Assembly: GCA_036012755.1 (NCBI GenBank)
Contig: DASCPX010000179.1
Coordinates: 96,001-160,000, forward strand
Reading direction: 5' to 3'
Length of the DNA: 64,000 nucleotides
Source of the DNA: Myxococcota bacterium
GTDB taxonomy: Bacteria; Myxococcota_A; UBA796; CAJQPC01
The notes under the pieces were generated by a model. It did no database searches and was not told the origin of the DNA. It was given only the letters and a program-made list of their open reading frames with translations. A program made the position numbers and the translations under genes. Below are positions 1 to 64,000 of this stretch, one piece after another (positions within the stretch are counted from its first letter, which is position 1; each line of letters opens with the position of its first letter).

Positions 1-170
1 AGGGGCACGTCGGCGGCCGGAACGAGCCAGCATGGCGAAGTAGGGATCGACTCCGCCCAGAGAGCGGCTCCAGCCTCCGGGGACGGTGTCGAGGGCATCG
101 CCCGCACCCAGTCGCTGCCTGGCAGACCAGCTTCTGCGTGCCTCGCCGAGAGTGAGCTTCGCCACTCCGC

Positions 171-1337
171 TCAGACGGCGTCGAAGCCAGCCGCGGCGAT
201 GGCGGCCCGGACGACGGACTCGTCGACCTCGCCCTCGACATGGGCCGTGTTCGTCTCGATGCTGACGGTGGCGCCGTCGACGCCGTCCGTGTTGTTCAGC
301 ACGCGCTCGAGGCGACGGGCGCAGCCCCCACAGGTCATGCCCTCGACGCCGATCTCCAGGGCCTTCGCGCCTGGTGAGGTGAGCTTTCTCCGGAGGTCGC
401 CCACGGCGAACCAACATAGCATCGCGGTCAGCGCGACAGCGCTGGCGGTCGCCCACCAGGCCGCCCCGTGCTCGTGCGCTGGGGCGGTGGTGGCCTCGAT
501 GAGGAAACCAAAGGCCCAGCCAAGGCCAATGCTGCCGACGAGGATGGTGACCAGGTAGATGGCAGTGGTGCGAAGGCCGAAGGTCTTCTTGATGGCGCCG
601 AGAGTCGCGATGTTCGTCGCCGGTCCAGCCATGAGGAAGACCAGGGCGGCGCCCGCGGGCATGCCCCCAGCCACGAGTGAGGCCGCGATCGGCACGCTCG
701 CGGTGGCACAGACGTAGAGCGGTACGGCGATGAGCAGGACCACGAACATCGCGGGCAGGCCGCCGTAGTCACCCAGCGCCGCGAGCCACTCGTTGGGGAC
801 GAGCACGGTGATGGCCGCGCTGGCGACCACGCCGAAGGCCAACCAGCCCCAGATGCCCCGGATGATCTGGAGGCCGTGGTCGAAGGCCCCCCGCCAGGTC
901 CGATCGCCGCTGTCGTGGGTGGGGGGCGCCTCGTCGGTGCCGGTGGACCCGAAGCGGTCCGTGAGCCAGCCCCCGACGAGCCCGGTGGCGGCGGCGGCGG
1001 CGACCTTGAAGAGCGCGAAGGGCCACCCGAGGAAGCTCCCGGCGACGAAGATCGAGTCCACGCCGGTCTGGGGGGTGGCGATCAAGAAGCCGATGGAGGC
1101 CCCGTCGCTGGCGCCGTCCTTCTTGAGCCCGATGCCCGCAGGGATGACTCCGCAGGAACACAGGGGCAGGGGCACGCCGAAGAGCACTGCCTTGGCGACC
1201 GCGCCACGCCCGCGGAGGTTGCGCTGCATGAAGTCGGGTGGCAGCCACTTGTGGAGCAGGGCGGACACGAGCGCTCCGAGCAGCAGCCACGGCGCCAGCT
1301 CGAGCAGGACGTCCCAGATCGCCTCGATGAAGCTCAT
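171..1337 (-). CDS. DUF318/SO_0444-type heavy-metal permease with C-terminal HMA domain
   Basis: Polytopic membrane protein with PLCSCGVIP and YVCATASVP motifs; C-terminal GMTCGGC HMA motif; ATGA-coupled to csoR. Confidence 0.9.
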   Translation of the reverse strand: MSFIEAIWDVLLELAPWLLLGALVSALLHKWLPPDFMQRNLRGRGAVAKAVLFGVPLPLCSCGVIPAGIGLKKDGASDGASIGFLIATPQTGVDSIFVAGSFLGWPFALFKVAAAAATGLVGGWLTDRFGSTGTDEAPPTHDSGDRTWRGAFDHGLQIIRGIWGWLAFGVVASAAITVLVPNEWLAALGDYGGLPAMFVVLLIAVPLYVCATASVPIAASLVAGGMPAGAALVFLMAGPATNIATLGAIKKTFGLRTTAIYLVTILVGSIGLGWAFGFLIEATTAPAHEHGAAWWATASAVALTAMLCWFAVGDLRRKLTSPGAKALEIGVEGMTCGGCARRLERVLNNTDGVDGATVSIETNTAHVEGEVDESVVRAAIAAAGFDAV

Positions 1338-1618
1338 GCCCTGCCTCCGTAGCGTGCGAAGACGTCCATGAGCTCCTCGATGGCGTCCTGGCTCTGGGTC
1401 GGGTCGCCAGAGGCGAAGGCCTCGGCCACGCAGCTCTCGATGTGGGAGCGCAGGAGGATCTCACCGGCCTTGCCGAGAGCGCCGCGGGCGGCGGAGATCT
1501 GGGTGAGCACGTCGACGCAGTAGGCGTCGCCCTCGACCATGCGGCGCACCGCGGAGATCTGGCCCTCGGCCCGCTTCAGGCGGGTCAACAACCGCTTCTT
1601 GGAGGCTTCGTCTCTCAT
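1334..1618 (-). CDS. csoR: CsoR/RcnR family metal-sensing transcriptional repressor
   Basis: MRDEASKKRLLTRLKRAEGQ...YCVDVLTQ...RSHIESC carries the Cys-His-Cys ligand set; ATG at 1618 (only the C-terminal end of the 940-aa track ORF is real). Confidence 0.92.
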   Translation of the reverse strand: MRDEASKKRLLTRLKRAEGQISAVRRMVEGDAYCVDVLTQISAARGALGKAGEILLRSHIESCVAEAFASGDPTQSQDAIEELMDVFARYGGRA

Positions 1619-1623
1619 CTTCG

Positions 1624-1666
1624 AATACCCGGTGGGGGTATCTAAGCTATACCCCCAGAGGGTATT
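1624..1666. promoter_or_regulatory. Tandem CsoR-type operators
   Basis: ATACCCGGTGGGGGTAT (1625-1641) and ATACCCCCAGAGGGTAT (1649-1665): TAC/GTA inverted ends around G/C tracts, directly upstream of csoR. Confidence 0.85.
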
Positions 1667-1723
1667 GCGCCAGAAAAACGAAACGCAAAGCTGGAGAGGG
1701 TGGGTGCGGTTAGCAGACCCGCC

Positions 1724-2371
1724 ATGCTCCCCGTGAAGATCTGCTGCATCCAGGACGAGGCCGAGGCACGCCTGGCCATCGAACACGGGGCCCGAGCCCT
1801 GGGGCTCGTCTCCGAGATGCCCAGCGGCTGGGGGCCGATCCCGGATGAGCGCATCCGCGAGATCGCCGCCACCGTGCCCCCCTTCGTCTCGACGGTGCTG
1901 CTGTCCGCTCGGTCGACAGTGCCCGGAGTCATCGAGCACGTCGAGGCCTGCGGCTGCGACACCCTGCAGCTCGTCGATGACTTCCCGCTGTCCGGCTACG
2001 ACTTCCTCCGCGAGCGCTTCGGTTCCCTGCGCATCCTCAAGGCGGTCCTCGTCACCGGCGAGGAGTCCATACAGGCAGCACGGGACCTGGCGCCGCTGGT
2101 CGACGCGGTGTTGCTGGACACGGGGGATCCGACGGCGGACGTGAAGGTGCTCGGGGGCACGGGTCGGACCCACGATTGGAGCATCTCCCGACGCATCGTC
2201 GAGGCCCTCGCGCCCCGAGATGTCGTCCTCGCAGGGGGCCTGAAGCCCGACAACGTCGCAGAGGCCGTGCGCCGCGTGCGCCCCTATGCCCTGGACCTCT
2301 GTACGGGCGTTCGCACCGATGGAGCGCTGGATCCGGCCAAGCTGGCCGCCTTCTTCGCCGCGCTCTCGTAG
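1724..2371 (+). CDS. trpF: Phosphoribosylanthranilate isomerase
   Basis: VKICCI N-terminus, LLDT..., GGTGRTHDW, LAGGLKPDNV and DLCTGV motifs. Confidence 0.88.
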   Translation: MLPVKICCIQDEAEARLAIEHGARALGLVSEMPSGWGPIPDERIREIAATVPPFVSTVLLSARSTVPGVIEHVEACGCDTLQLVDDFPLSGYDFLRERFGSLRILKAVLVTGEESIQAARDLAPLVDAVLLDTGDPTADVKVLGGTGRTHDWSISRRIVEALAPRDVVLAGGLKPDNVAEAVRRVRPYALDLCTGVRTDGALDPAKLAAFFAALS

Positions 2372-2374
2372 CAT
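2369..2374 (+). promoter_or_regulatory. -10-like TAnnnT hexamer (leaderless start)
   Basis: TAGCAT-N6-GTG(2381); overlaps the trpF stop codon. Confidence 0.45.
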
Positions 2375-2380
2375 TCGGTC

Positions 2381-4000
2381 GTGGCGGTCCTCCTTCGACT
2401 CGAGCAACGCGGCGACGACCTCGTCTTTGGCGTCGGAGAAGTGGAGGCAGCGCTGTCGGAGGGAACCGCCAGGGAGCTGCTCGTCCTCGCCGAGAGCGAC
2501 GAGGTCGACGTCACGGAGGACGACCTCGACCGCACCGACACCGGCGAAGACGAGGGCCTGCGCCTCGCCGACCTGCTGCGGGAGTACGCGCCGTGGGCGG
2601 AGCTGGAGGAGCTCGATGGCCAGACGCCGCTGATCGTGGTCTGCCCGGCGGCCCTCGAGAGGCTCGCCTGGGAGCGGCTGTTCTTCGATCAGGAGGCCCC
2701 AGCAGAGGTCCAGCGACGCGTCGTCATCGGGCGCCTGACCCCGGGCACGGCGGAGCCGACCAGACCCGAAGGCGCCTTCCACGTGCTGCACTGGTGCCCG
2801 ACGCCGAACGACCAGGGCTGCCGGCGCATCACGGGCCGGCTCGGCGAGCTCGCCCCCAGCCTGGAGATCACCCTCGACGAGTTCGAGAACCACATCCCCA
2901 GCGAGCCCTTCGTCCTGCACATCGTGATGAGCGGTGGGAGCTACGAGGCCCTGGAGCCCCACGTCGAGCGAGGCACGGAGGGACGCCTGGGACTCGCCCT
3001 GTCCCGCTGCGAGGCCGTGGTGCTCGCCATCATCGAGAGCCCGGTCGGTCACGCCGTAGAGCTCGGCGAGCGGCTGATCGAGCTCGGTGCGCCCTCGGTC
3101 ATCGCCCCCTGGGGCGAGGTCGACGTGGAGGCCCTGCAGCGCTTCGGCGACGGCTTCTACCAGGCCCTGGCGACCCACGCGACCCTGGCCGAGGCGGTCG
3201 CAGAGGGACGCCGAAAGGTGCGCGCCTGGGGCCAACGCCACCCAGAGGCCCGCTGGTCGAAGTGGTCCTGGCGCGTCGCGACCCTCGAGGCCGCCGACAG
3301 CTCTCCTCTGCGGCTGGAGACCTGGCGCCCCGAGGGCTGGCCTCGCCCGGCCTCTGATGCCACGGTGCTGCTGGAGCGCGCGCGCGAGCTGTCGATGGCG
3401 CAGGGTGGTGGCTACCTGGGGGTCGAGCACGTCGTTGCAGCGCTGAAACAGGTCGAGGGTGGCGGCAAGACCACAGCCCAGATCCGGGCGACGTTGCCGC
3501 GTCTGGACCAGTTCGAGGCGACGCTCGCTGCGCTCAGCCCCCAGCCCGGGGAAGAGCAGCTGACGCTGAGCCCTCGGCTGCGAGACTGGCCCAGCGGGCT
3601 GAACGATGGCTTCCACCTCGACGACCTCTGTGCCGTCCTGGCGATGGACCTCGCGGCGACCCTCGCGGGGCGACCGGGCACCGACCAGCCGGCCGAGGTG
3701 CTGACCGTGCTCGGCGGCCCAGAGGATGGGCGGGCGCTGAAGATGCAGGTCGGGGACACCCTCGGTCGCGCCTCGGACAGCGACGGTCCGACCCACGCGC
3801 TCTACGCCGGCACGCGGCTCACCGACCGCAAGCTCTCCCGCCAGCACCTCAGCTGGCAGGGGCCGGGCAAGGTGGTGCTGAAGAGGGCAGCACGACGCTT
3901 CCGGGGCGGAGAGATCGCCAGGGTCGGCCCCGGCGAGGTCGAGCTCAGCGCCGGCGACCTCCTGGTGCTCACCCACGCGACCCGGGTCATCGCCGGCTGA
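2381..4000 (+). CDS. CHAT-like domain + Clp N-terminal-like repeat + FHA domain protein
   Basis: LERLAWERL and APWGEVD...FYQAL...LAEAV (CHAT-like); ARELS...YLGVEHVVAAL (ClpN-like); LGR...LSRQH (FHA). Confidence 0.7.
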   Translation: MAVLLRLEQRGDDLVFGVGEVEAALSEGTARELLVLAESDEVDVTEDDLDRTDTGEDEGLRLADLLREYAPWAELEELDGQTPLIVVCPAALERLAWERLFFDQEAPAEVQRRVVIGRLTPGTAEPTRPEGAFHVLHWCPTPNDQGCRRITGRLGELAPSLEITLDEFENHIPSEPFVLHIVMSGGSYEALEPHVERGTEGRLGLALSRCEAVVLAIIESPVGHAVELGERLIELGAPSVIAPWGEVDVEALQRFGDGFYQALATHATLAEAVAEGRRKVRAWGQRHPEARWSKWSWRVATLEAADSSPLRLETWRPEGWPRPASDATVLLERARELSMAQGGGYLGVEHVVAALKQVEGGGKTTAQIRATLPRLDQFEATLAALSPQPGEEQLTLSPRLRDWPSGLNDGFHLDDLCAVLAMDLAATLAGRPGTDQPAEVLTVLGGPEDGRALKMQVGDTLGRASDSDGPTHALYAGTRLTDRKLSRQHLSWQGPGKVVLKRAARRFRGGEIARVGPGEVELSAGDLLVLTHATRVIAG

Positions 4001-4815
4001 TGCTCGTCCTCGGCCGGCTGTACCGGCGGGGTGTGCCCGGGGTGGGGTGGCTGCTCGCGGAGGGCTTGTGGCTGGCGCTGTTCGGTGCTGCCTTCGCGGT
4101 CTGGCTCTTTCCGAGCGAGGCCAGCCTGGTGGCGGTCTTCCTGGTCGCCATCGCATCGGTGGACTCGCTGGAGCGACTGCTGGTGGAGAACCGCCGCCGC
4201 ATCTACGAAGACGGCGAGCGCCCTCTCCGCGCCAACCTGCACATCTGCGCGCTCCTGCTGGCGCTGTTCGCGGGCACCACGGTGGGCTTCTCGTTGCTCG
4301 GCCTCTTCCTTCCCCTGGACCTCGTGGAGCTCCTGTTCGCCAAGCAGCTGGAGGGCTACGGCGCCAACTTCCCCGGGCTCCAGTTCGGGGGCGCTGCCCC
4401 GCTGTTGAAGGCCAACCTCTTCGTCCTCTTCTTCTTCTTCGTCATCGCGCTCTTCTTCCGGCAGGGCGGAGTGATGCTGGCGGTCGCGTGGAACGCCGGA
4501 GTCTGGGGAGCGACCTGCGGCTGGCTGGCCCGGACCTGGGATGGGGGTCCCCCGCTCGTCGAGGCCTGGTTCCGAGTCGCCGGGACCTGCCTCCCACACC
4601 TGGCGCTGGAGGCTGCGGCCTTCGTGCTCGCCGGGCTCGCCGGCGTGTTCCTGTCGAAGGGGCTCCTCCGTCACGCCCTCGACAGCGAGCCCGTGCGCTC
4701 CATCGCGACCTCCGCAGCCGCACTGCTCGCCGTCGCGGTCGGATTGGTGGTCCTGGGAGCCTTCTGGGAAGCCCTGGTGGCTCCGCATCTCCACCTCTGG
4801 CTGATCTCCGGGTGA
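4000..4815 (+). CDS. Stage II sporulation protein M (DUF95) family membrane protein
   Basis: Multiple TM helices; LPHLALEAAAFVLAGLAG motif and AFWEALV end; TGATG coupling to the upstream gene. Confidence 0.75.
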   Translation: MLVLGRLYRRGVPGVGWLLAEGLWLALFGAAFAVWLFPSEASLVAVFLVAIASVDSLERLLVENRRRIYEDGERPLRANLHICALLLALFAGTTVGFSLLGLFLPLDLVELLFAKQLEGYGANFPGLQFGGAAPLLKANLFVLFFFFVIALFFRQGGVMLAVAWNAGVWGATCGWLARTWDGGPPLVEAWFRVAGTCLPHLALEAAAFVLAGLAGVFLSKGLLRHALDSEPVRSIATSAAALLAVAVGLVVLGAFWEALVAPHLHLWLISG

Positions 4816-5077
4816 ATCAGCGCTCCGACGCGGCGAGCAGCGAGGGCACAGGCCTGCAGACCGGGACCCTGAGGCGCACCCTCGCGAGACTGCACGCGGC
4901 GTAGTGTCGCGGCCAGTGGGCGACCTGCAGAGGTCGCGTCAGGAACACGGCCCCCCAGCCCGGCGGGCGGACGGGCGCACAACGACGTCCGTGGAAGGCA
5001 GCGCTGGCGCCCTTCTTCGAACACCAACCCCTGGTGCCCCTACTGGTCAGGCCCTCTGCAGCGGGCGACAGGATGTT

Positions 5078-5224
5078 GCGTATCGGCCCCGGTTCTCCGG
5101 AACCCTCGGAGATGTGCAACAAAACGTCGCGTATCGGCCCCGGTTCTCCGGAACCCTCGGAGATGTGCAACAAAACGTCGCGTATCGGCCCCGGTTCTCC
5201 GGAACCCTCGGAGATGTGCAACAA
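5078..5224. repeat. 51-bp perfect tandem repeat, about 2.9 copies
   Basis: Unit GCGTATCGGCCCCGGTTCTCCGGAACCCTCGGAGATGTGCAACAAAACGTC starts at 5078, 5129 and 5180. Confidence 0.97.
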
Positions 5225-5295
5225 GCTCGCCCAGTTCCGGGCTCGCCCAGTTCCGGGCTCGCCCAGTTCCGGGCTCGCCCAGTTCCGGGCTCGCC
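5225..5295. repeat. 16-bp perfect tandem repeat, 4 copies + 7 bp
   Basis: Unit GCTCGCCCAGTTCCGG starts at 5225, 5241, 5257 and 5273. Confidence 0.97.
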
Positions 5296-5615
5296 GCGTC
5301 CTGAGACCGACGAGCGAGGCGTGCTTGCACGCCCCCGAGGAGGCGCCGGAGGTCGTGCCCGAAGCCGTCGCCCCGCGGTCCGCCGGTGTTGACGTGCGTT
5401 TCACCGGTGCAGACAGGGTGATCCTCGTCCGCGAGCCCGGAGGTGAGCGGCTGGCGCTGCGGGCAGATGGAGCCCGAGAGGTGCGCCCCGGCCACTACAA
5501 GATCGAAGCTCGCTTCGGCGAGCACCAGTTCCCGGTTGGACGGCTGACCGTCATGGCTGGTGTGGACGTGACGCTGTCCTGCGACGTGGACTTCCTGACC
5601 TGCAAACCGCGCTGA
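5296..5615 (+). pseudogene. Probable 3' remnant of a gene (Pro/Glu linker + small beta domain ending C-x6-C)
   Basis: APEEAPEVVPEAVAP...VRPGHYKIEARF...LSCDVDFLTCKPR looks protein-like, but the N-terminal part of ORF 5034-5615 is just translated tandem repeats. Confidence 0.45.
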
Positions 5616-5653
5616 GCGAGCCGGCAGGATAGGGGCGGGGCCAAGGAGATTCC

Positions 5654-6349
5654 ATGCTGCTGTCGCTGTTGTTGTCTTGCTCGGGACAGCCCGAGCCCAC
5701 CAGTGTCCCCGTCGCGAAGGACGGCGAGCCCAGGATCGAGAAGCCGGCGACCCCGGCCGCGGAGCCCGAGGTCCCGACGGCCTCGGTGCCCACCCCGGCA
5801 GACTGGAACGCGACCGCCCCGGCCAACTTCGACGCGGTCTTCGAGACCAGCAAGGGCAGCTTCACCGTGAGCGTGGACCGCAGCTGGTCACCCACCGGCG
5901 CCGACCGCTTCTACAACCTCGTCGACAACGGGTACTACGACGACATCGCCTTCTTTCGGAACATCGATGGCTTCATGGTGCAGTTCGGGATCCACGGCGA
6001 CCCGGCCTTCAACACCGTCTGGAAGGACGCCTCGATCCTGGACGACGCGGTCACGAAGTCGAACCGGCGCACCTTCGTGAGCTTCGCGACCTCGGGCAAG
6101 AACAGCCGCACGACGCAGATCTTCATCAACTTCGGCGACAACTCGAGCCTCGACGGAATGGGCTTCTCGCCCTTCGGCCAGATCACCGACGGCATGGAGG
6201 TCGTGGACTCGCTCTACAACGGCTACGGCGAGGGGAGCCCCCGCGGCCGCGGACCAGACCAGGGCAAGCTCCAGAAGATGGGCAACGCCTACCTGAAGAC
6301 CGAGTTCCCGAAGCTCGACTACGTCACCCAGGCGTCGATCAGGGACTAG
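5654..6349 (+). CDS. Cyclophilin-type peptidyl-prolyl isomerase, lipoprotein
   Basis: FFRNIDGFMVQFG, SRTTQIFIN and FSPFG motifs; MLLSLLLSC lipobox; AAGGAG Shine-Dalgarno. Confidence 0.92.
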   Translation: MLLSLLLSCSGQPEPTSVPVAKDGEPRIEKPATPAAEPEVPTASVPTPADWNATAPANFDAVFETSKGSFTVSVDRSWSPTGADRFYNLVDNGYYDDIAFFRNIDGFMVQFGIHGDPAFNTVWKDASILDDAVTKSNRRTFVSFATSGKNSRTTQIFINFGDNSSLDGMGFSPFGQITDGMEVVDSLYNGYGEGSPRGRGPDQGKLQKMGNAYLKTEFPKLDYVTQASIRD

Positions 6350-7931
6350 CCTCGGCGTCACTCGGCAGCGCGAAGAGGCTCATGCCGCGGTCGGTCCACA
6401 GGGGCTCGCCCAGGTGCTGGCGGAGCCCTGGCCTCGTCGCGAGGACGTAGCGGAAGCCGGCCGTTTCGCTCCAGTCGCCCGTGATGGGTCGGTTTCGCCT
6501 CGCCTCTTCCAGGGCCACGAAGACGCCGAGCTCGACGAGTCGCCGCTCCCACTCTGCGCCGCGCATCGCGGGGCTCATGTCCCAGGCGATGCCGCCGCCC
6601 TGGGGCTGGCCGTGGATGACCTGGTAGCCGATGAGGTCATTGGGGACGCGCGCCAGGGGCCAGACGAGGATCGGACCGTGGAGCTCGGGCATCTCCGGGA
6701 TGTTGGACTCGATCCACACGTGCTCGACCGGCCTGTCGTTTCGCAGCCCGACCCGGGCGTCGGCCACGCAGACGATCGCGAGCGCAGCCACCGCCACGGG
6801 CCTGAAGCGCCTCGCCCGCGCGACGAGTCCGGCGACGCAGATGGCGAAGGCTGGCAAGCCGAGCCCCAGCCACCGATAGGGCCACCAGAAGCGCTCATGA
6901 CCGGGCAGCCAGTCCATCAGCGCAGCCGGGAGCGCGAAGCTCAGATCGCCCCACATGAGCGGGAAGCCCCGCGAGCCGACGAGGACCGGCCCCAGCGCGA
7001 AGATGACGGCGCTGGCCGCGATGGCCGCGGGGATCCGGAGAGGCCGGAAGACCATGGCGCCGAGCACCGCGGGGACCAGGAGGATGGGCACCTTGCGCGC
7101 AGGCTCGGTGGTGAGCTGGAGCAGGAAAGCGCCCGGGACCTCCAGCGCGCCCGCGTTCTTCTGGGCCAGGGGCTCCAGGCGGTTCATCAACAGCGCGTAG
7201 TGGTTGCCCTCCTCGAAGAAGGCAGGCGCGATCAGGGCGAGTGACGGCAGCACGACGACCAGGGAGACACCGAGCACCCCGAGCGCCGAGGGCTTGCGCC
7301 ACCAGGCCGCCAGCAGGAGCGTGAACAGCACGCCGAACCAGGCGTAGAACCAGTAGCAGGACCCGGTGACGCCCAGGCCGATCCCCGCCACGAGCACGGC
7401 CTTTTTTCCCCCTCCGTCACGCAGCCACAGCATGCCGCCGAGCCAGACCGCCAGGGGTGCCCAGAGACCCTGCTCGGTGCGACCGACACCCGACTCCCAG
7501 ATCGCATAAGCCGAGGCGGTGCCCACGACGACGGCGGCTGCCGCGCCCCAAGGATCCCGCGTCAGCCTCCACCCGGCCCAACCGCAAGCGACCCCGTTGG
7601 CCACCCCCACCACGAGCACCGCCGCGTTGAGCGCCGGCACGGGATCGAGCAGAGCGTGGACCGGAAAGAGCAGGACCTGGGCGCCGACATTCCACAGCAA
7701 GAGCCGCACGTCCTGCCCCTCCGGCCAGGCCAGCTCCGGCCTGAAGAAGGGATTGCGCAGCTCCAGGACACAGTCCACGAAGGAGTGCGACCACCAGATG
7801 CCCGCGCCGAGGTCCGGGTCGCCCAGCCGACCGAGGAGGTGGGTGTCCATCACCTGCACCAGCGGCCAGGACGCCGCGACGACCAGTACGATGGCCAGCG
7901 CGACGAGCGCGCCCCAGAGTCTCACCGCCAC
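6339..7931 (-). CDS. Polytopic membrane protein, YfhO/GT-C glycosyltransferase-like
   Basis: About 12 TM segments; acidic GDPD in the first loop; WPEG and RFWWPYRW motifs; soluble C-terminal domain with YQVIHGQP; start is GTG 7931 or 7925. Confidence 0.6.
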   Translation of the reverse strand: MAVRLWGALVALAIVLVVAASWPLVQVMDTHLLGRLGDPDLGAGIWWSHSFVDCVLELRNPFFRPELAWPEGQDVRLLLWNVGAQVLLFPVHALLDPVPALNAAVLVVGVANGVACGWAGWRLTRDPWGAAAAVVVGTASAYAIWESGVGRTEQGLWAPLAVWLGGMLWLRDGGGKKAVLVAGIGLGVTGSCYWFYAWFGVLFTLLLAAWWRKPSALGVLGVSLVVVLPSLALIAPAFFEEGNHYALLMNRLEPLAQKNAGALEVPGAFLLQLTTEPARKVPILLVPAVLGAMVFRPLRIPAAIAASAVIFALGPVLVGSRGFPLMWGDLSFALPAALMDWLPGHERFWWPYRWLGLGLPAFAICVAGLVARARRFRPVAVAALAIVCVADARVGLRNDRPVEHVWIESNIPEMPELHGPILVWPLARVPNDLIGYQVIHGQPQGGGIAWDMSPAMRGAEWERRLVELGVFVALEEARRNRPITGDWSETAGFRYVLATRPGLRQHLGEPLWTDRGMSLFALPSDAEASP

Positions 7932-7942
7932 ACCATGACCTC

Positions 7943-7948
7943 AGCCTA
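7943..7948 (-). promoter_or_regulatory. -10-like TAnnnT hexamer
   Basis: TAGGCT-N6-ATG(7936); that ATG opens only a 4-codon ORF (MVWR*). Confidence 0.4.
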
Positions 7949-7969
7949 GCCCAGATAGAGTCGCACCAG

Positions 7970-9496
7970 ATGGCCTCGCCCCTCGACAGACCTCCGCAGG
8001 GGCAGACCCTGGCGCTCGTGTCCCTCTACGACATCGAGAACAACGCCGTGCGTCAGCTCGCCGCCGCGGTGCGCGAGCAGGGTCGACGGGTCGTGGAGGT
8101 CTACTTCAAGGACTGGAAGAACAACCACCTCGAGGAGCCGACCGAGTACGAGCTCCAACAGCTCGCCGAGCTCCTCGAGCGCGAGGGTGTCGGTCTCATC
8201 GGCATCTCCCTGCGCGCCAGCGCTTATGAGCGCATCGCCGGCATGGTCACCACCCGCCTGCGCCGACTCGGGCGCCCGATCGTCCTCGGCGGCTGGCACG
8301 TCACGGTGCGGCCCGAGCGCTGCGACGGCATGGCCGCGGCGCTCTGCCTCGGCGAGGCGGACGTGGCCTTTCCCCGCTTCGTCGAGGCGTGGTTCACGGG
8401 AGGGGACTGGCGCGGCTGCCCCAGCATGCGCTTCGGAGGCACGCAGAACCCGCTGGAGCCCCTGGTCGAGGACCTCGACTCCCTGCCCTGGCGGGACTAC
8501 GCGAGCGAGGACAAGTGGGTGCTGTCGAGGGGCTCCGTCGCCCGCGGAGACCCGATGGCCGCCGACCCGCTCTACCAGGTGATGTGCAGCCACGGCTGCA
8601 TCCAGAAGTGCTCCTTCTGCCACAACTCCTTCGACACCGGAGCCGAGGGGCCGCGGCTGCGCTTCCGCAGCGTCGACAGCGTCCTGGCCGAGCTCGCCGA
8701 GCGTCGGCGCCTCAACCCGAGCATCCGCCGCGTGCGCTTCGACGACGAGGTCTTTGGCCTGTCCAGGAGCTGGCTGCGCGAGTTCGCCGAGCGCTATCCG
8801 GAGGAGGTCGGACTGCCCTTCGACATCCTCACCGAGCCCACGGTGGTCAACGAGGAGTACGTGGAGCTCATCACGGCCGCCGGCGCCCGGGTGGTCCACA
8901 TGGGCATCCAGTCCAACGAGCCCGTCAACCGGGAGCGGCTCGGACGCCGCGCCGACCGGGAGACGACGATGCGAGCGGTGCAGCTGCTCACCGCGGCGGG
9001 CCTCTACATCCGCTACCTCTGCATGGTGGACGTGCCGGGCACCACGTCCGACGACCAACGGAGCCTCTTCCGCTTCCTGCAAGAGGTGCCCAAGCCCTAC
9101 GACCTCTACCTCTTCAGCCTCACCTGGTTCCCCGGGAGCAAGATGGTCGAGGACATGCTGGAGCGCGGCGAGCTCGACCCGAGCCAGGTCGAGGGCACGG
9201 CGACCAAGACCTTCTCCCAGTACCGCGTGGACCTTGGCTGGCCTCGCTCTCCAGAGGACACCTGGTGGCTCGCCCTGATGGTCCTCCAGGCCAGCCAGAC
9301 CATGCCGAACGGCGTGCTGCGACGGATCATGGAGAGCGACTTCAGCAAGGAGTCCCCTCGCCACCTGGTGCTGGCTGCCCACGCGGCGACCCTGGTGAAG
9401 ACGGCCCGCATCGCCAACCGCATGAGGCGCGACGGGGAGCTCACCGCGACCCTGGTGAGACGGTGGTGGAACCCCCAGCAGATGATCACGATGTAG
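7970..9496 (+). CDS. B12-binding domain radical SAM protein (paralog 1)
   Basis: N-terminal cobalamin-binding fold (GISL...VLGGWHVT...GEAD); SHGCIQKCSFCHN CxxxCxxC; RFDDEVF. Confidence 0.9.
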   Translation: MASPLDRPPQGQTLALVSLYDIENNAVRQLAAAVREQGRRVVEVYFKDWKNNHLEEPTEYELQQLAELLEREGVGLIGISLRASAYERIAGMVTTRLRRLGRPIVLGGWHVTVRPERCDGMAAALCLGEADVAFPRFVEAWFTGGDWRGCPSMRFGGTQNPLEPLVEDLDSLPWRDYASEDKWVLSRGSVARGDPMAADPLYQVMCSHGCIQKCSFCHNSFDTGAEGPRLRFRSVDSVLAELAERRRLNPSIRRVRFDDEVFGLSRSWLREFAERYPEEVGLPFDILTEPTVVNEEYVELITAAGARVVHMGIQSNEPVNRERLGRRADRETTMRAVQLLTAAGLYIRYLCMVDVPGTTSDDQRSLFRFLQEVPKPYDLYLFSLTWFPGSKMVEDMLERGELDPSQVEGTATKTFSQYRVDLGWPRSPEDTWWLALMVLQASQTMPNGVLRRIMESDFSKESPRHLVLAAHAATLVKTARIANRMRRDGELTATLVRRWWNPQQMITM

Positions 9497-9542
9497 CCGG
9501 ACACCGGAGGTCACACCCTCGGCCAGGTCGTAGGAAGAGCCG

Positions 9543-10337
9543 ATGTTCCTGTTGATGCCCCTGGCGTGCACACCAACAGATGAGCCGAGACCGTCGGTGG
9601 TGCCCGAGGCGGAGGCGACCACGGTCTGCTACTCGCTAGAGAAGAATGAGGACGACGCGACCACAGAGTTGTGGCGGATCGACCTCGCCACGGCCGAGCA
9701 CGACGTCCTCTCCACCTTCGAACCGGGATTCGAACCATGGGGGTCGCACGGTCTCCAGCGCGTGGGAGACCGGTTCATGGGCTTCGATTACTACTCCGAC
9801 CTCCACATCTTCGACCTGTCGTCGGGAATCCAGGAGACCGACGAGCGGGATCTGGACTACAGCGTGATGGTCAGCCACGCTGGCGAGGATCTTCGCGTTG
9901 TCCGCACAGAGGGGATCGACCAACGGCTCTGCTCCTACGCTGGCCCCGAAGACCTGTTGGCTGGCACGGACCAGGGCTGCGTGGTCCTGGAACTGCTCTT
10001 TGGCACCCGCTTCACGTTGCACGAGGGGCTGCTCTACTCGACCTGGCACTCCACCAATGAGTTCACGACCAGCGACGCGGTCACCGGAGAGAACCTGGGG
10101 ACGACCGACCTCGAGAACTGGGACACCTGGGTCTGGGGGCTGAGCGTCGCCGACGGGAAGCTCCACGTGGTAGACGACGGCCGCAACTCGGGGGAGTACA
10201 ACATCCTCATCGGCCTGTTCGACCTGGAGGGCGGGCGAATCGACACCGTCGGCGTCCGGAACGCACACTGGGGGTCTGAGCATCTCGGCGGCTTGTGGTG
10301 CCGCGAAGAAGACCCTCAGCTCGACTCCGCACCCTGA
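9543..10337 (+). CDS. Hypothetical lipoprotein, probable beta-propeller
   Basis: MFLLMPLAC lipobox; acidic, beta-strand-rich sequence. Confidence 0.7.
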   Translation: MFLLMPLACTPTDEPRPSVVPEAEATTVCYSLEKNEDDATTELWRIDLATAEHDVLSTFEPGFEPWGSHGLQRVGDRFMGFDYYSDLHIFDLSSGIQETDERDLDYSVMVSHAGEDLRVVRTEGIDQRLCSYAGPEDLLAGTDQGCVVLELLFGTRFTLHEGLLYSTWHSTNEFTTSDAVTGENLGTTDLENWDTWVWGLSVADGKLHVVDDGRNSGEYNILIGLFDLEGGRIDTVGVRNAHWGSEHLGGLWCREEDPQLDSAP

Positions 10338-10389
10338 TCAGCGAGCGTCCGCGACGGCCTCTGAGCTCGTCCAGGGCTGACCGCGTCGG

Positions 10390-10581
10390 CTACACCAAGG
10401 CCTTCTTGCTCGCGTAGTCATCGAGCGCCGCACGCAGCGGGCCCTCCGCTGGCCACTGTTCGGGTCCGGCCGCCATCAGCGCGGCCACAGCCTGGTCGAT
10501 CCACTCGGACGAGGCGCTCTCGAGCTGCCTCGCCGCGTTCTTTCGCTCCTGTATGACCTGGCCCGGGCCGCCCGCGGGCAT
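10390..10581 (-). pseudogene. Possible 3' fragment of an unrelated helical protein
   Basis: Protein-like frame (…GLATKLGLEAMPAGG…ALDDYASKKALV*) that continues upstream to about 10635, where the neighbouring lipoprotein ORF loses coding character. Confidence 0.3.
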
Positions 10582-10967
10582 GGCCTCCAGACCCAGCTTC
10601 GTGGCGAGCCCCTGGCCCGCCGCATCTCGGGCTTGATGGCGTTGAACCCGGTCTCGCAGAACAGGGCCCAGTCATCCTCGACCTCCAGCACCACGTCGCC
10701 GAGGTGCCAGCGGGAGACCTCGCACTCGGGCTCCGGCCAGTCCACGGCGGCACTGTCGTGGGAGGCACTGTCGTGGGAGGCACTGTCGTGGGAGGCACTG
10801 TCGTGGGAGGCACTGTCGTGGGAGGCACTGTCGTGGGAGGCACTGTCGTACGAGTCGGAGTCGCCACCAGAGTCCCCGATCTCCACGCCGGTGTCGCACT
10901 CCGCGCCGGGGTCGCCGGCGATCTGGCGCGGATCGCCGCAGGCGAGGAGGACGACTGGGATGAGCAT
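10476..10967 (-). pseudogene. Lipoprotein with (DSASH)6 linker, apparently truncated after …FCETGFNAI
   Basis: MLIPVVLLAC lipobox and acidic N-terminal half, then an abrupt switch to Arg/Pro-rich off-frame sequence near 10635. Confidence 0.55.
10749..10849. repeat. 15-bp perfect tandem repeat (6 copies + 11 bp) encoding DSASH on the minus strand
   Basis: Unit GGCACTGTCGTGGGA from 10749. Confidence 0.97.
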
Positions 10968-10973
10968 GGACTC

Positions 10974-10979
10974 ACGCTA
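10974..10979 (-). promoter_or_regulatory. -10-like TAnnnT hexamer (leaderless start)
   Basis: TAGCGT-N6-ATG(10967). Confidence 0.5.
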
Positions 10980-10999
10980 CGGTCGACCGACCCGCCAGG

Positions 11000-11326
11000 T
11001 CACCGTCGCGCCGATGTCGTCGTGCGTTCGGACCGCCTGGACCGCCTCGACCGAAGCCCCGCGAACAAGACCAGGACGAGAGCGCCGGAGCTGCCGCAGC
11101 CTCCCTCCGGCACCCCCTCGGCACCACCGTAGAGGAGGTAGGCTGCGCCGGTGAAGTCGCTGTCGCCCACCCTGTCGACGCCTACGAGCACGTCGTCGAA
11201 GCCATCGCGGTCGAAGTCGCCAGCGGTGACGAGGCTGGAGCCGAACTGGTCATGGGCGACACCGTCCGAAGCCAGGATCTGCTCCGCGGTCCGCCACGTC
11301 GTCCCTAGCAGCAATCCGACGAGCAC
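11000..11326 (-). CDS. Small single FG-GAP repeat protein with MYXO-CTERM-like tail (possibly internally deleted)
   Basis: GTG start MLVGLLLG; FGSSLVTAGDFDRDGFDDVLVG…GAAYLLYG; GGCGSSGALVLVLFAGLRSRRSRR tail. Confidence 0.55.
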   Translation of the reverse strand: MLVGLLLGTTWRTAEQILASDGVAHDQFGSSLVTAGDFDRDGFDDVLVGVDRVGDSDFTGAAYLLYGGAEGVPEGGCGSSGALVLVLFAGLRSRRSRRSERTTTSARR

Positions 11327-11401
11327 GCGCTCTCCCTGTCCCAAGCTACACCGGCCAGGCCGCGACTGTGACGGATCGGCATCTCGAGCATCCCAACGGG
11401 G

Positions 11402-12418
11402 ATGACCCGATCTCGCAAGCTCGTGATGGCCAGCGTGGTGACGGTGCTCTTGCTGGCCGCAGGCGAGGGAGTCGCCCAGCTGGTGGAGCGGATGCTGCCG
11501 CCCCGAACGCTCCCCCTGCCGACACAGAGCTGCGATGGGCAGTGCCTGGAGGGAGCAGCCTCGCTGCCCCCCCGACCCGACCTCGTGCCCCGGGAGGGCG
11601 GCCACGGCTGGCTCTTCGAGCCGAACACGCGGACCATGCAGGGGGTCCTCTGCGACATCAACGGCCTGGGCCTCCGAGGCAAGGACCCGGAGCCCCGAGT
11701 CCCCGGAGAGCTCCGTCTCGTCAGCGTCGGGGACTCCTCGGCCTTCGGCTACGGGGTGGAGGAGGACGAGGTCTTCCTGTCGGTGGCCGCCGCCGCCCTC
11801 GAGTCCCGGCTCGGCCGGCGGGTGACACCCATGAACGCCGCGATCCCGGGCCACGCCGCGAAGCACTCGCTGGCAATCGTCAAGGACCTCGGCGAAGACC
11901 TCGACCCGGACTGGCTGGTCATCACCAACATCTGGTCCGACCTCTACCACCAGACGAACCTGGCGCCGGAGCGCTCGCCATCGGCCGCGTATCGAATGGC
12001 CAAGCGGCTGTTGACCCCCCTCCTCCCACCGCGAACCATCGGCTGGCTGGAGCCCGACCAGGGGCACGGTCAGCCGGGGCTGGGCCGCGAGCCGCGCTCC
12101 GACCTCGTGGACTACCAGCGCAACCTCCACGCGATGGCCGAGCTCGCCGAAGAGCGCGGCGTGCGCTCGCTGTTCTTGCTGCTCCCAGCCCCGATGGACC
12201 TCGAGAGCCAGCCGGTGCCTGGCTGGATCGCGGACTACCGCGCCGTGATGCGGGGGGTGGCCGAGGACGCGGGAGCGCCGCTGGTGGAGGGACCGGAGGC
12301 GTTGAAGGCCGCCGATCTCGGCCCCGAGGGCTTCTTCGACAACGTGCACCCCTCCGGCCCGACGCACCGGGCCCTCGGCGAGGCCCTGGCGGAGATCCTG
12401 GCCGCAGAACTGGACTGA
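11402..12418 (+). CDS. SGNH/GDSL hydrolase family protein with N-terminal membrane anchor
   Basis: VGDSSAFG, NAAIPG and FDNVHP catalytic blocks. Confidence 0.85.
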   Translation: MTRSRKLVMASVVTVLLLAAGEGVAQLVERMLPPRTLPLPTQSCDGQCLEGAASLPPRPDLVPREGGHGWLFEPNTRTMQGVLCDINGLGLRGKDPEPRVPGELRLVSVGDSSAFGYGVEEDEVFLSVAAAALESRLGRRVTPMNAAIPGHAAKHSLAIVKDLGEDLDPDWLVITNIWSDLYHQTNLAPERSPSAAYRMAKRLLTPLLPPRTIGWLEPDQGHGQPGLGREPRSDLVDYQRNLHAMAELAEERGVRSLFLLLPAPMDLESQPVPGWIADYRAVMRGVAEDAGAPLVEGPEALKAADLGPEGFFDNVHPSGPTHRALGEALAEILAAELD

Positions 12419-12449
12419 GCCGCAAGGCCCAACGGGATAGACGGCGCCG

Positions 12450-12716
12450 GTGACCCGGGTGGAACTGAAGCAGAGTCTGAAGGAGATGATCGTCGAGGTC
12501 TGCGATCTCGACATCGAGCCCGGGCAGATCACGGACGACGAGCGGCTCATCAACGGGGAGGGCGAAGTCGACCTCGGGAGCCTCGATGCTGTCGAGATCG
12601 CCGCTGCCATCGACTACGAGTACGGGGTGCGCATCAAGGACCTCTCGGCCGCCAAGTCGGTCTTCCGCTCGGTCGACTCCCTCGCGGAGCACATCGCCAC
12701 GACGAAGGGATGGTGA
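12450..12716 (+). CDS. Acyl carrier protein (DarC-like)
   Basis: 88 aa, acidic; LGSLDAVEI phosphopantetheine Ser motif. Confidence 0.9.
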   Translation: MTRVELKQSLKEMIVEVCDLDIEPGQITDDERLINGEGEVDLGSLDAVEIAAAIDYEYGVRIKDLSAAKSVFRSVDSLAEHIATTKGW

Positions 12717-13825
12717 GGGTCGCGCTCAGCGGCTGGGGCTCCATCTCGGCCCTTGGCTGCTCCAACGACGAGGGGGTGGCCGGACTCCGCGCAGGCCACC
12801 GGGGGCTCGGCTTCGCCCAGCGCTCACCGCACCTCCTCCGGGCCGAGGAGATCCTCGTAGCAGAGGCCCCCTTCGACGTCCCCATCGAGCGACGCGCTCG
12901 GGAGATGGTCGCCGTCGCGGTCGACGAAGCCCTGGCGATGGCCCCGAAGTCCCCAGGGATCGTAGGGGTCTTCGCCGGCACGACCGGGGGTTTCTTCGTG
13001 GACGCGGAGGTGGATCTCCTGTTCGCCCGAGTGGAGGATCCGGAGGCCATCCCCGACTTCGGTCAGCGCGGCCAGGGCGAGCTGGCCACGGTCGTGGCCA
13101 GACAGGCAGGCGCCCTCGGCCCGGTCCTCACCTTCTGCACCGCCTGCACCTCCAGCGCCGCCGCCATGGCCAGCGCTGCTGCCCACCTGCGCGCGGGGAC
13201 CTGCAGCCGAGCGGTGGTGGTCGGCTTCGACCTGCTGTCCAGCCTGACGGTCCAGGGCTTCAAGAGCCTGATGCTCTGCGATCCCGAGCCCTGCCGCCCC
13301 TTCGACACCACCCGGGCCGGGCTGCAGGTCGGCGAAGGCTGCGGGGTCGTGATCCTCGACGCCGAGGGTGAGGGGCCGTTCGTAGTCCGGGGCTCCTCCA
13401 ATCGCATCGACCCCTCCCACCTGACCGCCAGCGCCACGGACGGCTCGACGGTCGAGCGGGTCATCCGAGAGGCCGTGGGCGACGACGAGATCGTCACCAT
13501 CAAGGCCCACGGCACCGGCACGAGGGACAACGATCTCGCAGAGGGCCGGGGGGTCGCGAGGGCCTTCGGCGACCCGCCGCCCTTCGCCTCCTTGAAGGGC
13601 AGCCTCGGCCACACCCTCGGCGCCGCCGGAGCCCTGGAGACGGCGCTCTGGCTGGGCTGCCTGCGAGCGGGCTTCTGCCCGCCTTCCCGGGGGTTTTGCG
13701 AGCTCGACCCGGACATCGGCGTCTCTCCGATCACACAGCAGATCCCTGCCCTATCGGGGGCTCACCTCTTCAACGCCTTCGGCTTCGGCGGCTCCTGCGT
13801 CGCGATGGTGATCGCCGATGCCTAG
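12710..13825 (+). CDS. Beta-ketoacyl-ACP synthase (FabB/F-like KS)
   Basis: TACTSS, KAHGTGT, KGSLGHTLGAAG and FGFGG motifs (Cys-His-His triad). Confidence 0.92.
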   Translation: MVRVALSGWGSISALGCSNDEGVAGLRAGHRGLGFAQRSPHLLRAEEILVAEAPFDVPIERRAREMVAVAVDEALAMAPKSPGIVGVFAGTTGGFFVDAEVDLLFARVEDPEAIPDFGQRGQGELATVVARQAGALGPVLTFCTACTSSAAAMASAAAHLRAGTCSRAVVVGFDLLSSLTVQGFKSLMLCDPEPCRPFDTTRAGLQVGEGCGVVILDAEGEGPFVVRGSSNRIDPSHLTASATDGSTVERVIREAVGDDEIVTIKAHGTGTRDNDLAEGRGVARAFGDPPPFASLKGSLGHTLGAAGALETALWLGCLRAGFCPPSRGFCELDPDIGVSPITQQIPALSGAHLFNAFGFGGSCVAMVIADA

Positions 13826-14573
13826 CGTCGGCATCCACGGGTGGGCCTCGGTCACCACTGCCAAGGGACACAAGGAGCGCTTCGGTCACACCTTCAGGCG
13901 CATCGGCCCCTTCGTGAAGATCGCCCAGCTCGGCGCCACCGACGCGGTCGAGTCGACCCCAGAGGGCCTCGGCGTCTTCCTCGGGACAGGGCTCGGAAAC
14001 ACAGCCGACATCGTGCCCCTGATGACGAGCGTGCTCGATCCGCACCGGCCGCGCTGCTCGCCCATGGCCTTCGCTGGCTGCGTGGGCAACTCGGCGGCCT
14101 TCTTCGTGGCGGCGGTCCTGGGCAGTACCGGACCCAGCGTGACCGTCTCCCAAGAGGAGCTGTCCTTCGAGGCGGCGCTGCTGGAGGCCGTGATCGCGAT
14201 GGACGAGGGGCTGCAATGGGCGCTCGTCGGGGGTGTCGACGTGATGAGCGGCAGCCCGGTAGACCAGCGTCACCGCGTGAACGCAGTCGGGGTCGAGGGA
14301 GAGCTCGGCGAGGGCGCCGCCTTCATCCTGCTCGGACCGCGCGAGGGCGCCACCGCCACAGTCGACCGGGTCGAGCTCGGCACCTTCCCCCTGGACCCGG
14401 CGGACCGGACGCCGCTGTACGGCTGGCGCATGGACCATCCACAGCGCGAGCGCCGCCTGGTCCCCGTCGCGGCGGGACTGCGCATCGTCGAGGCCCTGGA
14501 CCACCCGGGAAGGTACGTGCACCTCAACCGCTCCGCCGGGGGCCTCTCCGCGCGGGTGTGCTTCACGCGATGA
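13818..14573 (+). CDS. Ketosynthase chain-length-factor-like subunit
   Basis: FRR…FLGTGLG…SPMAFAGCVGNSAAF…SFEAALLEA…GGVD…GEGAAF; short and lacks the His-His pair. Confidence 0.8.
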   Translation: MPSVGIHGWASVTTAKGHKERFGHTFRRIGPFVKIAQLGATDAVESTPEGLGVFLGTGLGNTADIVPLMTSVLDPHRPRCSPMAFAGCVGNSAAFFVAAVLGSTGPSVTVSQEELSFEAALLEAVIAMDEGLQWALVGGVDVMSGSPVDQRHRVNAVGVEGELGEGAAFILLGPREGATATVDRVELGTFPLDPADRTPLYGWRMDHPQRERRLVPVAAGLRIVEALDHPGRYVHLNRSAGGLSARVCFTR

Positions 14574-15412
14574 AGCGCGTCCTGGTCCTGTGGTGGTCTC
14601 AGAGCGGACAGCTCGAGGGCTGCATGCGGGCCTTCTGCGAGCCCCTCGAAGCCAGCGGCGTCGAGCTGGTCTACCGCCGAGTCGAGCCAGCCGTCGCCTA
14701 CCCCTTTCCATGGAGCGTGAGCGCCTTCTTCGGCCAGTTCCCCGAGACCTTCCTCGAAGAGGGCGTCGACATCGACTTCGAGCCCCCGGAGGGCGACTTC
14801 GACCTCGTGATCGTGGCCTCGCAGGTGTGGTTCCTCAAGCCCTCTCCGCCCTTCTGTCGCCTGTTGTCCCGACACCCGGCGCTCTTCGCGGGCCGCCGGG
14901 TCCTGACCCTGGTCGCCTGTCGCAACATGTGGATTCGCGGCTGGGGCCGCCTCGCGGAGCGCATCCGTGAAGCCGGCGGCGACATCACCGACCGGGTCGT
15001 CGCGGTGCACTCGGGCTCTGTTCTGGCCAGCTACTTCACGACCCTGGCCTGGATGCTGACGGGCAAGCGTGACGCCCTGAAGCCGCTCGGAAAGGCCGAG
15101 ATCGCAGCGCAGACGGTCGAGAGGGTCAGGGGCCTGGGCGAGCGCTTCGCCAGCGGCGAGCACGTCGACGAGGCGCCCATCTCGCTCACCCACGCCCTCG
15201 GCGAGCAGCTCGTCGGACGCACGTTCTTCCCTCTTCTGGCGGCCATCGGTCATCTCACGCCGCGACAGGGCATCCTCCGAACACTGTTCGCGTGGTTCCA
15301 GATGAGCTTCACGATCTCGGCGGTCCTGACCCTGCTGGGGCCCTGCATGCTGGTCCGCTTGCTGTTCGGGCGGTGGGTCGACCCGTGGCTCCGGGAGCAG
15401 GCACGGTTATGA
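14570..15412 (+). CDS. darA: Dialkylresorcinol biosynthesis protein DarA (aromatase-type)
   Basis: MKRVLVLWWSQSGQL, YPFPW…FFGQFPE, QVWFLKPS and CRNMW motifs; ATGA-coupled start. Confidence 0.88.
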   Translation: MKRVLVLWWSQSGQLEGCMRAFCEPLEASGVELVYRRVEPAVAYPFPWSVSAFFGQFPETFLEEGVDIDFEPPEGDFDLVIVASQVWFLKPSPPFCRLLSRHPALFAGRRVLTLVACRNMWIRGWGRLAERIREAGGDITDRVVAVHSGSVLASYFTTLAWMLTGKRDALKPLGKAEIAAQTVERVRGLGERFASGEHVDEAPISLTHALGEQLVGRTFFPLLAAIGHLTPRQGILRTLFAWFQMSFTISAVLTLLGPCMLVRLLFGRWVDPWLREQARL

Positions 15413-15415
15413 GCG

Positions 15416-16552
15416 GTGGTGCCCGCGTTCATCACGCAGACCGGAAGCTACCTGCCCGGACCGCCCCTCGACAATGACGCCATGGAAGCGCGTCTGGGCT
15501 TCCTGGATGATCGCTCCCCGCGGATCAAGCGTCGGATCCTCAGGAACAACGGCATCCAGACCCGCCACTACGCTCTCGATGAAGAGGGCAGGCCAACGGA
15601 GAGCAGCGCGAGCATGGCCGCCAAGGCCATCCGCGAGGCCACCCGCGACATCGATCTGACCACGATCGACCTGCTCGCCTGCGGCACGAGCATCGTCGAG
15701 CACATCGTGCCCGGCCATGCCTCCAGCGTGCACGGAGAGCTTGGGTCCCATCCCTGCGAGATCGTCACCACTGGCGGTGTCTGCTGCGCGGGAATGACCG
15801 CCCTGAAGTACGCGACGATGGCGGTCGGTGGCGGACACGCCAGGCGAGCCGTCGCCAGCGGCAGCGAACGCACCAGCGCCTTCCTGCGCCAGGCGCACTT
15901 CCAGGCGGAGCTTGCAGCGCGCGGCGTCGACGAGGACGAGCCCTATGTCGGCTTCGACCAGTCCTTCTTGCGCTGGATGCTCTCCGACGGCGCCGGGGCC
16001 ATGCTCGTCGAGAACGAGCCCCGTCCCAACGGGCTCTCTCTGCGCGTCGAGTGGATCGAGCTCACGAGCTACGCCAACGAGCTCCCCACCTGCATGTACA
16101 TGGGCGCGGAGCGCACACCATCCGGTGGCCTCACGAGCATGTGGGACCTCGACTCGATGTCCTCGACGCTGACGAAGGGGCTGTTGAACCTCCACCAGGA
16201 CGTGAAGCTGCTCGGCCAGCACGTGGTGGTCGCCGGCGCCAACGCGCTGTTGCGGGCAGCGGAGAAACACGGCCTCGCCCCCTCCGATGTCGACTACCTG
16301 CTGCCTCACTACAGCTCCGAGTTCTTCCGCGACAAGACCCACGCGCAGCTCGACAGCGTCGGCTTCCCGATCCCCACCTCGAAGTGGCGGAGCAACCTGG
16401 TAGAGCGCGGAAACACAGGCTGCGCGAGCATCTTCGTGATGCTCGACGACTTCCTCCGATCAGGCGAGCTCCAGCCGGGCCAGACCGTGTTGTTGCTGGT
16501 GCCGGAGAGCGGGCGCTTCTCCGCTGCCTGGGCGCTGCTCAGGGCCCAATGA
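15416..16552 (+). CDS. darB: DarB/StlD-type beta-ketoacyl-ACP synthase III
   Basis: GGVCCAG, FLRWMLSDGAGA, SYANELPTCMY, PHYSS.FF, GNTGCASIF and VPESGRF motifs. Confidence 0.9.
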   Translation: MVPAFITQTGSYLPGPPLDNDAMEARLGFLDDRSPRIKRRILRNNGIQTRHYALDEEGRPTESSASMAAKAIREATRDIDLTTIDLLACGTSIVEHIVPGHASSVHGELGSHPCEIVTTGGVCCAGMTALKYATMAVGGGHARRAVASGSERTSAFLRQAHFQAELAARGVDEDEPYVGFDQSFLRWMLSDGAGAMLVENEPRPNGLSLRVEWIELTSYANELPTCMYMGAERTPSGGLTSMWDLDSMSSTLTKGLLNLHQDVKLLGQHVVVAGANALLRAAEKHGLAPSDVDYLLPHYSSEFFRDKTHAQLDSVGFPIPTSKWRSNLVERGNTGCASIFVMLDDFLRSGELQPGQTVLLLVPESGRFSAAWALLRAQ

Positions 16553-16956
16553 AGTCCGACGACGTGCCCCAGGACCCGGGCGCCTGCTACGAGGGGCAGC
16601 TCCGCCGGCTGACCTACGCCGTCGGCGAGGACGGCACCTACAAGGGAGTCCCGAGCATCGGATGGGAGGCCGAGATCGCTGCGACACAGGTGGCGACCGA
16701 GCGGGCCAACGCGCGCATCCAGAAGGCCTGGGAGGCGGCGCGCGAGGGCCGGACCTCCACTCTCGGCTACCACATGGTGGCGGCCCAGATGGACCTGATG
16801 CTCCTGTCCAACGAGACGGGGCTGTGGCGCTGGCGCATCAAGCGTCACCTTCGCAGCCTGCCCGCCTCGATCGACCTGCACTCCCGCTACGCAGACGCGC
16901 TGGGCTTGAGCGTCGAGGCTCTTGGGGGCCTACCCGAGACCCCAGAGCTGCTTTGA
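16549..16956 (+). CDS. Conserved hypothetical protein of DAR/flexirubin-type clusters
   Basis: MKSDDVPQD…YAV…G.Y…S.GWE…S.L.YHM…MD…WRIKRHL pattern; ATGA-coupled to darB. Confidence 0.8.
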   Translation: MKSDDVPQDPGACYEGQLRRLTYAVGEDGTYKGVPSIGWEAEIAATQVATERANARIQKAWEAAREGRTSTLGYHMVAAQMDLMLLSNETGLWRWRIKRHLRSLPASIDLHSRYADALGLSVEALGGLPETPELL

Positions 16957-17975
16957 GCTTCGAGCACCTCCACGCCGGACACTGCGAGTCCGGGGTCACC
17001 GCCGCGCTCCTGCGTCACCGGGGCCTCGCGCTCTCAGAGCCCATGCTCTTCGGCATCGGCAGCGGCATCTTCTTCGCCCACTTCAGCTTCTCGAGGGTGA
17101 TGGGCCAGCCGCTGACGACCTTTCGGAGCTTCCCTGGCGCCATCTTCAAGAAGGCCTGCAAGCGCCTGGGTGTCGGCATCGAGCGAGCGACCTTCAGAGA
17201 CCGCCGGGCGGGCGCCTCGGCGCTGGATGCGGCGCTGGTGAAGGGCACGCCGGTGGGGCTGCAGGTGAACATCTACTGGCTGCCCTACATCCCCGGACCG
17301 ATGCGGGTCCACTTCAACGGCCACAACCTCATCGTGCTCGAGAAGACAGGCGACACCTACCTCATCAGCGATCCGGTGATGGAGGAGGTCCACGAGTGCC
17401 CGGAGTCAGCGCTGGTCCGGGCCCGCTTCAGCGGGACCAACGCCCTGTTGGGCAGCGGCTTGATGTACTACCCGACCCACATCGACCCCGAGCCCGACCT
17501 CCGCCGAGCCACGGAACAGGGCCTGGCCGAGGTCTGCACGCGCATGCGCAGGATCCCCTTCATCCTTCCCTGGTTCGGTGTGCGCGGTGTCCGTCACCTC
17601 GCAGGCCAGCTCGAGGCCTGGCCGCGGCGCCTCGGCGAAGAGGATGCGCGCGAGTGGCTGGCGGGACTGGTGCGGATGCAGGAAGAGATCGGCACCGGGG
17701 GCGCGGGCTTCCGCTACCTCTTCGCGGCCTTCCTGCAGGAGGCCGGCGAGCTCCTGTCGTGGTCGGCGCTGTCAGCCATGTCCGATCAGGCCACCGACCT
17801 CGGCGACCAGTGGCGACGCTTCGCGCTGCACGCCTCGCGAAGGGCCCGCGGCAAGCCCGACAAGGAGTGGTCGGAGCTCGCCGAGCTGCTGCTTGCGCTG
17901 GCGGAGGCCGAGGACCGCCTCTTCGCGGACCTCGACGCCGTGAGGGTGGCAGGGGCGCCTCAGCTCACTGGCTAG
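16953..17975 (+). CDS. BtrH N-terminal domain (papain/C39-like) protein
   Basis: HCESGVT, SEPMLFGIGSG, HFNGHN and MQEEIGTGGAGFRY motifs; TTG start overlaps the upstream TGA. Confidence 0.88.
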   Translation: MSFEHLHAGHCESGVTAALLRHRGLALSEPMLFGIGSGIFFAHFSFSRVMGQPLTTFRSFPGAIFKKACKRLGVGIERATFRDRRAGASALDAALVKGTPVGLQVNIYWLPYIPGPMRVHFNGHNLIVLEKTGDTYLISDPVMEEVHECPESALVRARFSGTNALLGSGLMYYPTHIDPEPDLRRATEQGLAEVCTRMRRIPFILPWFGVRGVRHLAGQLEAWPRRLGEEDAREWLAGLVRMQEEIGTGGAGFRYLFAAFLQEAGELLSWSALSAMSDQATDLGDQWRRFALHASRRARGKPDKEWSELAELLLALAEAEDRLFADLDAVRVAGAPQLTG

Positions 17976-18796
17976 CTCCCGAAGACGCCCACCTGGTGGC
18001 CGGAGACACCACCGACGCCGTCGAACATCATCGTGCCGGCAGCGTAGGGCGTGCCGCGGATGGAGACGTCCTCGTAGACCTCTGCGCGGACCAGGCCGCC
18101 GTCGCTGCGGAGGTCGACCTTCGTGCCCCTGGGCAACAGCACGTCACCGGGGAAGCGATTGCCCCGGGCCAGGGTGCAGCTGGCGACGTTGCCGTTGTCG
18201 TGGAGCAGGGCAGCGGAGAGGCAGGGCACCCCCGCGACGGTGACGGACTCCGCGGGAGAGGCGAGGTCGCCGAGCACGACCTCCGCCAGGTTGCCGTTTT
18301 CGTGGAAGGTCGCCCGAGCGCCTCTGCGCAAGCTGAAGTCACCGACGCCGTAGGGCTCGGACAGGACACAGCTCCACCGCCCGTCGGCGTGGGCCTCTGC
18401 GGTCTTGGCCTCCCTGCACGGCACGCCCCGGATGAACATGTTGGCAGCCAGGATGACGCGCACGCCGGTGACAGCGCCGCTGGCTTCGTGGACGATGGAC
18501 TCTCGCGAGCCGAAGTCGAGCGCCTCGAGCTCGTCGAGGGGGGGCAAGAGCACGACCTCCTCGCCAGCTTCGGCCACCTCGCCGCCGTCTTGTCCGCTGC
18601 CGTCCTCGTCGAGTTCGAGCTCGTCGGGGGTCCAGACCTCCTCGTAGTCCACGTCGGGGTCAAAGACGCGCATTTGCGGGACGCCGAGCGGATCGCCCTC
18701 CTCGGCCGGTGGTGCAGCCCCCTCGGCGAGGGGGTCGGACGCGGCGGACTCGGTGTCGGAGCCGCAGGCGAAGGCCAGGAGGAGAGTGAGGACCAT
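17972..18796 (-). CDS. Hypothetical lipoprotein with H..G.L beta repeats
   Basis: MVLTLLLAFAC; repeated FHENGNL/LHDNGNV and GVPC units. Confidence 0.7.
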   Translation of the reverse strand: MVLTLLLAFACGSDTESAASDPLAEGAAPPAEEGDPLGVPQMRVFDPDVDYEEVWTPDELELDEDGSGQDGGEVAEAGEEVVLLPPLDELEALDFGSRESIVHEASGAVTGVRVILAANMFIRGVPCREAKTAEAHADGRWSCVLSEPYGVGDFSLRRGARATFHENGNLAEVVLGDLASPAESVTVAGVPCLSAALLHDNGNVASCTLARGNRFPGDVLLPRGTKVDLRSDGGLVRAEVYEDVSIRGTPYAAGTMMFDGVGGVSGHQVGVFGS

Positions 18797-18802
18797 GTCC
18801 AG

Positions 18803-18808
18803 AGCCTA
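18803..18808 (-). promoter_or_regulatory. -10-like TAnnnT hexamer (leaderless start)
   Basis: TAGGCT-N6-ATG(18796). Confidence 0.5.
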
Positions 18809-18823
18809 CCTGCCCCGAGACCG

Positions 18824-19561
18824 CTACCGCACGCGCCGTTGTATGAGCATCCAGGATCGCTCGACGGCCATGACGAACTTGCGGAGCCTCTCTCTCTCCA
18901 GATCTCCGCCCTGGAGGATCTCGAATCCGTGCACGTCTCCGTGCACTGCAAGGCAGTGGACCGCGACGAGGACGCTCTGTTCTTCGTACCGGATCTGCAG
19001 GGAGCCCTCTGCCCCGACTGCAAGAGGATTCCCCAGCAACTGCACGCCGACGCCACCCAGGGAGAGGTCGAGCAGGGTGCCCGCGCGAGGGCCGTCGACG
19101 TCCAGTTCGATCTCTACGCCGAGACCTTTGACCGGGATACGGAAGGCGCGCCGGGCCTGGACCACCAGGAAGCGCTCGGGCTTATCGAGCATGAGGACGG
19201 GGCCGGGGCCGCTGGGCTCGACGCTGTGGACCCGGGCGTGAAACGCCACCGAGCGCCCATCGCGAATGAGCTGAACCAGGACGAGGTGGCCCTGGGCCGG
19301 CCGATCCGCGAGCGAGTGTGCCTGGACGGTGACGCTGAGGTGGCGCTCGCCCAGCGCGGAGAGGCGACCGGGGACCACGCTCGGAGGATCGCCGAGCAAC
19401 ATGAGGACGGCGTCGCCCTCGACGACAGCATCCGAGAGCAGGTCCTCGCCAGTGGGCTCACGGCTTCTCCGGGTGGCTGGCCGTCTCGCGGCTGGCTTGC
19501 TGCCGAACATGATCTCTCCGGACTCACCCATCTCATCGGCTTCGGCGGTCCGAAACTTCAT
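18824..19561 (-). CDS. PilZ domain (YcgR-like) c-di-GMP receptor
   Basis: QARRAFR (RxxxR) and DLSLGG (DxSxxG) motifs after a YcgR-N-like domain. Confidence 0.85.
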   Translation of the reverse strand: MKFRTAEADEMGESGEIMFGSKPAARRPATRRSREPTGEDLLSDAVVEGDAVLMLLGDPPSVVPGRLSALGERHLSVTVQAHSLADRPAQGHLVLVQLIRDGRSVAFHARVHSVEPSGPGPVLMLDKPERFLVVQARRAFRIPVKGLGVEIELDVDGPRAGTLLDLSLGGVGVQLLGNPLAVGAEGSLQIRYEEQSVLVAVHCLAVHGDVHGFEILQGGDLERERLRKFVMAVERSWMLIQRRVR

Positions 19562-19643
19562 GATTTCATGTGGCCGAATCCATGGCTCGATCCAATCAGA
19601 GCGCTCCGATCATGGAGGTTGATCAGCGAGATAGGGGTTCCTC

Positions 19644-20534
19644 GTGCGCGACCGACTCGCCGCCGCGGCCTCACGACGTGAGGTCCTCGATCTGTCCGGG
19701 ACCACGGCGTGGCGCCTCTTCCACGGCGTCGCCGAGGGACGCCCCAATCTGGCCGTGGATCGCTACGGAGGGGGCCTGATCGCCTGGATGCAGGACGAGG
19801 TCGACCGTGCGGAGCGAGAGGCCATCGACGAGCTGGGGGAGGTGACCTGGGTGCGCCGAGGCACGCCCTTGTCCACCCTCCCCTTCGAGGAGTTGGGCAT
19901 GCGGTGGCCCGCGGCCTCGCTCGGCCAGGATCCACCGCTGTTCCTGGATCTCCGAGCAGGGCGTCGCTGGCTGCAGGAGCACGCCCGGGGGCGGGTGCTC
20001 AACGCCTTCGCCTATGCGGGCGGGAGTGGGCTGAGCTGTGTGCAGGCAGAGACGGTGGTCAACCTCGACCACAGCGCCCGCTACCTCGACTTCGCCACAG
20101 AGGTCGCCGAGCACAACGGGCGCCAGGTCGAGTGCATCCGCGAGGACTACTTCGCCGCCGTGCGCCAGTGGGGAGGGCTGAAGCTGCGCGGACGCGGCGC
20201 CCGACGGCGCTGGAAGAGACGCGACCAACGTCGCTTCGACCTCGTCGTGCTCGACCCGCCGACCTTTGCGAAGAGCCCACTGGGCGCGGTCGACCTCCTC
20301 CGGGACTACCCGAGCCTGCTCAAGCCAGCGCTCTGTTGTCTCACCGCCGGGGGGTCCGTGCTCGCCACGAACCACGCGGCGAAGATCGACCTCGAAGACT
20401 GGCTCGGGATCTGCCGCCGCTGTGCAGACAAGGCAGGCCGCCCGATCCGGGACATCGAGGTGATCGTGCCGGAGGCCGACTTCCCGAGCTTCGACGGCAG
20501 GCCGCCGCTGAAGATCGCGGTGTTCCGGACCTAG
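19644..20534 (+). CDS. Class I SAM-dependent methyltransferase, RlmI-like
   Basis: [23 protein letters not shown] and [11 protein letters not shown] motifs. Confidence 0.85.
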
Positions 20535-20932
20535 ATGCCGAAGAAGGCCTCCAGGCGGCCGCGGATCTGGTCGCGAGCCGTGCGGAAGCGGCGGAACTGC
20601 CGCCCGACCGGCTCGTCAGGGTAGCCAGCGGGGTCGTCGATGGGCCAGTGATCCCGCTGCACGCCAGGGGGCAGGACCGGGCAGTGCTCCTCGCCGCAGA
20701 GCGTGATCACCAGGTCGATCTCGTCGAGGTCGATGGCGTCGATGCCCTTGGCCGCGTGGCTGCGAATGTCGACACCAAGCTCGTCGAGGACGATGATGGC
20801 GCGCTCGCGGACACGCGTGGGCTCGCTGCCGGCGCTCCATACGCGCGTGCCCTCCGGTGCCATCCAGCGGGCCAGGCCCTCGGCCATCTGGCTGCGGGCG
20901 CTGTTGGCGACACAGAGAAAGAGGATGTTCAT
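20531..20932 (-). CDS. arsC: Thioredoxin-coupled arsenate reductase (LMW-PTP fold)
   Basis: [14 protein letters not shown]-loop; [16 protein letters not shown]. Confidence 0.88.
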
Positions 20933-21038
20933 GGACCCGGGTTATCGCGTCGGCACTGGAAGGTGAGCGCTGACCGACGAGCTGCCGAAGCTGGACGCCA
21001 GGCGGCTGCTGAGGAAGCTGGCGATCGGGCTGGTCCTC

Positions 21039-21551
21039 TTGATGGTCGCGCTCGGCGTCACCAGCAAGCTCTTCCACGCAGAGCTCGTGAGCTTCGGCGA
21101 AGCCTTCGTCGGGCGCTTCGGCGGCCTCGGCGTGGCGTTCGGCTTCTTCTACCCGGACATGATCCCCGTCCCTGGCGTCCACGAGGCCTTCTCCGCCTTC
21201 GGACTTCTCGGCGGCATGCCCTTCTGGGAGGTCGTGGCCTGGGCCTTCGCCGGTTCGATCACCGGCGGGACCATCGGCTTCTTCCTCGGACGCAGCCTGC
21301 GCACCACCGAGCGCCTCTCGCGCTTCCTGCAAGAGGGCCGAGGCCGCTACGTCCATGGCCTCGTGCAGCGCTACGGCACCTGGGCGCTGGCGCTGGTGGC
21401 CGTCTCACCGATCCCCTACTCGATCGGCTGCTGGTCCTGCGGCGCCCTGGACTACCCCCTCTGGAAGTTCCTCGCCGTCTCGCTCTTGCGCATCCCGCGC
21501 ATCGCCTTCTACCTGTGGCTCATCCAGATGGGCTTCCTCGTCGCCACCTGA
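21039..21551 (+). CDS. DedA/VTT (SNARE-associated) family membrane protein
   Basis: GSITGGTIGFFLGR, RYG, SPIPYS and RIPR motifs; frame is open back to CTG 20970. Confidence 0.8.
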   Translation: MMVALGVTSKLFHAELVSFGEAFVGRFGGLGVAFGFFYPDMIPVPGVHEAFSAFGLLGGMPFWEVVAWAFAGSITGGTIGFFLGRSLRTTERLSRFLQEGRGRYVHGLVQRYGTWALALVAVSPIPYSIGCWSCGALDYPLWKFLAVSLLRIPRIAFYLWLIQMGFLVAT

Positions 21552-22808
21552 TCAGGCGTTCTGGGCCAGGAACTCCACGACCAGCGGGTCCCCCTCGAAG
21601 TGGCGGTCCTCTGAGAGCCGCCGTCGGACTCCCATGTCGAGCTGTCGCCAGACGGTCTCGGGTATGCCCGAGCCCTTCCACCAGCAGCGGAACTCGTCGG
21701 CGAGGCTGTCGCGCAACAGATCGACGTCGCCCCTGTGGAGCAGCTGGTCGTCGGGGCCGAGGGCGCGCACGCCCCGGAGCTCGCCGACCTCGCCGTCGTG
21801 GGCCTTGACCCAGCGCTTTCCGGCGCGAGCGCTGCGGAAGTCGAGGCTCTCGACCCCCGAGATCCCAATGCGTTCGAGGTCCCCCGCGAGCTGCGCGTGC
21901 ATCACCCGCCGCAGGTCGGGACCTGCCTTCGCCAGTCCGCCACCACGATCCGTCGAGTGCGGCGGCGGGTCACCGCGGGGGTAGACCCCTGGCCTGTCGG
22001 TGGGCTCTACATCCGGCTCCACGCCGTCGAGGGCGTCCTCGAAGGTGGCTCCGGGGACGAAACCCACTGAGCTCCGCGTCGTCTCGGGCGCAACCGACAC
22101 GTCACCCGGAGGCAGCGCCGCGAAGCGCGTCTTCCTCCAGCCCGAGCCCTGGCGCCGCGAAGCCACGAGGCGCTCCATCTCCTCGCCCGTGTAGACCCTC
22201 GGACCGCCCACCGCGCAGGACCGGCCGACCTCGAAGCGGTCGAGGTAGGCCAGAGCCACCTTCGCGACGTCGGCCCGGTGCATCGGCGAGTAGCGACTGG
22301 CCACATCGAAGCCATGCGGACGGGCCCCATCCGGAGGGACGACGTGGCCCTCGATGACCTCGTCGTGGGTGCAGCTGACCCGTACGATGGCCCAGGGGGC
22401 CGCGCAGTTGCGCACTCCGCCCTCGACGTAGAAGGCCCGCCGGTTGAGCCGCGCGTAGGACCACCGATAGGCCCCCATGACGCTGAGGTGCAGGATTCGC
22501 TCGGCCCCAGCTTCGTGAGCAGCCCGGACGATGTTCTCTGCGGCGATGCCAGCGTAGATGACCGAGCCCGGGCCGCTGGTCCGCGCGTCGATGCAGCTGA
22601 TGACCTCTGATGCCCCGTCCATGACAGCGCGAAGGGCGTCGATGTGTCGAGGATCGGCGTAGGCGACATCCTGGACATCCGCGAAGCCATGGAGATTGTC
22701 GAGGTCGCGGTCGTCGCGTACGACGGGGCGGACGGGGCGTCCGCGGGCCATCGCAAGGCGGAGGATCTCGCTCCCTGTGCGCCCGTTGGCGCCGACGACT
22801 ACGAGCAT
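21552..22808 (-). CDS. NAD(P)-binding atypical SDR/NmrA-like protein with C-terminal extension
   Basis: VVGANGRTG Rossmann motif; HLSVMGA; GGPRVYT. Confidence 0.8.
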   Translation of the reverse strand: MLVVVGANGRTGSEILRLAMARGRPVRPVVRDDRDLDNLHGFADVQDVAYADPRHIDALRAVMDGASEVISCIDARTSGPGSVIYAGIAAENIVRAAHEAGAERILHLSVMGAYRWSYARLNRRAFYVEGGVRNCAAPWAIVRVSCTHDEVIEGHVVPPDGARPHGFDVASRYSPMHRADVAKVALAYLDRFEVGRSCAVGGPRVYTGEEMERLVASRRQGSGWRKTRFAALPPGDVSVAPETTRSSVGFVPGATFEDALDGVEPDVEPTDRPGVYPRGDPPPHSTDRGGGLAKAGPDLRRVMHAQLAGDLERIGISGVESLDFRSARAGKRWVKAHDGEVGELRGVRALGPDDQLLHRGDVDLLRDSLADEFRCWWKGSGIPETVWRQLDMGVRRRLSEDRHFEGDPLVVEFLAQNA

Positions 22809-22814
22809 GCCGGC

Positions 22815-22820
22815 ATCCTA
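22815..22820 (-). promoter_or_regulatory. -10-like TAnnnT hexamer (leaderless start)
   Basis: TAGGAT-N6-ATG(22808). Confidence 0.5.
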
Positions 22821-22866
22821 CAGCCCGCAACGAAAACTGCTTGCGCCCACTATGCTCAGGGAGCCA

Positions 22867-24396
22867 ATGCGTCGCCTGAAGGTCGCCATCATCAGCCTCT
22901 ACGCCCTGGAGAACAACGGGGTGCGACACGTCGCCTCGTCGCTCAGAGAGGCGGGCTTCCAGGTGACCGAGATCTACTTCAAGGACTGGGTCAACAACCG
23001 CTTCCCATGGCCGGCCGAGGTCGAGGTCCAGAACCTCCTGTCGCTGCTGCGAGACCGAGGGATCGACGTGGCCGGGATCTCGGTGCGCGCCAGCGCTTTC
23101 CACCGGATGGCGAAGTACCTCACCGAGCGGGTGCGCAGTGCCCTCGGGCTCCCGGTCCTGTGGGGCGGCATGCACCCGACCTTCCTGCCCGAGATGTGCA
23201 TCGAGATCGCCGACTACATCTCGATCGGGGAGACCGACCAGATCGTGAAGGAGTTCTTCACCCGACTCGATGAAGGCGTCTCCGTCCACGACTGCCCGAG
23301 CTTCTGGGTTCGCGAGGGCGACACCGTCTACCGCAACGACGTCGCCCCCCTCGTCGAGCTCGACGACGTGCCCTTCCGGGACTTCCACACCCGGGACGAC
23401 AAGTTCCACATCGCGGGCGACAAGGTCTCCGTCGGCGACCCCTTCATCGACAACCCCGAGTACACGCTCCTGGCATCACGTGGCTGCCCCTACTGGACCT
23501 GCACCTTCTGCAGCAACACGCTCACCAAGCCGCTCTACGAGGGCAAGGGGAAGGGCTACCGCGTCCGCTCGGTAGAGCACATCATCCAGGAGATGGAGTA
23601 CGCGACGAAGATCTGCAAGGACATCAAGGTCGTCCGCTTCGACGACGAGGTCTTCCCGATCCGTGCGGAATGGATCGAGGAGTTCGCCCAGAAGTGGCCT
23701 GCCCGCGTGGGCATCCCCTTCGAGGTCCTGGTCGACCCGCGCATGGTCCGCCTCGAGCCGCTGCGCCTGTTGAAGACCGCCGGGCTGCGGGCTCTCTGCA
23801 TGGGCATCCAGGCGACCGAGCGGGTGAACCAGGAGTTCTACAACCGCAACACGACGAACCAGCAGATCCTGGACGCGCAGGAGGTCTTCCGGTCCGTCGG
23901 CGTCACCAGCAACCTGCAGATCATCTGGGACGACCCCTACTCGACCCAGCAGGACAAGGACGACCTCTTCCATCTGGTCATGGAGCTCCAGCGCCCCTTC
24001 GAGCTCTTCCTCTTCGGCCTGACGATCTACCCCAACACCCACATGGCTCGACGCCTGCTGCGCGAGGGGCGCATCACAGAGGGACACATCGAGGGGGTGA
24101 ACACCCACGCCTTCGAGCAGTTCCGCGTGGACCTCGACTACCCGCGACCGAAGGAGGACACCCGCTGGCTGGCGCTCTTCGTCCTCTGCAACAAGAGCTT
24201 CCTGCCAAAGGACCTCATCTGGAAGCTCTACACCTCGGAGCGCTTCAAGGCCAACCCCGCGCCGCTGGTCCAGCTGGCCCAGGCGGTGAACCTCGTCAAG
24301 ATGGCGGGTGTGGCTGGCGAGATGACGCTGCGAGGCGAGATGACGCCGCTGTTGATCAAGCGCTGGGTGAACCCCGACTCCCTGGTGACGATGTGA
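22867..24396 (+). CDS. B12-binding domain radical SAM protein (paralog 2)
   Basis: WGGMHPT and GETD; SRGCPYWTCTFCSN (Cx4Cx2C); RFDDEVF; AGGGAG SD before ATG 22867. Confidence 0.9.
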   Translation: MRRLKVAIISLYALENNGVRHVASSLREAGFQVTEIYFKDWVNNRFPWPAEVEVQNLLSLLRDRGIDVAGISVRASAFHRMAKYLTERVRSALGLPVLWGGMHPTFLPEMCIEIADYISIGETDQIVKEFFTRLDEGVSVHDCPSFWVREGDTVYRNDVAPLVELDDVPFRDFHTRDDKFHIAGDKVSVGDPFIDNPEYTLLASRGCPYWTCTFCSNTLTKPLYEGKGKGYRVRSVEHIIQEMEYATKICKDIKVVRFDDEVFPIRAEWIEEFAQKWPARVGIPFEVLVDPRMVRLEPLRLLKTAGLRALCMGIQATERVNQEFYNRNTTNQQILDAQEVFRSVGVTSNLQIIWDDPYSTQQDKDDLFHLVMELQRPFELFLFGLTIYPNTHMARRLLREGRITEGHIEGVNTHAFEQFRVDLDYPRPKEDTRWLALFVLCNKSFLPKDLIWKLYTSERFKANPAPLVQLAQAVNLVKMAGVAGEMTLRGEMTPLLIKRWVNPDSLVTM

Positions 24397-25451
24397 GCCG
24401 ACCGCTTGCCCGCGCGCGAGCATGGAAGAACATCGCCGTGTCCGCGTCGATGCGGAGGGTGCGCCCCGAGTGGGTGCCGCCCCCACACGCGGCCCACATC
24501 ATCACTACCTTCAAGTGCAACCTCAAGTGCATCGGCTGCGGCTCGTGGGAGGTCCGAGACCACGAGGACCTGACCCTGGACCAGTGGCTCCCGGTCTTCA
24601 AGCAGCTCGAGTCCCTGGACATCGTCAAGATCCTCGGCGGCGAGCCCTTCGTGCGAAAGGACATCGTCGGCCTGCTGGCCGCCGTCCGGGACGAGATCGA
24701 TCCCTACATCCTCCAGCTCGGCACCAACGGGATGCTGACGGACCGGATCGTCGAGGCACTCGACACAGTCGGCTGGCCGGGCCTGCAGCTCCGCATCTCC
24801 GTTGACGGCACCGCGGCGGTCCACGACCGGATCCGCGGCGTCGAGGGCAGCTGGGACCAGGTCGACCACACGGTGCGAAAGGTCGCCGAGCTGAAACAAA
24901 AGCGCGGCTTCCAGTTCGGCATCAACTTCGCGGTGACCGACGACTCGCTCGGCGACTTCGAGGCGATGGTGGAGTACGCCGAGAGCGTCGGCGCCGACCT
25001 GATCCCGGGGGTGAACGTCGACCCCTTCCTGGTGGGGACCACGCCCCCGGAAATCCGCCAGCAGGAGATCATCCTCTTGTCCAACGCTGATGAGGGGCTA
25101 CGACGGATCGAGGACCACCGTGTCGGCACACGGACCGAGCTGCCTCTCGTCGATCACCTGCTGTCGAGGTTCATGACGAGGCGTACCTTCGAGCGCCAGA
25201 TCGCCAGGAATGATCGGAGCTTCCCTTGCCGGGAGCTGCGCGACCTGATCTACATGCTGCCCAACGGCGACGTGGTGCGCTGTGGCATGGACCACGAACC
25301 GGTCGGCAACGTGCTGGAGTCGTCCATCGAGGAGATCTGGTACGGCGATCGGGTAGAGCCCCACCGCAGGAAGGTCGAGGCCTGCCCTGGCTGCATGCAG
25401 GCATCCGTACAGATCATGTCCAGGCTCTACGGTGGCTGTCTCGACGCCTGA
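24393..25451 (+). CDS. Radical SAM protein with SPASM/Twitch domain
   Basis: CNLKCIGC, GGEP, TNG and SVDG motifs; C…PNGDVVRC…CPGC; GTGA-coupled start. Confidence 0.9.
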   Translation: MSRPLARARAWKNIAVSASMRRVRPEWVPPPHAAHIITTFKCNLKCIGCGSWEVRDHEDLTLDQWLPVFKQLESLDIVKILGGEPFVRKDIVGLLAAVRDEIDPYILQLGTNGMLTDRIVEALDTVGWPGLQLRISVDGTAAVHDRIRGVEGSWDQVDHTVRKVAELKQKRGFQFGINFAVTDDSLGDFEAMVEYAESVGADLIPGVNVDPFLVGTTPPEIRQQEIILLSNADEGLRRIEDHRVGTRTELPLVDHLLSRFMTRRTFERQIARNDRSFPCRELRDLIYMLPNGDVVRCGMDHEPVGNVLESSIEEIWYGDRVEPHRRKVEACPGCMQASVQIMSRLYGGCLDA

Positions 25452-25475
25452 TCGGGCTGCTATGGTCTCGGACCG

Positions 25476-25949
25476 ATGACAGGAGCACCCGTGAAGAAGG
25501 CCAACCTCTCGAAGCGCTTTCTCGCTGCGCTGGTGGACGGCGTCATCAGCAACGGCATCATGACGGCGATCGGCACACTGCTCCCTGGCATCGGAAACAT
25601 CGTGATGTTCGCGCTCAGCCTGATCCCGACCGTCTTCGAGGACGACGTCCTGGGCACACCCGGGGTGAGCATCGGACGCAAGGCCTTCGGCCAGCGCCTG
25701 GTCAACCTGGACGGTACCCCCGTCGACCTCAAGACCTCGATCAAACGCAACGCGATCAACGCCGGGATGGTCGTCATCGGTGTCTTCACGCTGTTCATCC
25801 CCCAGTGGATCGACATCGGGCTGGTCCTGTTCCGCGACGGTCGCCGCATCTCGGACCTCCTCATGGGCACACGCGTCGCCGACCTCGAGGAGACTCCTCA
25901 GCTCACCGTCGATCCGCCCGGGGACGATGCCCCGGATGAAACCGACTGA
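25476..25949 (+). CDS. RDD family membrane protein
   Basis: KRFLAALVD, SIGRKAFG, KRN and RRISDLLMGTRV motifs. Confidence 0.85.
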   Translation: MTGAPVKKANLSKRFLAALVDGVISNGIMTAIGTLLPGIGNIVMFALSLIPTVFEDDVLGTPGVSIGRKAFGQRLVNLDGTPVDLKTSIKRNAINAGMVVIGVFTLFIPQWIDIGLVLFRDGRRISDLLMGTRVADLEETPQLTVDPPGDDAPDETD

Positions 25950-26007
25950 CACACCGTGAAATAGCGTTCGAGACGCCGTAGCGAGACAGTGGGTTCAGGA
26001 GGTCCTG

Positions 26008-26358
26008 ATGATCCACGCGGTGCTCTTCTCTCTCGCCAACGCTTCCATCCCCGAGTCCGAGGTCCTCGAGATCCCGGTCATCCAACACGCCTCTGCAGAG
26101 GAGCTCGCGATGCGCCTCGAGCTGCGGGCTGTCCTCGACAACGACGTCTCCGCGATGGAGCAGGGGCTGGCGCTCTACGAGCTCATCCTCGACGGCATGG
26201 AGGAGGGTGACGAGATCGCCCGAACTCGCATCGCCGCCGGGATCCTGGCCAACCAGCTCGAAGACCTCGATCGCGCACGCATGCACCTCGCGCAGGCGCA
26301 GTGGCACCCCGTCTACGGGGCCGAGGCCGAGGCGATCCTCGCAGACCTGGATCGCTGA
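26008..26358 (+). CDS. Small secreted helical (TPR-like) hypothetical protein
   Basis: Short hydrophobic N-terminus, helical repeats, normal codon usage. Confidence 0.6.
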   Translation: MIHAVLFSLANASIPESEVLEIPVIQHASAEELAMRLELRAVLDNDVSAMEQGLALYELILDGMEEGDEIARTRIAAGILANQLEDLDRARMHLAQAQWHPVYGAEAEAILADLDR

Positions 26359-26380
26359 TACCGGCTGTAATCCAGTTCGG

Positions 26381-26408
26381 CTGAAGTCCGGAGACGGGCT
26401 TCCGATGA
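26381..26408 (+). promoter_or_regulatory. Sigma28 (FliA/SigD)-like promoter
   Basis: TGAA(26382-26385)-N15-TCCGATGA(26401-26408) versus consensus TAAA-N15-GCCGATAA; 27 nt before a flagellin-like gene. Confidence 0.5.
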
Positions 26409-26434
26409 CGCGTCCCCACAACAAGGACGCACTC

Positions 26435-27349
26435 ATGACCCTCTCTCCCGAGCTCCTGCTCGCTCTCGATGGCTGTGCCCAGCCCAGCCTCTCCACACCC
26501 ACGGAGAGCCCGACCGGGGGTGCCCTCATCGGCACCTCGGTTGATACCTGCGGATGCGACTCCATCGCGGACGAGCTCGCCGAGCTGCGAGACGAGATCG
26601 ACGAGATCGAAGACGGCGCCGAGCGAGCCGCGAAGAAGGCCTCGAGGACGTAGATGTCTCCACGATCGACGACGCCCGCGCGGCGCTCTCGACGCTGAAC
26701 GAGGCCCTCGCAGAGCTCGACGCAGAGCTCGACTCCATCACCGCCGAGCACGACATGCTGCTCGACGAAGAGGCAGAGATGCTCGAGCTCGCCGACTGTG
26801 ACATCGAGGGGAGCAAGCCTCTGGGGCGGACCGACGCCGACGCGGAGGCCTACCACGCCCTCGAGGCGAACATCGACGAGGGCATCGCGCTGAGCTCGAC
26901 CGGGCTCGACGCGACCATGCAGGTGGAGCGCCAGCTGAGGCGGATTCGGAAGCTCGCGGCGGCCTCTGCGGCGAGACGATGGACGACAACGAGCGCGAGT
27001 ACCTGCAGGAGGCGTACGTGGCCGCGGCGACAGAGATCGACCGCGTCGCCTGGGTCACCGCCTACAACGGAATCCGCCTGCTGACGGCACGACCATCATC
27101 CTCGGCGTCCAGACCGGCACGACCGACGACAGCTGGGCCCGAGTCACCGTGCGACTCGGGGACATGCGCTCGACCTTGCTCGGCGTCGACACGGCGAGCC
27201 TCGACCTGTCGAGCTCCATGGGGGCACAGGCGGCGCTGGACCCGGTCGACACGGCGCGCGACACGGTCGCCACCGACCGGGCGAGGCTGATGGCGGACCG
27301 CGGGACCCTGCTCGCGGAGAGGCAGCGCATCGAAGACCTGCTGGACTGA
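26435..27349 (+). pseudogene. Flagellin-like gene broken by three -1 frameshifts
   Basis: Joined frames give NIDEGIAL…LRRIRKLA…ETMDDNEREYLQ…EIDRVA…YNGIRLLDG…VQTG…LGV…AQAALD.VD.A…V…RARL (flagellin D1 pattern); shifts near 26630, 26970 and 27082. Confidence 0.75.
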
Positions 27350-28186
27350 TCAGCTGGTGGCGCGGACCTCTGCTATGAGGGCTTCCTCTTCCTGGTAGCG
27401 GGCGATGTTCGCCTCGATGAGCTCGTCCGGGTCGTAGCCCTTGTCCGTGAGGGCACCCCGGATGATCTGGTCCATGATCAGGAACTTGTCGTCGAGGAAG
27501 GTACCGACACGATCCGGGGGGTAGGTCGTGTGGAAGTCGAAGACGATGTCGAGACTGTGCTGGAAGCCGATGAGGCAGATGGGCTGGTAGCCCTGGTGCG
27601 AGCGGCGAGCGCCCCAACCGGCGTCGATGCCGTTGCGACGCAGGACCTCGCGCTCTTCTGGCTTGCCGACGCCGAGATCGAGCAGGGGGGCGTTGTAGCG
27701 CACCCCGTAGCGCTTGTAGAACTCGATGTTCTTGTCGCGGGTGACCGGCATGGACATCACGGCGTACTCGCCACCGACCGAGCTGCAGATGAAGGTGTTG
27801 GTGATGCCGCGCTCGAGATTGTAGAGGATGGTGTAGGTCCCCATCGACTCCTGGCATCCGAGACAGATGCACCAGTGACCACCGTACTTCAGCGTGTCGC
27901 GGATCCAACGGCTGGCCCCGATGCGGTCCCAGATCTTCGTGTGGTCGACGAGGTGGTGCTGGACGCGCAAGCCGAGCACCCGCTGGAGCTCCGGGGTGTG
28001 GCGCCGCGACCACTCGTTGAACAGCGCCGCGTAGTCGTGCTTGAAGGTCAAGAGGTGGATGCCACCGCGTCGATCCTCGCGCTGGTTGGTTCCGATGATG
28101 ATCGGCACCACGCAAGAGTCGAGGCCACCCGAATAGAGAACCGAGAAGTCCTTCAGCACCGCGTATTCGGCCATCGACAAGGGCAT
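27350..28186 (-). CDS. PP-loop (adenine nucleotide alpha-hydrolase) ATPase of unknown function
   Basis: VLYSGGLDS PP-loop; central CICLGC and C-terminal QPIC. Confidence 0.75.
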   Translation of the reverse strand: MPLSMAEYAVLKDFSVLYSGGLDSCVVPIIIGTNQREDRRGGIHLLTFKHDYAALFNEWSRRHTPELQRVLGLRVQHHLVDHTKIWDRIGASRWIRDTLKYGGHWCICLGCQESMGTYTILYNLERGITNTFICSSVGGEYAVMSMPVTRDKNIEFYKRYGVRYNAPLLDLGVGKPEEREVLRRNGIDAGWGARRSHQGYQPICLIGFQHSLDIVFDFHTTYPPDRVGTFLDDKFLIMDQIIRGALTDKGYDPDELIEANIARYQEEEALIAEVRATS

Positions 28187-28192
28187 GACCGG

Positions 28193-28198
28193 ATCCTA
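28193..28198 (-). promoter_or_regulatory. -10-like TAnnnT hexamer (leaderless start)
   Basis: TAGGAT-N6-ATG(28186). Confidence 0.5.
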
Positions 28199-28218
28199 CC
28201 GCCCCGTGATCGGTGCGA

Positions 28219-28224
28219 TAGGTT
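28219..28224 (+). promoter_or_regulatory. -10-like TAnnnT hexamer (leaderless start)
   Basis: TAGGTT-N6-ATG(28231). Confidence 0.5.
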
Positions 28225-28230
28225 GGGCCC

Positions 28231-28497
28231 ATGAGCCACGACCGCCAAGCCGCCAGCGCCGAGCTCCTCGAGTCCATCAGGGAGCGCATCCGAGAAGCCA
28301 TCCCAGGCGCCGACGTCGACGTGCACGGAGCCGGCGGCCACTTCGAGATCGAGGTCGTCTCGGCTGAGTTCGAAGGCAAGCGGACCCTGCAGAAGCACCG
28401 GATGGTGCTCCAGGCGATCGCGCCGTTGATGTCCGGCGCCAGCGCGCCCGTCCACGCCATCGACCGACTGTCGACGACCACGCCCAAGGAGACCTAG
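28231..28497 (+). CDS. BolA/IbaG family protein
   Basis: GHFEIEVVSAEFEGK…HRMV…VHAI motifs. Confidence 0.9.
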   Translation: MSHDRQAASAELLESIRERIREAIPGADVDVHGAGGHFEIEVVSAEFEGKRTLQKHRMVLQAIAPLMSGASAPVHAIDRLSTTTPKET

Positions 28498-30848
28498 ATC
28501 TCCACGGTCAGGCCCGCGAGGGCCCCGTCGAGGCGGCGCACCTCTGAGAGGACCTCTTCCTGGGTCAGGCTGCGCTCGGGGTGGTTGAACTCGAGCTCGA
28601 CGGTGACGCGCTTGCAGCCCTCTGGCACGCCGCGGCCGGCGTAGACGTCCCGCACGCTGTGGCGGACGAGGCGCTGGAGCCCGACCTCGGCGACCTGCTC
28701 CAGCAGGGTCGAGGCCAGATGCCGGGCAGGTGCCAGCACGTTGACGTGGATCTCGATCGACGGGAAGCGTGGCGGAGGCGTGAAGCGCGGCGTCTCCGGG
28801 ACCCCTGAGAGCAGGGCCTCGAAGTCCACGTGGAAGGCCGTGAAGGGTGCCCCGAGATCAAGCTCGGAGGCTAGGGTCGGGTGGAGCTCGCCCAGGAACC
28901 CGATGACCGCTCCCCCGCTGGTCAGCACAGCCTGCCGAGATGGATGGAAGCAGCGCGGCAGGCACCAGCCCGGGGCCGCGCCCAGCTCCACGCTCACCTC
29001 GACACCCAGCAGCCCCAGCGCGGCGAGCACCGCGTCACGGGCGGCGTAGAAGGCGCGGTCGAGGTCGCCCTCGGCCACGGCGCCGCTGAGGTGATGCCGC
29101 TCGACGAGCTGGCCGTCGACGCGACCGTAGATCTTCGCGATCTCGAAGAGCCTCACCGAAGAGAGGCTCTTCCGGTTCAGGCGCACCGCCTCGACGAGGT
29201 CGGGGAGACTGCTCGGACGGAAGAACCGGTAGTGCTCGACCAGGGGGTTCTTCAGCTCCAGGAGCGTCTCGAGGGGCAGCCCGTAGCGCTGGACCTCCGC
29301 ATCGCCGATCCACTGGCCGAGGTAGACCTCGTCGAAGCCGAGACCGGTGAGGGCCCGCCGGAGCGCGAAGCCCTTGGTGAACACCGGGTTGTCCCGGGGC
29401 GCGGCCAGCGGCGCCGTTGGCAGCTCGGCCACGACGTGCTCATAGCCGTGGATGCGCCCGACCTCCTCGTTGAGCGTCTCCTGGATGTCGATGTCCGGGC
29501 GGAAGTCCGGGACGAGCACGTTCCAGCTCTCGTCCACCTCGAAGCCGAGCTTCTCGAAGCGAGCGCGGATCAGCGCGTCAGGCACGTCCATGCCGATGCG
29601 GGCTCGCGCTTCGTCCGGAGAGAAGGCGACCGTGACCGCCTCTCGCGGCGAGGGCCATTCATCGACCGCAGCGCCGACACGCACGCTCGGGCCCCCGACC
29701 TCTGTCAGGAGCCTGGCCAGGCGAGCCGCGCCCCGGTGGACACCGCTCTCTGGGAGCCCCTTCTCGAAGCGCAGAGATGCCTCTGTGCGCAGCGCCAGCC
29801 GCCGCGAGCAGCGTCGAACGGTGAACATGTCGAAGGCCGCGGACTCGACGAGCACGTCGGTCGTGTCGTCGCCGATCTCGCTGTGGAGATCGCCCATGAC
29901 GCCGGCCAGCGCCACCGGCTCGTCCCCGTCGGTCACCAGCATGCACTCACTCGTCAGGCTGCGCTGCACACCGTCCAGCGTCGTGATGCTCTCGCCGTCG
30001 GTCGCCATGCGCAGCCCGATGACCCCGGTCTTCAGCTGGCGCCGGTCGAAGGTGTGGAGCGGCTGCCCCAGCTCGAGCATCGCCAGGTTGGCGGCGTCGA
30101 CGATGTTCGTGATGGGCCGCATGCCCAGCTTGCGGACGGCGTTCTGCAGCCACTGGGGCGAAGGGCCGACCTCCAGATCGTGGATCTGGAGAGCCAGGTA
30201 GCGGCTGCAGTTTTCCGTGCGGATGTCGATTGCGACGTCCTTCAACTGCGCCCAGTCGGTGGAGGCGGCCGGGGGCTCGTGGACGTCAGTGCCGAAGATG
30301 GCGGCCACGTCGCGGGCCATGCCGAGCAAGGAGTAGAGATCGGAGCGGTTGGGCTCCAGATCGAACTCCAGGACGACATCGTCGAGTTGCAGAGCGTCGA
30401 AGGGATCGGCGTCGTCCTCTACGTCGGGCCCGAAGCCCAGGGGGTGCGCCGCGTCGGCCCCGATGCCAGCTGTCGCCTCGCTGAGCAGCATGCCGTCAGA
30501 GGCGAGACCCTCGACCGGCCGAGCGAGGACCGGCTCGCCCAGCGGGGTCGTGGACCCTGCGAGCACCGCGGCGTAGCGCTGGCCGGCTAGCACACCGTGC
30601 TTGTTCCCCACGACGAGGTGGATCGACCCACCAGAGTGGGCCGCGAGCCAGCGATCGTAGTCGTCACCACTGTCGGCGACCTCGACGAGGCGGGCGATGA
30701 CGACGCCGACGAAGCTCTCCCGCGAGGGGAAGCGGTGGATGCCCTCGACCTCCGAGATTCGACCGTTCATCAGGTCGGCGAGCTCTTCGACGGACACCCC
30801 TGGAGGGATGTCGACGAGCTTGCCCAGGAGCGAGACGGGAACACGCAT
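28494..30848 (-). CDS. pheT: Phenylalanine--tRNA ligase beta subunit
   Basis: PNRSDL.S..GMARD, ELGQPLHTFD, EASLRFEKG, RPDI…EEVGRIHGY; C-terminal FDX-ACB domain. Confidence 0.95.
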   Translation of the reverse strand: MRVPVSLLGKLVDIPPGVSVEELADLMNGRISEVEGIHRFPSRESFVGVVIARLVEVADSGDDYDRWLAAHSGGSIHLVVGNKHGVLAGQRYAAVLAGSTTPLGEPVLARPVEGLASDGMLLSEATAGIGADAAHPLGFGPDVEDDADPFDALQLDDVVLEFDLEPNRSDLYSLLGMARDVAAIFGTDVHEPPAASTDWAQLKDVAIDIRTENCSRYLALQIHDLEVGPSPQWLQNAVRKLGMRPITNIVDAANLAMLELGQPLHTFDRRQLKTGVIGLRMATDGESITTLDGVQRSLTSECMLVTDGDEPVALAGVMGDLHSEIGDDTTDVLVESAAFDMFTVRRCSRRLALRTEASLRFEKGLPESGVHRGAARLARLLTEVGGPSVRVGAAVDEWPSPREAVTVAFSPDEARARIGMDVPDALIRARFEKLGFEVDESWNVLVPDFRPDIDIQETLNEEVGRIHGYEHVVAELPTAPLAAPRDNPVFTKGFALRRALTGLGFDEVYLGQWIGDAEVQRYGLPLETLLELKNPLVEHYRFFRPSSLPDLVEAVRLNRKSLSSVRLFEIAKIYGRVDGQLVERHHLSGAVAEGDLDRAFYAARDAVLAALGLLGVEVSVELGAAPGWCLPRCFHPSRQAVLTSGGAVIGFLGELHPTLASELDLGAPFTAFHVDFEALLSGVPETPRFTPPPRFPSIEIHVNVLAPARHLASTLLEQVAEVGLQRLVRHSVRDVYAGRGVPEGCKRVTVELEFNHPERSLTQEEVLSEVRRLDGALAGLTVEI

Positions 30849-30876
30849 AAGCCTTCCAGCGAGGCCCCGTCTCTAA

Positions 30877-31200
30877 TCACATCTCGAGGGCCAGGCGCAG
30901 GAGAATGCCGACGGCGAACTGGATGGCGAAGCCGATCTTCGCCCCCTTCTTGGTCTCGGCCCCCTTCGCGATGGCGAGCACCAGGATGGCGCCGATGCAG
31001 CCGCCGAAGAAGCCTGCGAGGAAGCCACCCCAGAACGTGCCTTCGACGACCGCCGCCTCCTCGAGGCCGTCCGCCTGGTCGATCGCGACATTGTCGCTGC
31101 ACTCCTCACAGATCAGCCCGTCACCGCTGTAGGTCCCGGTGGCAGGATCGAGTGGGCCGTTGCATCGGGGGCAGGTCTCGCCCTTCTGTTGGATTTCCAT
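30877..31200 (-). CDS. Small zinc-ribbon membrane protein
   Basis: CPRC…CEEC followed by two TM helices. Confidence 0.7.
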   Translation of the reverse strand: MEIQQKGETCPRCNGPLDPATGTYSGDGLICEECSDNVAIDQADGLEEAAVVEGTFWGGFLAGFFGGCIGAILVLAIAKGAETKKGAKIGFAIQFAVGILLRLALEM

Positions 31201-31206
31201 TTCGGC

Positions 31207-31212
31207 AGTCTA
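31207..31212 (-). promoter_or_regulatory. -10-like TAnnnT hexamer (leaderless start)
   Basis: TAGACT-N6-ATG(31200). Confidence 0.5.
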
Positions 31213-31217
31213 CACCT

Positions 31218-31565
31218 TCAGGGGCACGCGCCCTGGGCGAGAGCCTCCCAACCACAGCGTTCAACCCGCTTGAGCCAGGCCTTGACCTCGCTGCGGCTGG
31301 CCTCGACCAGCGGCGAATTGGGCACCCCCCGCCCGGTAAGCCACGACCCGAAGGCACCCGCGGCCGCGGCGTCGGTCAGGGCCTCGATCTCCGCAAATCG
31401 GAAGAGCGCCGCTGCCTGGGCGGCGAGGAAGTCCAGCTGCTCCTTCTTGCGGGCCTCGTTGCCACGGTGGATCGGGATCATCACGGCGGGGTCGCTGGTG
31501 TTGGGAGAGGTCGTCACCATGACCAGGGTCGTCGCCCGCTCGGCGAGCACCACGTTCGCGCGCCT
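31218..31565 (-). pseudogene. 3' fragment of a paralog of the 32057-33526 protein
   Basis: EQLDFLAAQAAALFRF…ALTD.AA…RVERC.GW aligns by eye with EQLDFLAANIAAAFRF…ALTDMAA…RARRC..GW; in-frame TGA at 31571-31569 bounds it upstream. Confidence 0.75.
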
Positions 31566-32052
31566 CGATCACGAAGGGCGGCCCTTCCGCCTCGGGCGCT
31601 ACAGCGACTCCTGGGTGGTGGTGGGCTTCGTCTACACCCACTGCCAGTCTCCGACGGCGTGCCCGCTGACGATGAGCCGGATGGCGGGCGTGCAGAAGCT
31701 CTGGGACGAGGAGGAGGCAGAGGACCGCACCGGCGGGGTGGACCTGCTGCTGCTCACGCTCACCTTCGACGCCGCCCGGGACGGCCCGGATGCGCTGAAG
31801 GCCTACGGGGAGATGTTCGGCGCGGACTTCGGCTCGTGGACGCTGGCGACAGGCCCCGACGAGCTGATGAACGACGCCCTGCCCGCGCTCTTCGGCGTCC
31901 TGGCGCTGACCTTCTCCGGCGGCCAGATCAGCCACAGCGTGAAGGTCGCGCTGTTGAAGCCTGGCCTGGAGCTGGCGGCGGAGTGGCCCGACAACGCCTT
32001 CGAGCCAGCGGATGTCGTCGCCGAGATCCTCGAACCAGAGGGCGACCCCTGA
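31564..32052 (+). pseudogene. SCO1/SenC family copper chaperone, 5'-truncated
   Basis: LDHEGRPF…FVYTHCQSPTACP…LTFD..RD.P..L..Y…WTLATG…HS; signal/anchor region missing (in-frame ATG at 31519 lies inside the opposite-strand fragment). Confidence 0.7.
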
Positions 32053-32056
32053 ACGA

Positions 32057-33526
32057 TCAGCAGCGCCACTCGGCGAGGCCGATCCAGCCATCGTCGCAGC
32101 GACGAGCGCGCTTGACGTAGTCACGGATGAGCTCACGCTCCGCGGCGACATAGGGCTGGCCGACCACGGGTGTCCTGGTCGTGATCCAGGCAAAGGCGGC
32201 GCTGGCGGCCATGTCCGTGAGCGCCGGCTCGAAGCCGAAGCGGAAGGCTGCAGCGATGTTGGCTGCGAGGAAGTCCAGCTGCTCCAGCTCGCCCGCGGAG
32301 CGGATCACCGAAGCGGGGACCTCGACGGTGACGGGACCCTTCATGTCACCGAAGCGGGCCAGGTGCGAGTAGCGATCGCGCAGCTCGATCCCTGCCCTTC
32401 GCGGCGCTGCTCCGAAGTCCTCCTCCAGCAGGTCGAAGAACTCGAGCAGGTGGGTGTCGAACTCCGCCAGGGGCTCCGCGAGCCCCCCCGTGAGATCCCG
32501 CAGCGTGTAGCGCTCGTGGACCCTGCACAGAGGGTTGGGGACGAGGTCCTCGACGCCGTCCGACTCCACCGCGAACCACATGCCGCCGGGGTGCTCGGCG
32601 TGGTTGGGGGACATCCGCACCCCTCGCTTCAGGGTCGAGTCGGGCCAGCGCTCGCCAGCGGTGTCGTGCCCGTGCAGGTTCCCTCCGCCGTGCAGATCGA
32701 TGCGCTCGGCACCGGGCGGTCGCCAGGGGGAGCACACGACCGACCCATCGCGGGGAATGACGATGGCGTGGTCCGGATACCCCGTCGAGCCATCCCACCA
32801 GCCGTCGCCGTCGGTGTCCCAGCTGTAGGGGTCCGTGCCGCCCAGCGTCTCGTAGAGCGTCGTCAGCCCATCCCGATCCGGATCGCCGAGGGCGGCCCTC
32901 TGGCTCCGCACATCGAAGAGCGCCTCCAGCACCAGCAGGCCTCCGTCCCTGGCGCGGAGCTCCTCGTAGAGAGCCTCCGTGCTGTCGAGGTCGGCCCAGA
33001 AACGCTCCGGGGGAATGACCAGACCGATGGCCTCGAAGAGCCGCTGGGAGTTGACGTAGTAGGCCTCGACCTCGGCGGAGCTGAGCTCGTCGAATGAGTC
33101 CACCGCGGAGGTCCAGGTCCGTATGTCGTCAGGCAGGGGCGGCTGTCCGCCCCAGTGACGGAAGCGCACGTGATCGGGAATGCGCTCGGCCACACAGAGG
33201 GCCAGAAGCTCCGCGCGGCCCTCGACCATCCAGGCGTCAGCCCCATGGATCCAGGCGTGTGAGACCTCGTGAGCGAGCACGGCGTTGTCCGCCTCGGGCC
33301 GTAGGTGCAGCTCCACCAGCCCCGCCGAGATGGTGGTGTCCGCAGCCCCGTCAGGTCCCTCCGGATCGACGAGATCACGGTAGATCGGCACCTCTGCTGC
33401 GGCCATCGGCGTGCGACCGCTGCAAGCTTCGGCCGCAGCCCAGGCCGCCGTGGCGACCTCCACGTCCTCTGGCCGGTCCGCGGTGAAGACCGGCACGGCG
33501 AGCGCGGTTCCGAAAAGGGCGAGCAT
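32057..33526 (-). CDS. Secreted gluzincin-like metallopeptidase with TSP3-like calcium-binding repeat
   Basis: MLALFGTALA signal; LAHEVSHAW…WMVEGRAE; DPDRDGL…E…GTDP…DTDGDG. Confidence 0.75.
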   Translation of the reverse strand: MLALFGTALAVPVFTADRPEDVEVATAAWAAAEACSGRTPMAAAEVPIYRDLVDPEGPDGAADTTISAGLVELHLRPEADNAVLAHEVSHAWIHGADAWMVEGRAELLALCVAERIPDHVRFRHWGGQPPLPDDIRTWTSAVDSFDELSSAEVEAYYVNSQRLFEAIGLVIPPERFWADLDSTEALYEELRARDGGLLVLEALFDVRSQRAALGDPDRDGLTTLYETLGGTDPYSWDTDGDGWWDGSTGYPDHAIVIPRDGSVVCSPWRPPGAERIDLHGGGNLHGHDTAGERWPDSTLKRGVRMSPNHAEHPGGMWFAVESDGVEDLVPNPLCRVHERYTLRDLTGGLAEPLAEFDTHLLEFFDLLEEDFGAAPRRAGIELRDRYSHLARFGDMKGPVTVEVPASVIRSAGELEQLDFLAANIAAAFRFGFEPALTDMAASAAFAWITTRTPVVGQPYVAAERELIRDYVKRARRCDDGWIGLAEWRC

Positions 33527-33645
33527 GTTCCAGAGGATCGCACGGATCGGACGATGAAATGTTCCAGCGATGAAATGTCCGTCCCTCGTCGCGCTGCGCG
33601 CAGGATCTGCACGAACCGCCTGCGCCCGGCGCGGTCCCACCCCTC

Positions 33646-34296
33646 ATGCTGCTGTTGTCCCTCGCCTGCACCGACGCCAACCTCGCCTTCAAGATCCAGC
33701 AGGTCGAGGCCGCCCCGCTCCTCGAGGACTACGAGGCCGTCCTTGCCCACCTCGAGGCGGATCGCCTGGCGATGGCCGAGCGAGGTGCTACCGCCGAAGA
33801 GGCCCGCGAGCGCGTCCTGAGCGCCCTGCGCGACGACATCTGGCCCGCCTGGTACGGAACGACCTGGGGCTTCTACGGCACCACCCAGACCCCTCGCGAA
33901 GGGCAGATCGCCTGCGGCTACTTCGTCAGCACGACCCTGGAGGACGCGGGCTTCCAGGTGGAGCGCGTGAAGCTCGCACAGCAGGCCAGCAAGAAGATCG
34001 TCCAGACCTTCTCGGAGCAGGACGTGACCACCTGGGGGCGCTCCAACGACGCAGTGCTCGACCGCCTCGAGCCGGGGCTGAACCTCGTCGGCCTCGACTA
34101 CCACGTGGCCTTCCTCGACGTGCGCGAGGACGACGTCTACATGTGCCACAGCTCGGTGCTGGAGCCGGTGAGCGTGGTCTGCGAGCCAGCCGCCACTGCA
34201 GAGGCCCTGGACTCGAACGTGCACGTGACGGGTCCGGTGCTGACCGACGAGGTCATGAAGAAGTGGCTGGCCGGCGAGCCGATCCCTACCCGCTGA
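33646..34296 (+). CDS. Lipoprotein with papain/NlpC-like Cys-His pattern
   Basis: MLLLSLAC; WYGT.W.F.G…IACGYFVSTTL…VGLDYHV…HSS. Confidence 0.7.
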   Translation: MLLLSLACTDANLAFKIQQVEAAPLLEDYEAVLAHLEADRLAMAERGATAEEARERVLSALRDDIWPAWYGTTWGFYGTTQTPREGQIACGYFVSTTLEDAGFQVERVKLAQQASKKIVQTFSEQDVTTWGRSNDAVLDRLEPGLNLVGLDYHVAFLDVREDDVYMCHSSVLEPVSVVCEPAATAEALDSNVHVTGPVLTDEVMKKWLAGEPIPTR

Positions 34297-34825
34297 CCAA
34301 CATCCCGGCGCGGAGCTCGTCGGCCTTGCCGCGCCCCACCAGCCGCGAGACCAGCGCCATCGCGAAGTCCATCGCTGTCCCTGGTCCCCTCGCGGTGATG
34401 ACGTGGCCGTCCTCGACCACGGCCTCCTCGCGCCGGTTGGCGCCGGTGAGCTCCTCCTCGAAGCCCGGGTAGCAGGTCGCGTCCCGACCCTCGAGGACGC
34501 CCGCGGCGCCCAGCACGATCGGGGCAGCACAGATGGCCGCGATGACGCGCCCGGCCGCTGACTGGGCCTGCACGAGCTCCCTGACCTTCTCGCTGTCTCG
34601 CAGGGTCGTCGCACCGGGTAGCCCCCCGGGCAGGATCACCGCGTCCCACAGCCCGTCGCCGCCGAGCACGTGGTCCGCCTGGACGACGACTCCATGAGCC
34701 CCCTGGACCCAGGGCGCGTGGACGCCCACGGCGCTGACCTCGATGCCGGCACGTCTCAACACGTCGATCACGGTGATGGCCTCGATCTCCTCGAAGCCGT
34801 CTGCGAGGAGCACGCACGCGCGCAT
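34286..34825 (-). CDS. DJ-1/PfpI (YajL/ThiJ) family protein
   Basis: DGFEEIE, DVLRRA, LPGG, AICAAP, TCYP and RGPGTA motifs. Confidence 0.92.
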   Translation of the reverse strand: MRACVLLADGFEEIEAITVIDVLRRAGIEVSAVGVHAPWVQGAHGVVVQADHVLGGDGLWDAVILPGGLPGATTLRDSEKVRELVQAQSAAGRVIAAICAAPIVLGAAGVLEGRDATCYPGFEEELTGANRREEAVVEDGHVITARGPGTAMDFAMALVSRLVGRGKADELRAGMLVSG

Positions 34826-34875
34826 TGGACCTCCGGTCCCCGCAGAACCCTACCGCGATACGGCCTCGCGCGGGC

Positions 34876-34881
34876 TACCCT
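34876..34881 (+). promoter_or_regulatory. -10-like TAnnnT hexamer (leaderless start)
   Basis: TACCCT-N6-ATG(34888). Confidence 0.5.
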
Positions 34882-34887
34882 CGTCCA

Positions 34888-36810
34888 ATGCTCCTCCTGG
34901 TCCTCGCCTGCACCAAGTCCAACATCAGCGACAGTGGGCAGATCGCAGAGGACCTCGACCGCGACGACGACGGCTGGCAGAACGAGGACGACTGCCAGCC
35001 AGACGACAGCACGATCCACCCGGCCGCCGAGGAGACCTGCGACGGTCTGGACAACGACTGCGACGAGGTGATCGACGAGGACGTACAGAACACCTTCTAC
35101 GCGGACACCGACGACGACGGCTACGGCGACCCCGACGCCCCGCTCGAGGCCTGCGGACGCCCGGCCGGCTACGCGCTCACCGGCAACGACTGCGACGACT
35201 CCAGCGCGGACATCTACCCGGGCGCTGCCGAGATCTGCAACGACCTCGACGACGACTGCGACGAGGAGATCGACGAGGACGTGAAGACGACCTGGTGGGC
35301 CGACGTGGACACCGACGGCTTCGGCGATCCGGAGACCGAGACCGAGGCCTGCGAGGCCCCCGACGGCCACGTGTCGATCGCCGACGACTGTGACGACACC
35401 GACGCCACCTCCTTCCCGGGCGGGACAGAGGTCTGCGACGAGGCCGACAACGACTGCGACGGCACCGTCGACGAGGACGTGACGACCACCTACTGGGCGG
35501 ACGCGGACACCGACGGCTACGGCGACAGCGACCTGCCGACCGAAGCATGCAGCCTGCCCACCGGCTACGCGGAGATCGACGGGGACTGTGACGACGCGGC
35601 GGAAGACGTCTACCCGGGCGCCACCGAGACCAAGGCAGACGGCATCGACCAGGACTGTGACGACGGTGACCTCTGCTACCGCGACGGTGACAAGGACGGC
35701 TACGGCGGCAGCTCGGACGCGGCGAGCACAGACCTCGACTGCGCGGACAAGGGCGAAGCCGAGAGCGACACAGACTGCGATGACGGCGACGACTCGGTGT
35801 ACCCGGGCGCCGACGAGTACTGCAACGACACGGATGACGACTGCGACACGGACATCGACGAGGACGCCGTCGACGCCGACACCTGGTACCTCGACGACGA
35901 CAAGGACGGCTTCGGAGACGCCACCAGCACCACAGAGGACTGCGACGAGCCCTCCGGCTACACCGACGACGACACAGACTGTGACGACACGGACGGCGAC
36001 ATCTACCCGGGGGCCGACGAGTACTGCAACGACGAGGACGACGACTGCGACGGCGACATAGACAACGACGCCCTGGACGTCGACACCTGGTACCTCGACG
36101 ACGACGGAGACGGCTACGGGGACGCCACCACCACGACAGAGGACTGCGACGAGCCCTCCGGCTACACCGACGACGACACAGACTGTGACGACACGGACTA
36201 CGACATCAATCCCGGGGCCTCCGAGACCTGCAACGGAGAGGACGACGACTGCGACACAGACATCGACGAGGGGGTGCTCGGGACCGGCACGGACTGCCCG
36301 GCAGAGGACTGCAGCGAGGTGCTGTCCGACAACGCCTCCGCCACAGACGGCGACTACGAGCTCGACGCCGGCACCTACACCTGTGACATGACCACCGACG
36401 GAGGCGGCTGGACGCTGGTGGGCGACGACGTCTCGGTCTACGGCACGGGCTACGACACGACCTACTACAACAGCGAAGGCTTCACCTGGATCGAGGTGCT
36501 CTTCGAGTACGACTCTGGCAGCGCGCACGCCCACTGCACCTACCCATCGTCGCTCACAGGCTGCAACAACCTTGGCTTCCAGTTCGCCTCCGAGTCCTGG
36601 GGCGTCCCGCTGAACTGGGGAAGCAGCATCTGTGGCATGTCGACCACGGACTACACGGGCAACACGAACTACATCGGCGGCTACGACTTCGTCATCGACC
36701 GCAGCAGCTCGACCGACACGGTCCGCCTCGGCACGCTGGAGGGCATCAGCAGCTGCACGACAGGTGACAACCCCGGCACGGCCTACACCGACATCTGGGT
36801 GCGCCAGTGA
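34888..36810 (+). CDS. Lipoprotein with putative metal-binding (MopE-like) repeats and a fibrinogen-like C-terminal module
   Basis: MLLLVLAC; repeated DCDD…YPGA.E.C…D.DCD; CDMTTDGGGWTLV. Confidence 0.88.
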   Translation: MLLLVLACTKSNISDSGQIAEDLDRDDDGWQNEDDCQPDDSTIHPAAEETCDGLDNDCDEVIDEDVQNTFYADTDDDGYGDPDAPLEACGRPAGYALTGNDCDDSSADIYPGAAEICNDLDDDCDEEIDEDVKTTWWADVDTDGFGDPETETEACEAPDGHVSIADDCDDTDATSFPGGTEVCDEADNDCDGTVDEDVTTTYWADADTDGYGDSDLPTEACSLPTGYAEIDGDCDDAAEDVYPGATETKADGIDQDCDDGDLCYRDGDKDGYGGSSDAASTDLDCADKGEAESDTDCDDGDDSVYPGADEYCNDTDDDCDTDIDEDAVDADTWYLDDDKDGFGDATSTTEDCDEPSGYTDDDTDCDDTDGDIYPGADEYCNDEDDDCDGDIDNDALDVDTWYLDDDGDGYGDATTTTEDCDEPSGYTDDDTDCDDTDYDINPGASETCNGEDDDCDTDIDEGVLGTGTDCPAEDCSEVLSDNASATDGDYELDAGTYTCDMTTDGGGWTLVGDDVSVYGTGYDTTYYNSEGFTWIEVLFEYDSGSAHAHCTYPSSLTGCNNLGFQFASESWGVPLNWGSSICGMSTTDYTGNTNYIGGYDFVIDRSSSTDTVRLGTLEGISSCTTGDNPGTAYTDIWVRQ

Positions 36811-38387
36811 TCATCGGACTCGCGCTGGCCTGCATGGGCGAGATCCGGACCGCCGAGTTGGCCCCGGAGGGCTGGGTCTGCGTCGACAAGGACCAGGACG
36901 GGTTCTGCATCGAAGACGACTGCGACGACGGCAACTTCGAGATCTACCCCGGCGCCCTCGAGCTCTGTGACGGCTTCGACGGTGACTGCGACGGAGAGAT
37001 CGACGAGGGGGTCGAGCTGCGGGCATACCGCGACGCCGACGGTGACGGCATCGGAGCCGAAGCCCAGCGCATCGAAGCCTGCATCATCCCCGACGGCTAC
37101 GCGCCCACCGGCGGTGACTGCGACGACTCCAACCCCTACGCCTACCCGGGCGCCGTCGAGCACTGCGAGGGCACGGACGAAGACTGTGATGGTGAGATCG
37201 ACGAGGGGCTGGAGCAGACCTTCTTCCTCGACGCGGACCAGGACGGCTACGGCACGGACGAGGTCGCGATCGTCGCCTGCTGGGCGCCCGAGTTCTTCAT
37301 CGACAACGGTCTGGACTGCGATGACTCCGACGCCGCCATCTACCCCGGAGCGCTCGAGGTCTGCGACGAGGCAGACAACGACTGTGACACGGAGATCGAC
37401 GAGCACGTCGTGCCCACCTGGTACCACGACGCCGACGGTGACGGGCATGGGGACCGCGAGACCGCCCTGGAGGTCTGCGACGCCCCAGAGGGCTACGTCG
37501 CCGAAGAGGACGACTGCGACGACACCGACCCCGAGGCGAACCCCTCGATGCCAGAGCTGTGCAACGGCAAGGACGACGACTGCGACGGCAGCCGCGACGA
37601 GCCATCGGCCATCGACGCCCCCACCTGGTACCAGGACAGCGACCGCGACGGCTTCGGAGACTCCACGGTGAGCAAGACCCTCTGTCACGACATCGACGGC
37701 TGGGTCGAGGACGCCACGGACTGCGACGACACCCTCGCGGCCGTGAACCCGGACAGCGACGAGGTCTGCAACGGGCGGGACGACGACTGCGACGGGGTCG
37801 TCGATCCGGACTACTTCAGCTCGACCTTCACCGCGCCGACGAAGCTGAACCTCAACGGCGACGCGCTCCAGGTGTGGGACGGCAGCGACGGCTTCATCGA
37901 GCTCACGACCACGAACAGCTGGGAGGCCGGCTCGGCCATCTTCGGGACCGCCGTCCCGGGCAGCAAGTGGCGCATCCAGTTCGACGCGGCGCTGGGCGAG
38001 GGCACCGGCGGCGAGGGCATGGCGCTGGTGCTGCTGAACGAGTCGAACCCCAACGTGGTGGGAGACCCGGGTGACTCGCTGGGGGCGGCGCCGCTCGATG
38101 GCTGGGCCATCACCCTGGACACGCAGGACACGGAGCACCTCGGCATCGCCGAGTGCAGCACGCTGAAGGAGCAGGAGACGGTCCCCTGGGACCTCCATGA
38201 CGAGGGCTGGATCACGGTCGAGGTCGAGTACGACCGCGGCAACCTCGACATCTGGCTGGACGGCACGCTGGCGACCTCGACGACGCTCTCGCCGATGCCG
38301 GCGGCGATCCTGGTCGGCTGGACCGCCGGGACCAGCACCATCACCGACGTGCACGAGCTCGACGACGTGACGATCGGCTGCCCGTGA
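36807..38387 (+). CDS. Lipoprotein with MopE-like repeats and an L-type lectin-like C-terminal domain
   Basis: MIIGLALAC; DCDD repeats; LNGDA…AGSA…GGEGMALV…VGWTAGT; GTGA-coupled. Confidence 0.85.
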   Translation: MIIGLALACMGEIRTAELAPEGWVCVDKDQDGFCIEDDCDDGNFEIYPGALELCDGFDGDCDGEIDEGVELRAYRDADGDGIGAEAQRIEACIIPDGYAPTGGDCDDSNPYAYPGAVEHCEGTDEDCDGEIDEGLEQTFFLDADQDGYGTDEVAIVACWAPEFFIDNGLDCDDSDAAIYPGALEVCDEADNDCDTEIDEHVVPTWYHDADGDGHGDRETALEVCDAPEGYVAEEDDCDDTDPEANPSMPELCNGKDDDCDGSRDEPSAIDAPTWYQDSDRDGFGDSTVSKTLCHDIDGWVEDATDCDDTLAAVNPDSDEVCNGRDDDCDGVVDPDYFSSTFTAPTKLNLNGDALQVWDGSDGFIELTTTNSWEAGSAIFGTAVPGSKWRIQFDAALGEGTGGEGMALVLLNESNPNVVGDPGDSLGAAPLDGWAITLDTQDTEHLGIAECSTLKEQETVPWDLHDEGWITVEVEYDRGNLDIWLDGTLATSTTLSPMPAAILVGWTAGTSTITDVHELDDVTIGCP

Positions 38388-38815
38388 TCACCTGCACCCG
38401 CCGCCTGGCCTGGGACGCGATGCACCGGATCCCCCGCCACGAGAGCAAGTGCGCGGCCTTCCATGGCCACCGCTACACGGCAGACATCACCTGTGTCGCG
38501 CCGGAGCTCGACGACCGCGGCAGGGTCGTGGACTTCGGCGTCGTGAAGGAGCGGGTCGGTGGCTGGATCGATCGCTGGTGGGACCACACGGCCATCCTGA
38601 TGCGCGGGGACGCCGACCCTGCGATACAGATGCTCGCCGCCAGCAACGAAGCCCACGGCCGACCGGTCTACTGGACCGACGAGCCGCCGACCGCCGAGGT
38701 GCTCGCCGCCGAGCTGGCGAGGGTCGCCGGGGAGCTCCTCGCCGACACCGGCGTCGAGGTCGTCGCCGTGCGCGTCTGGGAGACCCCCAACGGATGGGCT
38801 GAGTGGTCGCGCTGA
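38384..38815 (+). CDS. queD: 6-carboxytetrahydropterin synthase (6-PTPS family)
   Basis: HR…C..FHGHRY, DFG, DH, PTAE and VWETP motifs. Confidence 0.88.
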   Translation: MITCTRRLAWDAMHRIPRHESKCAAFHGHRYTADITCVAPELDDRGRVVDFGVVKERVGGWIDRWWDHTAILMRGDADPAIQMLAASNEAHGRPVYWTDEPPTAEVLAAELARVAGELLADTGVEVVAVRVWETPNGWAEWSR

Positions 38816-39978
38816 TCCTGTGGGGCTGTACCTCCCCTGACGACACCGGCTCGCGCGACCCCATCACCGTGGAGTTGCTGACCGAGCGCACCCAGGCGCT
38901 GGTCGACCTCGGCCCGCGGGTGGTGGGGACCTCGAGCGAGGAGGACGCCAGGGCGCTGCTCGATGGCTGGTTCCTCTCGACGGGGCTCCAGGAGGTCGAG
39001 AGCGAGCCCTTCGCCTGGGATGCCTGGCAGCGTGGAGCTTCCAGCCTGAACCAGGGCGGCGTGGAGTACGCCACCTGGGCCTGGAGCCCCTCGCCGAGCG
39101 GCACGGTGAGCGGCGTGCTCGAGAGCGTGGAGGGGGACGTCGGCGGCAAGATCGCCCTGTCGCGCTCTGGCTCGATGATGCGGACAGAGGCCTTCGTCTC
39201 GGCGCTCACGGGCGGCGCGGTGGGGCTGGTGCACGTGAGCGAGGCGATCGACGCCGACGGCACGGACCTGGTCGAGGTCGGCCACACCCTCGATGGCTCC
39301 TCGCTGCCCGCGGTCGCGCTCGGCAAGCGGGACGGCAACGACCTCGAGCTCGGCGAGGAGATCACGCTGTCGATCGACTCGTCCGTGCTCTACGACCACA
39401 CCTCCTACAACGTCGTGGGCCGGGTCCCCGGGACGGGCTCAGGGCGGGTCTACGTCGTGGCCCACTACGACTCCTGGGATCCCAGCGAGTCGGCCTTCGA
39501 CAACGCCATGGGCGCGGCGGCGCTGTCCCTGCTCGCCGAGCGCATGGCCCAGGAGCAGCCGCGGCGCGAGGTCGTCTTCATCGCCACCAGCGGCGAGGAG
39601 CAGGGCCTCCAGGGGGCCCAGGCCTATGTGGAGGACCACCTCGACGAGGTCCTCGCGGGGACCTCGGTCATGACGCTGGACGTGCTCTGGTCGGCCAGCG
39701 GGGACTACTACGTCGCGGCCACTCGGGAAGAGGACCGGGTCGTCGGCATGGAGGCCGCCCTCGATGAGGGGCTGCCCGCGCGTGACTCGGGCAACCCCTC
39801 GCCGGCCAGCGACCACTTCGCCTTCGAGTCGAGGGGCCTGGACAGCTTCTGGGCGACCCGCCAGCCGGACATCCACTACCACACGACCCACGACCGGCTC
39901 GAGTACCTCGACATGGACGACGCGACCGCGGCTCTTCGCACCCAGTGGGTGGTCTTGCAGGAACTTGCGGACCTCTGA
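38803..39978 (+). CDS. M28 family peptidase lipoprotein with PA domain
   Basis: VVAHYDS, AFDNAMG, GEEQGL, SDH and YHT motifs; MVALILWGC. Confidence 0.88.
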   Translation: MVALILWGCTSPDDTGSRDPITVELLTERTQALVDLGPRVVGTSSEEDARALLDGWFLSTGLQEVESEPFAWDAWQRGASSLNQGGVEYATWAWSPSPSGTVSGVLESVEGDVGGKIALSRSGSMMRTEAFVSALTGGAVGLVHVSEAIDADGTDLVEVGHTLDGSSLPAVALGKRDGNDLELGEEITLSIDSSVLYDHTSYNVVGRVPGTGSGRVYVVAHYDSWDPSESAFDNAMGAAALSLLAERMAQEQPRREVVFIATSGEEQGLQGAQAYVEDHLDEVLAGTSVMTLDVLWSASGDYYVAATREEDRVVGMEAALDEGLPARDSGNPSPASDHFAFESRGLDSFWATRQPDIHYHTTHDRLEYLDMDDATAALRTQWVVLQELADL

Positions 39979-40006
39979 CCCACGGCGCCTCCTGGCCCCT
40001 GCCGCC

Positions 40007-41692
40007 ATGCTGCTGCTCGGGGCCCTGCTCCCGATGGCGCGGGTGCTCCCCCGTTTCGCCAGCTCGCTGCCGGGAGATGCTCGCGGAGACATCTACAAGC
40101 ACGTCTGGTCCTACTGGCACGCCACCGTCTCCCCCGGGCTCTGGACCGACTACCTGAACGCCCCGGACGGCGGCATCCTGCTGGATGTGATGTGGGTGCC
40201 GGCGCTGGCGATGGCGCCGCTGACCTTGCTCGCGGGGCCGGTCGTGGCCAGCAACACCTGGGTCGTCTTGTCCCTCTTCGCCGTGGGGGCCGCGACGGCG
40301 GGGCTGGCCTGGGAGCTGACCGGTGCTCGCTGGCCCGCCGTGGCCGCGGGGCTCTGCGCGCAGAGCTCTCCATTCCTCCTCGGCTACCCGATGGAGAGCG
40401 GCGTGCAGGAACGCCTCGCGGTCTGGGTCTTTCCGCTGGTGCTCCTGGCCCTGCTGCGAGCAGGCCGCAGGGGCTCGATCGGCTGGGCCATCGCCGGCGT
40501 GCTGGGGCTGGCTGTGGCGAGCCTGGGATGCCAGTCCTACGCGGTCTTCGCCGTGATCATGGGTGTCATGACGGCTCCGTTGTTTCTCTGGAGAGAGGAG
40601 CGCCGACACCCCTGGGTGCTGTTGGGCTGCCTCGCTGGCATGGCGTTCTGCCTCCTCGGCGTGTGGGCGCTGGCCCACCACGCAGCCCTCGACCCTGACT
40701 CGCTGTCGCTGCTGCCGGGACGCACGGAGATGACGACCGGGGTGGGAGCCCACCTTCGAATCGAGCCAGCGACACTGCACGGGCTCCTGGATCCCCGCGC
40801 GGCCGCTCGGCCCCTGGCGCTCCGGGAGAGTGACCTGCTGGTGCAGACCTCGTACCTCGGCTGGGCGCCGCTGGTGTTGGGGCTGGCTGGCGTCGCCGTG
40901 GCCCGCGCGAGGCGATGGGTGGGGATCGTCGTCGCCGCTGGCCTGGTCTCGGCGTGGATGGCGCTGGGCCACCCGGCGCACGCGGGCCACCTGCTGCTGG
41001 TCAACTACCTCTACCAGGCGGGCGCCGCCCTGATCCCGACCTACGGGCACATCCCGGCGCTGTGGCAGCAGACCGCCGTCTTCGGCCCGCTGGCCGCGGT
41101 CGGATTCGCGGCGCTGCTGGCGCGCATCGGGGGCCGGCGGAGCCTGGTGGTCGGGGTCGTGGGTCTCGCCGCGGTGCTGGCGGAGCGCCACTCGGTGGTC
41201 GACGAGCCCATCGTGGCGAGGGCGTTCGAGGTGCCCGAGCTGTCCATCTACGACGAGATCGGATGGGACGGCTCGCTGGTCGAGCTTCCCCGCTCCTGGA
41301 GGCACAGCTCCCTGGTGGATCCGCTGATCTTCTACGCCCAGACCCGCCACGAGGCGCCCTTGGCCGTCGCGATCAACGCCGGCTCGACCGGCCTCGATCG
41401 CTACCGGCCGGTGCTGGACGCCAAGGCCGAGAGCTGGCCGGTGGCGCTGGACTGCATGAGCCGCGGGGGAATCCGCTGGGTGGTGCTGCGGGGCGACGCC
41501 GTCTTCGACGAGGACTACCCGGTCTTGCGCGAGGAGCTGATCGAGGCCGCTGGTCCCCCGGTCGCGGAGGACGGTCGGACCCTCCTCTTCGACCTCGGCC
41601 CGGCGGAGGCCACACAGGGAGGGGTGCCGCTGGTCGTCGGAGGCGGGCCGAGCGGGGCCAGGCGGCGGCTCGGGGGCTGCCCCTACAACTGA
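40007..41692 (+). CDS. Polytopic membrane protein, YfhO/GT-C-like
   Basis: GDARGD first loop, LNAPDGG, YLGW, LVELP…YAQTRH; same layout as 6339-7931; alternative TTG start at 39965. Confidence 0.6.
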   Translation: MLLLGALLPMARVLPRFASSLPGDARGDIYKHVWSYWHATVSPGLWTDYLNAPDGGILLDVMWVPALAMAPLTLLAGPVVASNTWVVLSLFAVGAATAGLAWELTGARWPAVAAGLCAQSSPFLLGYPMESGVQERLAVWVFPLVLLALLRAGRRGSIGWAIAGVLGLAVASLGCQSYAVFAVIMGVMTAPLFLWREERRHPWVLLGCLAGMAFCLLGVWALAHHAALDPDSLSLLPGRTEMTTGVGAHLRIEPATLHGLLDPRAAARPLALRESDLLVQTSYLGWAPLVLGLAGVAVARARRWVGIVVAAGLVSAWMALGHPAHAGHLLLVNYLYQAGAALIPTYGHIPALWQQTAVFGPLAAVGFAALLARIGGRRSLVVGVVGLAAVLAERHSVVDEPIVARAFEVPELSIYDEIGWDGSLVELPRSWRHSSLVDPLIFYAQTRHEAPLAVAINAGSTGLDRYRPVLDAKAESWPVALDCMSRGGIRWVVLRGDAVFDEDYPVLREELIEAAGPPVAEDGRTLLFDLGPAEATQGGVPLVVGGGPSGARRRLGGCPYN

Positions 41693-43056
41693 GGCAGGGG
41701 CTGCAGCAGCACCATCGAGTCACCCTCTGTGGACCAGGAGCTGATCGAGATCTCCCCTCCGGGTCTGTCGTCCAGATCGCCGAAGCCGAGGGCTCGACCC
41801 AGGGCCTGGCCGTAGGAGGTGCCGGCACGCTCCCAGTCTGGCTCCACCAGCTGGCCGGTGAGCGGTCCGTACCAGAGCCGCAGGTGGCCGGCGGTGGCCT
41901 CGCCGCCCTCCGAGGGGGCCTCTGTGTTGCCGATGACCACGTCGTGAAGCCCGTCGCCGTCGATGTCCTCGACAAGGACGTGCTGTCCCTGGGTGTGGAG
42001 CAGCTCGATCTCCGAGGCCACGAAGCTGGCGAGGGCCCGATCCGGCATGTTGCCGGCTTCGGGCGGGCCAGGGATCAGCCAGGTGGTGGCTGGGGTCGCG
42101 GATGCCTCGAACTCGGGACCCACCGTGACCAGGAGGTCGTCGAAGCCGTCTCCGTCGACATCCCCGGCCTCTACCCCGCGGGTGAAGTCCGGCTCGTCAC
42201 GCTCGGCGTCGATGGTCAGCCCGTCCATCGAGGTCAGGACACCCTGGATCGGGCCGGAGTAGACCAGGAGCGCGCCGTCGTCGCCCTGGTTCGCGGCGCA
42301 GACCGCGAGGTCGTCGATGCCGTCGCCGTCGAGGTCACCCGCAGCCAGAGCCCAGCCGAGCTCTCCGCGATCGAAGGAGCCCTCGATCCCGTCGAGGGTG
42401 TCGAGGTCGTAGTCCTCTTCAATGGGGGCCCCCAAGAGCACGACGACGCCGGCGCCGAAGCGGTCTTCTACGAATGCGTAGGGCGCCCCTGCTGCGACCT
42501 CCGGCAGGCCATCGTCATCGAAGTCCCCCACGGCGAGCTCCTGCCCGAGGTGGTCTCCGATGCCGCGGCCCAGGGCCCGCCCGGTCGAGTGGCCATCGAG
42601 GCTGCCGTCGATGAGGGGGGCGACCCCCATGAAGAGCACCGCGCCCTGGTCACGAGTCGTCGCGGTCTGGCCCTGGGCTGCGACGACCAGCTCGAGCGTG
42701 CCGTCTTGTTCGAGGTCGACGGTGGCGAGGGAGGAGCCGAGGGAGGAGGCCTCCTCGCTGCCGACGAGCAGACCATCGAGCTCGCTGTGCTCGCCGGCCT
42801 CGAGGGGTCCCGACATGAGCGCGACCGCCCCCTCGTTGCCGACCCGGTGGTAGCCGGGCATGCCTCCGACGAGGTCGTCGTGACCGTCCCCGTCGAGGTC
42901 CTCGACGAGGAGGGTGTGGACCTGGCCGGGCAGCACCACGCGGGTCGACAGAGCGTCGAGGGCGTCGATCTCCGGGAGGGCGGGTCCGCTGGAGTCCCCG
43001 AGCACCTCGCTGTCCGAGACCGTCTCGGTGGCGCAGGCGAGGAGCAGCGGAATCAT
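41683..43056 (-). CDS. FG-GAP (integrin alpha-like) repeat lipoprotein
   Basis: MIPLLLAC; about seven GD.DGDG.DDL-type repeats; AAGGAG SD. Confidence 0.88.
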   Translation of the reverse strand: MIPLLLACATETVSDSEVLGDSSGPALPEIDALDALSTRVVLPGQVHTLLVEDLDGDGHDDLVGGMPGYHRVGNEGAVALMSGPLEAGEHSELDGLLVGSEEASSLGSSLATVDLEQDGTLELVVAAQGQTATTRDQGAVLFMGVAPLIDGSLDGHSTGRALGRGIGDHLGQELAVGDFDDDGLPEVAAGAPYAFVEDRFGAGVVVLLGAPIEEDYDLDTLDGIEGSFDRGELGWALAAGDLDGDGIDDLAVCAANQGDDGALLVYSGPIQGVLTSMDGLTIDAERDEPDFTRGVEAGDVDGDGFDDLLVTVGPEFEASATPATTWLIPGPPEAGNMPDRALASFVASEIELLHTQGQHVLVEDIDGDGLHDVVIGNTEAPSEGGEATAGHLRLWYGPLTGQLVEPDWERAGTSYGQALGRALGFGDLDDRPGGEISISSWSTEGDSMVLLQPLPQL

Positions 43057-43130
43057 GCTCCTTTGTATCCGGGGATCAGCGCCCAAGTGAATCGCGGACG
43101 TGCAAAAACCGGGACGCCCCCCTCGACGAC

Positions 43131-44639
43131 TCAGCGACTCGACTGCGAGATCAGCTGCAGAGCTCGCTCCTCGAGCCCGGGGTCCCCGCCGAAGTGCTCC
43201 AGGGCCGTGCGGTCGTCGCGACGGAGACCCTCGGCCGTGAGCACGACCTTCGAGTAGCCGTAGGGGTCGCGGCCCTCGTCGTAGGTGGCGTAGCGCAGAG
43301 CCCTGTCCCAGTCGCCGGAGAGGGCCGCAGACAAGCCCATGGGCGCAAGGAGCTCGGAGCTCTGGGGACAGCCCCTCGCCAGCGCCTCCTCGCCGAAGCT
43401 CAGGGCCGTCTCCGGATCCCCGCGATCGAGCCAGAAGCGCGAGGCGTTGTAGCAGCAGTGGGGCCGCGGGATGGCCTCTGGCAGGACTTCGGCCGCGCCA
43501 GCGTCGTCGCCGGAGAGCTCGAGGGTCTTGAAGAGACCACAGGCCGTCGCCGCCTGGGGCTCCCTCGCGTGAGCGCTGGTCCAGAAAGCCACGCTGTCCG
43601 TCCACATCGGCTTCACCACCAAGGTGACGAGACCGACCACCGCCAGCACCAACCAGCCGACCCAGGGCCGCCGGGTCTCCCAGTGGCCGATGCCACAACA
43701 GATGCCCAACAGCGGAAGAGCCAGGTACCGCCATGCCAGGCCGTCGCTCAACGAAGCGCCGACTACGGCCAGCGCCAGCCCGCCGATCGTCAGGGCCAGC
43801 GTCCAGGCGCGCGCCCGCGCCAGGAAGACGAGGAGCCCGAGGAACACCAGGCCGATGAGGTCCAGATCGACGAGCTCGCTAGGCGCCGTCGCCGGAGAGC
43901 TCGCCAGCGGGTTCAGCAGCGCCATGCCGTACTCGGCGGCGATGGTCAGCATCAACATCGGCTCCAGACCCAGACCCGGACTGTCCAAGGACACCAGCGC
44001 CCGCAGAAGCAGCGCCGCCAGCGCGCCCACACCCACCTCGAGGTAGCGCCGGGGGCGAAGCCCACCGAAGCGACTCCAGTCGTACAGCGGCAAGACCACC
44101 AGCGCGAGCACCGCGCTCTCCTTGGCCAGCAGCCCAGCGAAGAGCACGGCCGCACCCAGCAAGCGCCGCCGAGCGCCGACCTCGCGCGGCTCGAAGACCA
44201 ACAGCAGCCCGAGGATCGCGGCGATGGCCATGGTGTCGTTGCGCGCGGCGACGAAGTGGACGAGCTCGGTGGCGACCGGATGCAGGGCGTACAGCGCAGT
44301 CGCGGCGAGGGCCGCGGGGCGTCCTCGGAGCAGGCGATGAAGCAGCCCCACGCAGAGCAGGTGCCAGGCGAGGGAGTGCAGCCTGGACAACAGCGGACTG
44401 CCCCCGAGCACGTTGTGATCGAAGACCAGCGTCGCGACCATCAGCGGCCGGTAGAAGAGGCTGGTGTGCTCCCCGGGCACCCCGGCCCACAGGTCCTCGC
44501 CCCACATCGTGAGGATCCTGCTCCAGCCGAGGTTCTCGTTCTCCGCGATGAGGAGGGCGTCGTCCCAGACCCACCCCACCTCGCCCCAGGGCGCGAGCAG
44601 GACAGCGACAGCGACCAGCAGGATCGCCCGCTCCCTCAC
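43131..44639 (-). CDS. TMTC/PMT-like GT-C glycosyltransferase with TPR-like C-terminus
   Basis: VWDD…YRPL…HP..TE.V…R.D…KES motif series; C-terminal helical repeats. Confidence 0.78.
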   Translation of the reverse strand: MRERAILLVAVAVLLAPWGEVGWVWDDALLIAENENLGWSRILTMWGEDLWAGVPGEHTSLFYRPLMVATLVFDHNVLGGSPLLSRLHSLAWHLLCVGLLHRLLRGRPAALAATALYALHPVATELVHFVAARNDTMAIAAILGLLLVFEPREVGARRRLLGAAVLFAGLLAKESAVLALVVLPLYDWSRFGGLRPRRYLEVGVGALAALLLRALVSLDSPGLGLEPMLMLTIAAEYGMALLNPLASSPATAPSELVDLDLIGLVFLGLLVFLARARAWTLALTIGGLALAVVGASLSDGLAWRYLALPLLGICCGIGHWETRRPWVGWLVLAVVGLVTLVVKPMWTDSVAFWTSAHAREPQAATACGLFKTLELSGDDAGAAEVLPEAIPRPHCCYNASRFWLDRGDPETALSFGEEALARGCPQSSELLAPMGLSAALSGDWDRALRYATYDEGRDPYGYSKVVLTAEGLRRDDRTALEHFGGDPGLEERALQLISQSSR

Positions 44640-45220
44640 GCGAACTCCGCCGGGGACTCGAAGCGGAGCGCCTCACCCGTGACGGGGTGCTGGAGTCCCA
44701 GCCTCCATGCGTGGAGGGCAAGCCGCGGCGACAGCCGACCTGCGGCCCCGCCGTGTCGCCGATCCCCCAGCACCGGGTGCCCGGCACCGAGGGCGTGAAG
44801 CCGGATCTGGTGGGTGCGACCGGTCACCAGTCGTGCCTCGATCAGCGAGGTGGTACCTCGCCGAAGTGCCCTCCAGTGAGTCTCCGCCTCGCGGTGGTCG
44901 ATGGGCGCCGTCCACACACCTTCGTCTCCGGGATCGCCGAGCACGAGCACCTGATAGCGTCGGTCCAGCCGGCGAGCCTGGATCTGGTGGGCGAGACCTC
45001 GATTCGCCTTCTTCGACAAGGACAAGACCATCAACCCGCTCGCGCTGACGTCGAGGCGATGGTGGAGCCCCACGTACCGATGGCGCTCTCCGAGGAGCTC
45101 GTAGACACCAGGCCGACCGTCCACTCCCGCCTGGCTGGGAAGCCCCGCAGGCTTGTCGACGACGACCAGATACTGATCCTCGAATCTTATAATTCTAGCA
45201 AGGCTGTCGCCGAATGTCAC
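44636..45220 (-). CDS. RluA family pseudouridine synthase
   Basis: VVDKPAG, HRLD, TGRTHQIR and LHA motifs; start uncertain (GTG 45220). Confidence 0.88.
   Translation of the reverse strand: MTFGDSLARIIRFEDQYLVVVDKPAGLPSQAGVDGRPGVYELLGERHRYVGLHHRLDVSASGLMVLSLSKKANRGLAHQIQARRLDRRYQVLVLGDPGDEGVWTAPIDHREAETHWRALRRGTTSLIEARLVTGRTHQIRLHALGAGHPVLGDRRHGGAAGRLSPRLALHAWRLGLQHPVTGEALRFESPAEFA
45188..45193 (+). promoter_or_regulatory. Perfect TATAAT hexamer upstream of pilT
   Basis: TATAAT in an AT-rich patch about 50 nt before the pilT ATG; no -35 box seen; a second TACGAT lies 8 nt before the ATG. Confidence 0.3.
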
Positions 45221-45244
45221 CAGGAGAGGGTACGATCCCCTGTC

Positions 45245-46348
45245 ATGTCCGTCCGGATGCACGAGCTGCTGACCTTCGCCGTCAAGATCGGCGCATCGGA
45301 CCTTCACATCGGCGCCCTCGAGATCCCGGCGATGCGCGTCGATGGCGAGATCAAGCGCCTCGACCTCCCGCCGCTGGGCACGGACGACGCCAAGCGCCTC
45401 GCCTACTCGGTGATGAGCGAGAAGCAAAAGACCCAGTTCGAGAACGAGCTGGAGGTCGACTTCTCGATCGGCCTGAAGGGGCTCGCGCGGTTCCGGATCA
45501 ACGTCTTCACCCAGACCCGGGGTGTCGGCATGGTGCTCCGGCAGATCCCCTCGAAGGTCCTGACCCTCGAGGAGATCAAGGCGCCGAAGGTCTTCGAGCG
45601 CATCTCCGACTTCAAGAAGGGCCTGGTCCTGGTCACCGGGCCGACCGGCGCCGGAAAGTCGACCACGCTGGCCTCGATGATCGACCACATCAACAAGACC
45701 CGCAGCGAGCACATCCTGACCGTCGAGGACCCGGTCGAGTTCGTCCACATGCCGAACCGCTGCCTGATCAACCAGCGCGAGGTCGGCTCCCACACGAAGT
45801 CCTTCTCCGCCGCGCTGCGCTCCGCCCTCCGCGAGGATCCGGACGTCATCCTCGTCGGCGAGCTCCGCGACCTGGAGACGATCTCGTTGGCGCTGACAGC
45901 CGCCGAGACCGGTCACCTGGTCTTCGGGACACTGCACACGAACTCCGCCGCTGAGACCGTCGACCGCATCATCGACGTCTTCCCGCACGAGCAGCAGCAG
46001 CAGGTGCGAGCGATGACCTCGACCTCTCTGATGGCGGTGATCTCCCAGGCGCTCCTGAAGCGGCAGGACGGCAAGGGACGCGTCGCCGCGCACGAGATCA
46101 TGCTGGTCAACCCGGCGATCCGGAACCTGATCCGAGAGAACAAGCTCTACCAGATCCCGTCGATCATACAGACGGCACGGGGCGAGGGCATGCAGACGAT
46201 GGAGGACAGCCTCCGCGCCCACGCCTTCGCCGGGCTCATCAGCCGGCAGGCTGCGATCCTGCAGTGCAACAACCCGAAGATGTTCGAAGACAGCCGGACC
46301 GAGGCCTTCGAGCGCAAGAAGCGTCCGGCAGGAGCGCGACGGCGTTGA
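45245..46348 (+). CDS. pilT: Type IV pilus retraction ATPase
   Basis: GASDLH, GPTGAGKST, ALREDPDVILVGE, TLHT and the AIRNLIRE signature. Confidence 0.95.
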   Translation: MSVRMHELLTFAVKIGASDLHIGALEIPAMRVDGEIKRLDLPPLGTDDAKRLAYSVMSEKQKTQFENELEVDFSIGLKGLARFRINVFTQTRGVGMVLRQIPSKVLTLEEIKAPKVFERISDFKKGLVLVTGPTGAGKSTTLASMIDHINKTRSEHILTVEDPVEFVHMPNRCLINQREVGSHTKSFSAALRSALREDPDVILVGELRDLETISLALTAAETGHLVFGTLHTNSAAETVDRIIDVFPHEQQQQVRAMTSTSLMAVISQALLKRQDGKGRVAAHEIMLVNPAIRNLIRENKLYQIPSIIQTARGEGMQTMEDSLRAHAFAGLISRQAAILQCNNPKMFEDSRTEAFERKKRPAGARRR

Positions 46349-46545
46349 CGATCACAGTGAACGGGCAGACCCGCGAGGTCCCCGATGACACCCGCCTGGA
46401 CACCCTCCTCGAGGATCTCCACGTTCGCGTCGAGGCCGTCGCGGTGGCGGTCAACCTGATCGTAGTGCCCAGGCGATCCCTCCGAGACGTAGAGCTGAAG
46501 CCGGACGACCGCGTAGAAGTCGTCCGAGCGGTCGGCGGGGGGTAA
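46345..46545 (+). CDS. thiS: Sulfur carrier protein ThiS
   Basis: ITVNG…AVAVN…VP…DRVEVV.AVGGG C-terminus; TTG start overlaps the pilT stop. Confidence 0.9.
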   Translation: MTITVNGQTREVPDDTRLDTLLEDLHVRVEAVAVAVNLIVVPRRSLRDVELKPDDRVEVVRAVGGG

Positions 46546-46608
46546 TCCTCCGAGCAGGTTCTTCCGATCCTCCTGGGCGACGAAACGCGACGACCCCGGA
46601 GGTCACGG

Positions 46609-48735
46609 ATGACTCTTCTCGCACTGCTCACGCCCACCTTTGGCGCAACCTGGTCGGTCGGCCCCCACGGCGACTTCGACAGCATCCAAGAGGCCGTAGA
46701 CACCGCCGCCGATGGGGACTCGATCCTCATCCAGCAGGGCGACTACGAGCTCGTCGTCATCGACGGACGGGACCTCGCCATCGAGGCGTCGCCCGGCGTG
46801 ACCTTGGAGTCGATCCACTTCCTCGACTCGACCGTCAGCTTCGTCGGTCTGAACATCGCCGAGGCGATGGTCGTCGAGGGCGGCACCGTCACCGGCTCCA
46901 ACACCCGCTTCGTCGGACACGGCAAGATGAGCGCCCCCGCGCTGACCGTCGTCCGCGGCGAGGTCTCGCTCACCGACACCAGCGTCTCCGACTGGGACGC
47001 CCCAGGCAGCCCGATCGAGATCTTCGACGGCGGCGCCAGCTTCGATGGCATGGACGTCGTCCGCACAGGCGGTGACTCCGGCGGCGCGATGCACGTCTAC
47101 GGCGGCACCGTGTCGGTCAGCTCCAGCCGCTTCAGCGACATCCGGGCGGCCGGCTCCGGCGGAGCCATCGCGGTCTCCGATGGCAGCCTCGCGGTCTCCG
47201 CTTCCACCTTCGAGTCCTGCTCCGCGGAGCGCGGCGGCTTCCTGTCCGTCCACGACGCCAGCGCGAGCATCGAGACCTCCTCGTTCGAGGGCGGCTTCGC
47301 CCGCACCGGCGGCGGCGCCATGCACCTCGACGGCGGCTCGCTCACCGTCACCTCCGTGAGCTTCCGAGACAACGAGGCCACCGGGAGCGGCGGGAGCATG
47401 GCGATCCAGCGCGGCTCGTTCTCTGCCACTGACATCGAGTCCGACGGCAGCATCGCCGAGTCCGGTGGACACATCTTCGTCAGCTCCGGCGCGTCCGTCT
47501 CCATCACCCGCAGCGTGCTGTCGGCCGGTCAGGCTGTCTCCGGCGCCGGGCTGACCAACGACGGCGGCTCCGTCTTCGTGTCCAATGCCATCTGGAAGGA
47601 CGCCGAGTGGGCCGACGTGGGCGGCGCCGTCTACATGTCCGATGGTTCCCTCGAGATGCGCTACGCCGTCCTGGCCCGCAACAAGGCCGCCGTCGGTGGC
47701 GGCGTCGCGATGGAGGGCGGTGACGCCCACTTCGAGGGCTGCATCATCGCCCACAACACCGCAGAGGCCATCGCCAACGCCGGCTCCGGCTCCGCGACCT
47801 ACCGTCACGGCGTGACCTGGGACAACAGCGGCGTCGAGATCGCAGGCAACGTGCACTTTGGCGCTGGCGCCTTCGCCGCCGACCCGATGTTCCGCAGCCC
47901 CGAGGGCGGCGACTACGCGCTCTGGAGCTACAGCCCGGCGCTGGACTCTGGCCCTGCCGGCGAGGTCGACCCCGACCTCACCGCCCCCGACATGGGCGCC
48001 TACGGTGGACATCTGGCCTGGGCCCTCCCGGACGAGGACGGCGACGGCCACGTCTACGGACGCGACTGCGACGACCAGGACCCGGACTCCTTCGAGTACG
48101 CCATCGACGCCTGGTACGACGGCATCGACCATGACTGCCGCCGCAACTCCGACTTCGACATGGACGGCGACGGGCACGACTCGGCCATCTTCGGCGGAGA
48201 CGACTGCGACGACTCCAACGCCAGCCGCAACCCCTCTCACTACGAAGAGAGCGGCGACGAGTTCGACAGCGACTGCGACGGGCTGCTCGACCGCGACGGC
48301 GACGGCGACGGCTGGTCGGACGCGGTCGACTGCGACGACCAGGATCCCGACGTCCACCCGGCCGCCCACGACGCCCCCTACGATGGCATCGACACCGACT
48401 GTCGCGGAGACGACGACTACGACTGGGACGGCGATGGCTGGCGTCTCGAGGTCGACTGCGACGACACCGACCCCTACGTTCACCCCGACGCGGCCGAAGT
48501 CAGCGATGACGGCGTCGACCAGGACTGCGATGGCAGCGACCTGGACGGCTCGGCCCCCGGCTACGTCGACACCCTGGTGGCTTCGTCCGATGACGACGAG
48601 GTCCCCTGGGCCCCCGTTTCCCCGCCCAGCTACGCCGTCACCACCGGCGGCTGCAGCTCGGCACAGACTCCCACCGGCCTCGCCGCTGCGCTCCTTGCGC
48701 TCGCTGGCACGCTCCTCCTCCGCCGCCGCGACTAG
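46609..48735 (+). CDS. Surface protein: parallel beta-helix (GGA repeats) + MopE-like repeats + MYXO-CTERM-like anchor
   Basis: SIQEAVD, repeated GGA(I/M/V), DMGAYGG, DCDD repeats, GGCSS…LLLRRRD. Confidence 0.88.
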   Translation: MTLLALLTPTFGATWSVGPHGDFDSIQEAVDTAADGDSILIQQGDYELVVIDGRDLAIEASPGVTLESIHFLDSTVSFVGLNIAEAMVVEGGTVTGSNTRFVGHGKMSAPALTVVRGEVSLTDTSVSDWDAPGSPIEIFDGGASFDGMDVVRTGGDSGGAMHVYGGTVSVSSSRFSDIRAAGSGGAIAVSDGSLAVSASTFESCSAERGGFLSVHDASASIETSSFEGGFARTGGGAMHLDGGSLTVTSVSFRDNEATGSGGSMAIQRGSFSATDIESDGSIAESGGHIFVSSGASVSITRSVLSAGQAVSGAGLTNDGGSVFVSNAIWKDAEWADVGGAVYMSDGSLEMRYAVLARNKAAVGGGVAMEGGDAHFEGCIIAHNTAEAIANAGSGSATYRHGVTWDNSGVEIAGNVHFGAGAFAADPMFRSPEGGDYALWSYSPALDSGPAGEVDPDLTAPDMGAYGGHLAWALPDEDGDGHVYGRDCDDQDPDSFEYAIDAWYDGIDHDCRRNSDFDMDGDGHDSAIFGGDDCDDSNASRNPSHYEESGDEFDSDCDGLLDRDGDGDGWSDAVDCDDQDPDVHPAAHDAPYDGIDTDCRGDDDYDWDGDGWRLEVDCDDTDPYVHPDAAEVSDDGVDQDCDGSDLDGSAPGYVDTLVASSDDDEVPWAPVSPPSYAVTTGGCSSAQTPTGLAAALLALAGTLLLRRRD

Positions 48736-48855
48736 GACGCGCAGCGTCCCCGGCCCCTCGTTGTGAGGGGTCGGGGAAGGCCCCCCCACTTTCCTCCGAA
48801 GCCTCGGCTTCACCGTCACGTCGTCGATCGGCCTGGGAATCCTCCCGGGCCGATC
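48735..48855 (+). other. Cluster of four intergenic hairpins (terminator, RNA stabiliser or structured leader)
   Basis: Stems at 48735-48749 (6 bp), 48748-48776 (12 bp, one G.U), 48798-48811 (5-6 bp) and 48826-48855 (13 bp, one G.U); no clear poly-U tail. Confidence 0.55.
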
Positions 48856-48891
48856 CTTCTCTGGACAGCCATCCGCGGTTAGTTCGCGTGA

Positions 48892-49941
48892 ATGCTTCTG
48901 CTGTCACTCGCCTGCACCGCCGAGCCCGAGACCACCTCGACGCTCCCGCCCCCCCTGCCCGCCATGGGTACGCCAGCCATCGCCCAGGACGGCGACGGTG
49001 TCGTCGCGACCTGGAAGGGCGGCCAGATGACCTACTCAGAGCTCCAGGCGGAGATCGGGAGCGAGCTGGCGCTCCTGGAGATCGAGTACCTCCAGGGCCG
49101 ATACCAGCTCGAGACCGCCGCGCTGCAGGAGGCGACGACCCTGAAGGTGCTGGAGGCCGAGGCGGCCTCTCGCTCCATGACCCTCGAGGAGCTGCTGAAG
49201 GTCGAGGTCGAGGACAAGGTCGCCAGGCCCACCGAAGACGAGGTGAAGGAGTTCTACCCGCTGGTCGCGCGCCAGCTCCGGAACGCCCCCTTCGAGGCCG
49301 TGAAGGACCAGGTCGAGATCGCGCTGCTCAACCGCCGCCAGGGCGAGCGCATGCAGGTCTACCTCCAGGAGATCGACGCCCTCTACGAGATCGACACGCA
49401 GCTGCCCTATCCGGACCTTCCCAGGATGGACGTCAGCGTCGACGACGACCCCTCACGGGGGCCCGATACCGCCAAGGTCACCATCGTCGAGTTCGCCGAC
49501 TACAACTGCGGCTACTGCCGCAAGATCTACCCGACCCTCGTCGAGCTCATCGAGACCGACTACCCGGGCCAGGTGAAGCTGGTCTACCGCGACTACCCGC
49601 TCTCCGGCGGCGCGGGCGGACTCGAGCCCACCATCGCAGCCAACTGCGCCGGCGCCCAAGGCAAGTACTGGGAGATGCACGACGCCCTGATGCGTCGGGG
49701 CAACTACTCCGAGGCCGCGCTGGCCGGCTACGCAGCCGAGATCGGACTGGACGCCGACGCCTTCACAGACTGCACCTCGAAGCCAGAGGACAGCCTGCCG
49801 GAGATCATGGAGGACTTCCAGGCCGGGCGAGAGGTCGGGGTCACCGGAACGCCAGCCTTCTTCATCAACGGCATCCCGCTCTCCGGCGCCGTGCCAAAGG
49901 ACCAGTTCGTGGCCGTGATCGAGAAAGAGCTGGGCTCGTGA
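48892..49941 (+). CDS. DsbA/thioredoxin-like lipoprotein with SurA-N-like domain
   Basis: MLLLSLAC; EFADYNCGYC; GVTGTPAFFING. Confidence 0.9.
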   Translation: MLLLSLACTAEPETTSTLPPPLPAMGTPAIAQDGDGVVATWKGGQMTYSELQAEIGSELALLEIEYLQGRYQLETAALQEATTLKVLEAEAASRSMTLEELLKVEVEDKVARPTEDEVKEFYPLVARQLRNAPFEAVKDQVEIALLNRRQGERMQVYLQEIDALYEIDTQLPYPDLPRMDVSVDDDPSRGPDTAKVTIVEFADYNCGYCRKIYPTLVELIETDYPGQVKLVYRDYPLSGGAGGLEPTIAANCAGAQGKYWEMHDALMRRGNYSEAALAGYAAEIGLDADAFTDCTSKPEDSLPEIMEDFQAGREVGVTGTPAFFINGIPLSGAVPKDQFVAVIEKELGS

Positions 49942-50951
49942 GCGATCTCGCTGCCCTCCGAGACGAGGCCACCACGGCCCTGTCCGGGGCAGCCGACTTG
50001 CGCTCGCTGGAGACACTCCGGGTCCGCTTCCTCGGCAAGAAGGGGGCCATCAAGGCGCTGCAGAAGAAGACGGGCCAGCTCCCGCCAGAGGAGCGGAAGG
50101 GCTGGGGCATGAAGGTCAACGCGCTGGTGAAGGAGGTCACCTCTGCGCTCGAGGCTCGCAAGGAGCAGCTGGAGCGAGCCGCGCAGGAGGCCGCGCTGGA
50201 GGCGGGCTGGATCGACCCGACGCTGCCGACACCCAGGCTCCAGGGGGGCTTGCACCCCATCACGAAGGTGCTGATGGAGGTCGTCGACCACTTCCACGGC
50301 CTTGGCTACGAGGTCGCCAGCGGCCCGGAGATCGAGGACGCCTTCCACAACTTCGACGCCCTGAACATCCCGGCGAACCACCCCGCCCGGGACGTCTGGG
50401 ACACCTTCTACCTGACCACCGGCGAGATCCCCCGCACCCACACCAGCTCCGTCCAGATCCGCACCCTGGAGTCGCGACAGCCGCCACTGCGCATCATCGC
50501 GCCGGGCAAGTGCTTCCGGAACGAGACCATCGACGCCACGCACCTGGCGGCCTTCAACCAGTGCGAAGGCCTCTACATCGACCGCGACGTCACGGTCGGC
50601 CACCTCAAGGCGACCCTCGAGGGCCTCGTCGAGCGGCTCATGGGACGCCGGGTGCCGACCCGCTTCCGGCCAGCCTTCTACCCCTTCGTCGAGCCCGGGC
50701 TCGACCTCGACATCGAGTGCATCTTCTGCCTTGGAGATGGCTGCTCGATCTGCAAGGACAGTGGCTGGATCGAGGTCATCCCCTGCGGCATGGTCCACCC
50801 CAACGTGCTGCGGGCCTGTGGACACGATCCAGACGAGTGGAACGGCTTCGCCTTCGGCATGGGCTTCGACCGCATGGTCATGCTCCGCTACGGCATCGAC
50901 GACCTCCGCCGCCTCTACGACGGCAACCTGGACCTCGTCCGCAAGCTCTGA
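49938..50951 (+). CDS. pheS: Phenylalanine--tRNA ligase alpha subunit
   Basis: NFDALNIP..HPAR, RTHTS, PF.EP and GFAFGMG motifs; GTGA-coupled. Confidence 0.96.
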   Translation: MSDLAALRDEATTALSGAADLRSLETLRVRFLGKKGAIKALQKKTGQLPPEERKGWGMKVNALVKEVTSALEARKEQLERAAQEAALEAGWIDPTLPTPRLQGGLHPITKVLMEVVDHFHGLGYEVASGPEIEDAFHNFDALNIPANHPARDVWDTFYLTTGEIPRTHTSSVQIRTLESRQPPLRIIAPGKCFRNETIDATHLAAFNQCEGLYIDRDVTVGHLKATLEGLVERLMGRRVPTRFRPAFYPFVEPGLDLDIECIFCLGDGCSICKDSGWIEVIPCGMVHPNVLRACGHDPDEWNGFAFGMGFDRMVMLRYGIDDLRRLYDGNLDLVRKL

Positions 50952-50984
50952 TCGGATAGGCAGTCGGGATCGAGGAACCCGACC

Positions 50985-53000
50985 ATGGCCGCACCCGGAC
51001 TGTCCGCCCAGCTCAAGGGCCTGGACAATCGCTTCTGGATCGTCAACATCATGGAGATGTTCGAGCGGCTCGCCTACTACGGCGTCCGCGCGGTCGTCGC
51101 GATCTACATGGTGCTCGCGCTGGAGGAAGGCGGGCCCCAGTTCACGCACGTCCAGAAAGGCACCATCTACGCAGGCTGGGCCTTCGTGCAGTCGATGCTG
51201 CCGGTCTTCACCGGCGGCTTCGCGGACCGCTACGGCCACAAGAAGACCATCGCCATCGCCATCGCGATCAAGATCGTCGGCTACCTCTTCATGGCCTTCT
51301 TCCAAGACTACGGCCTGTTCTACGCGGGCTGCATGCTCCTGGCGGCGGGCACGGCCATCTTCAAGCCAGGCGTCCAGGGCACCCTCGCCGCCACCCTGAA
51401 GCAGTCCAACGCCTCCGTCGGCTGGGGCGTCTTCTACCAGCTGGTGAACGTCGGGGGCTTCCTCGGCCCGGTCATCGCCGGCTTCCTGCGCCTGTTGGAC
51501 TGGAAGTACGTCTTCATCAGCTGCGCCGGCATCGTGGCGATCAACTACCTCTGGCTCCCCTTCTACAAGGACCCGACCCAGGACGAGGACGCCGTCGACC
51601 AGTCCGCCCAGGAGCTGAACTGGTCGACCCTGTCCAATGCCGTCAGCACCAACTGGGCCCGCGTGGTCCTGGGCTTCTGGGTGCTGTTGACCTGCATCGC
51701 CGGCTTCTACGCGATCCGGGAGTTCACGCTGCAGCACGTGCAGCTATTCGTCATGGCAGGGGTCTTCGCTGGCTCCATGGGCATCTACGTGGCGTCGAAG
51801 GGCTCCTTCGACCGGGGTCGGACGGATCCGCTGAGCGTCTTCGTCGTCTCGGTGGCGGGGCTCTTCCAGCACCGCGTGCTGTGGTTCTGCCTGGTCTTCT
51901 CCGGCTTCTGGTTCATGTTCAACCAGGTCTTCGACCTGCTGCCCAACGTGATCGACGACTGGGTCGACAGCTCGATGGTCATCGAGGCCCTTGGCAATGC
52001 CTTCTCCCTGCCCTGGGTCCCGGTGGTTCTCGCGGCGGTGCTCGCCCTGATCTACGGGGGTGTCTGCGCCGTTGGCGTGTGGCTGGCCTTCCGACCAGAC
52101 CGGCGCAAGGCGACGGAGGTCCCGGACTCCTCGTACATCGTGCTCACCCTGGCCTTCTCGGGCGCCTTCGCCCTTGGCCTGCTCTACGTCCTGCCAGGCT
52201 GGGGAGGGCTGCTCGCCATCGGCCTCGCCGGAATGGTGGCCGGGGTCGCTCGCGGGCTGCGGCTCGGCGGCCGACCCCTCGCGATCTCCGCCTGGATCAT
52301 CGCCTTGTTGAGTGGCTTCGTGAGCATCGAGGCCGGGCTCTCCGCCAGCGCCCCGGAGCTGGTGCGGCTCGGCCAGGAGGGGCAGCAGATCAACCCGGAG
52401 TGGATGATCAACCTGAACCCCGGGCTGATCGTCTTCACGATGGTCGGCTTCGCGTACCTGTCCGGCTTCGTGCGGCCCCTGGTCAGCATCGTCATCGGCA
52501 TGCTGGTCGCCACAGTCGGGGCCCTGCTCGCGGGCACCGCCAGCGTCGGCTGGATCTGCCTGGCCGGCATCGCGGTCTTCTCGATCGGGGAGATGCTGTC
52601 GAGCCCCAAGAAGATGGAGTACCTGGCCACCCTGGCGCGGAAGGGCCAGGAGGGCCTCTTCATGGGCTACGCCAACGTGCCGCTGGCCATCGGCTGGGTC
52701 GCGGGCTCGATCCTCGCCGGCAACGCCTACGAGGAGCACGGCGACAAGGTCAACCTGGCCAGGCGCCACCTCGTCGAGGTCCTCGACCAGGACCCCGTGT
52801 ACATCGAGGGGCTCCAGAAGACCGACGTGATGCCCACCCTGGCCGAGGCGCTCGGCAGCTCGGTGCCAGAGGCACAACAGCTCCTCTTCGCGACCTACCA
52901 CCCAGATCGCATCTGGTGGGGCATCGCAGCCATCGGCGTCCTGAGTATCCTGGGCATGCTCATCTACGATCGCGCCGTGCGGTGGCTGCAGAAGGAGTGA
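50985..53000 (+). CDS. POT/PTR-type MFS peptide transporter with extra membrane segments
   Basis: EMFERLAYYG, GGFADRYG, FKP, FYQLVNVG and GEML.SP motifs; 671 aa. Confidence 0.85.
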   Translation: MAAPGLSAQLKGLDNRFWIVNIMEMFERLAYYGVRAVVAIYMVLALEEGGPQFTHVQKGTIYAGWAFVQSMLPVFTGGFADRYGHKKTIAIAIAIKIVGYLFMAFFQDYGLFYAGCMLLAAGTAIFKPGVQGTLAATLKQSNASVGWGVFYQLVNVGGFLGPVIAGFLRLLDWKYVFISCAGIVAINYLWLPFYKDPTQDEDAVDQSAQELNWSTLSNAVSTNWARVVLGFWVLLTCIAGFYAIREFTLQHVQLFVMAGVFAGSMGIYVASKGSFDRGRTDPLSVFVVSVAGLFQHRVLWFCLVFSGFWFMFNQVFDLLPNVIDDWVDSSMVIEALGNAFSLPWVPVVLAAVLALIYGGVCAVGVWLAFRPDRRKATEVPDSSYIVLTLAFSGAFALGLLYVLPGWGGLLAIGLAGMVAGVARGLRLGGRPLAISAWIIALLSGFVSIEAGLSASAPELVRLGQEGQQINPEWMINLNPGLIVFTMVGFAYLSGFVRPLVSIVIGMLVATVGALLAGTASVGWICLAGIAVFSIGEMLSSPKKMEYLATLARKGQEGLFMGYANVPLAIGWVAGSILAGNAYEEHGDKVNLARRHLVEVLDQDPVYIEGLQKTDVMPTLAEALGSSVPEAQQLLFATYHPDRIWWGIAAIGVLSILGMLIYDRAVRWLQKE

Positions 53001-53010
53001 AACTGTCCCG

Positions 53011-55233
53011 ATGATCCTGCTGTCCCTCGCGCTGGCTACCGACGTCGACCGGGCGCCCTATCTCCAGTCGACCTCGGACACATCCACCCACATCCTCTGG
53101 TGGACGGACGCGGAGAGCGAGGGCCAGGTGCTCTGGGGCGCGGAGGGCGGGGAGCTCGACCAGGTGGCGACGAGCACCTCGGGACTTGCGCACGACGTCG
53201 AGATCACGGGCCTCGATCCGGCCACGACCTACGACTACCAGGTCGAAGACGACGCGGGCCTGGTGCTGGGCGGGGGCAGCTTCACGACGAACCCGCCTGT
53301 CGGCGACCCGGCGACGATGCGCCTGTGGGTCATCGGCGACTCCGGCACGGGAATGCAGGCGCAGTTCGACGTCTACGAGACCTTCCGGAATGCCACCGCA
53401 GAAGACGTCCCGCTCGTGATGCTGCACGTCGGGGACATCGCCTACAACGACGGGACGCACGAGGAGTTCTCCGACAACTTCTTCGGCGTCTACGGGGACT
53501 TCCTGGACTCGGCGACGGCCTGGCCGACCATCGGCAACCACGAGGCCTTCACCTCGAACTCAGAAGACCAGTCCGGTCCCTACTTCGAGGGCTTCGTCCT
53601 GCCGAGCTCGGGAGAGCTCGGTGGCGTCGCCAGCGGCACAGAGGCCTACTACTCCTTCGATCTCGCCAACGTACACGTCGTCGTGCTCGACTCGGCGGAC
53701 ACGGAGCGCACCGCCGATGGCGCGATGGCGCAGTGGCTGGAGCAGGACCTCGCCGCGACGACGCAGGACTGGGTCATCGCCACCTTCCACCATCCGCCGT
53801 ACTCGAAGGGCACCCACGACTCCGACGAGCAGCAGCCACAGATCGCGATGCGCGAGAACCTGGTCCCAATACTGGAGGCCGGGGGAGTCGATCTGGTCCT
53901 CAACGGGCACAGCCACAACTACGAGCGCAGCTACCTGCTCGACGGCGCCTACGAGACGCCGACCACCGACGCGGGCATCCTGGATGCGGACGACGGCACG
54001 CTCGGCGGACAAGGGCCCTATGAGAAGGCCGAGGGCATCACGGCGAACGCGGGCGCCGTCTACGTCGTGGCCGGGCACGGCGGCACCAACATCGGCGGAC
54101 CGGGCGGACACCCGGTCATGTACGTCTCAGAGGTCGAGTGGGGCAGCGTGCTCGTCGACATCGACGACGACCACCTCACCCTGCGAAACCTGCGCGTGGA
54201 CGGCGACTACACCGACGAGTTCACACTGGTCAAGGGCGACGACCTCCTGCTCCACGGCCCGGACGGAGAGGAGCCCCTCGACCCAGGCGAGATCTACACG
54301 ATCGAGTGGACCGCCGTCGGCGAGCTCGAGAGCGTGGACGTCGAGTGGACCTGCGACGGGGAGACCTGGGAGGTGCTCGCAGAGGACGTCGCGGTGGACG
54401 GCTCCTACGACTGGACGGTGCCCGAGTACGGCACGCGAAGGGCCCGAGTGCGGATCACGGCAGGCGACGAGGTCGACACGAGCGACGGCGCGGTCAGCAT
54501 CGTGCGCACGTCCTCTGAGACCCTCGTCGAGATGGGCGCGACCTGGAAGTACTCCGACACCGACGGGGAGCTGGCCGAAGACTGGTACTCCAACACCTTC
54601 GACGACAGCGCCTGGGCCGAAGGAGCCGCGGAGTTGGGCTTCGGCGACGGGGACGAGGCCACGGAGCTGGCGGTCGGGCAGCCGACCTTCTACTTCCGCC
54701 ACACCTTCTCGACCACGGACCCCATCGCCTCTACGAAGCTGACGGTGCTCTACGACGACGGCGCCGCCGTGTGGCTGAACGGGTCCATGTTGGTCCTGAC
54801 CCCCAACATGGGCATCCTCGACTACCCGGACTTCACCAACTACACCGGCTCGGACAACAAGGTCCTGGAGTTCGATCTCCCAGGCAATGTCTACCGAAGC
54901 GGCGACAACGTCCTCGCCGTGATGGTCAAGCAGTCCGAGCCGGAGAGCAACGACCTGTCCTTCGATCTCTCGCTCGAGGTCGAGGTCTACGAGGACCTGC
55001 CGGAGTGCTGGGCCACGCCCATCGACACCGGCGGGGACAGCACCCCGGACAGCGAAGCCGACACAGAGGTCCCGATCGACTCAGAGGTCCCGGACGACTC
55101 GGAAGCGCCCGAGGAGGAAGAAGAGGAAGAGGACGACCGCGAGCCCTACGACCCGGGGGGCTGCTGCAGGGGACCGACCCCCATCGCGCTGTTGCTGCTG
55201 CTGTTGGTACCCTTCTGGTCGAGGCGTCGATGA
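53011..55233 (+). CDS. Purple acid phosphatase-like metallophosphoesterase with accessory domains and MYXO-CTERM-like tail
   Basis: GDSG, GDIAY, GNHE, HHP and GHSH motifs; GGCC…LLLLLL…RRR. Confidence 0.9.
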   Translation: MILLSLALATDVDRAPYLQSTSDTSTHILWWTDAESEGQVLWGAEGGELDQVATSTSGLAHDVEITGLDPATTYDYQVEDDAGLVLGGGSFTTNPPVGDPATMRLWVIGDSGTGMQAQFDVYETFRNATAEDVPLVMLHVGDIAYNDGTHEEFSDNFFGVYGDFLDSATAWPTIGNHEAFTSNSEDQSGPYFEGFVLPSSGELGGVASGTEAYYSFDLANVHVVVLDSADTERTADGAMAQWLEQDLAATTQDWVIATFHHPPYSKGTHDSDEQQPQIAMRENLVPILEAGGVDLVLNGHSHNYERSYLLDGAYETPTTDAGILDADDGTLGGQGPYEKAEGITANAGAVYVVAGHGGTNIGGPGGHPVMYVSEVEWGSVLVDIDDDHLTLRNLRVDGDYTDEFTLVKGDDLLLHGPDGEEPLDPGEIYTIEWTAVGELESVDVEWTCDGETWEVLAEDVAVDGSYDWTVPEYGTRRARVRITAGDEVDTSDGAVSIVRTSSETLVEMGATWKYSDTDGELAEDWYSNTFDDSAWAEGAAELGFGDGDEATELAVGQPTFYFRHTFSTTDPIASTKLTVLYDDGAAVWLNGSMLVLTPNMGILDYPDFTNYTGSDNKVLEFDLPGNVYRSGDNVLAVMVKQSEPESNDLSFDLSLEVEVYEDLPECWATPIDTGGDSTPDSEADTEVPIDSEVPDDSEAPEEEEEEEDDREPYDPGGCCRGPTPIALLLLLLVPFWSRRR

Positions 55234-56114
55234 TCCTCTCCCTGTTCGCCTGCACGGACCCCGGCGACACAGGGATCCCCGAGCCCCCCGACCCGGAGTT
55301 CGCCTTCTCGATCGCGGCCATCGCCGATCCCCACATCGCAGGCGGCGCTGACGCCCTGGAGCGCCTGGCTTCGACCGTGGCCTGGATCGACGAGCACGCC
55401 GAGTCGCGCGGCATCGAGCTGGTCGTGGTGCTCGGTGACATCGGCTGGGGCGAGCCCCTGCAGGACGCTCACGACACCCTCGAGGAGCTCGACGTCCCCT
55501 ACGTTCCCGTCATCGGCGACAACGAACCTCACGCCGGCTGGGGCGAGGGCTTCGATCAGATCTTCGCGGAGCAGCTGTTGGAGCTGGAAGAGCTCGGCGA
55601 GGACTGGACGCGCATGGACATCCCCGTCTGGGACCCAGAGGCCGAGGAGACCATCTGGCTCCAGAACTACGGCTTCACCTACCGGGGCATGAGGCTGGTG
55701 GTGCTGGACTGGGCGTCGCGCTCGGATGACACCGTCATCGGCGAGACCGGGGACCTGCACGACTTCGAAGGGGGCACCCTCGCCTTCCTCTCCGACGAGC
55801 TCTCCGATCTGCACGCGATGGCCGACGAGTCCGTCGTCATGGCCACCCACAACCCGATGTTCCTGATCCCCGGCGGCTTCGACATCGAGCAGTCCGAGAC
55901 CGTCTACACGCTCACCTCGGCGGTCGAGGAGAAGGTGGCGATGAACCTCGCTGGTCACTTCCACGTGGACTACGAGGAGACCATCTACGACGGCGGCTAC
56001 GAGCTCTACATCGTCGACGCGGTCTGGGACGACCTCAAGACCATCCGCCTCGTCGAGGTCTGGGACAACGGAGAGACCCTCAGCTACGAGCACGAGCTGG
56101 TGATCGTGCCCTGA
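55230..56114 (+). CDS. Metallophosphoesterase lipoprotein
   Basis: MILSLFAC; ADPH, LGDI, GDNE and AGHFH motifs; ATGA-coupled. Confidence 0.85.
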   Translation: MILSLFACTDPGDTGIPEPPDPEFAFSIAAIADPHIAGGADALERLASTVAWIDEHAESRGIELVVVLGDIGWGEPLQDAHDTLEELDVPYVPVIGDNEPHAGWGEGFDQIFAEQLLELEELGEDWTRMDIPVWDPEAEETIWLQNYGFTYRGMRLVVLDWASRSDDTVIGETGDLHDFEGGTLAFLSDELSDLHAMADESVVMATHNPMFLIPGGFDIEQSETVYTLTSAVEEKVAMNLAGHFHVDYEETIYDGGYELYIVDAVWDDLKTIRLVEVWDNGETLSYEHELVIVP

Positions 56115-56426
56115 TCAGTCCTGGAAGACCCCGACGAACCAGGTGCCCGCGGCGGTCACCAGCATGCCGAGGAAGACCAGCGCCATGACGACCCCCGCCA
56201 CGTGGCTGAACGTCCAGACGGGCACGATGGCGAAGAGCGACACGAGGGTGCCGACGAGCGCGAAGGCCTGCACCCCCCGCCAGGCCTGTCGGATCTTCAT
56301 CCTCTTGCGCTCGACGAGGTAGCCAGCGTCAGCCGGGTCATCGAGATCGATCGGCGAGGACATCGGGTGCTCCGCACAGCGGCCTCGCTCGACGGGTTTG
56401 CGGCAGACCTCGCAGACCCGGCTCAA
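56115..56426 (-). CDS. Small zinc-finger membrane protein
   Basis: CEVC…CAEH then two TM helices; TTG start overlaps the NCS2 stop. Confidence 0.6.
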   Translation of the reverse strand: MSRVCEVCRKPVERGRCAEHPMSSPIDLDDPADAGYLVERKRMKIRQAWRGVQAFALVGTLVSLFAIVPVWTFSHVAGVVMALVFLGMLVTAAGTWFVGVFQD

Positions 56427-57982
56427 TGATGGCCCTCTGTCTCCACTGTCAACAATGGAGCCACGAACAACAGCGCAGCAAGCCCCAGGTAGGCCCCGGC
56501 GAAGGGCCAGTTGGGCGTCAGGTGCAGGGCCGTGTCCCCGAGGGTCCACTGGTAGCTGTGGACCAGCCCGGTCACGCTGAGCGCTGCCGCCGCCAAGGCC
56601 CAGACAGAGGCCTTTCGGAACTCCCGCTCGATGATGTGGACCGTGATGGCCGCCAGGATCATCGCGGTGAAGATGAAGCCCTGCTCCAGGGCGAAGGCGC
56701 CGTCGATCCAGGTGTCAGAGGCCTTGAAGGCGTCGATGAGATCAGGGGTGAAGGGGGCATCAGGGGTGCCCAGGCCCGCAGCCCTGAGCGAGTTCTTGGC
56801 CACGATGGCGCCCCAGGCCGCCACGCCCGGCAACAGGCCGATGACCACCGCGGGGTGGTGGCTCTTGGGCACCGCCTGGGTCGCCTGGGCGGTGATGACC
56901 ACGCCGATCCAGATCACGATCGCCATTCCGGCGTCGATCGGGATGGCCCAGCTGATCCAGGCCAGGGTCCCGGAGAGCGCGACCACCGTGAAGGCGACGC
57001 CGTTGAGGATCGAGTAGCCGGCGCGGGCGCCGAGGCCCTTCCAGCCGGGATGGCCGATGTAGATGGTCGTGGGGAAGCAGCTGCCGAACAGCGCGGCCAC
57101 CAGCGTGCCGACGCCGTTGACGGCGAGCGACGGCGCGGTGGGGTAGCGGTCGCCCGCGGCCTCTGCGGACTCGATGTTCTGCAAGGAGCCGACGACGTTG
57201 AAGAGCCCCATCGGGATGATGACGCTGATGAAGGCCACGGCGTGCCCGCTGGAGAAGGCCTCGATCAGATCGCCGATGACCGGGACGGGCAGGTGGAGCC
57301 CGGCGCTGCCGGTAGGAGGCTCTCCGACCGGTGAGATGCCGATGATCCAGGCGATGAGGGTGCCGAGCGCCACCGCGACGAGGCCCCCGGGGATGCCGCC
57401 CTTGAACTTCACGCGGCCGAAGTAGACGAGCATCACGACTCCCAGGGTCGTGAGCCCGACGATGGGCCGGGCGAAGGTGCGCAGGAGGAAGCCCAGGGAG
57501 ATGAAGGTCAGGGCGATGCCGGCCAAGGTGGCCAACAGCGCCGCCCGTGGGGTGATCTGGCGGAGCTTCTCTGCGAAGAAGGAGCCCCCGAGCTCGATGA
57601 GCCCGCTGCCGAAGCAGGCCACCAGGCCCGCCTGCCACGCGACCTGGGCGGGATCCGCGGCGCCTGCCGCCTCCGCGACGAACTTGGCGGGCAGCATCAC
57701 GAGGAAGACGTGGGCAAACAGCGAGACCGTGTTGATGCCGTAGGGCAGCGCGCAGACGTCGGTCCGACCCTCTCGATCGGCGAGCTTCTTGGCCTGCCAG
57801 GCGTAGTAGAGGTTGCCGACGAGCAGCGACACGGCGCAGCCCGGCAGGACCTTGCCGTAGACGAGCTCGGCGTCGAAGCCCAGCACGAACCGACACAAAG
57901 CGTCGATGAGCAGGAGCTGAACCAGGTTGTCGAGCGCGAGCCCGAAGAACCCGTCGATGTCTCCACGAACGAACCACTTCAT
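56423..57982 (-). CDS. NCS2/AzgA-like nucleobase permease
   Basis: GDIDGFFGL, ALPYGINT, ESAEAAGD and PTTIYIGHPGWK motifs. Confidence 0.88.
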   Translation of the reverse strand: MKWFVRGDIDGFFGLALDNLVQLLLIDALCRFVLGFDAELVYGKVLPGCAVSLLVGNLYYAWQAKKLADREGRTDVCALPYGINTVSLFAHVFLVMLPAKFVAEAAGAADPAQVAWQAGLVACFGSGLIELGGSFFAEKLRQITPRAALLATLAGIALTFISLGFLLRTFARPIVGLTTLGVVMLVYFGRVKFKGGIPGGLVAVALGTLIAWIIGISPVGEPPTGSAGLHLPVPVIGDLIEAFSSGHAVAFISVIIPMGLFNVVGSLQNIESAEAAGDRYPTAPSLAVNGVGTLVAALFGSCFPTTIYIGHPGWKGLGARAGYSILNGVAFTVVALSGTLAWISWAIPIDAGMAIVIWIGVVITAQATQAVPKSHHPAVVIGLLPGVAAWGAIVAKNSLRAAGLGTPDAPFTPDLIDAFKASDTWIDGAFALEQGFIFTAMILAAITVHIIEREFRKASVWALAAAALSVTGLVHSYQWTLGDTALHLTPNWPFAGAYLGLAALLFVAPLLTVETEGHH

Positions 57983-58054
57983 GCGGGCGGATATACCGCA
58001 CGCGATGTTGCTGCTGTCCGCTGGTCGCCGCGAGTGAGGGTCCGCAGCGTCTGA

Positions 58055-58471
58055 TCAGTTGGAGTGCAGCTCCACCAACAGCCCCTCGTCGGCGACCACC
58101 GCGAAGCCGCCTCTCCAGCGGATGTTCTCGAAGGCGGTCGTGGAGTAGGTCGCGCCATCGACGGACCCGGTGATCCCCAGCGCCCGCGCGAGCTCCTCGT
58201 CGGGATGGACCGTAGCGGTGCCCGTGCTGTCACCGAGCACGGAGAGATCCACCTCGTCTGCAGGGAACCAGGCCAGAAGCACCAGGTCGGTCGGGCCGAG
58301 GCCCACCGTGCCCTTCGCTCGAGCGACCCAGCGGACCGTGTCGTAGCCCTCTGGGACCGCGATGTGCCGCTCCAGCGAGGCGCGGTCTTCTCGAACCTCC
58401 ACCGTCTCCTCCTTCGGCGTCTCGACCTCGGGTGTGCCCCCGCAGGCCAGGCTCACAACGAGCCAGTTCAT
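58055..58471 (-). CDS. Small lipoprotein (candidate immunity protein)
   Basis: MNWLVVSLAC; GLGPTD motif; ATGA-coupled to the upstream gene. Confidence 0.7.
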   Translation of the reverse strand: MNWLVVSLACGGTPEVETPKEETVEVREDRASLERHIAVPEGYDTVRWVARAKGTVGLGPTDLVLLAWFPADEVDLSVLGDSTGTATVHPDEELARALGITGSVDGATYSTTAFENIRWRGGFAVVADEGLLVELHSN

Positions 58472-59664
58472 CGCGCGGCCGGACGCTGCCTTGCGTCACC
58501 GGGACGCGAGGTCCGACCACCCTCGCTGGTGGTCGGCGCCCCCGGCGAGGTCGTGGTCACCGGGTCCATCGTCGCCTCGAACTTCACGTCGCGGGTCATC
58601 TTCGCCGTGGACTTGAACTCCTGGCCCAGGCCGGTGATCTCGAAGCGACCGTTGGCCGAGTCCGGAGTGCCGGTGGCGAGGTCCGCTGCGCCGGGGTTGA
58701 AGTTGTACATGTCCTCTGCGTGGATCGTGAGCTTCACCTCGAAGCGACGACCGTAGGTGATCTGTGTGTCCCCCGCTGGGGTGCACATGGGCGGTCCGCC
58801 AGGCAGCACGCCCGGCGGATCGACTCGGCTGGCCTCGTAGACCTCGACCGTGACGTCCATCTCCATCCAGATCGTGTGCCCGCCGATGGCCTTCTGCCAG
58901 TTCTCGGTGCTCGGGTAGGGATAGCGGCCGTCACTGCCGACACCGACGGCCCCCGTGCGCATGCGGAAGCTCGTCTTGCCCGCAGTCGGCGGCTTGCCCC
59001 CGAGGAGCTGGTCGTGCTTCTGGGTAGCCGCGAGCTGGGCGTCCTCGACCGCAGAGGCCACCACGGTCTGGCCGCTGGAGTCGTCCTCGACGAAGCGCTC
59101 GTAGTCGAAGGGGCGCGTGGCACCGCCGCCGAAGAGGAAGTGGCGATAGGTCGCGCAGGCATCGACGAGGTCCGGTCGCAGCAGCTCGGCGGCTTCGAGC
59201 TTGGCCACCCACTTGAGCTTCTCGAGGCGGTCACCCCAGGTGGGGTCCTCGCGCTTGGACTCGTCGATGTTGCCGCTGCCGTCGTCGAGGTGACCGTGAT
59301 CGTGCTTGATCTCGGGTGCCTTGTCGTCGTGATCGATGAAGGTGGCGCGCTGGGACCCGGGGCCGCCGTTGCCCTCGTCCTTGTCCCGCTCGTCGTGCTT
59401 CTTGCGCACCGCGGCCTTTCCAGCCGAGGCCTTGTCCCGGACCTTCGTGTTGGCCCCTCCCACCTTGTTCCTGGCCCCGGTGTTGGCGCCGGAGACCTTG
59501 TCCCGGACCGCGCTGTTGCCGTAGGCCATGACCCCGAGACCACCAGCGCCCAGCGCCGCGAGCGCCGCCTGGTTGCCCCCGACCTGGCCCAGGAGCTGTC
59601 GCTCGTCCGTGCCGAGACCCGCCTCGCCCGGGGCGTCCTTCGTCCGTTCTTGAGACTTGCCCAT
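58468..59664 (-). CDS. Hypothetical protein with GNxA leader motifs and a globular C-terminal domain (candidate secreted effector)
   Basis: Low-complexity N-terminus with GNQAA and GNSAV; C-terminal WQKAIGGH…EDMYNFNPG…NGRFE..GL. Confidence 0.7.
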   Translation of the reverse strand: MGKSQERTKDAPGEAGLGTDERQLLGQVGGNQAALAALGAGGLGVMAYGNSAVRDKVSGANTGARNKVGGANTKVRDKASAGKAAVRKKHDERDKDEGNGGPGSQRATFIDHDDKAPEIKHDHGHLDDGSGNIDESKREDPTWGDRLEKLKWVAKLEAAELLRPDLVDACATYRHFLFGGGATRPFDYERFVEDDSSGQTVVASAVEDAQLAATQKHDQLLGGKPPTAGKTSFRMRTGAVGVGSDGRYPYPSTENWQKAIGGHTIWMEMDVTVEVYEASRVDPPGVLPGGPPMCTPAGDTQITYGRRFEVKLTIHAEDMYNFNPGAADLATGTPDSANGRFEITGLGQEFKSTAKMTRDVKFEATMDPVTTTSPGAPTTSEGGRTSRPGDARQRPAAR

Positions 59665-59670
59665 CGGCGC

Positions 59671-59676
59671 AGTCTA
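59671..59676 (-). promoter_or_regulatory. -10-like TAnnnT hexamer (leaderless start)
   Basis: TAGACT-N6-ATG(59664). Confidence 0.5.
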
Positions 59677-59743
59677 TCCGCTGGATTGCAGGAAGCGCGG
59701 TGTCATCTGCGATGATCCCCACGCCGCCTTCAGGAGCAGCACC

Positions 59744-61006
59744 TTGAAACCCCGTTCGCCGGTCTTCGTCGTCGGGGGGGCCCACACCGCCTTCCTCGGT
59801 CGAGGACGTCCGGAGTTCATCGACCGCAAGCACCCGGACTACGGCGAGCGGACGAACCCCGGACTCGAGGAGCACATGGCCGAGGCCGTGCAGCGCTGTC
59901 TCGAGGTCACCAAAGTGGACCCGCGCGAGATCGACCGCGGTGTGGTCAGCAACTTCCTGGGCGAGCTCTTCTGCAGCCAGGGCCACCTCGGCTCGATGCT
60001 GGCTCGCGTCGAGCCGGCCCTGGAGGGTCGCCCCCTCGAGCGCGTCGAGGCCGCCTGCGCCAGCGGAGCAGCGTCCATCGCCCGAGCCATCGACGGGCTG
60101 CAGTGCTCGGACGACGTCACCCTGGTCGTCGGAGTCGAGATCGAGACCAACGTGCCCGGCACCCAGGGCGTCGAGTACATGGCGGCTGCGGCCCACTACC
60201 GCGAGGAGAGCAAGCTCGACTTCGCGCTGTTCCCCTGGATGTTCGCAAGGCGCGCGAAGGCATACAAGGAGCGCTTCGGCTGCACCCACGAGGACCTCGC
60301 ACGGGTCCCGGTCAAGGCCTACACCAACGCCAACCTCAACCCCCTGGCGCTCAACCACGAGGTGTCCATCACCTACGAAGAGGCATCCACCGTCGGCCGC
60401 CACAACCGCGAGTTCCTCGAGGACGAGGAGCTCCGCGAGCACATCCGCGTCCTGGACTGCACGGCCCTGACCGACGGCGCGAGCGCCGTGATCCTGGCAA
60501 CCGAGGAGGGCCTCTGGCGCATGGGGCTGCCGATCGAGGACTGCACCGAGATCCTCGGCTACGGCCACAGCACGCGCGCCCTGGGGCGATCCACGGACTT
60601 CAGCCAGATGAGGAACATGCGCGACGCCGCCTGGCGCGCCTACGCCGACGCCGGCATCGGACCTAAAGACGTCCAGCTCGCAGAGGTCCACGACTGCTTC
60701 GCCGTCGCCGAGCTCCAGTGCATGGAGGCCCTGGGCCTCGCCGAGCGAGGCCGCGCCTGGCAGAAGCTCGCCGATGGCGACACACAGATCTCCGGTCGCA
60801 TCCCCGTGAACCCTGGCGGCGGGCTCATCGGCTTCGGTCACCCCGTCGGCGCCACCGGCGTGAAACAGGTCGTCGAGGTCTGGCGTCAGATGACCAACAA
60901 GTGCGGCGCCTACCAGGTCCCCGGCGAGCCCCGCTACGCCGTCACTGCCAACCTCGGCGGCGACGACCGCACCAGCATCGTGATGCTGCACGGACGCACG
61001 GACTAG
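59744..61006 (+). CDS. SCP2-type thiolase (acetyl-CoA C-acyltransferase)
   Basis: EAACASG, EVHDCF and GHPVGATG motifs; AGGAG SD before TTG 59744. Confidence 0.9.
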   Translation: MKPRSPVFVVGGAHTAFLGRGRPEFIDRKHPDYGERTNPGLEEHMAEAVQRCLEVTKVDPREIDRGVVSNFLGELFCSQGHLGSMLARVEPALEGRPLERVEAACASGAASIARAIDGLQCSDDVTLVVGVEIETNVPGTQGVEYMAAAAHYREESKLDFALFPWMFARRAKAYKERFGCTHEDLARVPVKAYTNANLNPLALNHEVSITYEEASTVGRHNREFLEDEELREHIRVLDCTALTDGASAVILATEEGLWRMGLPIEDCTEILGYGHSTRALGRSTDFSQMRNMRDAAWRAYADAGIGPKDVQLAEVHDCFAVAELQCMEALGLAERGRAWQKLADGDTQISGRIPVNPGGGLIGFGHPVGATGVKQVVEVWRQMTNKCGAYQVPGEPRYAVTANLGGDDRTSIVMLHGRTD

Positions 61007-61012
61007 GACCAG

Positions 61013-63313
61013 GTGCGCCGACTCGTCTGGGTTGCCGCCGTCCTGGGCGGCTTCGGAGCGGTGGCGGCAGAGGTCGTGTTCACGCGGCGGATGTCCCTCC
61101 TCTTCGGCGTCACGGCCCCGGCCGCTGCGACCGTCGTCGCGGTCTACATGGGCGGCATGGCGCTGGGTTCGGGCTTCGGGGGGCGACTCGCCGACACCCG
61201 CCGAGCGGCCTTCGTATATGCCGGAGCCGAGTGCTTCGGCCTGCTCTGGTGCTTGCTGTTCCTGCCCCTGGCCGGGCTCTTCGAGGGCTTCGGCTGGGGC
61301 CTCGTGTCCGCGGGCACCGCTCTGTTGGTCGGGCCTGCAGCCTTCGCCAGCGGCATGGCCTTCCCGGCCCTGTCCCGGGCCCTGGGCAAGGAAGGCGAGG
61401 TCCGCAGACTGCTGGCCGCGAACACCCTCGGCGCCGCCTGCGGGGCCCTCGCCGCCGGGCTCTGGCTGCCCTCGCTGATCGGCTTCTCCCTGACGCTGGG
61501 GCTCGCCGCTGCCTGCCTGGGACTCGCGGCGCTGTGCGTGCTCGTCGGGGTGAGCGCGAGCAGTTCGGTGGAGACGCTGCCCGAACCCGTCGACCCGGTC
61601 ACCGGTGGCCAGGCAGCCCTGGCCTACGGGGCGCTCGCCGCCCTGGGCATGATGGCCGAGATCGGCTGGACCCGGCTGCTCGAGCAGACAGGCCCCAACC
61701 CCGGCGCCCTGACCTTCCCCCTCGTACTGGCCGCCTACCTCGTGGGCCTGGGGCTCGGCGGTCTGTTCCTCGAGCCACGCCTCCGGCGACGCGGAGAGCG
61801 CCCTGCCCTCGCGGCCTGCGCGGCGCTGGCAGCCCTGTCGACCGCGGCGGCCCTGGCCACCCTGCGCTTCATCCCGAGCGAGGTCCTCGTCGGTCACTAC
61901 GTCGGACTCGGGCCAGGAAACACCTGGGTCTTCGCCATGACCGGGCTGCAGGTCAGCGCAGACCGGCTGGCCATCTACCTCCTGGCCGCCATGCTCCCCG
62001 GAGTCGCCAGCGGAGCGGCCTTCCCCATCGTCGCCAGCGCCGTGATGCGGGCTCGAGCTGGCCTCGGCCGCGGGGTCGGACAGGCCTGGGCCGCCGGCAC
62101 GGTCGCGGCGGTGCTCGCGGTCCTGTGGATGGGCTTCCTGCCTGCCGGGGGCACGATCCGCAGCCTCGCCGTGTGCGCCTGCTGCGTGGCCATCGTCGCG
62201 GCCGTGTTGGGGCGCGGCTACCTGCGCGTCGCCCCGCTGCTCGTGCTCCCGGTGCTCCTCGTGCCCCCCTGGGCCGGCCTCCAGCTGCAGCCGCGAGAAG
62301 AGGTGCAGAGCTGGGTCGAGACCGCCGCCGGCACCTCCGCGCTCACTCGCACCACACCCCGTGGAAGGGCTGGCGACCACAGAGGGGCCTGGTGGGTCCA
62401 CACCCACGGCGAGCGCGTCCCCGGCTTTCCGCTGGAGCTGGAGATCCCGCTGGTCCTCCACCCGGAGCCCTCGCGTGTCCTCCTCATCGCCTTCGGCACG
62501 GGGATCAACACGAAGCTCATGCTCGAGGACAGCGCCGTGGACGACCTCTCCGTCGCGGACATCGACCCGGCCCTCCCCGGACTCGCCGCGGGTCTGCCCT
62601 TCATCGGAGGGGACGTCTTCGCCACGAACCGGGCGAGCTTCTTCCACGCCGACGGGCGCCACCTGCTAGAGGCCTCCCCGGCGCTCTACGACGTCGTCTA
62701 CAGCGACGTCGCCACCTACGCCCAGTACGTCGAGCTGGGCACCGTCGAGTTCTTTTCGCTCGTCCGCAGGCGCCTCGCACCCGGGGGGGTCTTCGCGCTG
62801 AAGATCCACGCAGACACGCTGTCCGAGCCGGGCATGCGGCGCTTCCTCGCCACCTTGTGCGAGGTCTTCCCAGAGGCCCTGCTCTTCGACACCCACGGGG
62901 CGATGCCGGTGGTCGTGGGCTTCACGAGCGCGCCTCGGCTGGAGGAGGTCGAGGCCCGCCTGGAGGAGGCGGAGGGCACCTACCGCCCGGGTCTCCGCGA
63001 GCGTGTCTTCGGGGTCCAGGTCGCGCCGGCGGCCGAGCTCGCGGGAGGGCTCCCCGGCACCGACGACAAGCCGATGGCCTTGCGAGAAGCGCTGTTCGGC
63101 CCGGTCAGCGAAGAGAGCATCGAGCGCTCGGCCCTACAAGCGCTGGCTGCTGAGTTCGACGAGCACGGCGAGCCTGCTGGTTCCTTGCTCTTCGGCATCG
63201 AAGGCCTCGCCTCGCCAGAGGGGCGTCCCAGGCCGCCTCAGGTGCCTGCACGGCGCCCCGGGTGGTTCGAGCGGGGGCCATCAGCTCGTGAGGAAGTCGA
63301 CGACCAACCGTGA
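61013..63313 (+). CDS. Membrane-fused spermidine synthase-like SAM-binding protein
   Basis: About 13 TM N-terminal region (MGGMALGS, NTLGA); RVLLIAFGTG, DID, DGR..L, YDVV.SD, T.EFF…LAPGG. Confidence 0.82.
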   Translation: MRRLVWVAAVLGGFGAVAAEVVFTRRMSLLFGVTAPAAATVVAVYMGGMALGSGFGGRLADTRRAAFVYAGAECFGLLWCLLFLPLAGLFEGFGWGLVSAGTALLVGPAAFASGMAFPALSRALGKEGEVRRLLAANTLGAACGALAAGLWLPSLIGFSLTLGLAAACLGLAALCVLVGVSASSSVETLPEPVDPVTGGQAALAYGALAALGMMAEIGWTRLLEQTGPNPGALTFPLVLAAYLVGLGLGGLFLEPRLRRRGERPALAACAALAALSTAAALATLRFIPSEVLVGHYVGLGPGNTWVFAMTGLQVSADRLAIYLLAAMLPGVASGAAFPIVASAVMRARAGLGRGVGQAWAAGTVAAVLAVLWMGFLPAGGTIRSLAVCACCVAIVAAVLGRGYLRVAPLLVLPVLLVPPWAGLQLQPREEVQSWVETAAGTSALTRTTPRGRAGDHRGAWWVHTHGERVPGFPLELEIPLVLHPEPSRVLLIAFGTGINTKLMLEDSAVDDLSVADIDPALPGLAAGLPFIGGDVFATNRASFFHADGRHLLEASPALYDVVYSDVATYAQYVELGTVEFFSLVRRRLAPGGVFALKIHADTLSEPGMRRFLATLCEVFPEALLFDTHGAMPVVVGFTSAPRLEEVEARLEEAEGTYRPGLRERVFGVQVAPAAELAGGLPGTDDKPMALREALFGPVSEESIERSALQALAAEFDEHGEPAGSLLFGIEGLASPEGRPRPPQVPARRPGWFERGPSAREEVDDQP

Positions 63314-64000
63314 GACGCGCCCGGAGGCCTGGAGGTTCGGGGCGTGGGCCGTGTCCCTGAAGACCTCGAGCCGGGCCCGGGGGAGGCGCCCCACGAACTC
63401 CCGTCCACGCGGGAGGGGGAAGAAGCGGTCGTGCTCGCCCCAGATGACAAGGGTCTCGTGCTCACCCTCGAGCGAGGGCGGATCGTGGGTGCGGGCGACG
63501 AGATCCTCGAGGATCGACAGCTGCTCCTGGCGCCGATGGCGGTAGGTCGTCCTCAGCACGTCCGCCAGCACGAAGTCGGGGATCCAGGGGGGCCGGTGGT
63601 AGGCGAGCTGGACGAGGGCTCGCACTCCGCGCACGTCGGTGGGGAGGAGCAGGTCCGGCACCGACCCGACCCCGAAGCGCTGGCACAGCTCCACGACGTC
63701 GTCTGGGGTGAAGCAGGGACCGGGACAGTCCGAGAGCACCACCTTGCCGACCCGGGAGGGCCAGCGCCGCGCGATCTCGAGGGCGACGAAGCCGCCGTAG
63801 CTCAGCCCGCAGAGATCGAAGTCCCCCGCGACACACTCCACCACCGCGGTCGCTTGCCGTTCGAGCACGCGCCCGACACCCGGTGGGCCGCTCTGGCCGA
63901 AGCCGAGCAGGGTCGGGGCCACCACCCGTCGGACCTTGGAGAGAGCCGCGAGCTGGGGTCCCCACTGCCACACCATTGGGACACCGAAGCCCGGGATCAA
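63281..64000 (-). CDS. Alpha/beta hydrolase (5' end outside the window)
   Basis: GFGQS, GLSYGG nucleophile elbow, WGEHD, AHAP. Confidence 0.88.
   Translation of the reverse strand: MIPGFGVPMVWQWGPQLAALSKVRRVVAPTLLGFGQSGPPGVGRVLERQATAVVECVAGDFDLCGLSYGGFVALEIARRWPSRVGKVVLSDCPGPCFTPDDVVELCQRFGVGSVPDLLLPTDVRGVRALVQLAYHRPPWIPDFVLADVLRTTYRHRRQEQLSILEDLVARTHDPPSLEGEHETLVIWGEHDRFFPLPRGREFVGRLPRARLEVFRDTAHAPNLQASGRVSRLVVDFLTS

Follow-up and report, generated by a model that had tools for sequence, protein, structure and literature searches.

Ultrashort, charge-free leaders as the probable default lipoprotein signals of a myxobacterium

The default lipoprotein signal encoded in the genome described here appears, for most lipoproteins, to be an initiator methionine followed by five to eight hydrophobic residues, uncharged and about half the textbook length. 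We consider it probable that these leaders are real Sec-type signals that have been cut to a minimum, have lost the basic n-region and are handled by the standard machinery. The evidence comes from the N-termini in the window (the whole 64-kb stretch of DNA that was analysed), from their frequency in the genome, from their relatives and from the export genes encoded beside them.

An earlier note had claimed 12 lipobox and two non-lipoprotein charge-free N-termini in the window. The sequence was re-read and all 14 peptides were recovered, each matching the DNA at its coordinate. On the plus strand, MLLSLLLSC (5654..5680) begins a cyclophilin-type PPIase (PF00160, gene 5654-6349); an AAGGAG Shine-Dalgarno sequence lies ahead of the start at 5643-5648 on the same strand, the in-frame stop is seven codons away, and the start is identical in the public protein sets. 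MFLLMPLAC (9543..9569) belongs to a gene without a Pfam family (9543-10337) and has a TAG three codons upstream. MLLLSLAC occurs twice: at 33646..33669 (gene 33646-34296), where the 24 codons that follow the in-frame stop contain no start codon, and at 48892..48915, where it begins a DsbA-like thioredoxin with a TGA directly before it and a TAG four codons upstream. MLLLVLAC (34888..34911) starts a MopE-repeat protein (PF11617, 34888-36810) whose 640-aa form is present in public sets. Two of the 14 starts are GTG codons, namely M-IIGLALAC of a MopE/lectin-like protein (36807..36833), where GTGA overlaps the upstream stop and the in-frame stop lies 13 codons away, and M-VALILWGC of an M28 peptidase (PF04389; 38803..38829), with a TGA directly before it. 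MILSLFAC (55230..55253) of a metallophosphoesterase shares an ATGA overlap with the upstream stop.

On the minus strand, MLIPVVLLAC (10938..10967, gene 10476-10967) precedes a product with DSASH repeats. The box TAGCGT (10974..10979, minus strand), a -10-type box of the form TANNNT, occupies positions -12 to -7 of this start, as in a leaderless-type promoter, and its TAG doubles as the in-frame stop three codons upstream. MVLTLLLAFAC (18764..18796, gene 17972-18796) has its stop at the same distance and a TAGGCT -10-type box (18803..18808, minus strand) at -12 to -7, with a G at -14. MIPLLLAC (43033..43056) begins an FG-GAP repeat protein (41683-43056). MNWLVVSLAC (58442..58471, gene 58055-58471) overlaps the stop of gene 58468-59664 by ATGA and lies eight codons from its in-frame stop. 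Charge-free signals of the type I-like kind are MLALFGTALA (33497..33526, minus strand, gene 32057-33526), MILLSLALA of a purple-acid-phosphatase-like protein (53011..53037, plus strand, 22 codons from the stop) and MTLLALLTPTFGA of a beta-helix/MopE protein (46609..46647, plus strand), which was absent from the earlier list.

Between the in-frame stop and the start, ten of these genes (38803, 48892, 9543, 10967, 18796, 5654, 58471, 36807, 53011 and 33646) contain no other ATG, GTG or TTG. The earlier argument that nearby stops or stop-start coupling exclude mis-called starts in several cases held, with stops found at 0, 3 and 7 codons and 4-nt overlaps with the previous gene's stop at 36807, 55230 and 58471. 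The weaker starts are 34888, where a TTG 21 codons back is possible, and those of 43056, 55230 and 33526, which have in-frame starts farther upstream (for 33526 a possible GTG at 38 codons). Of ten window proteins with such starts, nine have exact entries in the public protein sets.

The host is an uncultured marine myxobacterium. Among the predicted genes of its whole genome, a methionine followed by 5-11 uncharged residues and a cysteine was found at 477 of 5,341 first start codons (8.9%), as against 426 of 73,784 internal start-like codons (0.58%), so the pattern is not due to chance. The 266 lipobox N-termini with a fixed start divide into 222 ultrashort, 37 classical and 7 of the M[K/R] type; it should be noted that the gene finder and motif detectors are crude and that many apparent K/R lipoproteins resemble ultrashort ones with a spurious upstream start. 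The trait extends over hundreds of genes, and each of the 62 contigs of 30 kb or more carries it, which rules out a binning chimera. The claim that nearly all exported proteins have such leaders stands for the lipoproteins and fails for the substrates of signal peptidase I, of which about half have them.

Above the internal-Met background, the type I detector returned about 70 signals without charge and about 74 with K/R. A small-x-small site without an n-region was found in 109 candidates, where the internal-Met control leads one to expect 39.5; the detector is crude and its background high. The charge-free signals end in A-x-A-like sites (e.g., MLLLIGLAVA|QD and MLLISLVLA|QD), measure 7-13 residues in total and have almost no separate c-region. 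Classical signals are kept by some TonB-dependent receptors and one LolA homologue.

The ultrashort leaders lie at the extreme N-terminus, straight after the initiator methionine, and the positively charged n-region is absent in 222 of the 266 lipobox N-termini. Their cysteine falls at residue 7-10, with a mode of 8. Hydrophobic regions usually span about 7-22 residues; here the hydrophobic stretch plus lipobox is very leucine-rich and averages 6.9 residues (sd 1.4), which is at or below that lower bound of about 7. Leucine makes up 48% of the 222 ultrashort leaders versus 27% of the 37 classical ones, and the mean Kyte-Doolittle values are 2.60 and 2.16, respectively. The logo, in which the cysteine is fixed by construction and a hydrophobic stretch and a small/aliphatic -1 residue were required, gives A (67%), G (15%) and S (12%) at -1, mostly L (61%) at -2 and L (57%) at -3. 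The leaders thus have a lipobox of the [LVI][ASTVI][GAS]C kind, with a dominant leucine at -2 that lies outside the strict consensus given in PMC12462473. The early mature region is acidic, with a net charge of about -2.1 over +2 to +16. A role of this acidity as a specific compensation was rejected, since it is equal in the K/R-bearing (-2.19) and the ultrashort (-2.12) lipoproteins.

One of the closest known systems is the canonical Sec/SPase II signal, of which E. coli Lpp is the type and which a review (PMC9360617) describes. Both share the N-terminal place, the hydrophobic core, A/G/S at -1 and an invariant Cys at +1, and Lgt, LspA (with both Asp motifs) and Lnt are likewise encoded here. 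In contrast to the canonical signals, ours have no positively charged n-region, their cysteine lies at 7-10 (mode 8) rather than at about 16-25, and they mostly carry Leu at -2 where the canonical ones carry Ala or Ser. With Sec/SPase I signals ours have in common a hydrophobic core, then a small-x-small site and then a polar beginning of the mature chain, but ours total 7-13 residues without an n-region, and this applies to only about half of the host's type I signals. The PROSITE rule PS51257 for lipoproteins demands a cysteine at 15-35 and K/R within the first seven residues, and the ultrashort leaders presumably violate it.

Minimal or charge-free E. coli signals with poly-Leu cores have reportedly been engineered by Kendall and by Hikita and Mizushima. 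The principle is the same, with hydrophobic density replacing n-region charge, except that those were laboratory constructs tried singly, whereas hundreds of proteins here have this form naturally and by default. The leaders of class III (type IV pilin-like) proteins are basic and are cleaved at the cytoplasmic face, ahead of a hydrophobic helix, with Gly at -1 and Glu at +5. Both kinds are very short, but ours are the hydrophobic part itself, with A at -1 in 67% and Cys at +1. They are uncharged, and Glu after the cysteine is not conserved at any position of the logo (among the eight commonest residues per position, it accounts for 10% at +4, 8% at +5, 12% at +6 and 8% at +7), so they do not have the features of prepilins; nor do they have the Tat twin-arginine motif, as there is no Arg in these leaders. 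Among Myxococcaceae, the type II leaders of metallo-beta-lactamases are described in PMC13616975 as "considerably shorter" than that of NDM-1, and its authors suggest that the LspA site may sit deep in the membrane. That case is about a single family of enzymes from a different class of the phylum, and the available part of the paper reports neither n-region loss nor a genome-wide pattern. Our search of the literature, mostly outside subscription journals, found no paper on lineage-wide n-region loss or on signals of 7-10 residues.

The distribution of the trait bears out the claim that it is lineage-specific. Orthologues in the same family share the ultrashort leaders, and outgroup orthologues do not have them, bearing MR/MK n-regions with the cysteine at about residue 13-23. 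In the orthologue comparison the position of the cysteine is kept and the leader shrinks. Among the 212 Myxococcota genomes sampled, 81 of them from the host's order, the trait is confined to parts of that one order: a DNA marker of the trait gave up to 90 matches per genome there versus 0-4 in the 131 other genomes of the phylum. Within the order the leaders form a graded series from about 18-23 residues with K/R, through an "MR + h + C" form of 10-16 residues, to the "M + h + C" form of 7-10.

Read as minimal Sec-type signals, the leaders consist of the initiator methionine, five to eight leucine-rich uncharged residues and a processing site. In lipoproteins this site is a lipobox L-L-[A/G/S]-C, to be served by Lgt, LspA and Lnt; in the others it is a small-x-small site, to be cut by signal peptidase I. 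Canonical SecYEG, working with SRP or SecA, would accept such leaders because of their high hydrophobic density, which in E. coli experiments reportedly offsets lost charge. The deformylated amino group of Met1 would be the sole positive charge on the cytoplasmic side, and the acidic mature start may keep the signal oriented N-in by preserving the asymmetry of charge. An unanchored peptide of 7-10 residues might then slide outward in the membrane, towards the leaflet in which Lgt, LspA and LepB have their active sites, and sliding without a charged anchor would link the shortness of the leaders to their absent charge.

Since the hydrophobic stretch of 5-8 residues is shorter than the usual h-region, the standard machine might handle such leaders poorly. 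In part of the order, about seven uncharged residues could have become the least that works as a Sec signal, through a change that escaped detection. SecA/SecYEG might proofread less strictly, a paralogue of Lgt or LspA might be tuned to leaders too short to cross the membrane, or the membrane might contain few anionic lipids. We regard this as improbable; if it were true, the n-region, held to be near-universal in bacteria, would be dispensable in nature, and the leaders would fail in standard hosts. The earlier note had proposed a lineage-specific variant of export or lipidation, which signal predictors would miss. On that reading the standard machinery would reject these signals, and candidates for the altered step are a relaxed prl-like SecYEG or SecA, a specialised Lgt or LspA paralogue or unusual membrane lipids. 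This, too, seems unlikely to us. The genome encodes SecY, SecA, Ffh, three S26 peptidases, Lgt, LspA, Lnt, LolA, fmt and def. The presence of both fmt and def led us to reject missing formylation as the source of an N-terminal charge.

Three features of the source genome speak for altered machinery. It carries five genes for Lgt and two for LspA, among them a tandem lspA-lspA-lgt-lgt cluster; its SecY has Ala at the site aligned to E. coli Ile187, which we take to be a pore-ring position; and at sixteen positions of SecY the four high-trait genomes of its own family have a fixed residue that the low-trait members of that family lack. Across the 81 genomes of the order, however, the copy number of Lgt (1-6) showed no relation to the trait marker and that of LspA (0-3) no clean one, with one LspA in genomes with marker counts of 41 and 29 and two in several with a count of 0. 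Tandem lgt/lspA clusters are also present at a marker count of 0. Both LspA copies of the source genome retain the two Asp motifs, which presumably hold the catalytic residues. The SecY pore-ring change was rejected as the cause, as every one of the order's 63 SecY sequences has Ala or Ser there, in high-trait and low-trait genomes alike. Convergent substitutions were sought in SecY (63 of 68 loci, five being dropped as no frame passed the filter; groups of 4 own-family high, 10 f7 high and 29 low) and in Ffh (50 sequences; groups of 4, 10 and 19), and neither scan found a column that both high-trait clades share and that few low-trait genomes have. Moreover, ultrashort and classical signals coexist within one genome. 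The proposal of a variant machinery was therefore not borne out in the checks made for a link with the trait, which covered substitutions in SecY and Ffh and copy numbers of Lgt and LspA only; the genes look ordinary. The best reading of these sequences is that the trait lies in the substrates, without a detectable change in those parts of the machinery.

It is very unlikely that the short N-termini are not export signals at all and serve as cytoplasmic membrane tags or provide a cysteine for other chemistry. Export is here a prediction from sequence, and 6 of the 15 window proteins have no Pfam family. Yet the cargo of the window is of types characteristic of the periplasm or cell surface (cyclophilin, DsbA-like, M28 peptidase, FG-GAP, MopE and purple acid phosphatase; Pfam families were assigned to 9 of the 15), and orthologues elsewhere have classical lipoprotein signals that end at the aligned cysteine. 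The restriction of -1 to A/G/S is lipobox-like. In addition, a LolA homologue, periplasmic by function, starts with MLLSVLALGLA and has a stop three codons upstream.

The ultrashort N-termini are very probably real starts. Genome-wide, the hydrophobic stretch contains the first start codon of the stop-to-stop frame in 509 genes, of which 155 have a stop at most three codons before the start and 152 have an upstream frame without any Lys or Arg codon. GGAG-type Shine-Dalgarno motifs are centred at about -10 of the ultrashort starts. Among 913 starts, TANNNT occurs 99 times at -12 and 35 times at -13, compared with 0-14 times at other offsets, and the consensus of the box is G-n-TAgnCT. These stop-to-stop frames, K/R-free upstream frames and motifs in register with the short starts are the grounds on which we judge the starts not to be mis-called. 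The idea that non-canonical initiation upstream or stop readthrough supplies ordinary n-regions draws on the upstream in-frame start codons of 3-4 of the 14 window cases and of about half of the 914 genome-wide candidates, but it is hardly credible and seems already largely ruled out by the frames and motifs just described, by the occurrence of all three stop codon types upstream (48892 carries both TGA and TAG) and by the lack of conservation of the region before the ATG among orthologues.

The TANNNT signature was found at 9.8% of the genes of the source genome (G000); in four relatives and one outgroup, sampled over 200 kb, the share was 5.6-8.7%. The signature thus does not follow the trait, and leaderless promoters were rejected as its cause. 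A sample of genome G040 (60% GC) was left out of the analysis, as the codon model found only 35 genes there. In G000, TANNNT is enriched at the ultrashort lipoprotein genes (63 of 216) relative to genes without an N-terminal hydrophobic run (121 of 1,272).

If the leaders work as they appear to, the definition of a signal by a basic n-region and a cysteine at residue 15 or later would fail for the whole clade, and roughly every sixth gene, making up most of the envelope proteome, would be at risk of being filed as cytoplasmic or "hypothetical". The clade would offer hundreds of natural tests of the minimal length and charge of substrates for Sec, Lgt/LspA and LepB. As there are hundreds of examples together with graded relatives of 18-23, 10-16 and 7-10 residues, one could test directly what n-region charge, hydrophobic density and the length of the leader contribute. 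The leaders themselves are candidate minimal tags for secretion and lipidation.

Fourteen N-termini of the window had been listed in the earlier note as ultrashort, that is, as a Met followed by a few uncharged hydrophobic residues without a Lys/Arg n-region and, in the lipoproteins, by the lipobox Cys. They were translated in frame in the source genome (G000; 6.73 Mb, 250 contigs, 68% G+C; the window is G000:C179:96001-160000), and each upstream frame was traced back to its stop. All 14 quoted peptides were found in the sequence; the earlier note had not said that those starting at 43056 and 33526 are on the minus strand, and the start codon of 36807 and 38803 is GTG. The reported upstream stops were also correct when the intervening codons were counted: stop and start are separated by 0 codons at 38803 and 48892, by 3 at 9543, 10967 and 18796, by 7 at 5654, and by 8 at 58471. 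The starts at 36807, 55230 and 58471, described as stop–start coupled, each overlap the stop of the preceding gene by 4 bases. The start assignment is weaker for 34888, with a TTG 21 codons upstream, and for 43056, 55230 and 33526, where more distant in-frame starts exist. A public protein collection holds exact entries for 9 of 10 window proteins as translated from the short starts, indicating that other pipelines call the same starts.

Of the 15 window proteins compared with Pfam, nine have a domain of exported type (cyclophilin, DsbA-like thioredoxin, MopE repeats, M28 peptidase, FG-GAP, metallophosphoesterase or purple acid phosphatase) and six have no family. Multiple MopE-type "putative metal-binding" repeats (PF11617) occur in three proteins, at 34888-38387 (+) and 46609-48735 (+); two of these proteins are neighbours with coupled translation, and one shows a weak legume-lectin-like match below the Pfam cut-off. 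The small lipoprotein at 10476-10967 (-), which has no Pfam family, contains after its Cys an acidic low-complexity run including at least four DSASH repeats.

For the genome-wide count, a simple, purpose-built gene finder scored stop-to-stop frames of at least 90 codons by codon log-odds, the table having been trained on long frames rich in GC3. The scores were clearly multimodal, and the top mode comprised 5,398 frames, 5,341 of which had a start codon in the first half. A start codon followed by 5-11 uncharged, mostly hydrophobic residues and a Cys was found among the first six candidate starts in 914 of the 5,341 genes and at the very first start in 477 (8.9%), compared with 426 of 73,784 internal ATG, GTG or TTG codons (0.58%) used as a chance control. 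The second census was start-neutral and looked for a hydrophobic N-terminal stretch that runs up to a lipobox-like Cys. It returned 1,480 genes; every candidate start lay inside the stretch in 606, and in 509 no start codon preceded the in-stretch start anywhere in the open frame. In these 509 fixed-start genes the Cys is mostly at residues 7-11, with a mode at 8. The stop-to-start gap was at most 3 codons in 155 of them, and in 152 a Lys or Arg codon was entirely absent between stop and start, so that a basic n-region is impossible there from any initiation codon; the claim that the starts had not been mis-called stands in these genes. A binning artefact was rejected because the trait occurs on all 62 contigs of at least 30 kb, in 4-32% of the genes per contig.

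The upstream profile of the candidate starts showed purine-rich GGAG-type motifs near -10 and, in strict register, a TANNNT hexamer. Of 913 starts, 99 have this hexamer beginning at -12 and 35 at -13, and the count is 0-14 at the other offsets from -40 to -6. When aligned, the boxes give G-n-T-A-g-n-C-T, and the start codon follows 6-7 bases downstream. TAnnnT is named as the -10 consensus in a passage discussing leaderless transcripts (PMC4007540), and the predicted box-to-start arrangement is that of leaderless mRNAs. A box beginning with TAG or TAA is an in-frame stop at codon -4, which explains both why the gene count peaks sharply at exactly three intervening codons (105 genes) and why stops had been placed four codons before the start; in the window, leaderless-type -10 boxes lie at 10974-10979 (-) and 18803-18808 (-). 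Among all genes of G000, the box stands exactly 12 nt before the start in 515 of 5,256 (~10%), compared with 73-124 at control offsets, and such boxes are enriched threefold at the genes of ultrashort lipoproteins relative to the others. Across genomes, the leaderless signature did not follow the trait, its frequency being about equal in high-trait, low-trait and outgroup genomes.

When the 509 leaders were aligned on the Cys, Leu made up 46-61% at positions -6 to -2, and the residue at -1 was Ala in 67%, Gly in 15% and Ser in 12%. In the 2,314 genes with the first start at most 10 codons from the upstream stop, a strict pattern assigned 222 leaders to M + h + [GAS]C without Lys or Arg, 7 to M[K/R] + h + C, and 37 to the classical type with an n-region. 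On a looser list, many apparent Lys/Arg-bearing lipoproteins were visibly ultrashort behind a spurious Arg-rich upstream start, e.g., ...GTRQQL-MLWLALAC. The 222 ultrashort and 37 classical leaders differ in the number of residues from the Met (or n-region) to the Cys (6.9 versus 12.4), in Leu content (48% versus 27%) and in the mean Kyte–Doolittle value per residue (2.60 versus 2.16). The initiator Met is removed only where the second residue is small, and it would therefore be retained in the 161 of 222 ultrashort leaders that have a large residue 2 (L, I, F, W or similar). The mature chain starts acidic, with a net charge of about -2 over its first 15 residues. This acidity was rejected as a specific compensation, since the Lys/Arg-bearing lipoproteins are equally acidic and the property is thus a general one. 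Over the first 50 residues, mature lipoproteins are strongly acidic genome-wide, with 18-24% D+E and 4-8% K+R (proteome values, 14.3% and 9.6%), and they often have Pro at +3 to +7.

Clear charge-free signals resembling those of signal-peptidase-I (type I) substrates also occur in G000 (MLLLIGLAVA/QD, MLLISLVLA/QD, MFLLVGAALA/GD and MMWLLAGLAMA/ED; the slash marks the predicted cleavage site), and one LolA homologue begins with MLLSVLALGLA/AE, with a stop three codons upstream. A crude type I detector found 109 charge-free signals without an n-region versus 39.5 expected from internal Met controls, and 136 Lys/Arg-bearing signals versus 62 expected, so that the excess is about equal in the two classes. 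The TonB-dependent receptors were mixed, with a classical signal in two (MPWAKLSRLILLF... and MLSRIWPLLWLFF...) and LLYILATSAIA/ED in one. The statement that nearly all exported proteins carry ultrashort leaders is therefore true of the lipoproteins, as the strict-pattern counts indicate, but overstated for the rest. In the region C127:60944-61267 of G000, a TonB-dependent receptor plug domain follows, within one open frame, a region resembling a membrane enzyme and an internal stretch that looks like a signal.

Orthologues of the DsbA-like lipoprotein (48892) were found in all 41 relatives searched. Within the family of G000, the ATG directly precedes the uncharged stretch and the Cys at all 10 loci, of 11, that were covered as far as the start region; the leaders include MLLLLAAC, MILLLSFFAC, MILLLSLLAC, MLALTLLLAC, MLSLLVILAC (three times), MTPILLLLAC and MSLLLMLAC. 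No sequence conservation was seen upstream of the ATG among these same-family orthologues. Distant orthologues have classical leaders ending at the same Cys (MRTLALLAVLTAC, MTKTITAGLGLILALSAC, MRASLLILSFLAISAC and, in Anaeromyxobacter oryzisoli, MSIRPLVLGLALALAAC).

A narrow DNA marker, ATG-(NTN)5-GCN-TGY (M-h5-A-C), was counted in 81 genomes of the order and in 131 of the phylum outside it. It occurred 42 times in G000, where three related control patterns occurred 2-7 times. The counts were 42 and 48 in the same genus, 90 and 56 in a second genus of the family, 3-41 in family f7, 64 in one f6 genome, 14-17 in f4, 0-11 in f2, f5, most of f3 and the other genera of the G000 family, and 0-4 in the 131 genomes outside the order. 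The marker is too narrow, because low-count genera of the G000 family still carry charge-free 10-residue leaders on the DsbA orthologue; a start-neutral census was therefore run on 200-kb samples, counting leaders whose only possible starts fall inside the hydrophobic stretch. There were 14 such leaders in G000, 23 in the related genome G005, 14 in one f7 genome, 7 in a complete 9.4-Mb f3 genome (together with many short MR + h + C leaders, e.g., MRFFPLLLVVAC), 4 in a low-marker genus of the G000 family, and 1, doubtful, in an outgroup with MKKLLVLLALAAVALPAC-type leaders. The strength of the trait varies by degrees across the order and peaks in a few clades.

G000 encodes one copy each of SecY, SecA, Ffh, Lnt and formyltransferase, two each of LspA, LolA-like protein and deformylase, three S26 signal peptidases and five Lgt. 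Both LspA and two of the five Lgt genes form a tandem lspA-lspA-lgt-lgt cluster outside the window (C59:99943-102645; loci L093, L098 and L100), and this arrangement recurs in several relatives. The copy number of Lgt (1-6 matches) and LspA (0-3) does not follow the trait across the 81 genomes of the order. Both LspA proteins keep the GN-x-(I/V)-DR and FN-(I/V)-AD motifs, which we take to carry the catalytic aspartates, and align with the solved LspA structures 6RYO, 9EMZ and 5DIR. The SecY protein (C80, L161:1288-2634) aligns over its full length with E. coli SecY. At the six positions that we take to form the pore ring (82, 86, 187, 191, 278 and 408, E. coli numbering), it has Ile at five and Ala at 187 (Ile187 in E. 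coli); Phe67, Phe286 and Ile408, which are prlA sites, are unchanged, and Thr stands at the position aligned to Phe192, adjoining the 187 site. Ala187 was rejected as a trait-linked change, since Ala or Ser occupies this position in all 63 SecY sequences extracted from the order, at any marker count. No column of the SecY and Ffh alignments had a residue common to the high-trait genomes of the G000 family and f7 yet rare in low-trait genomes. The altered machinery suggested in the earlier note thus did not emerge from the SecY and Ffh columns or from Lgt and LspA copy number. Single in-frame stops (TAG, TAG and TGA, respectively) were seen in essential single-copy genes of related MAGs, namely G024 SecY, G033 Ffh and G086 Ffh, and may be assembly errors.

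The N-termini are truly short, the processing sites are canonical, the cargo belongs to exported types, and the genome encodes the standard enzymes. Judged from these sequences, the proteins are most likely ordinary Sec substrates with leaders pared to the strict minimum needed by the translocon and the two signal peptidases. The lost charge would be replaced by a high Leu density; that hydrophobic density can substitute for n-region charge is a principle from E. coli work with engineered signals. The amino group of the deformylated Met1 would be the sole positive charge on the cytoplasmic side, and the acidic mature start (about -2 over the first 15 residues) would set up the asymmetry of charge that goes with an N-in orientation. 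At 7-10 residues, a leader is too short to span the bilayer as a helix and, having no charged anchor, could shift bodily toward the outer leaflet, the site of action of Lgt, LspA and LepB. With such a shift, shortness and lack of charge would be two sides of one adaptation.

A similar point is raised in a passage on short myxococcal type II leaders (PMC13616975). Sec and lipoprotein signals are both described with a positively charged n-region in a section of PMC9360617. The leaders described here are predicted to work like Sec/SPII and Sec/SPI signals, but they depart from the textbook form in two of its defining features, length and the basic n-region. No report of a lineage-wide n-region loss or of natural 7-10-residue signals was found in the full-text literature searched, which leaves out most subscription journals, so that this negative does not prove absence. 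The ultrashort leaders are explicable without new machinery, and the extent and extremity of their reduction would surprise a specialist.
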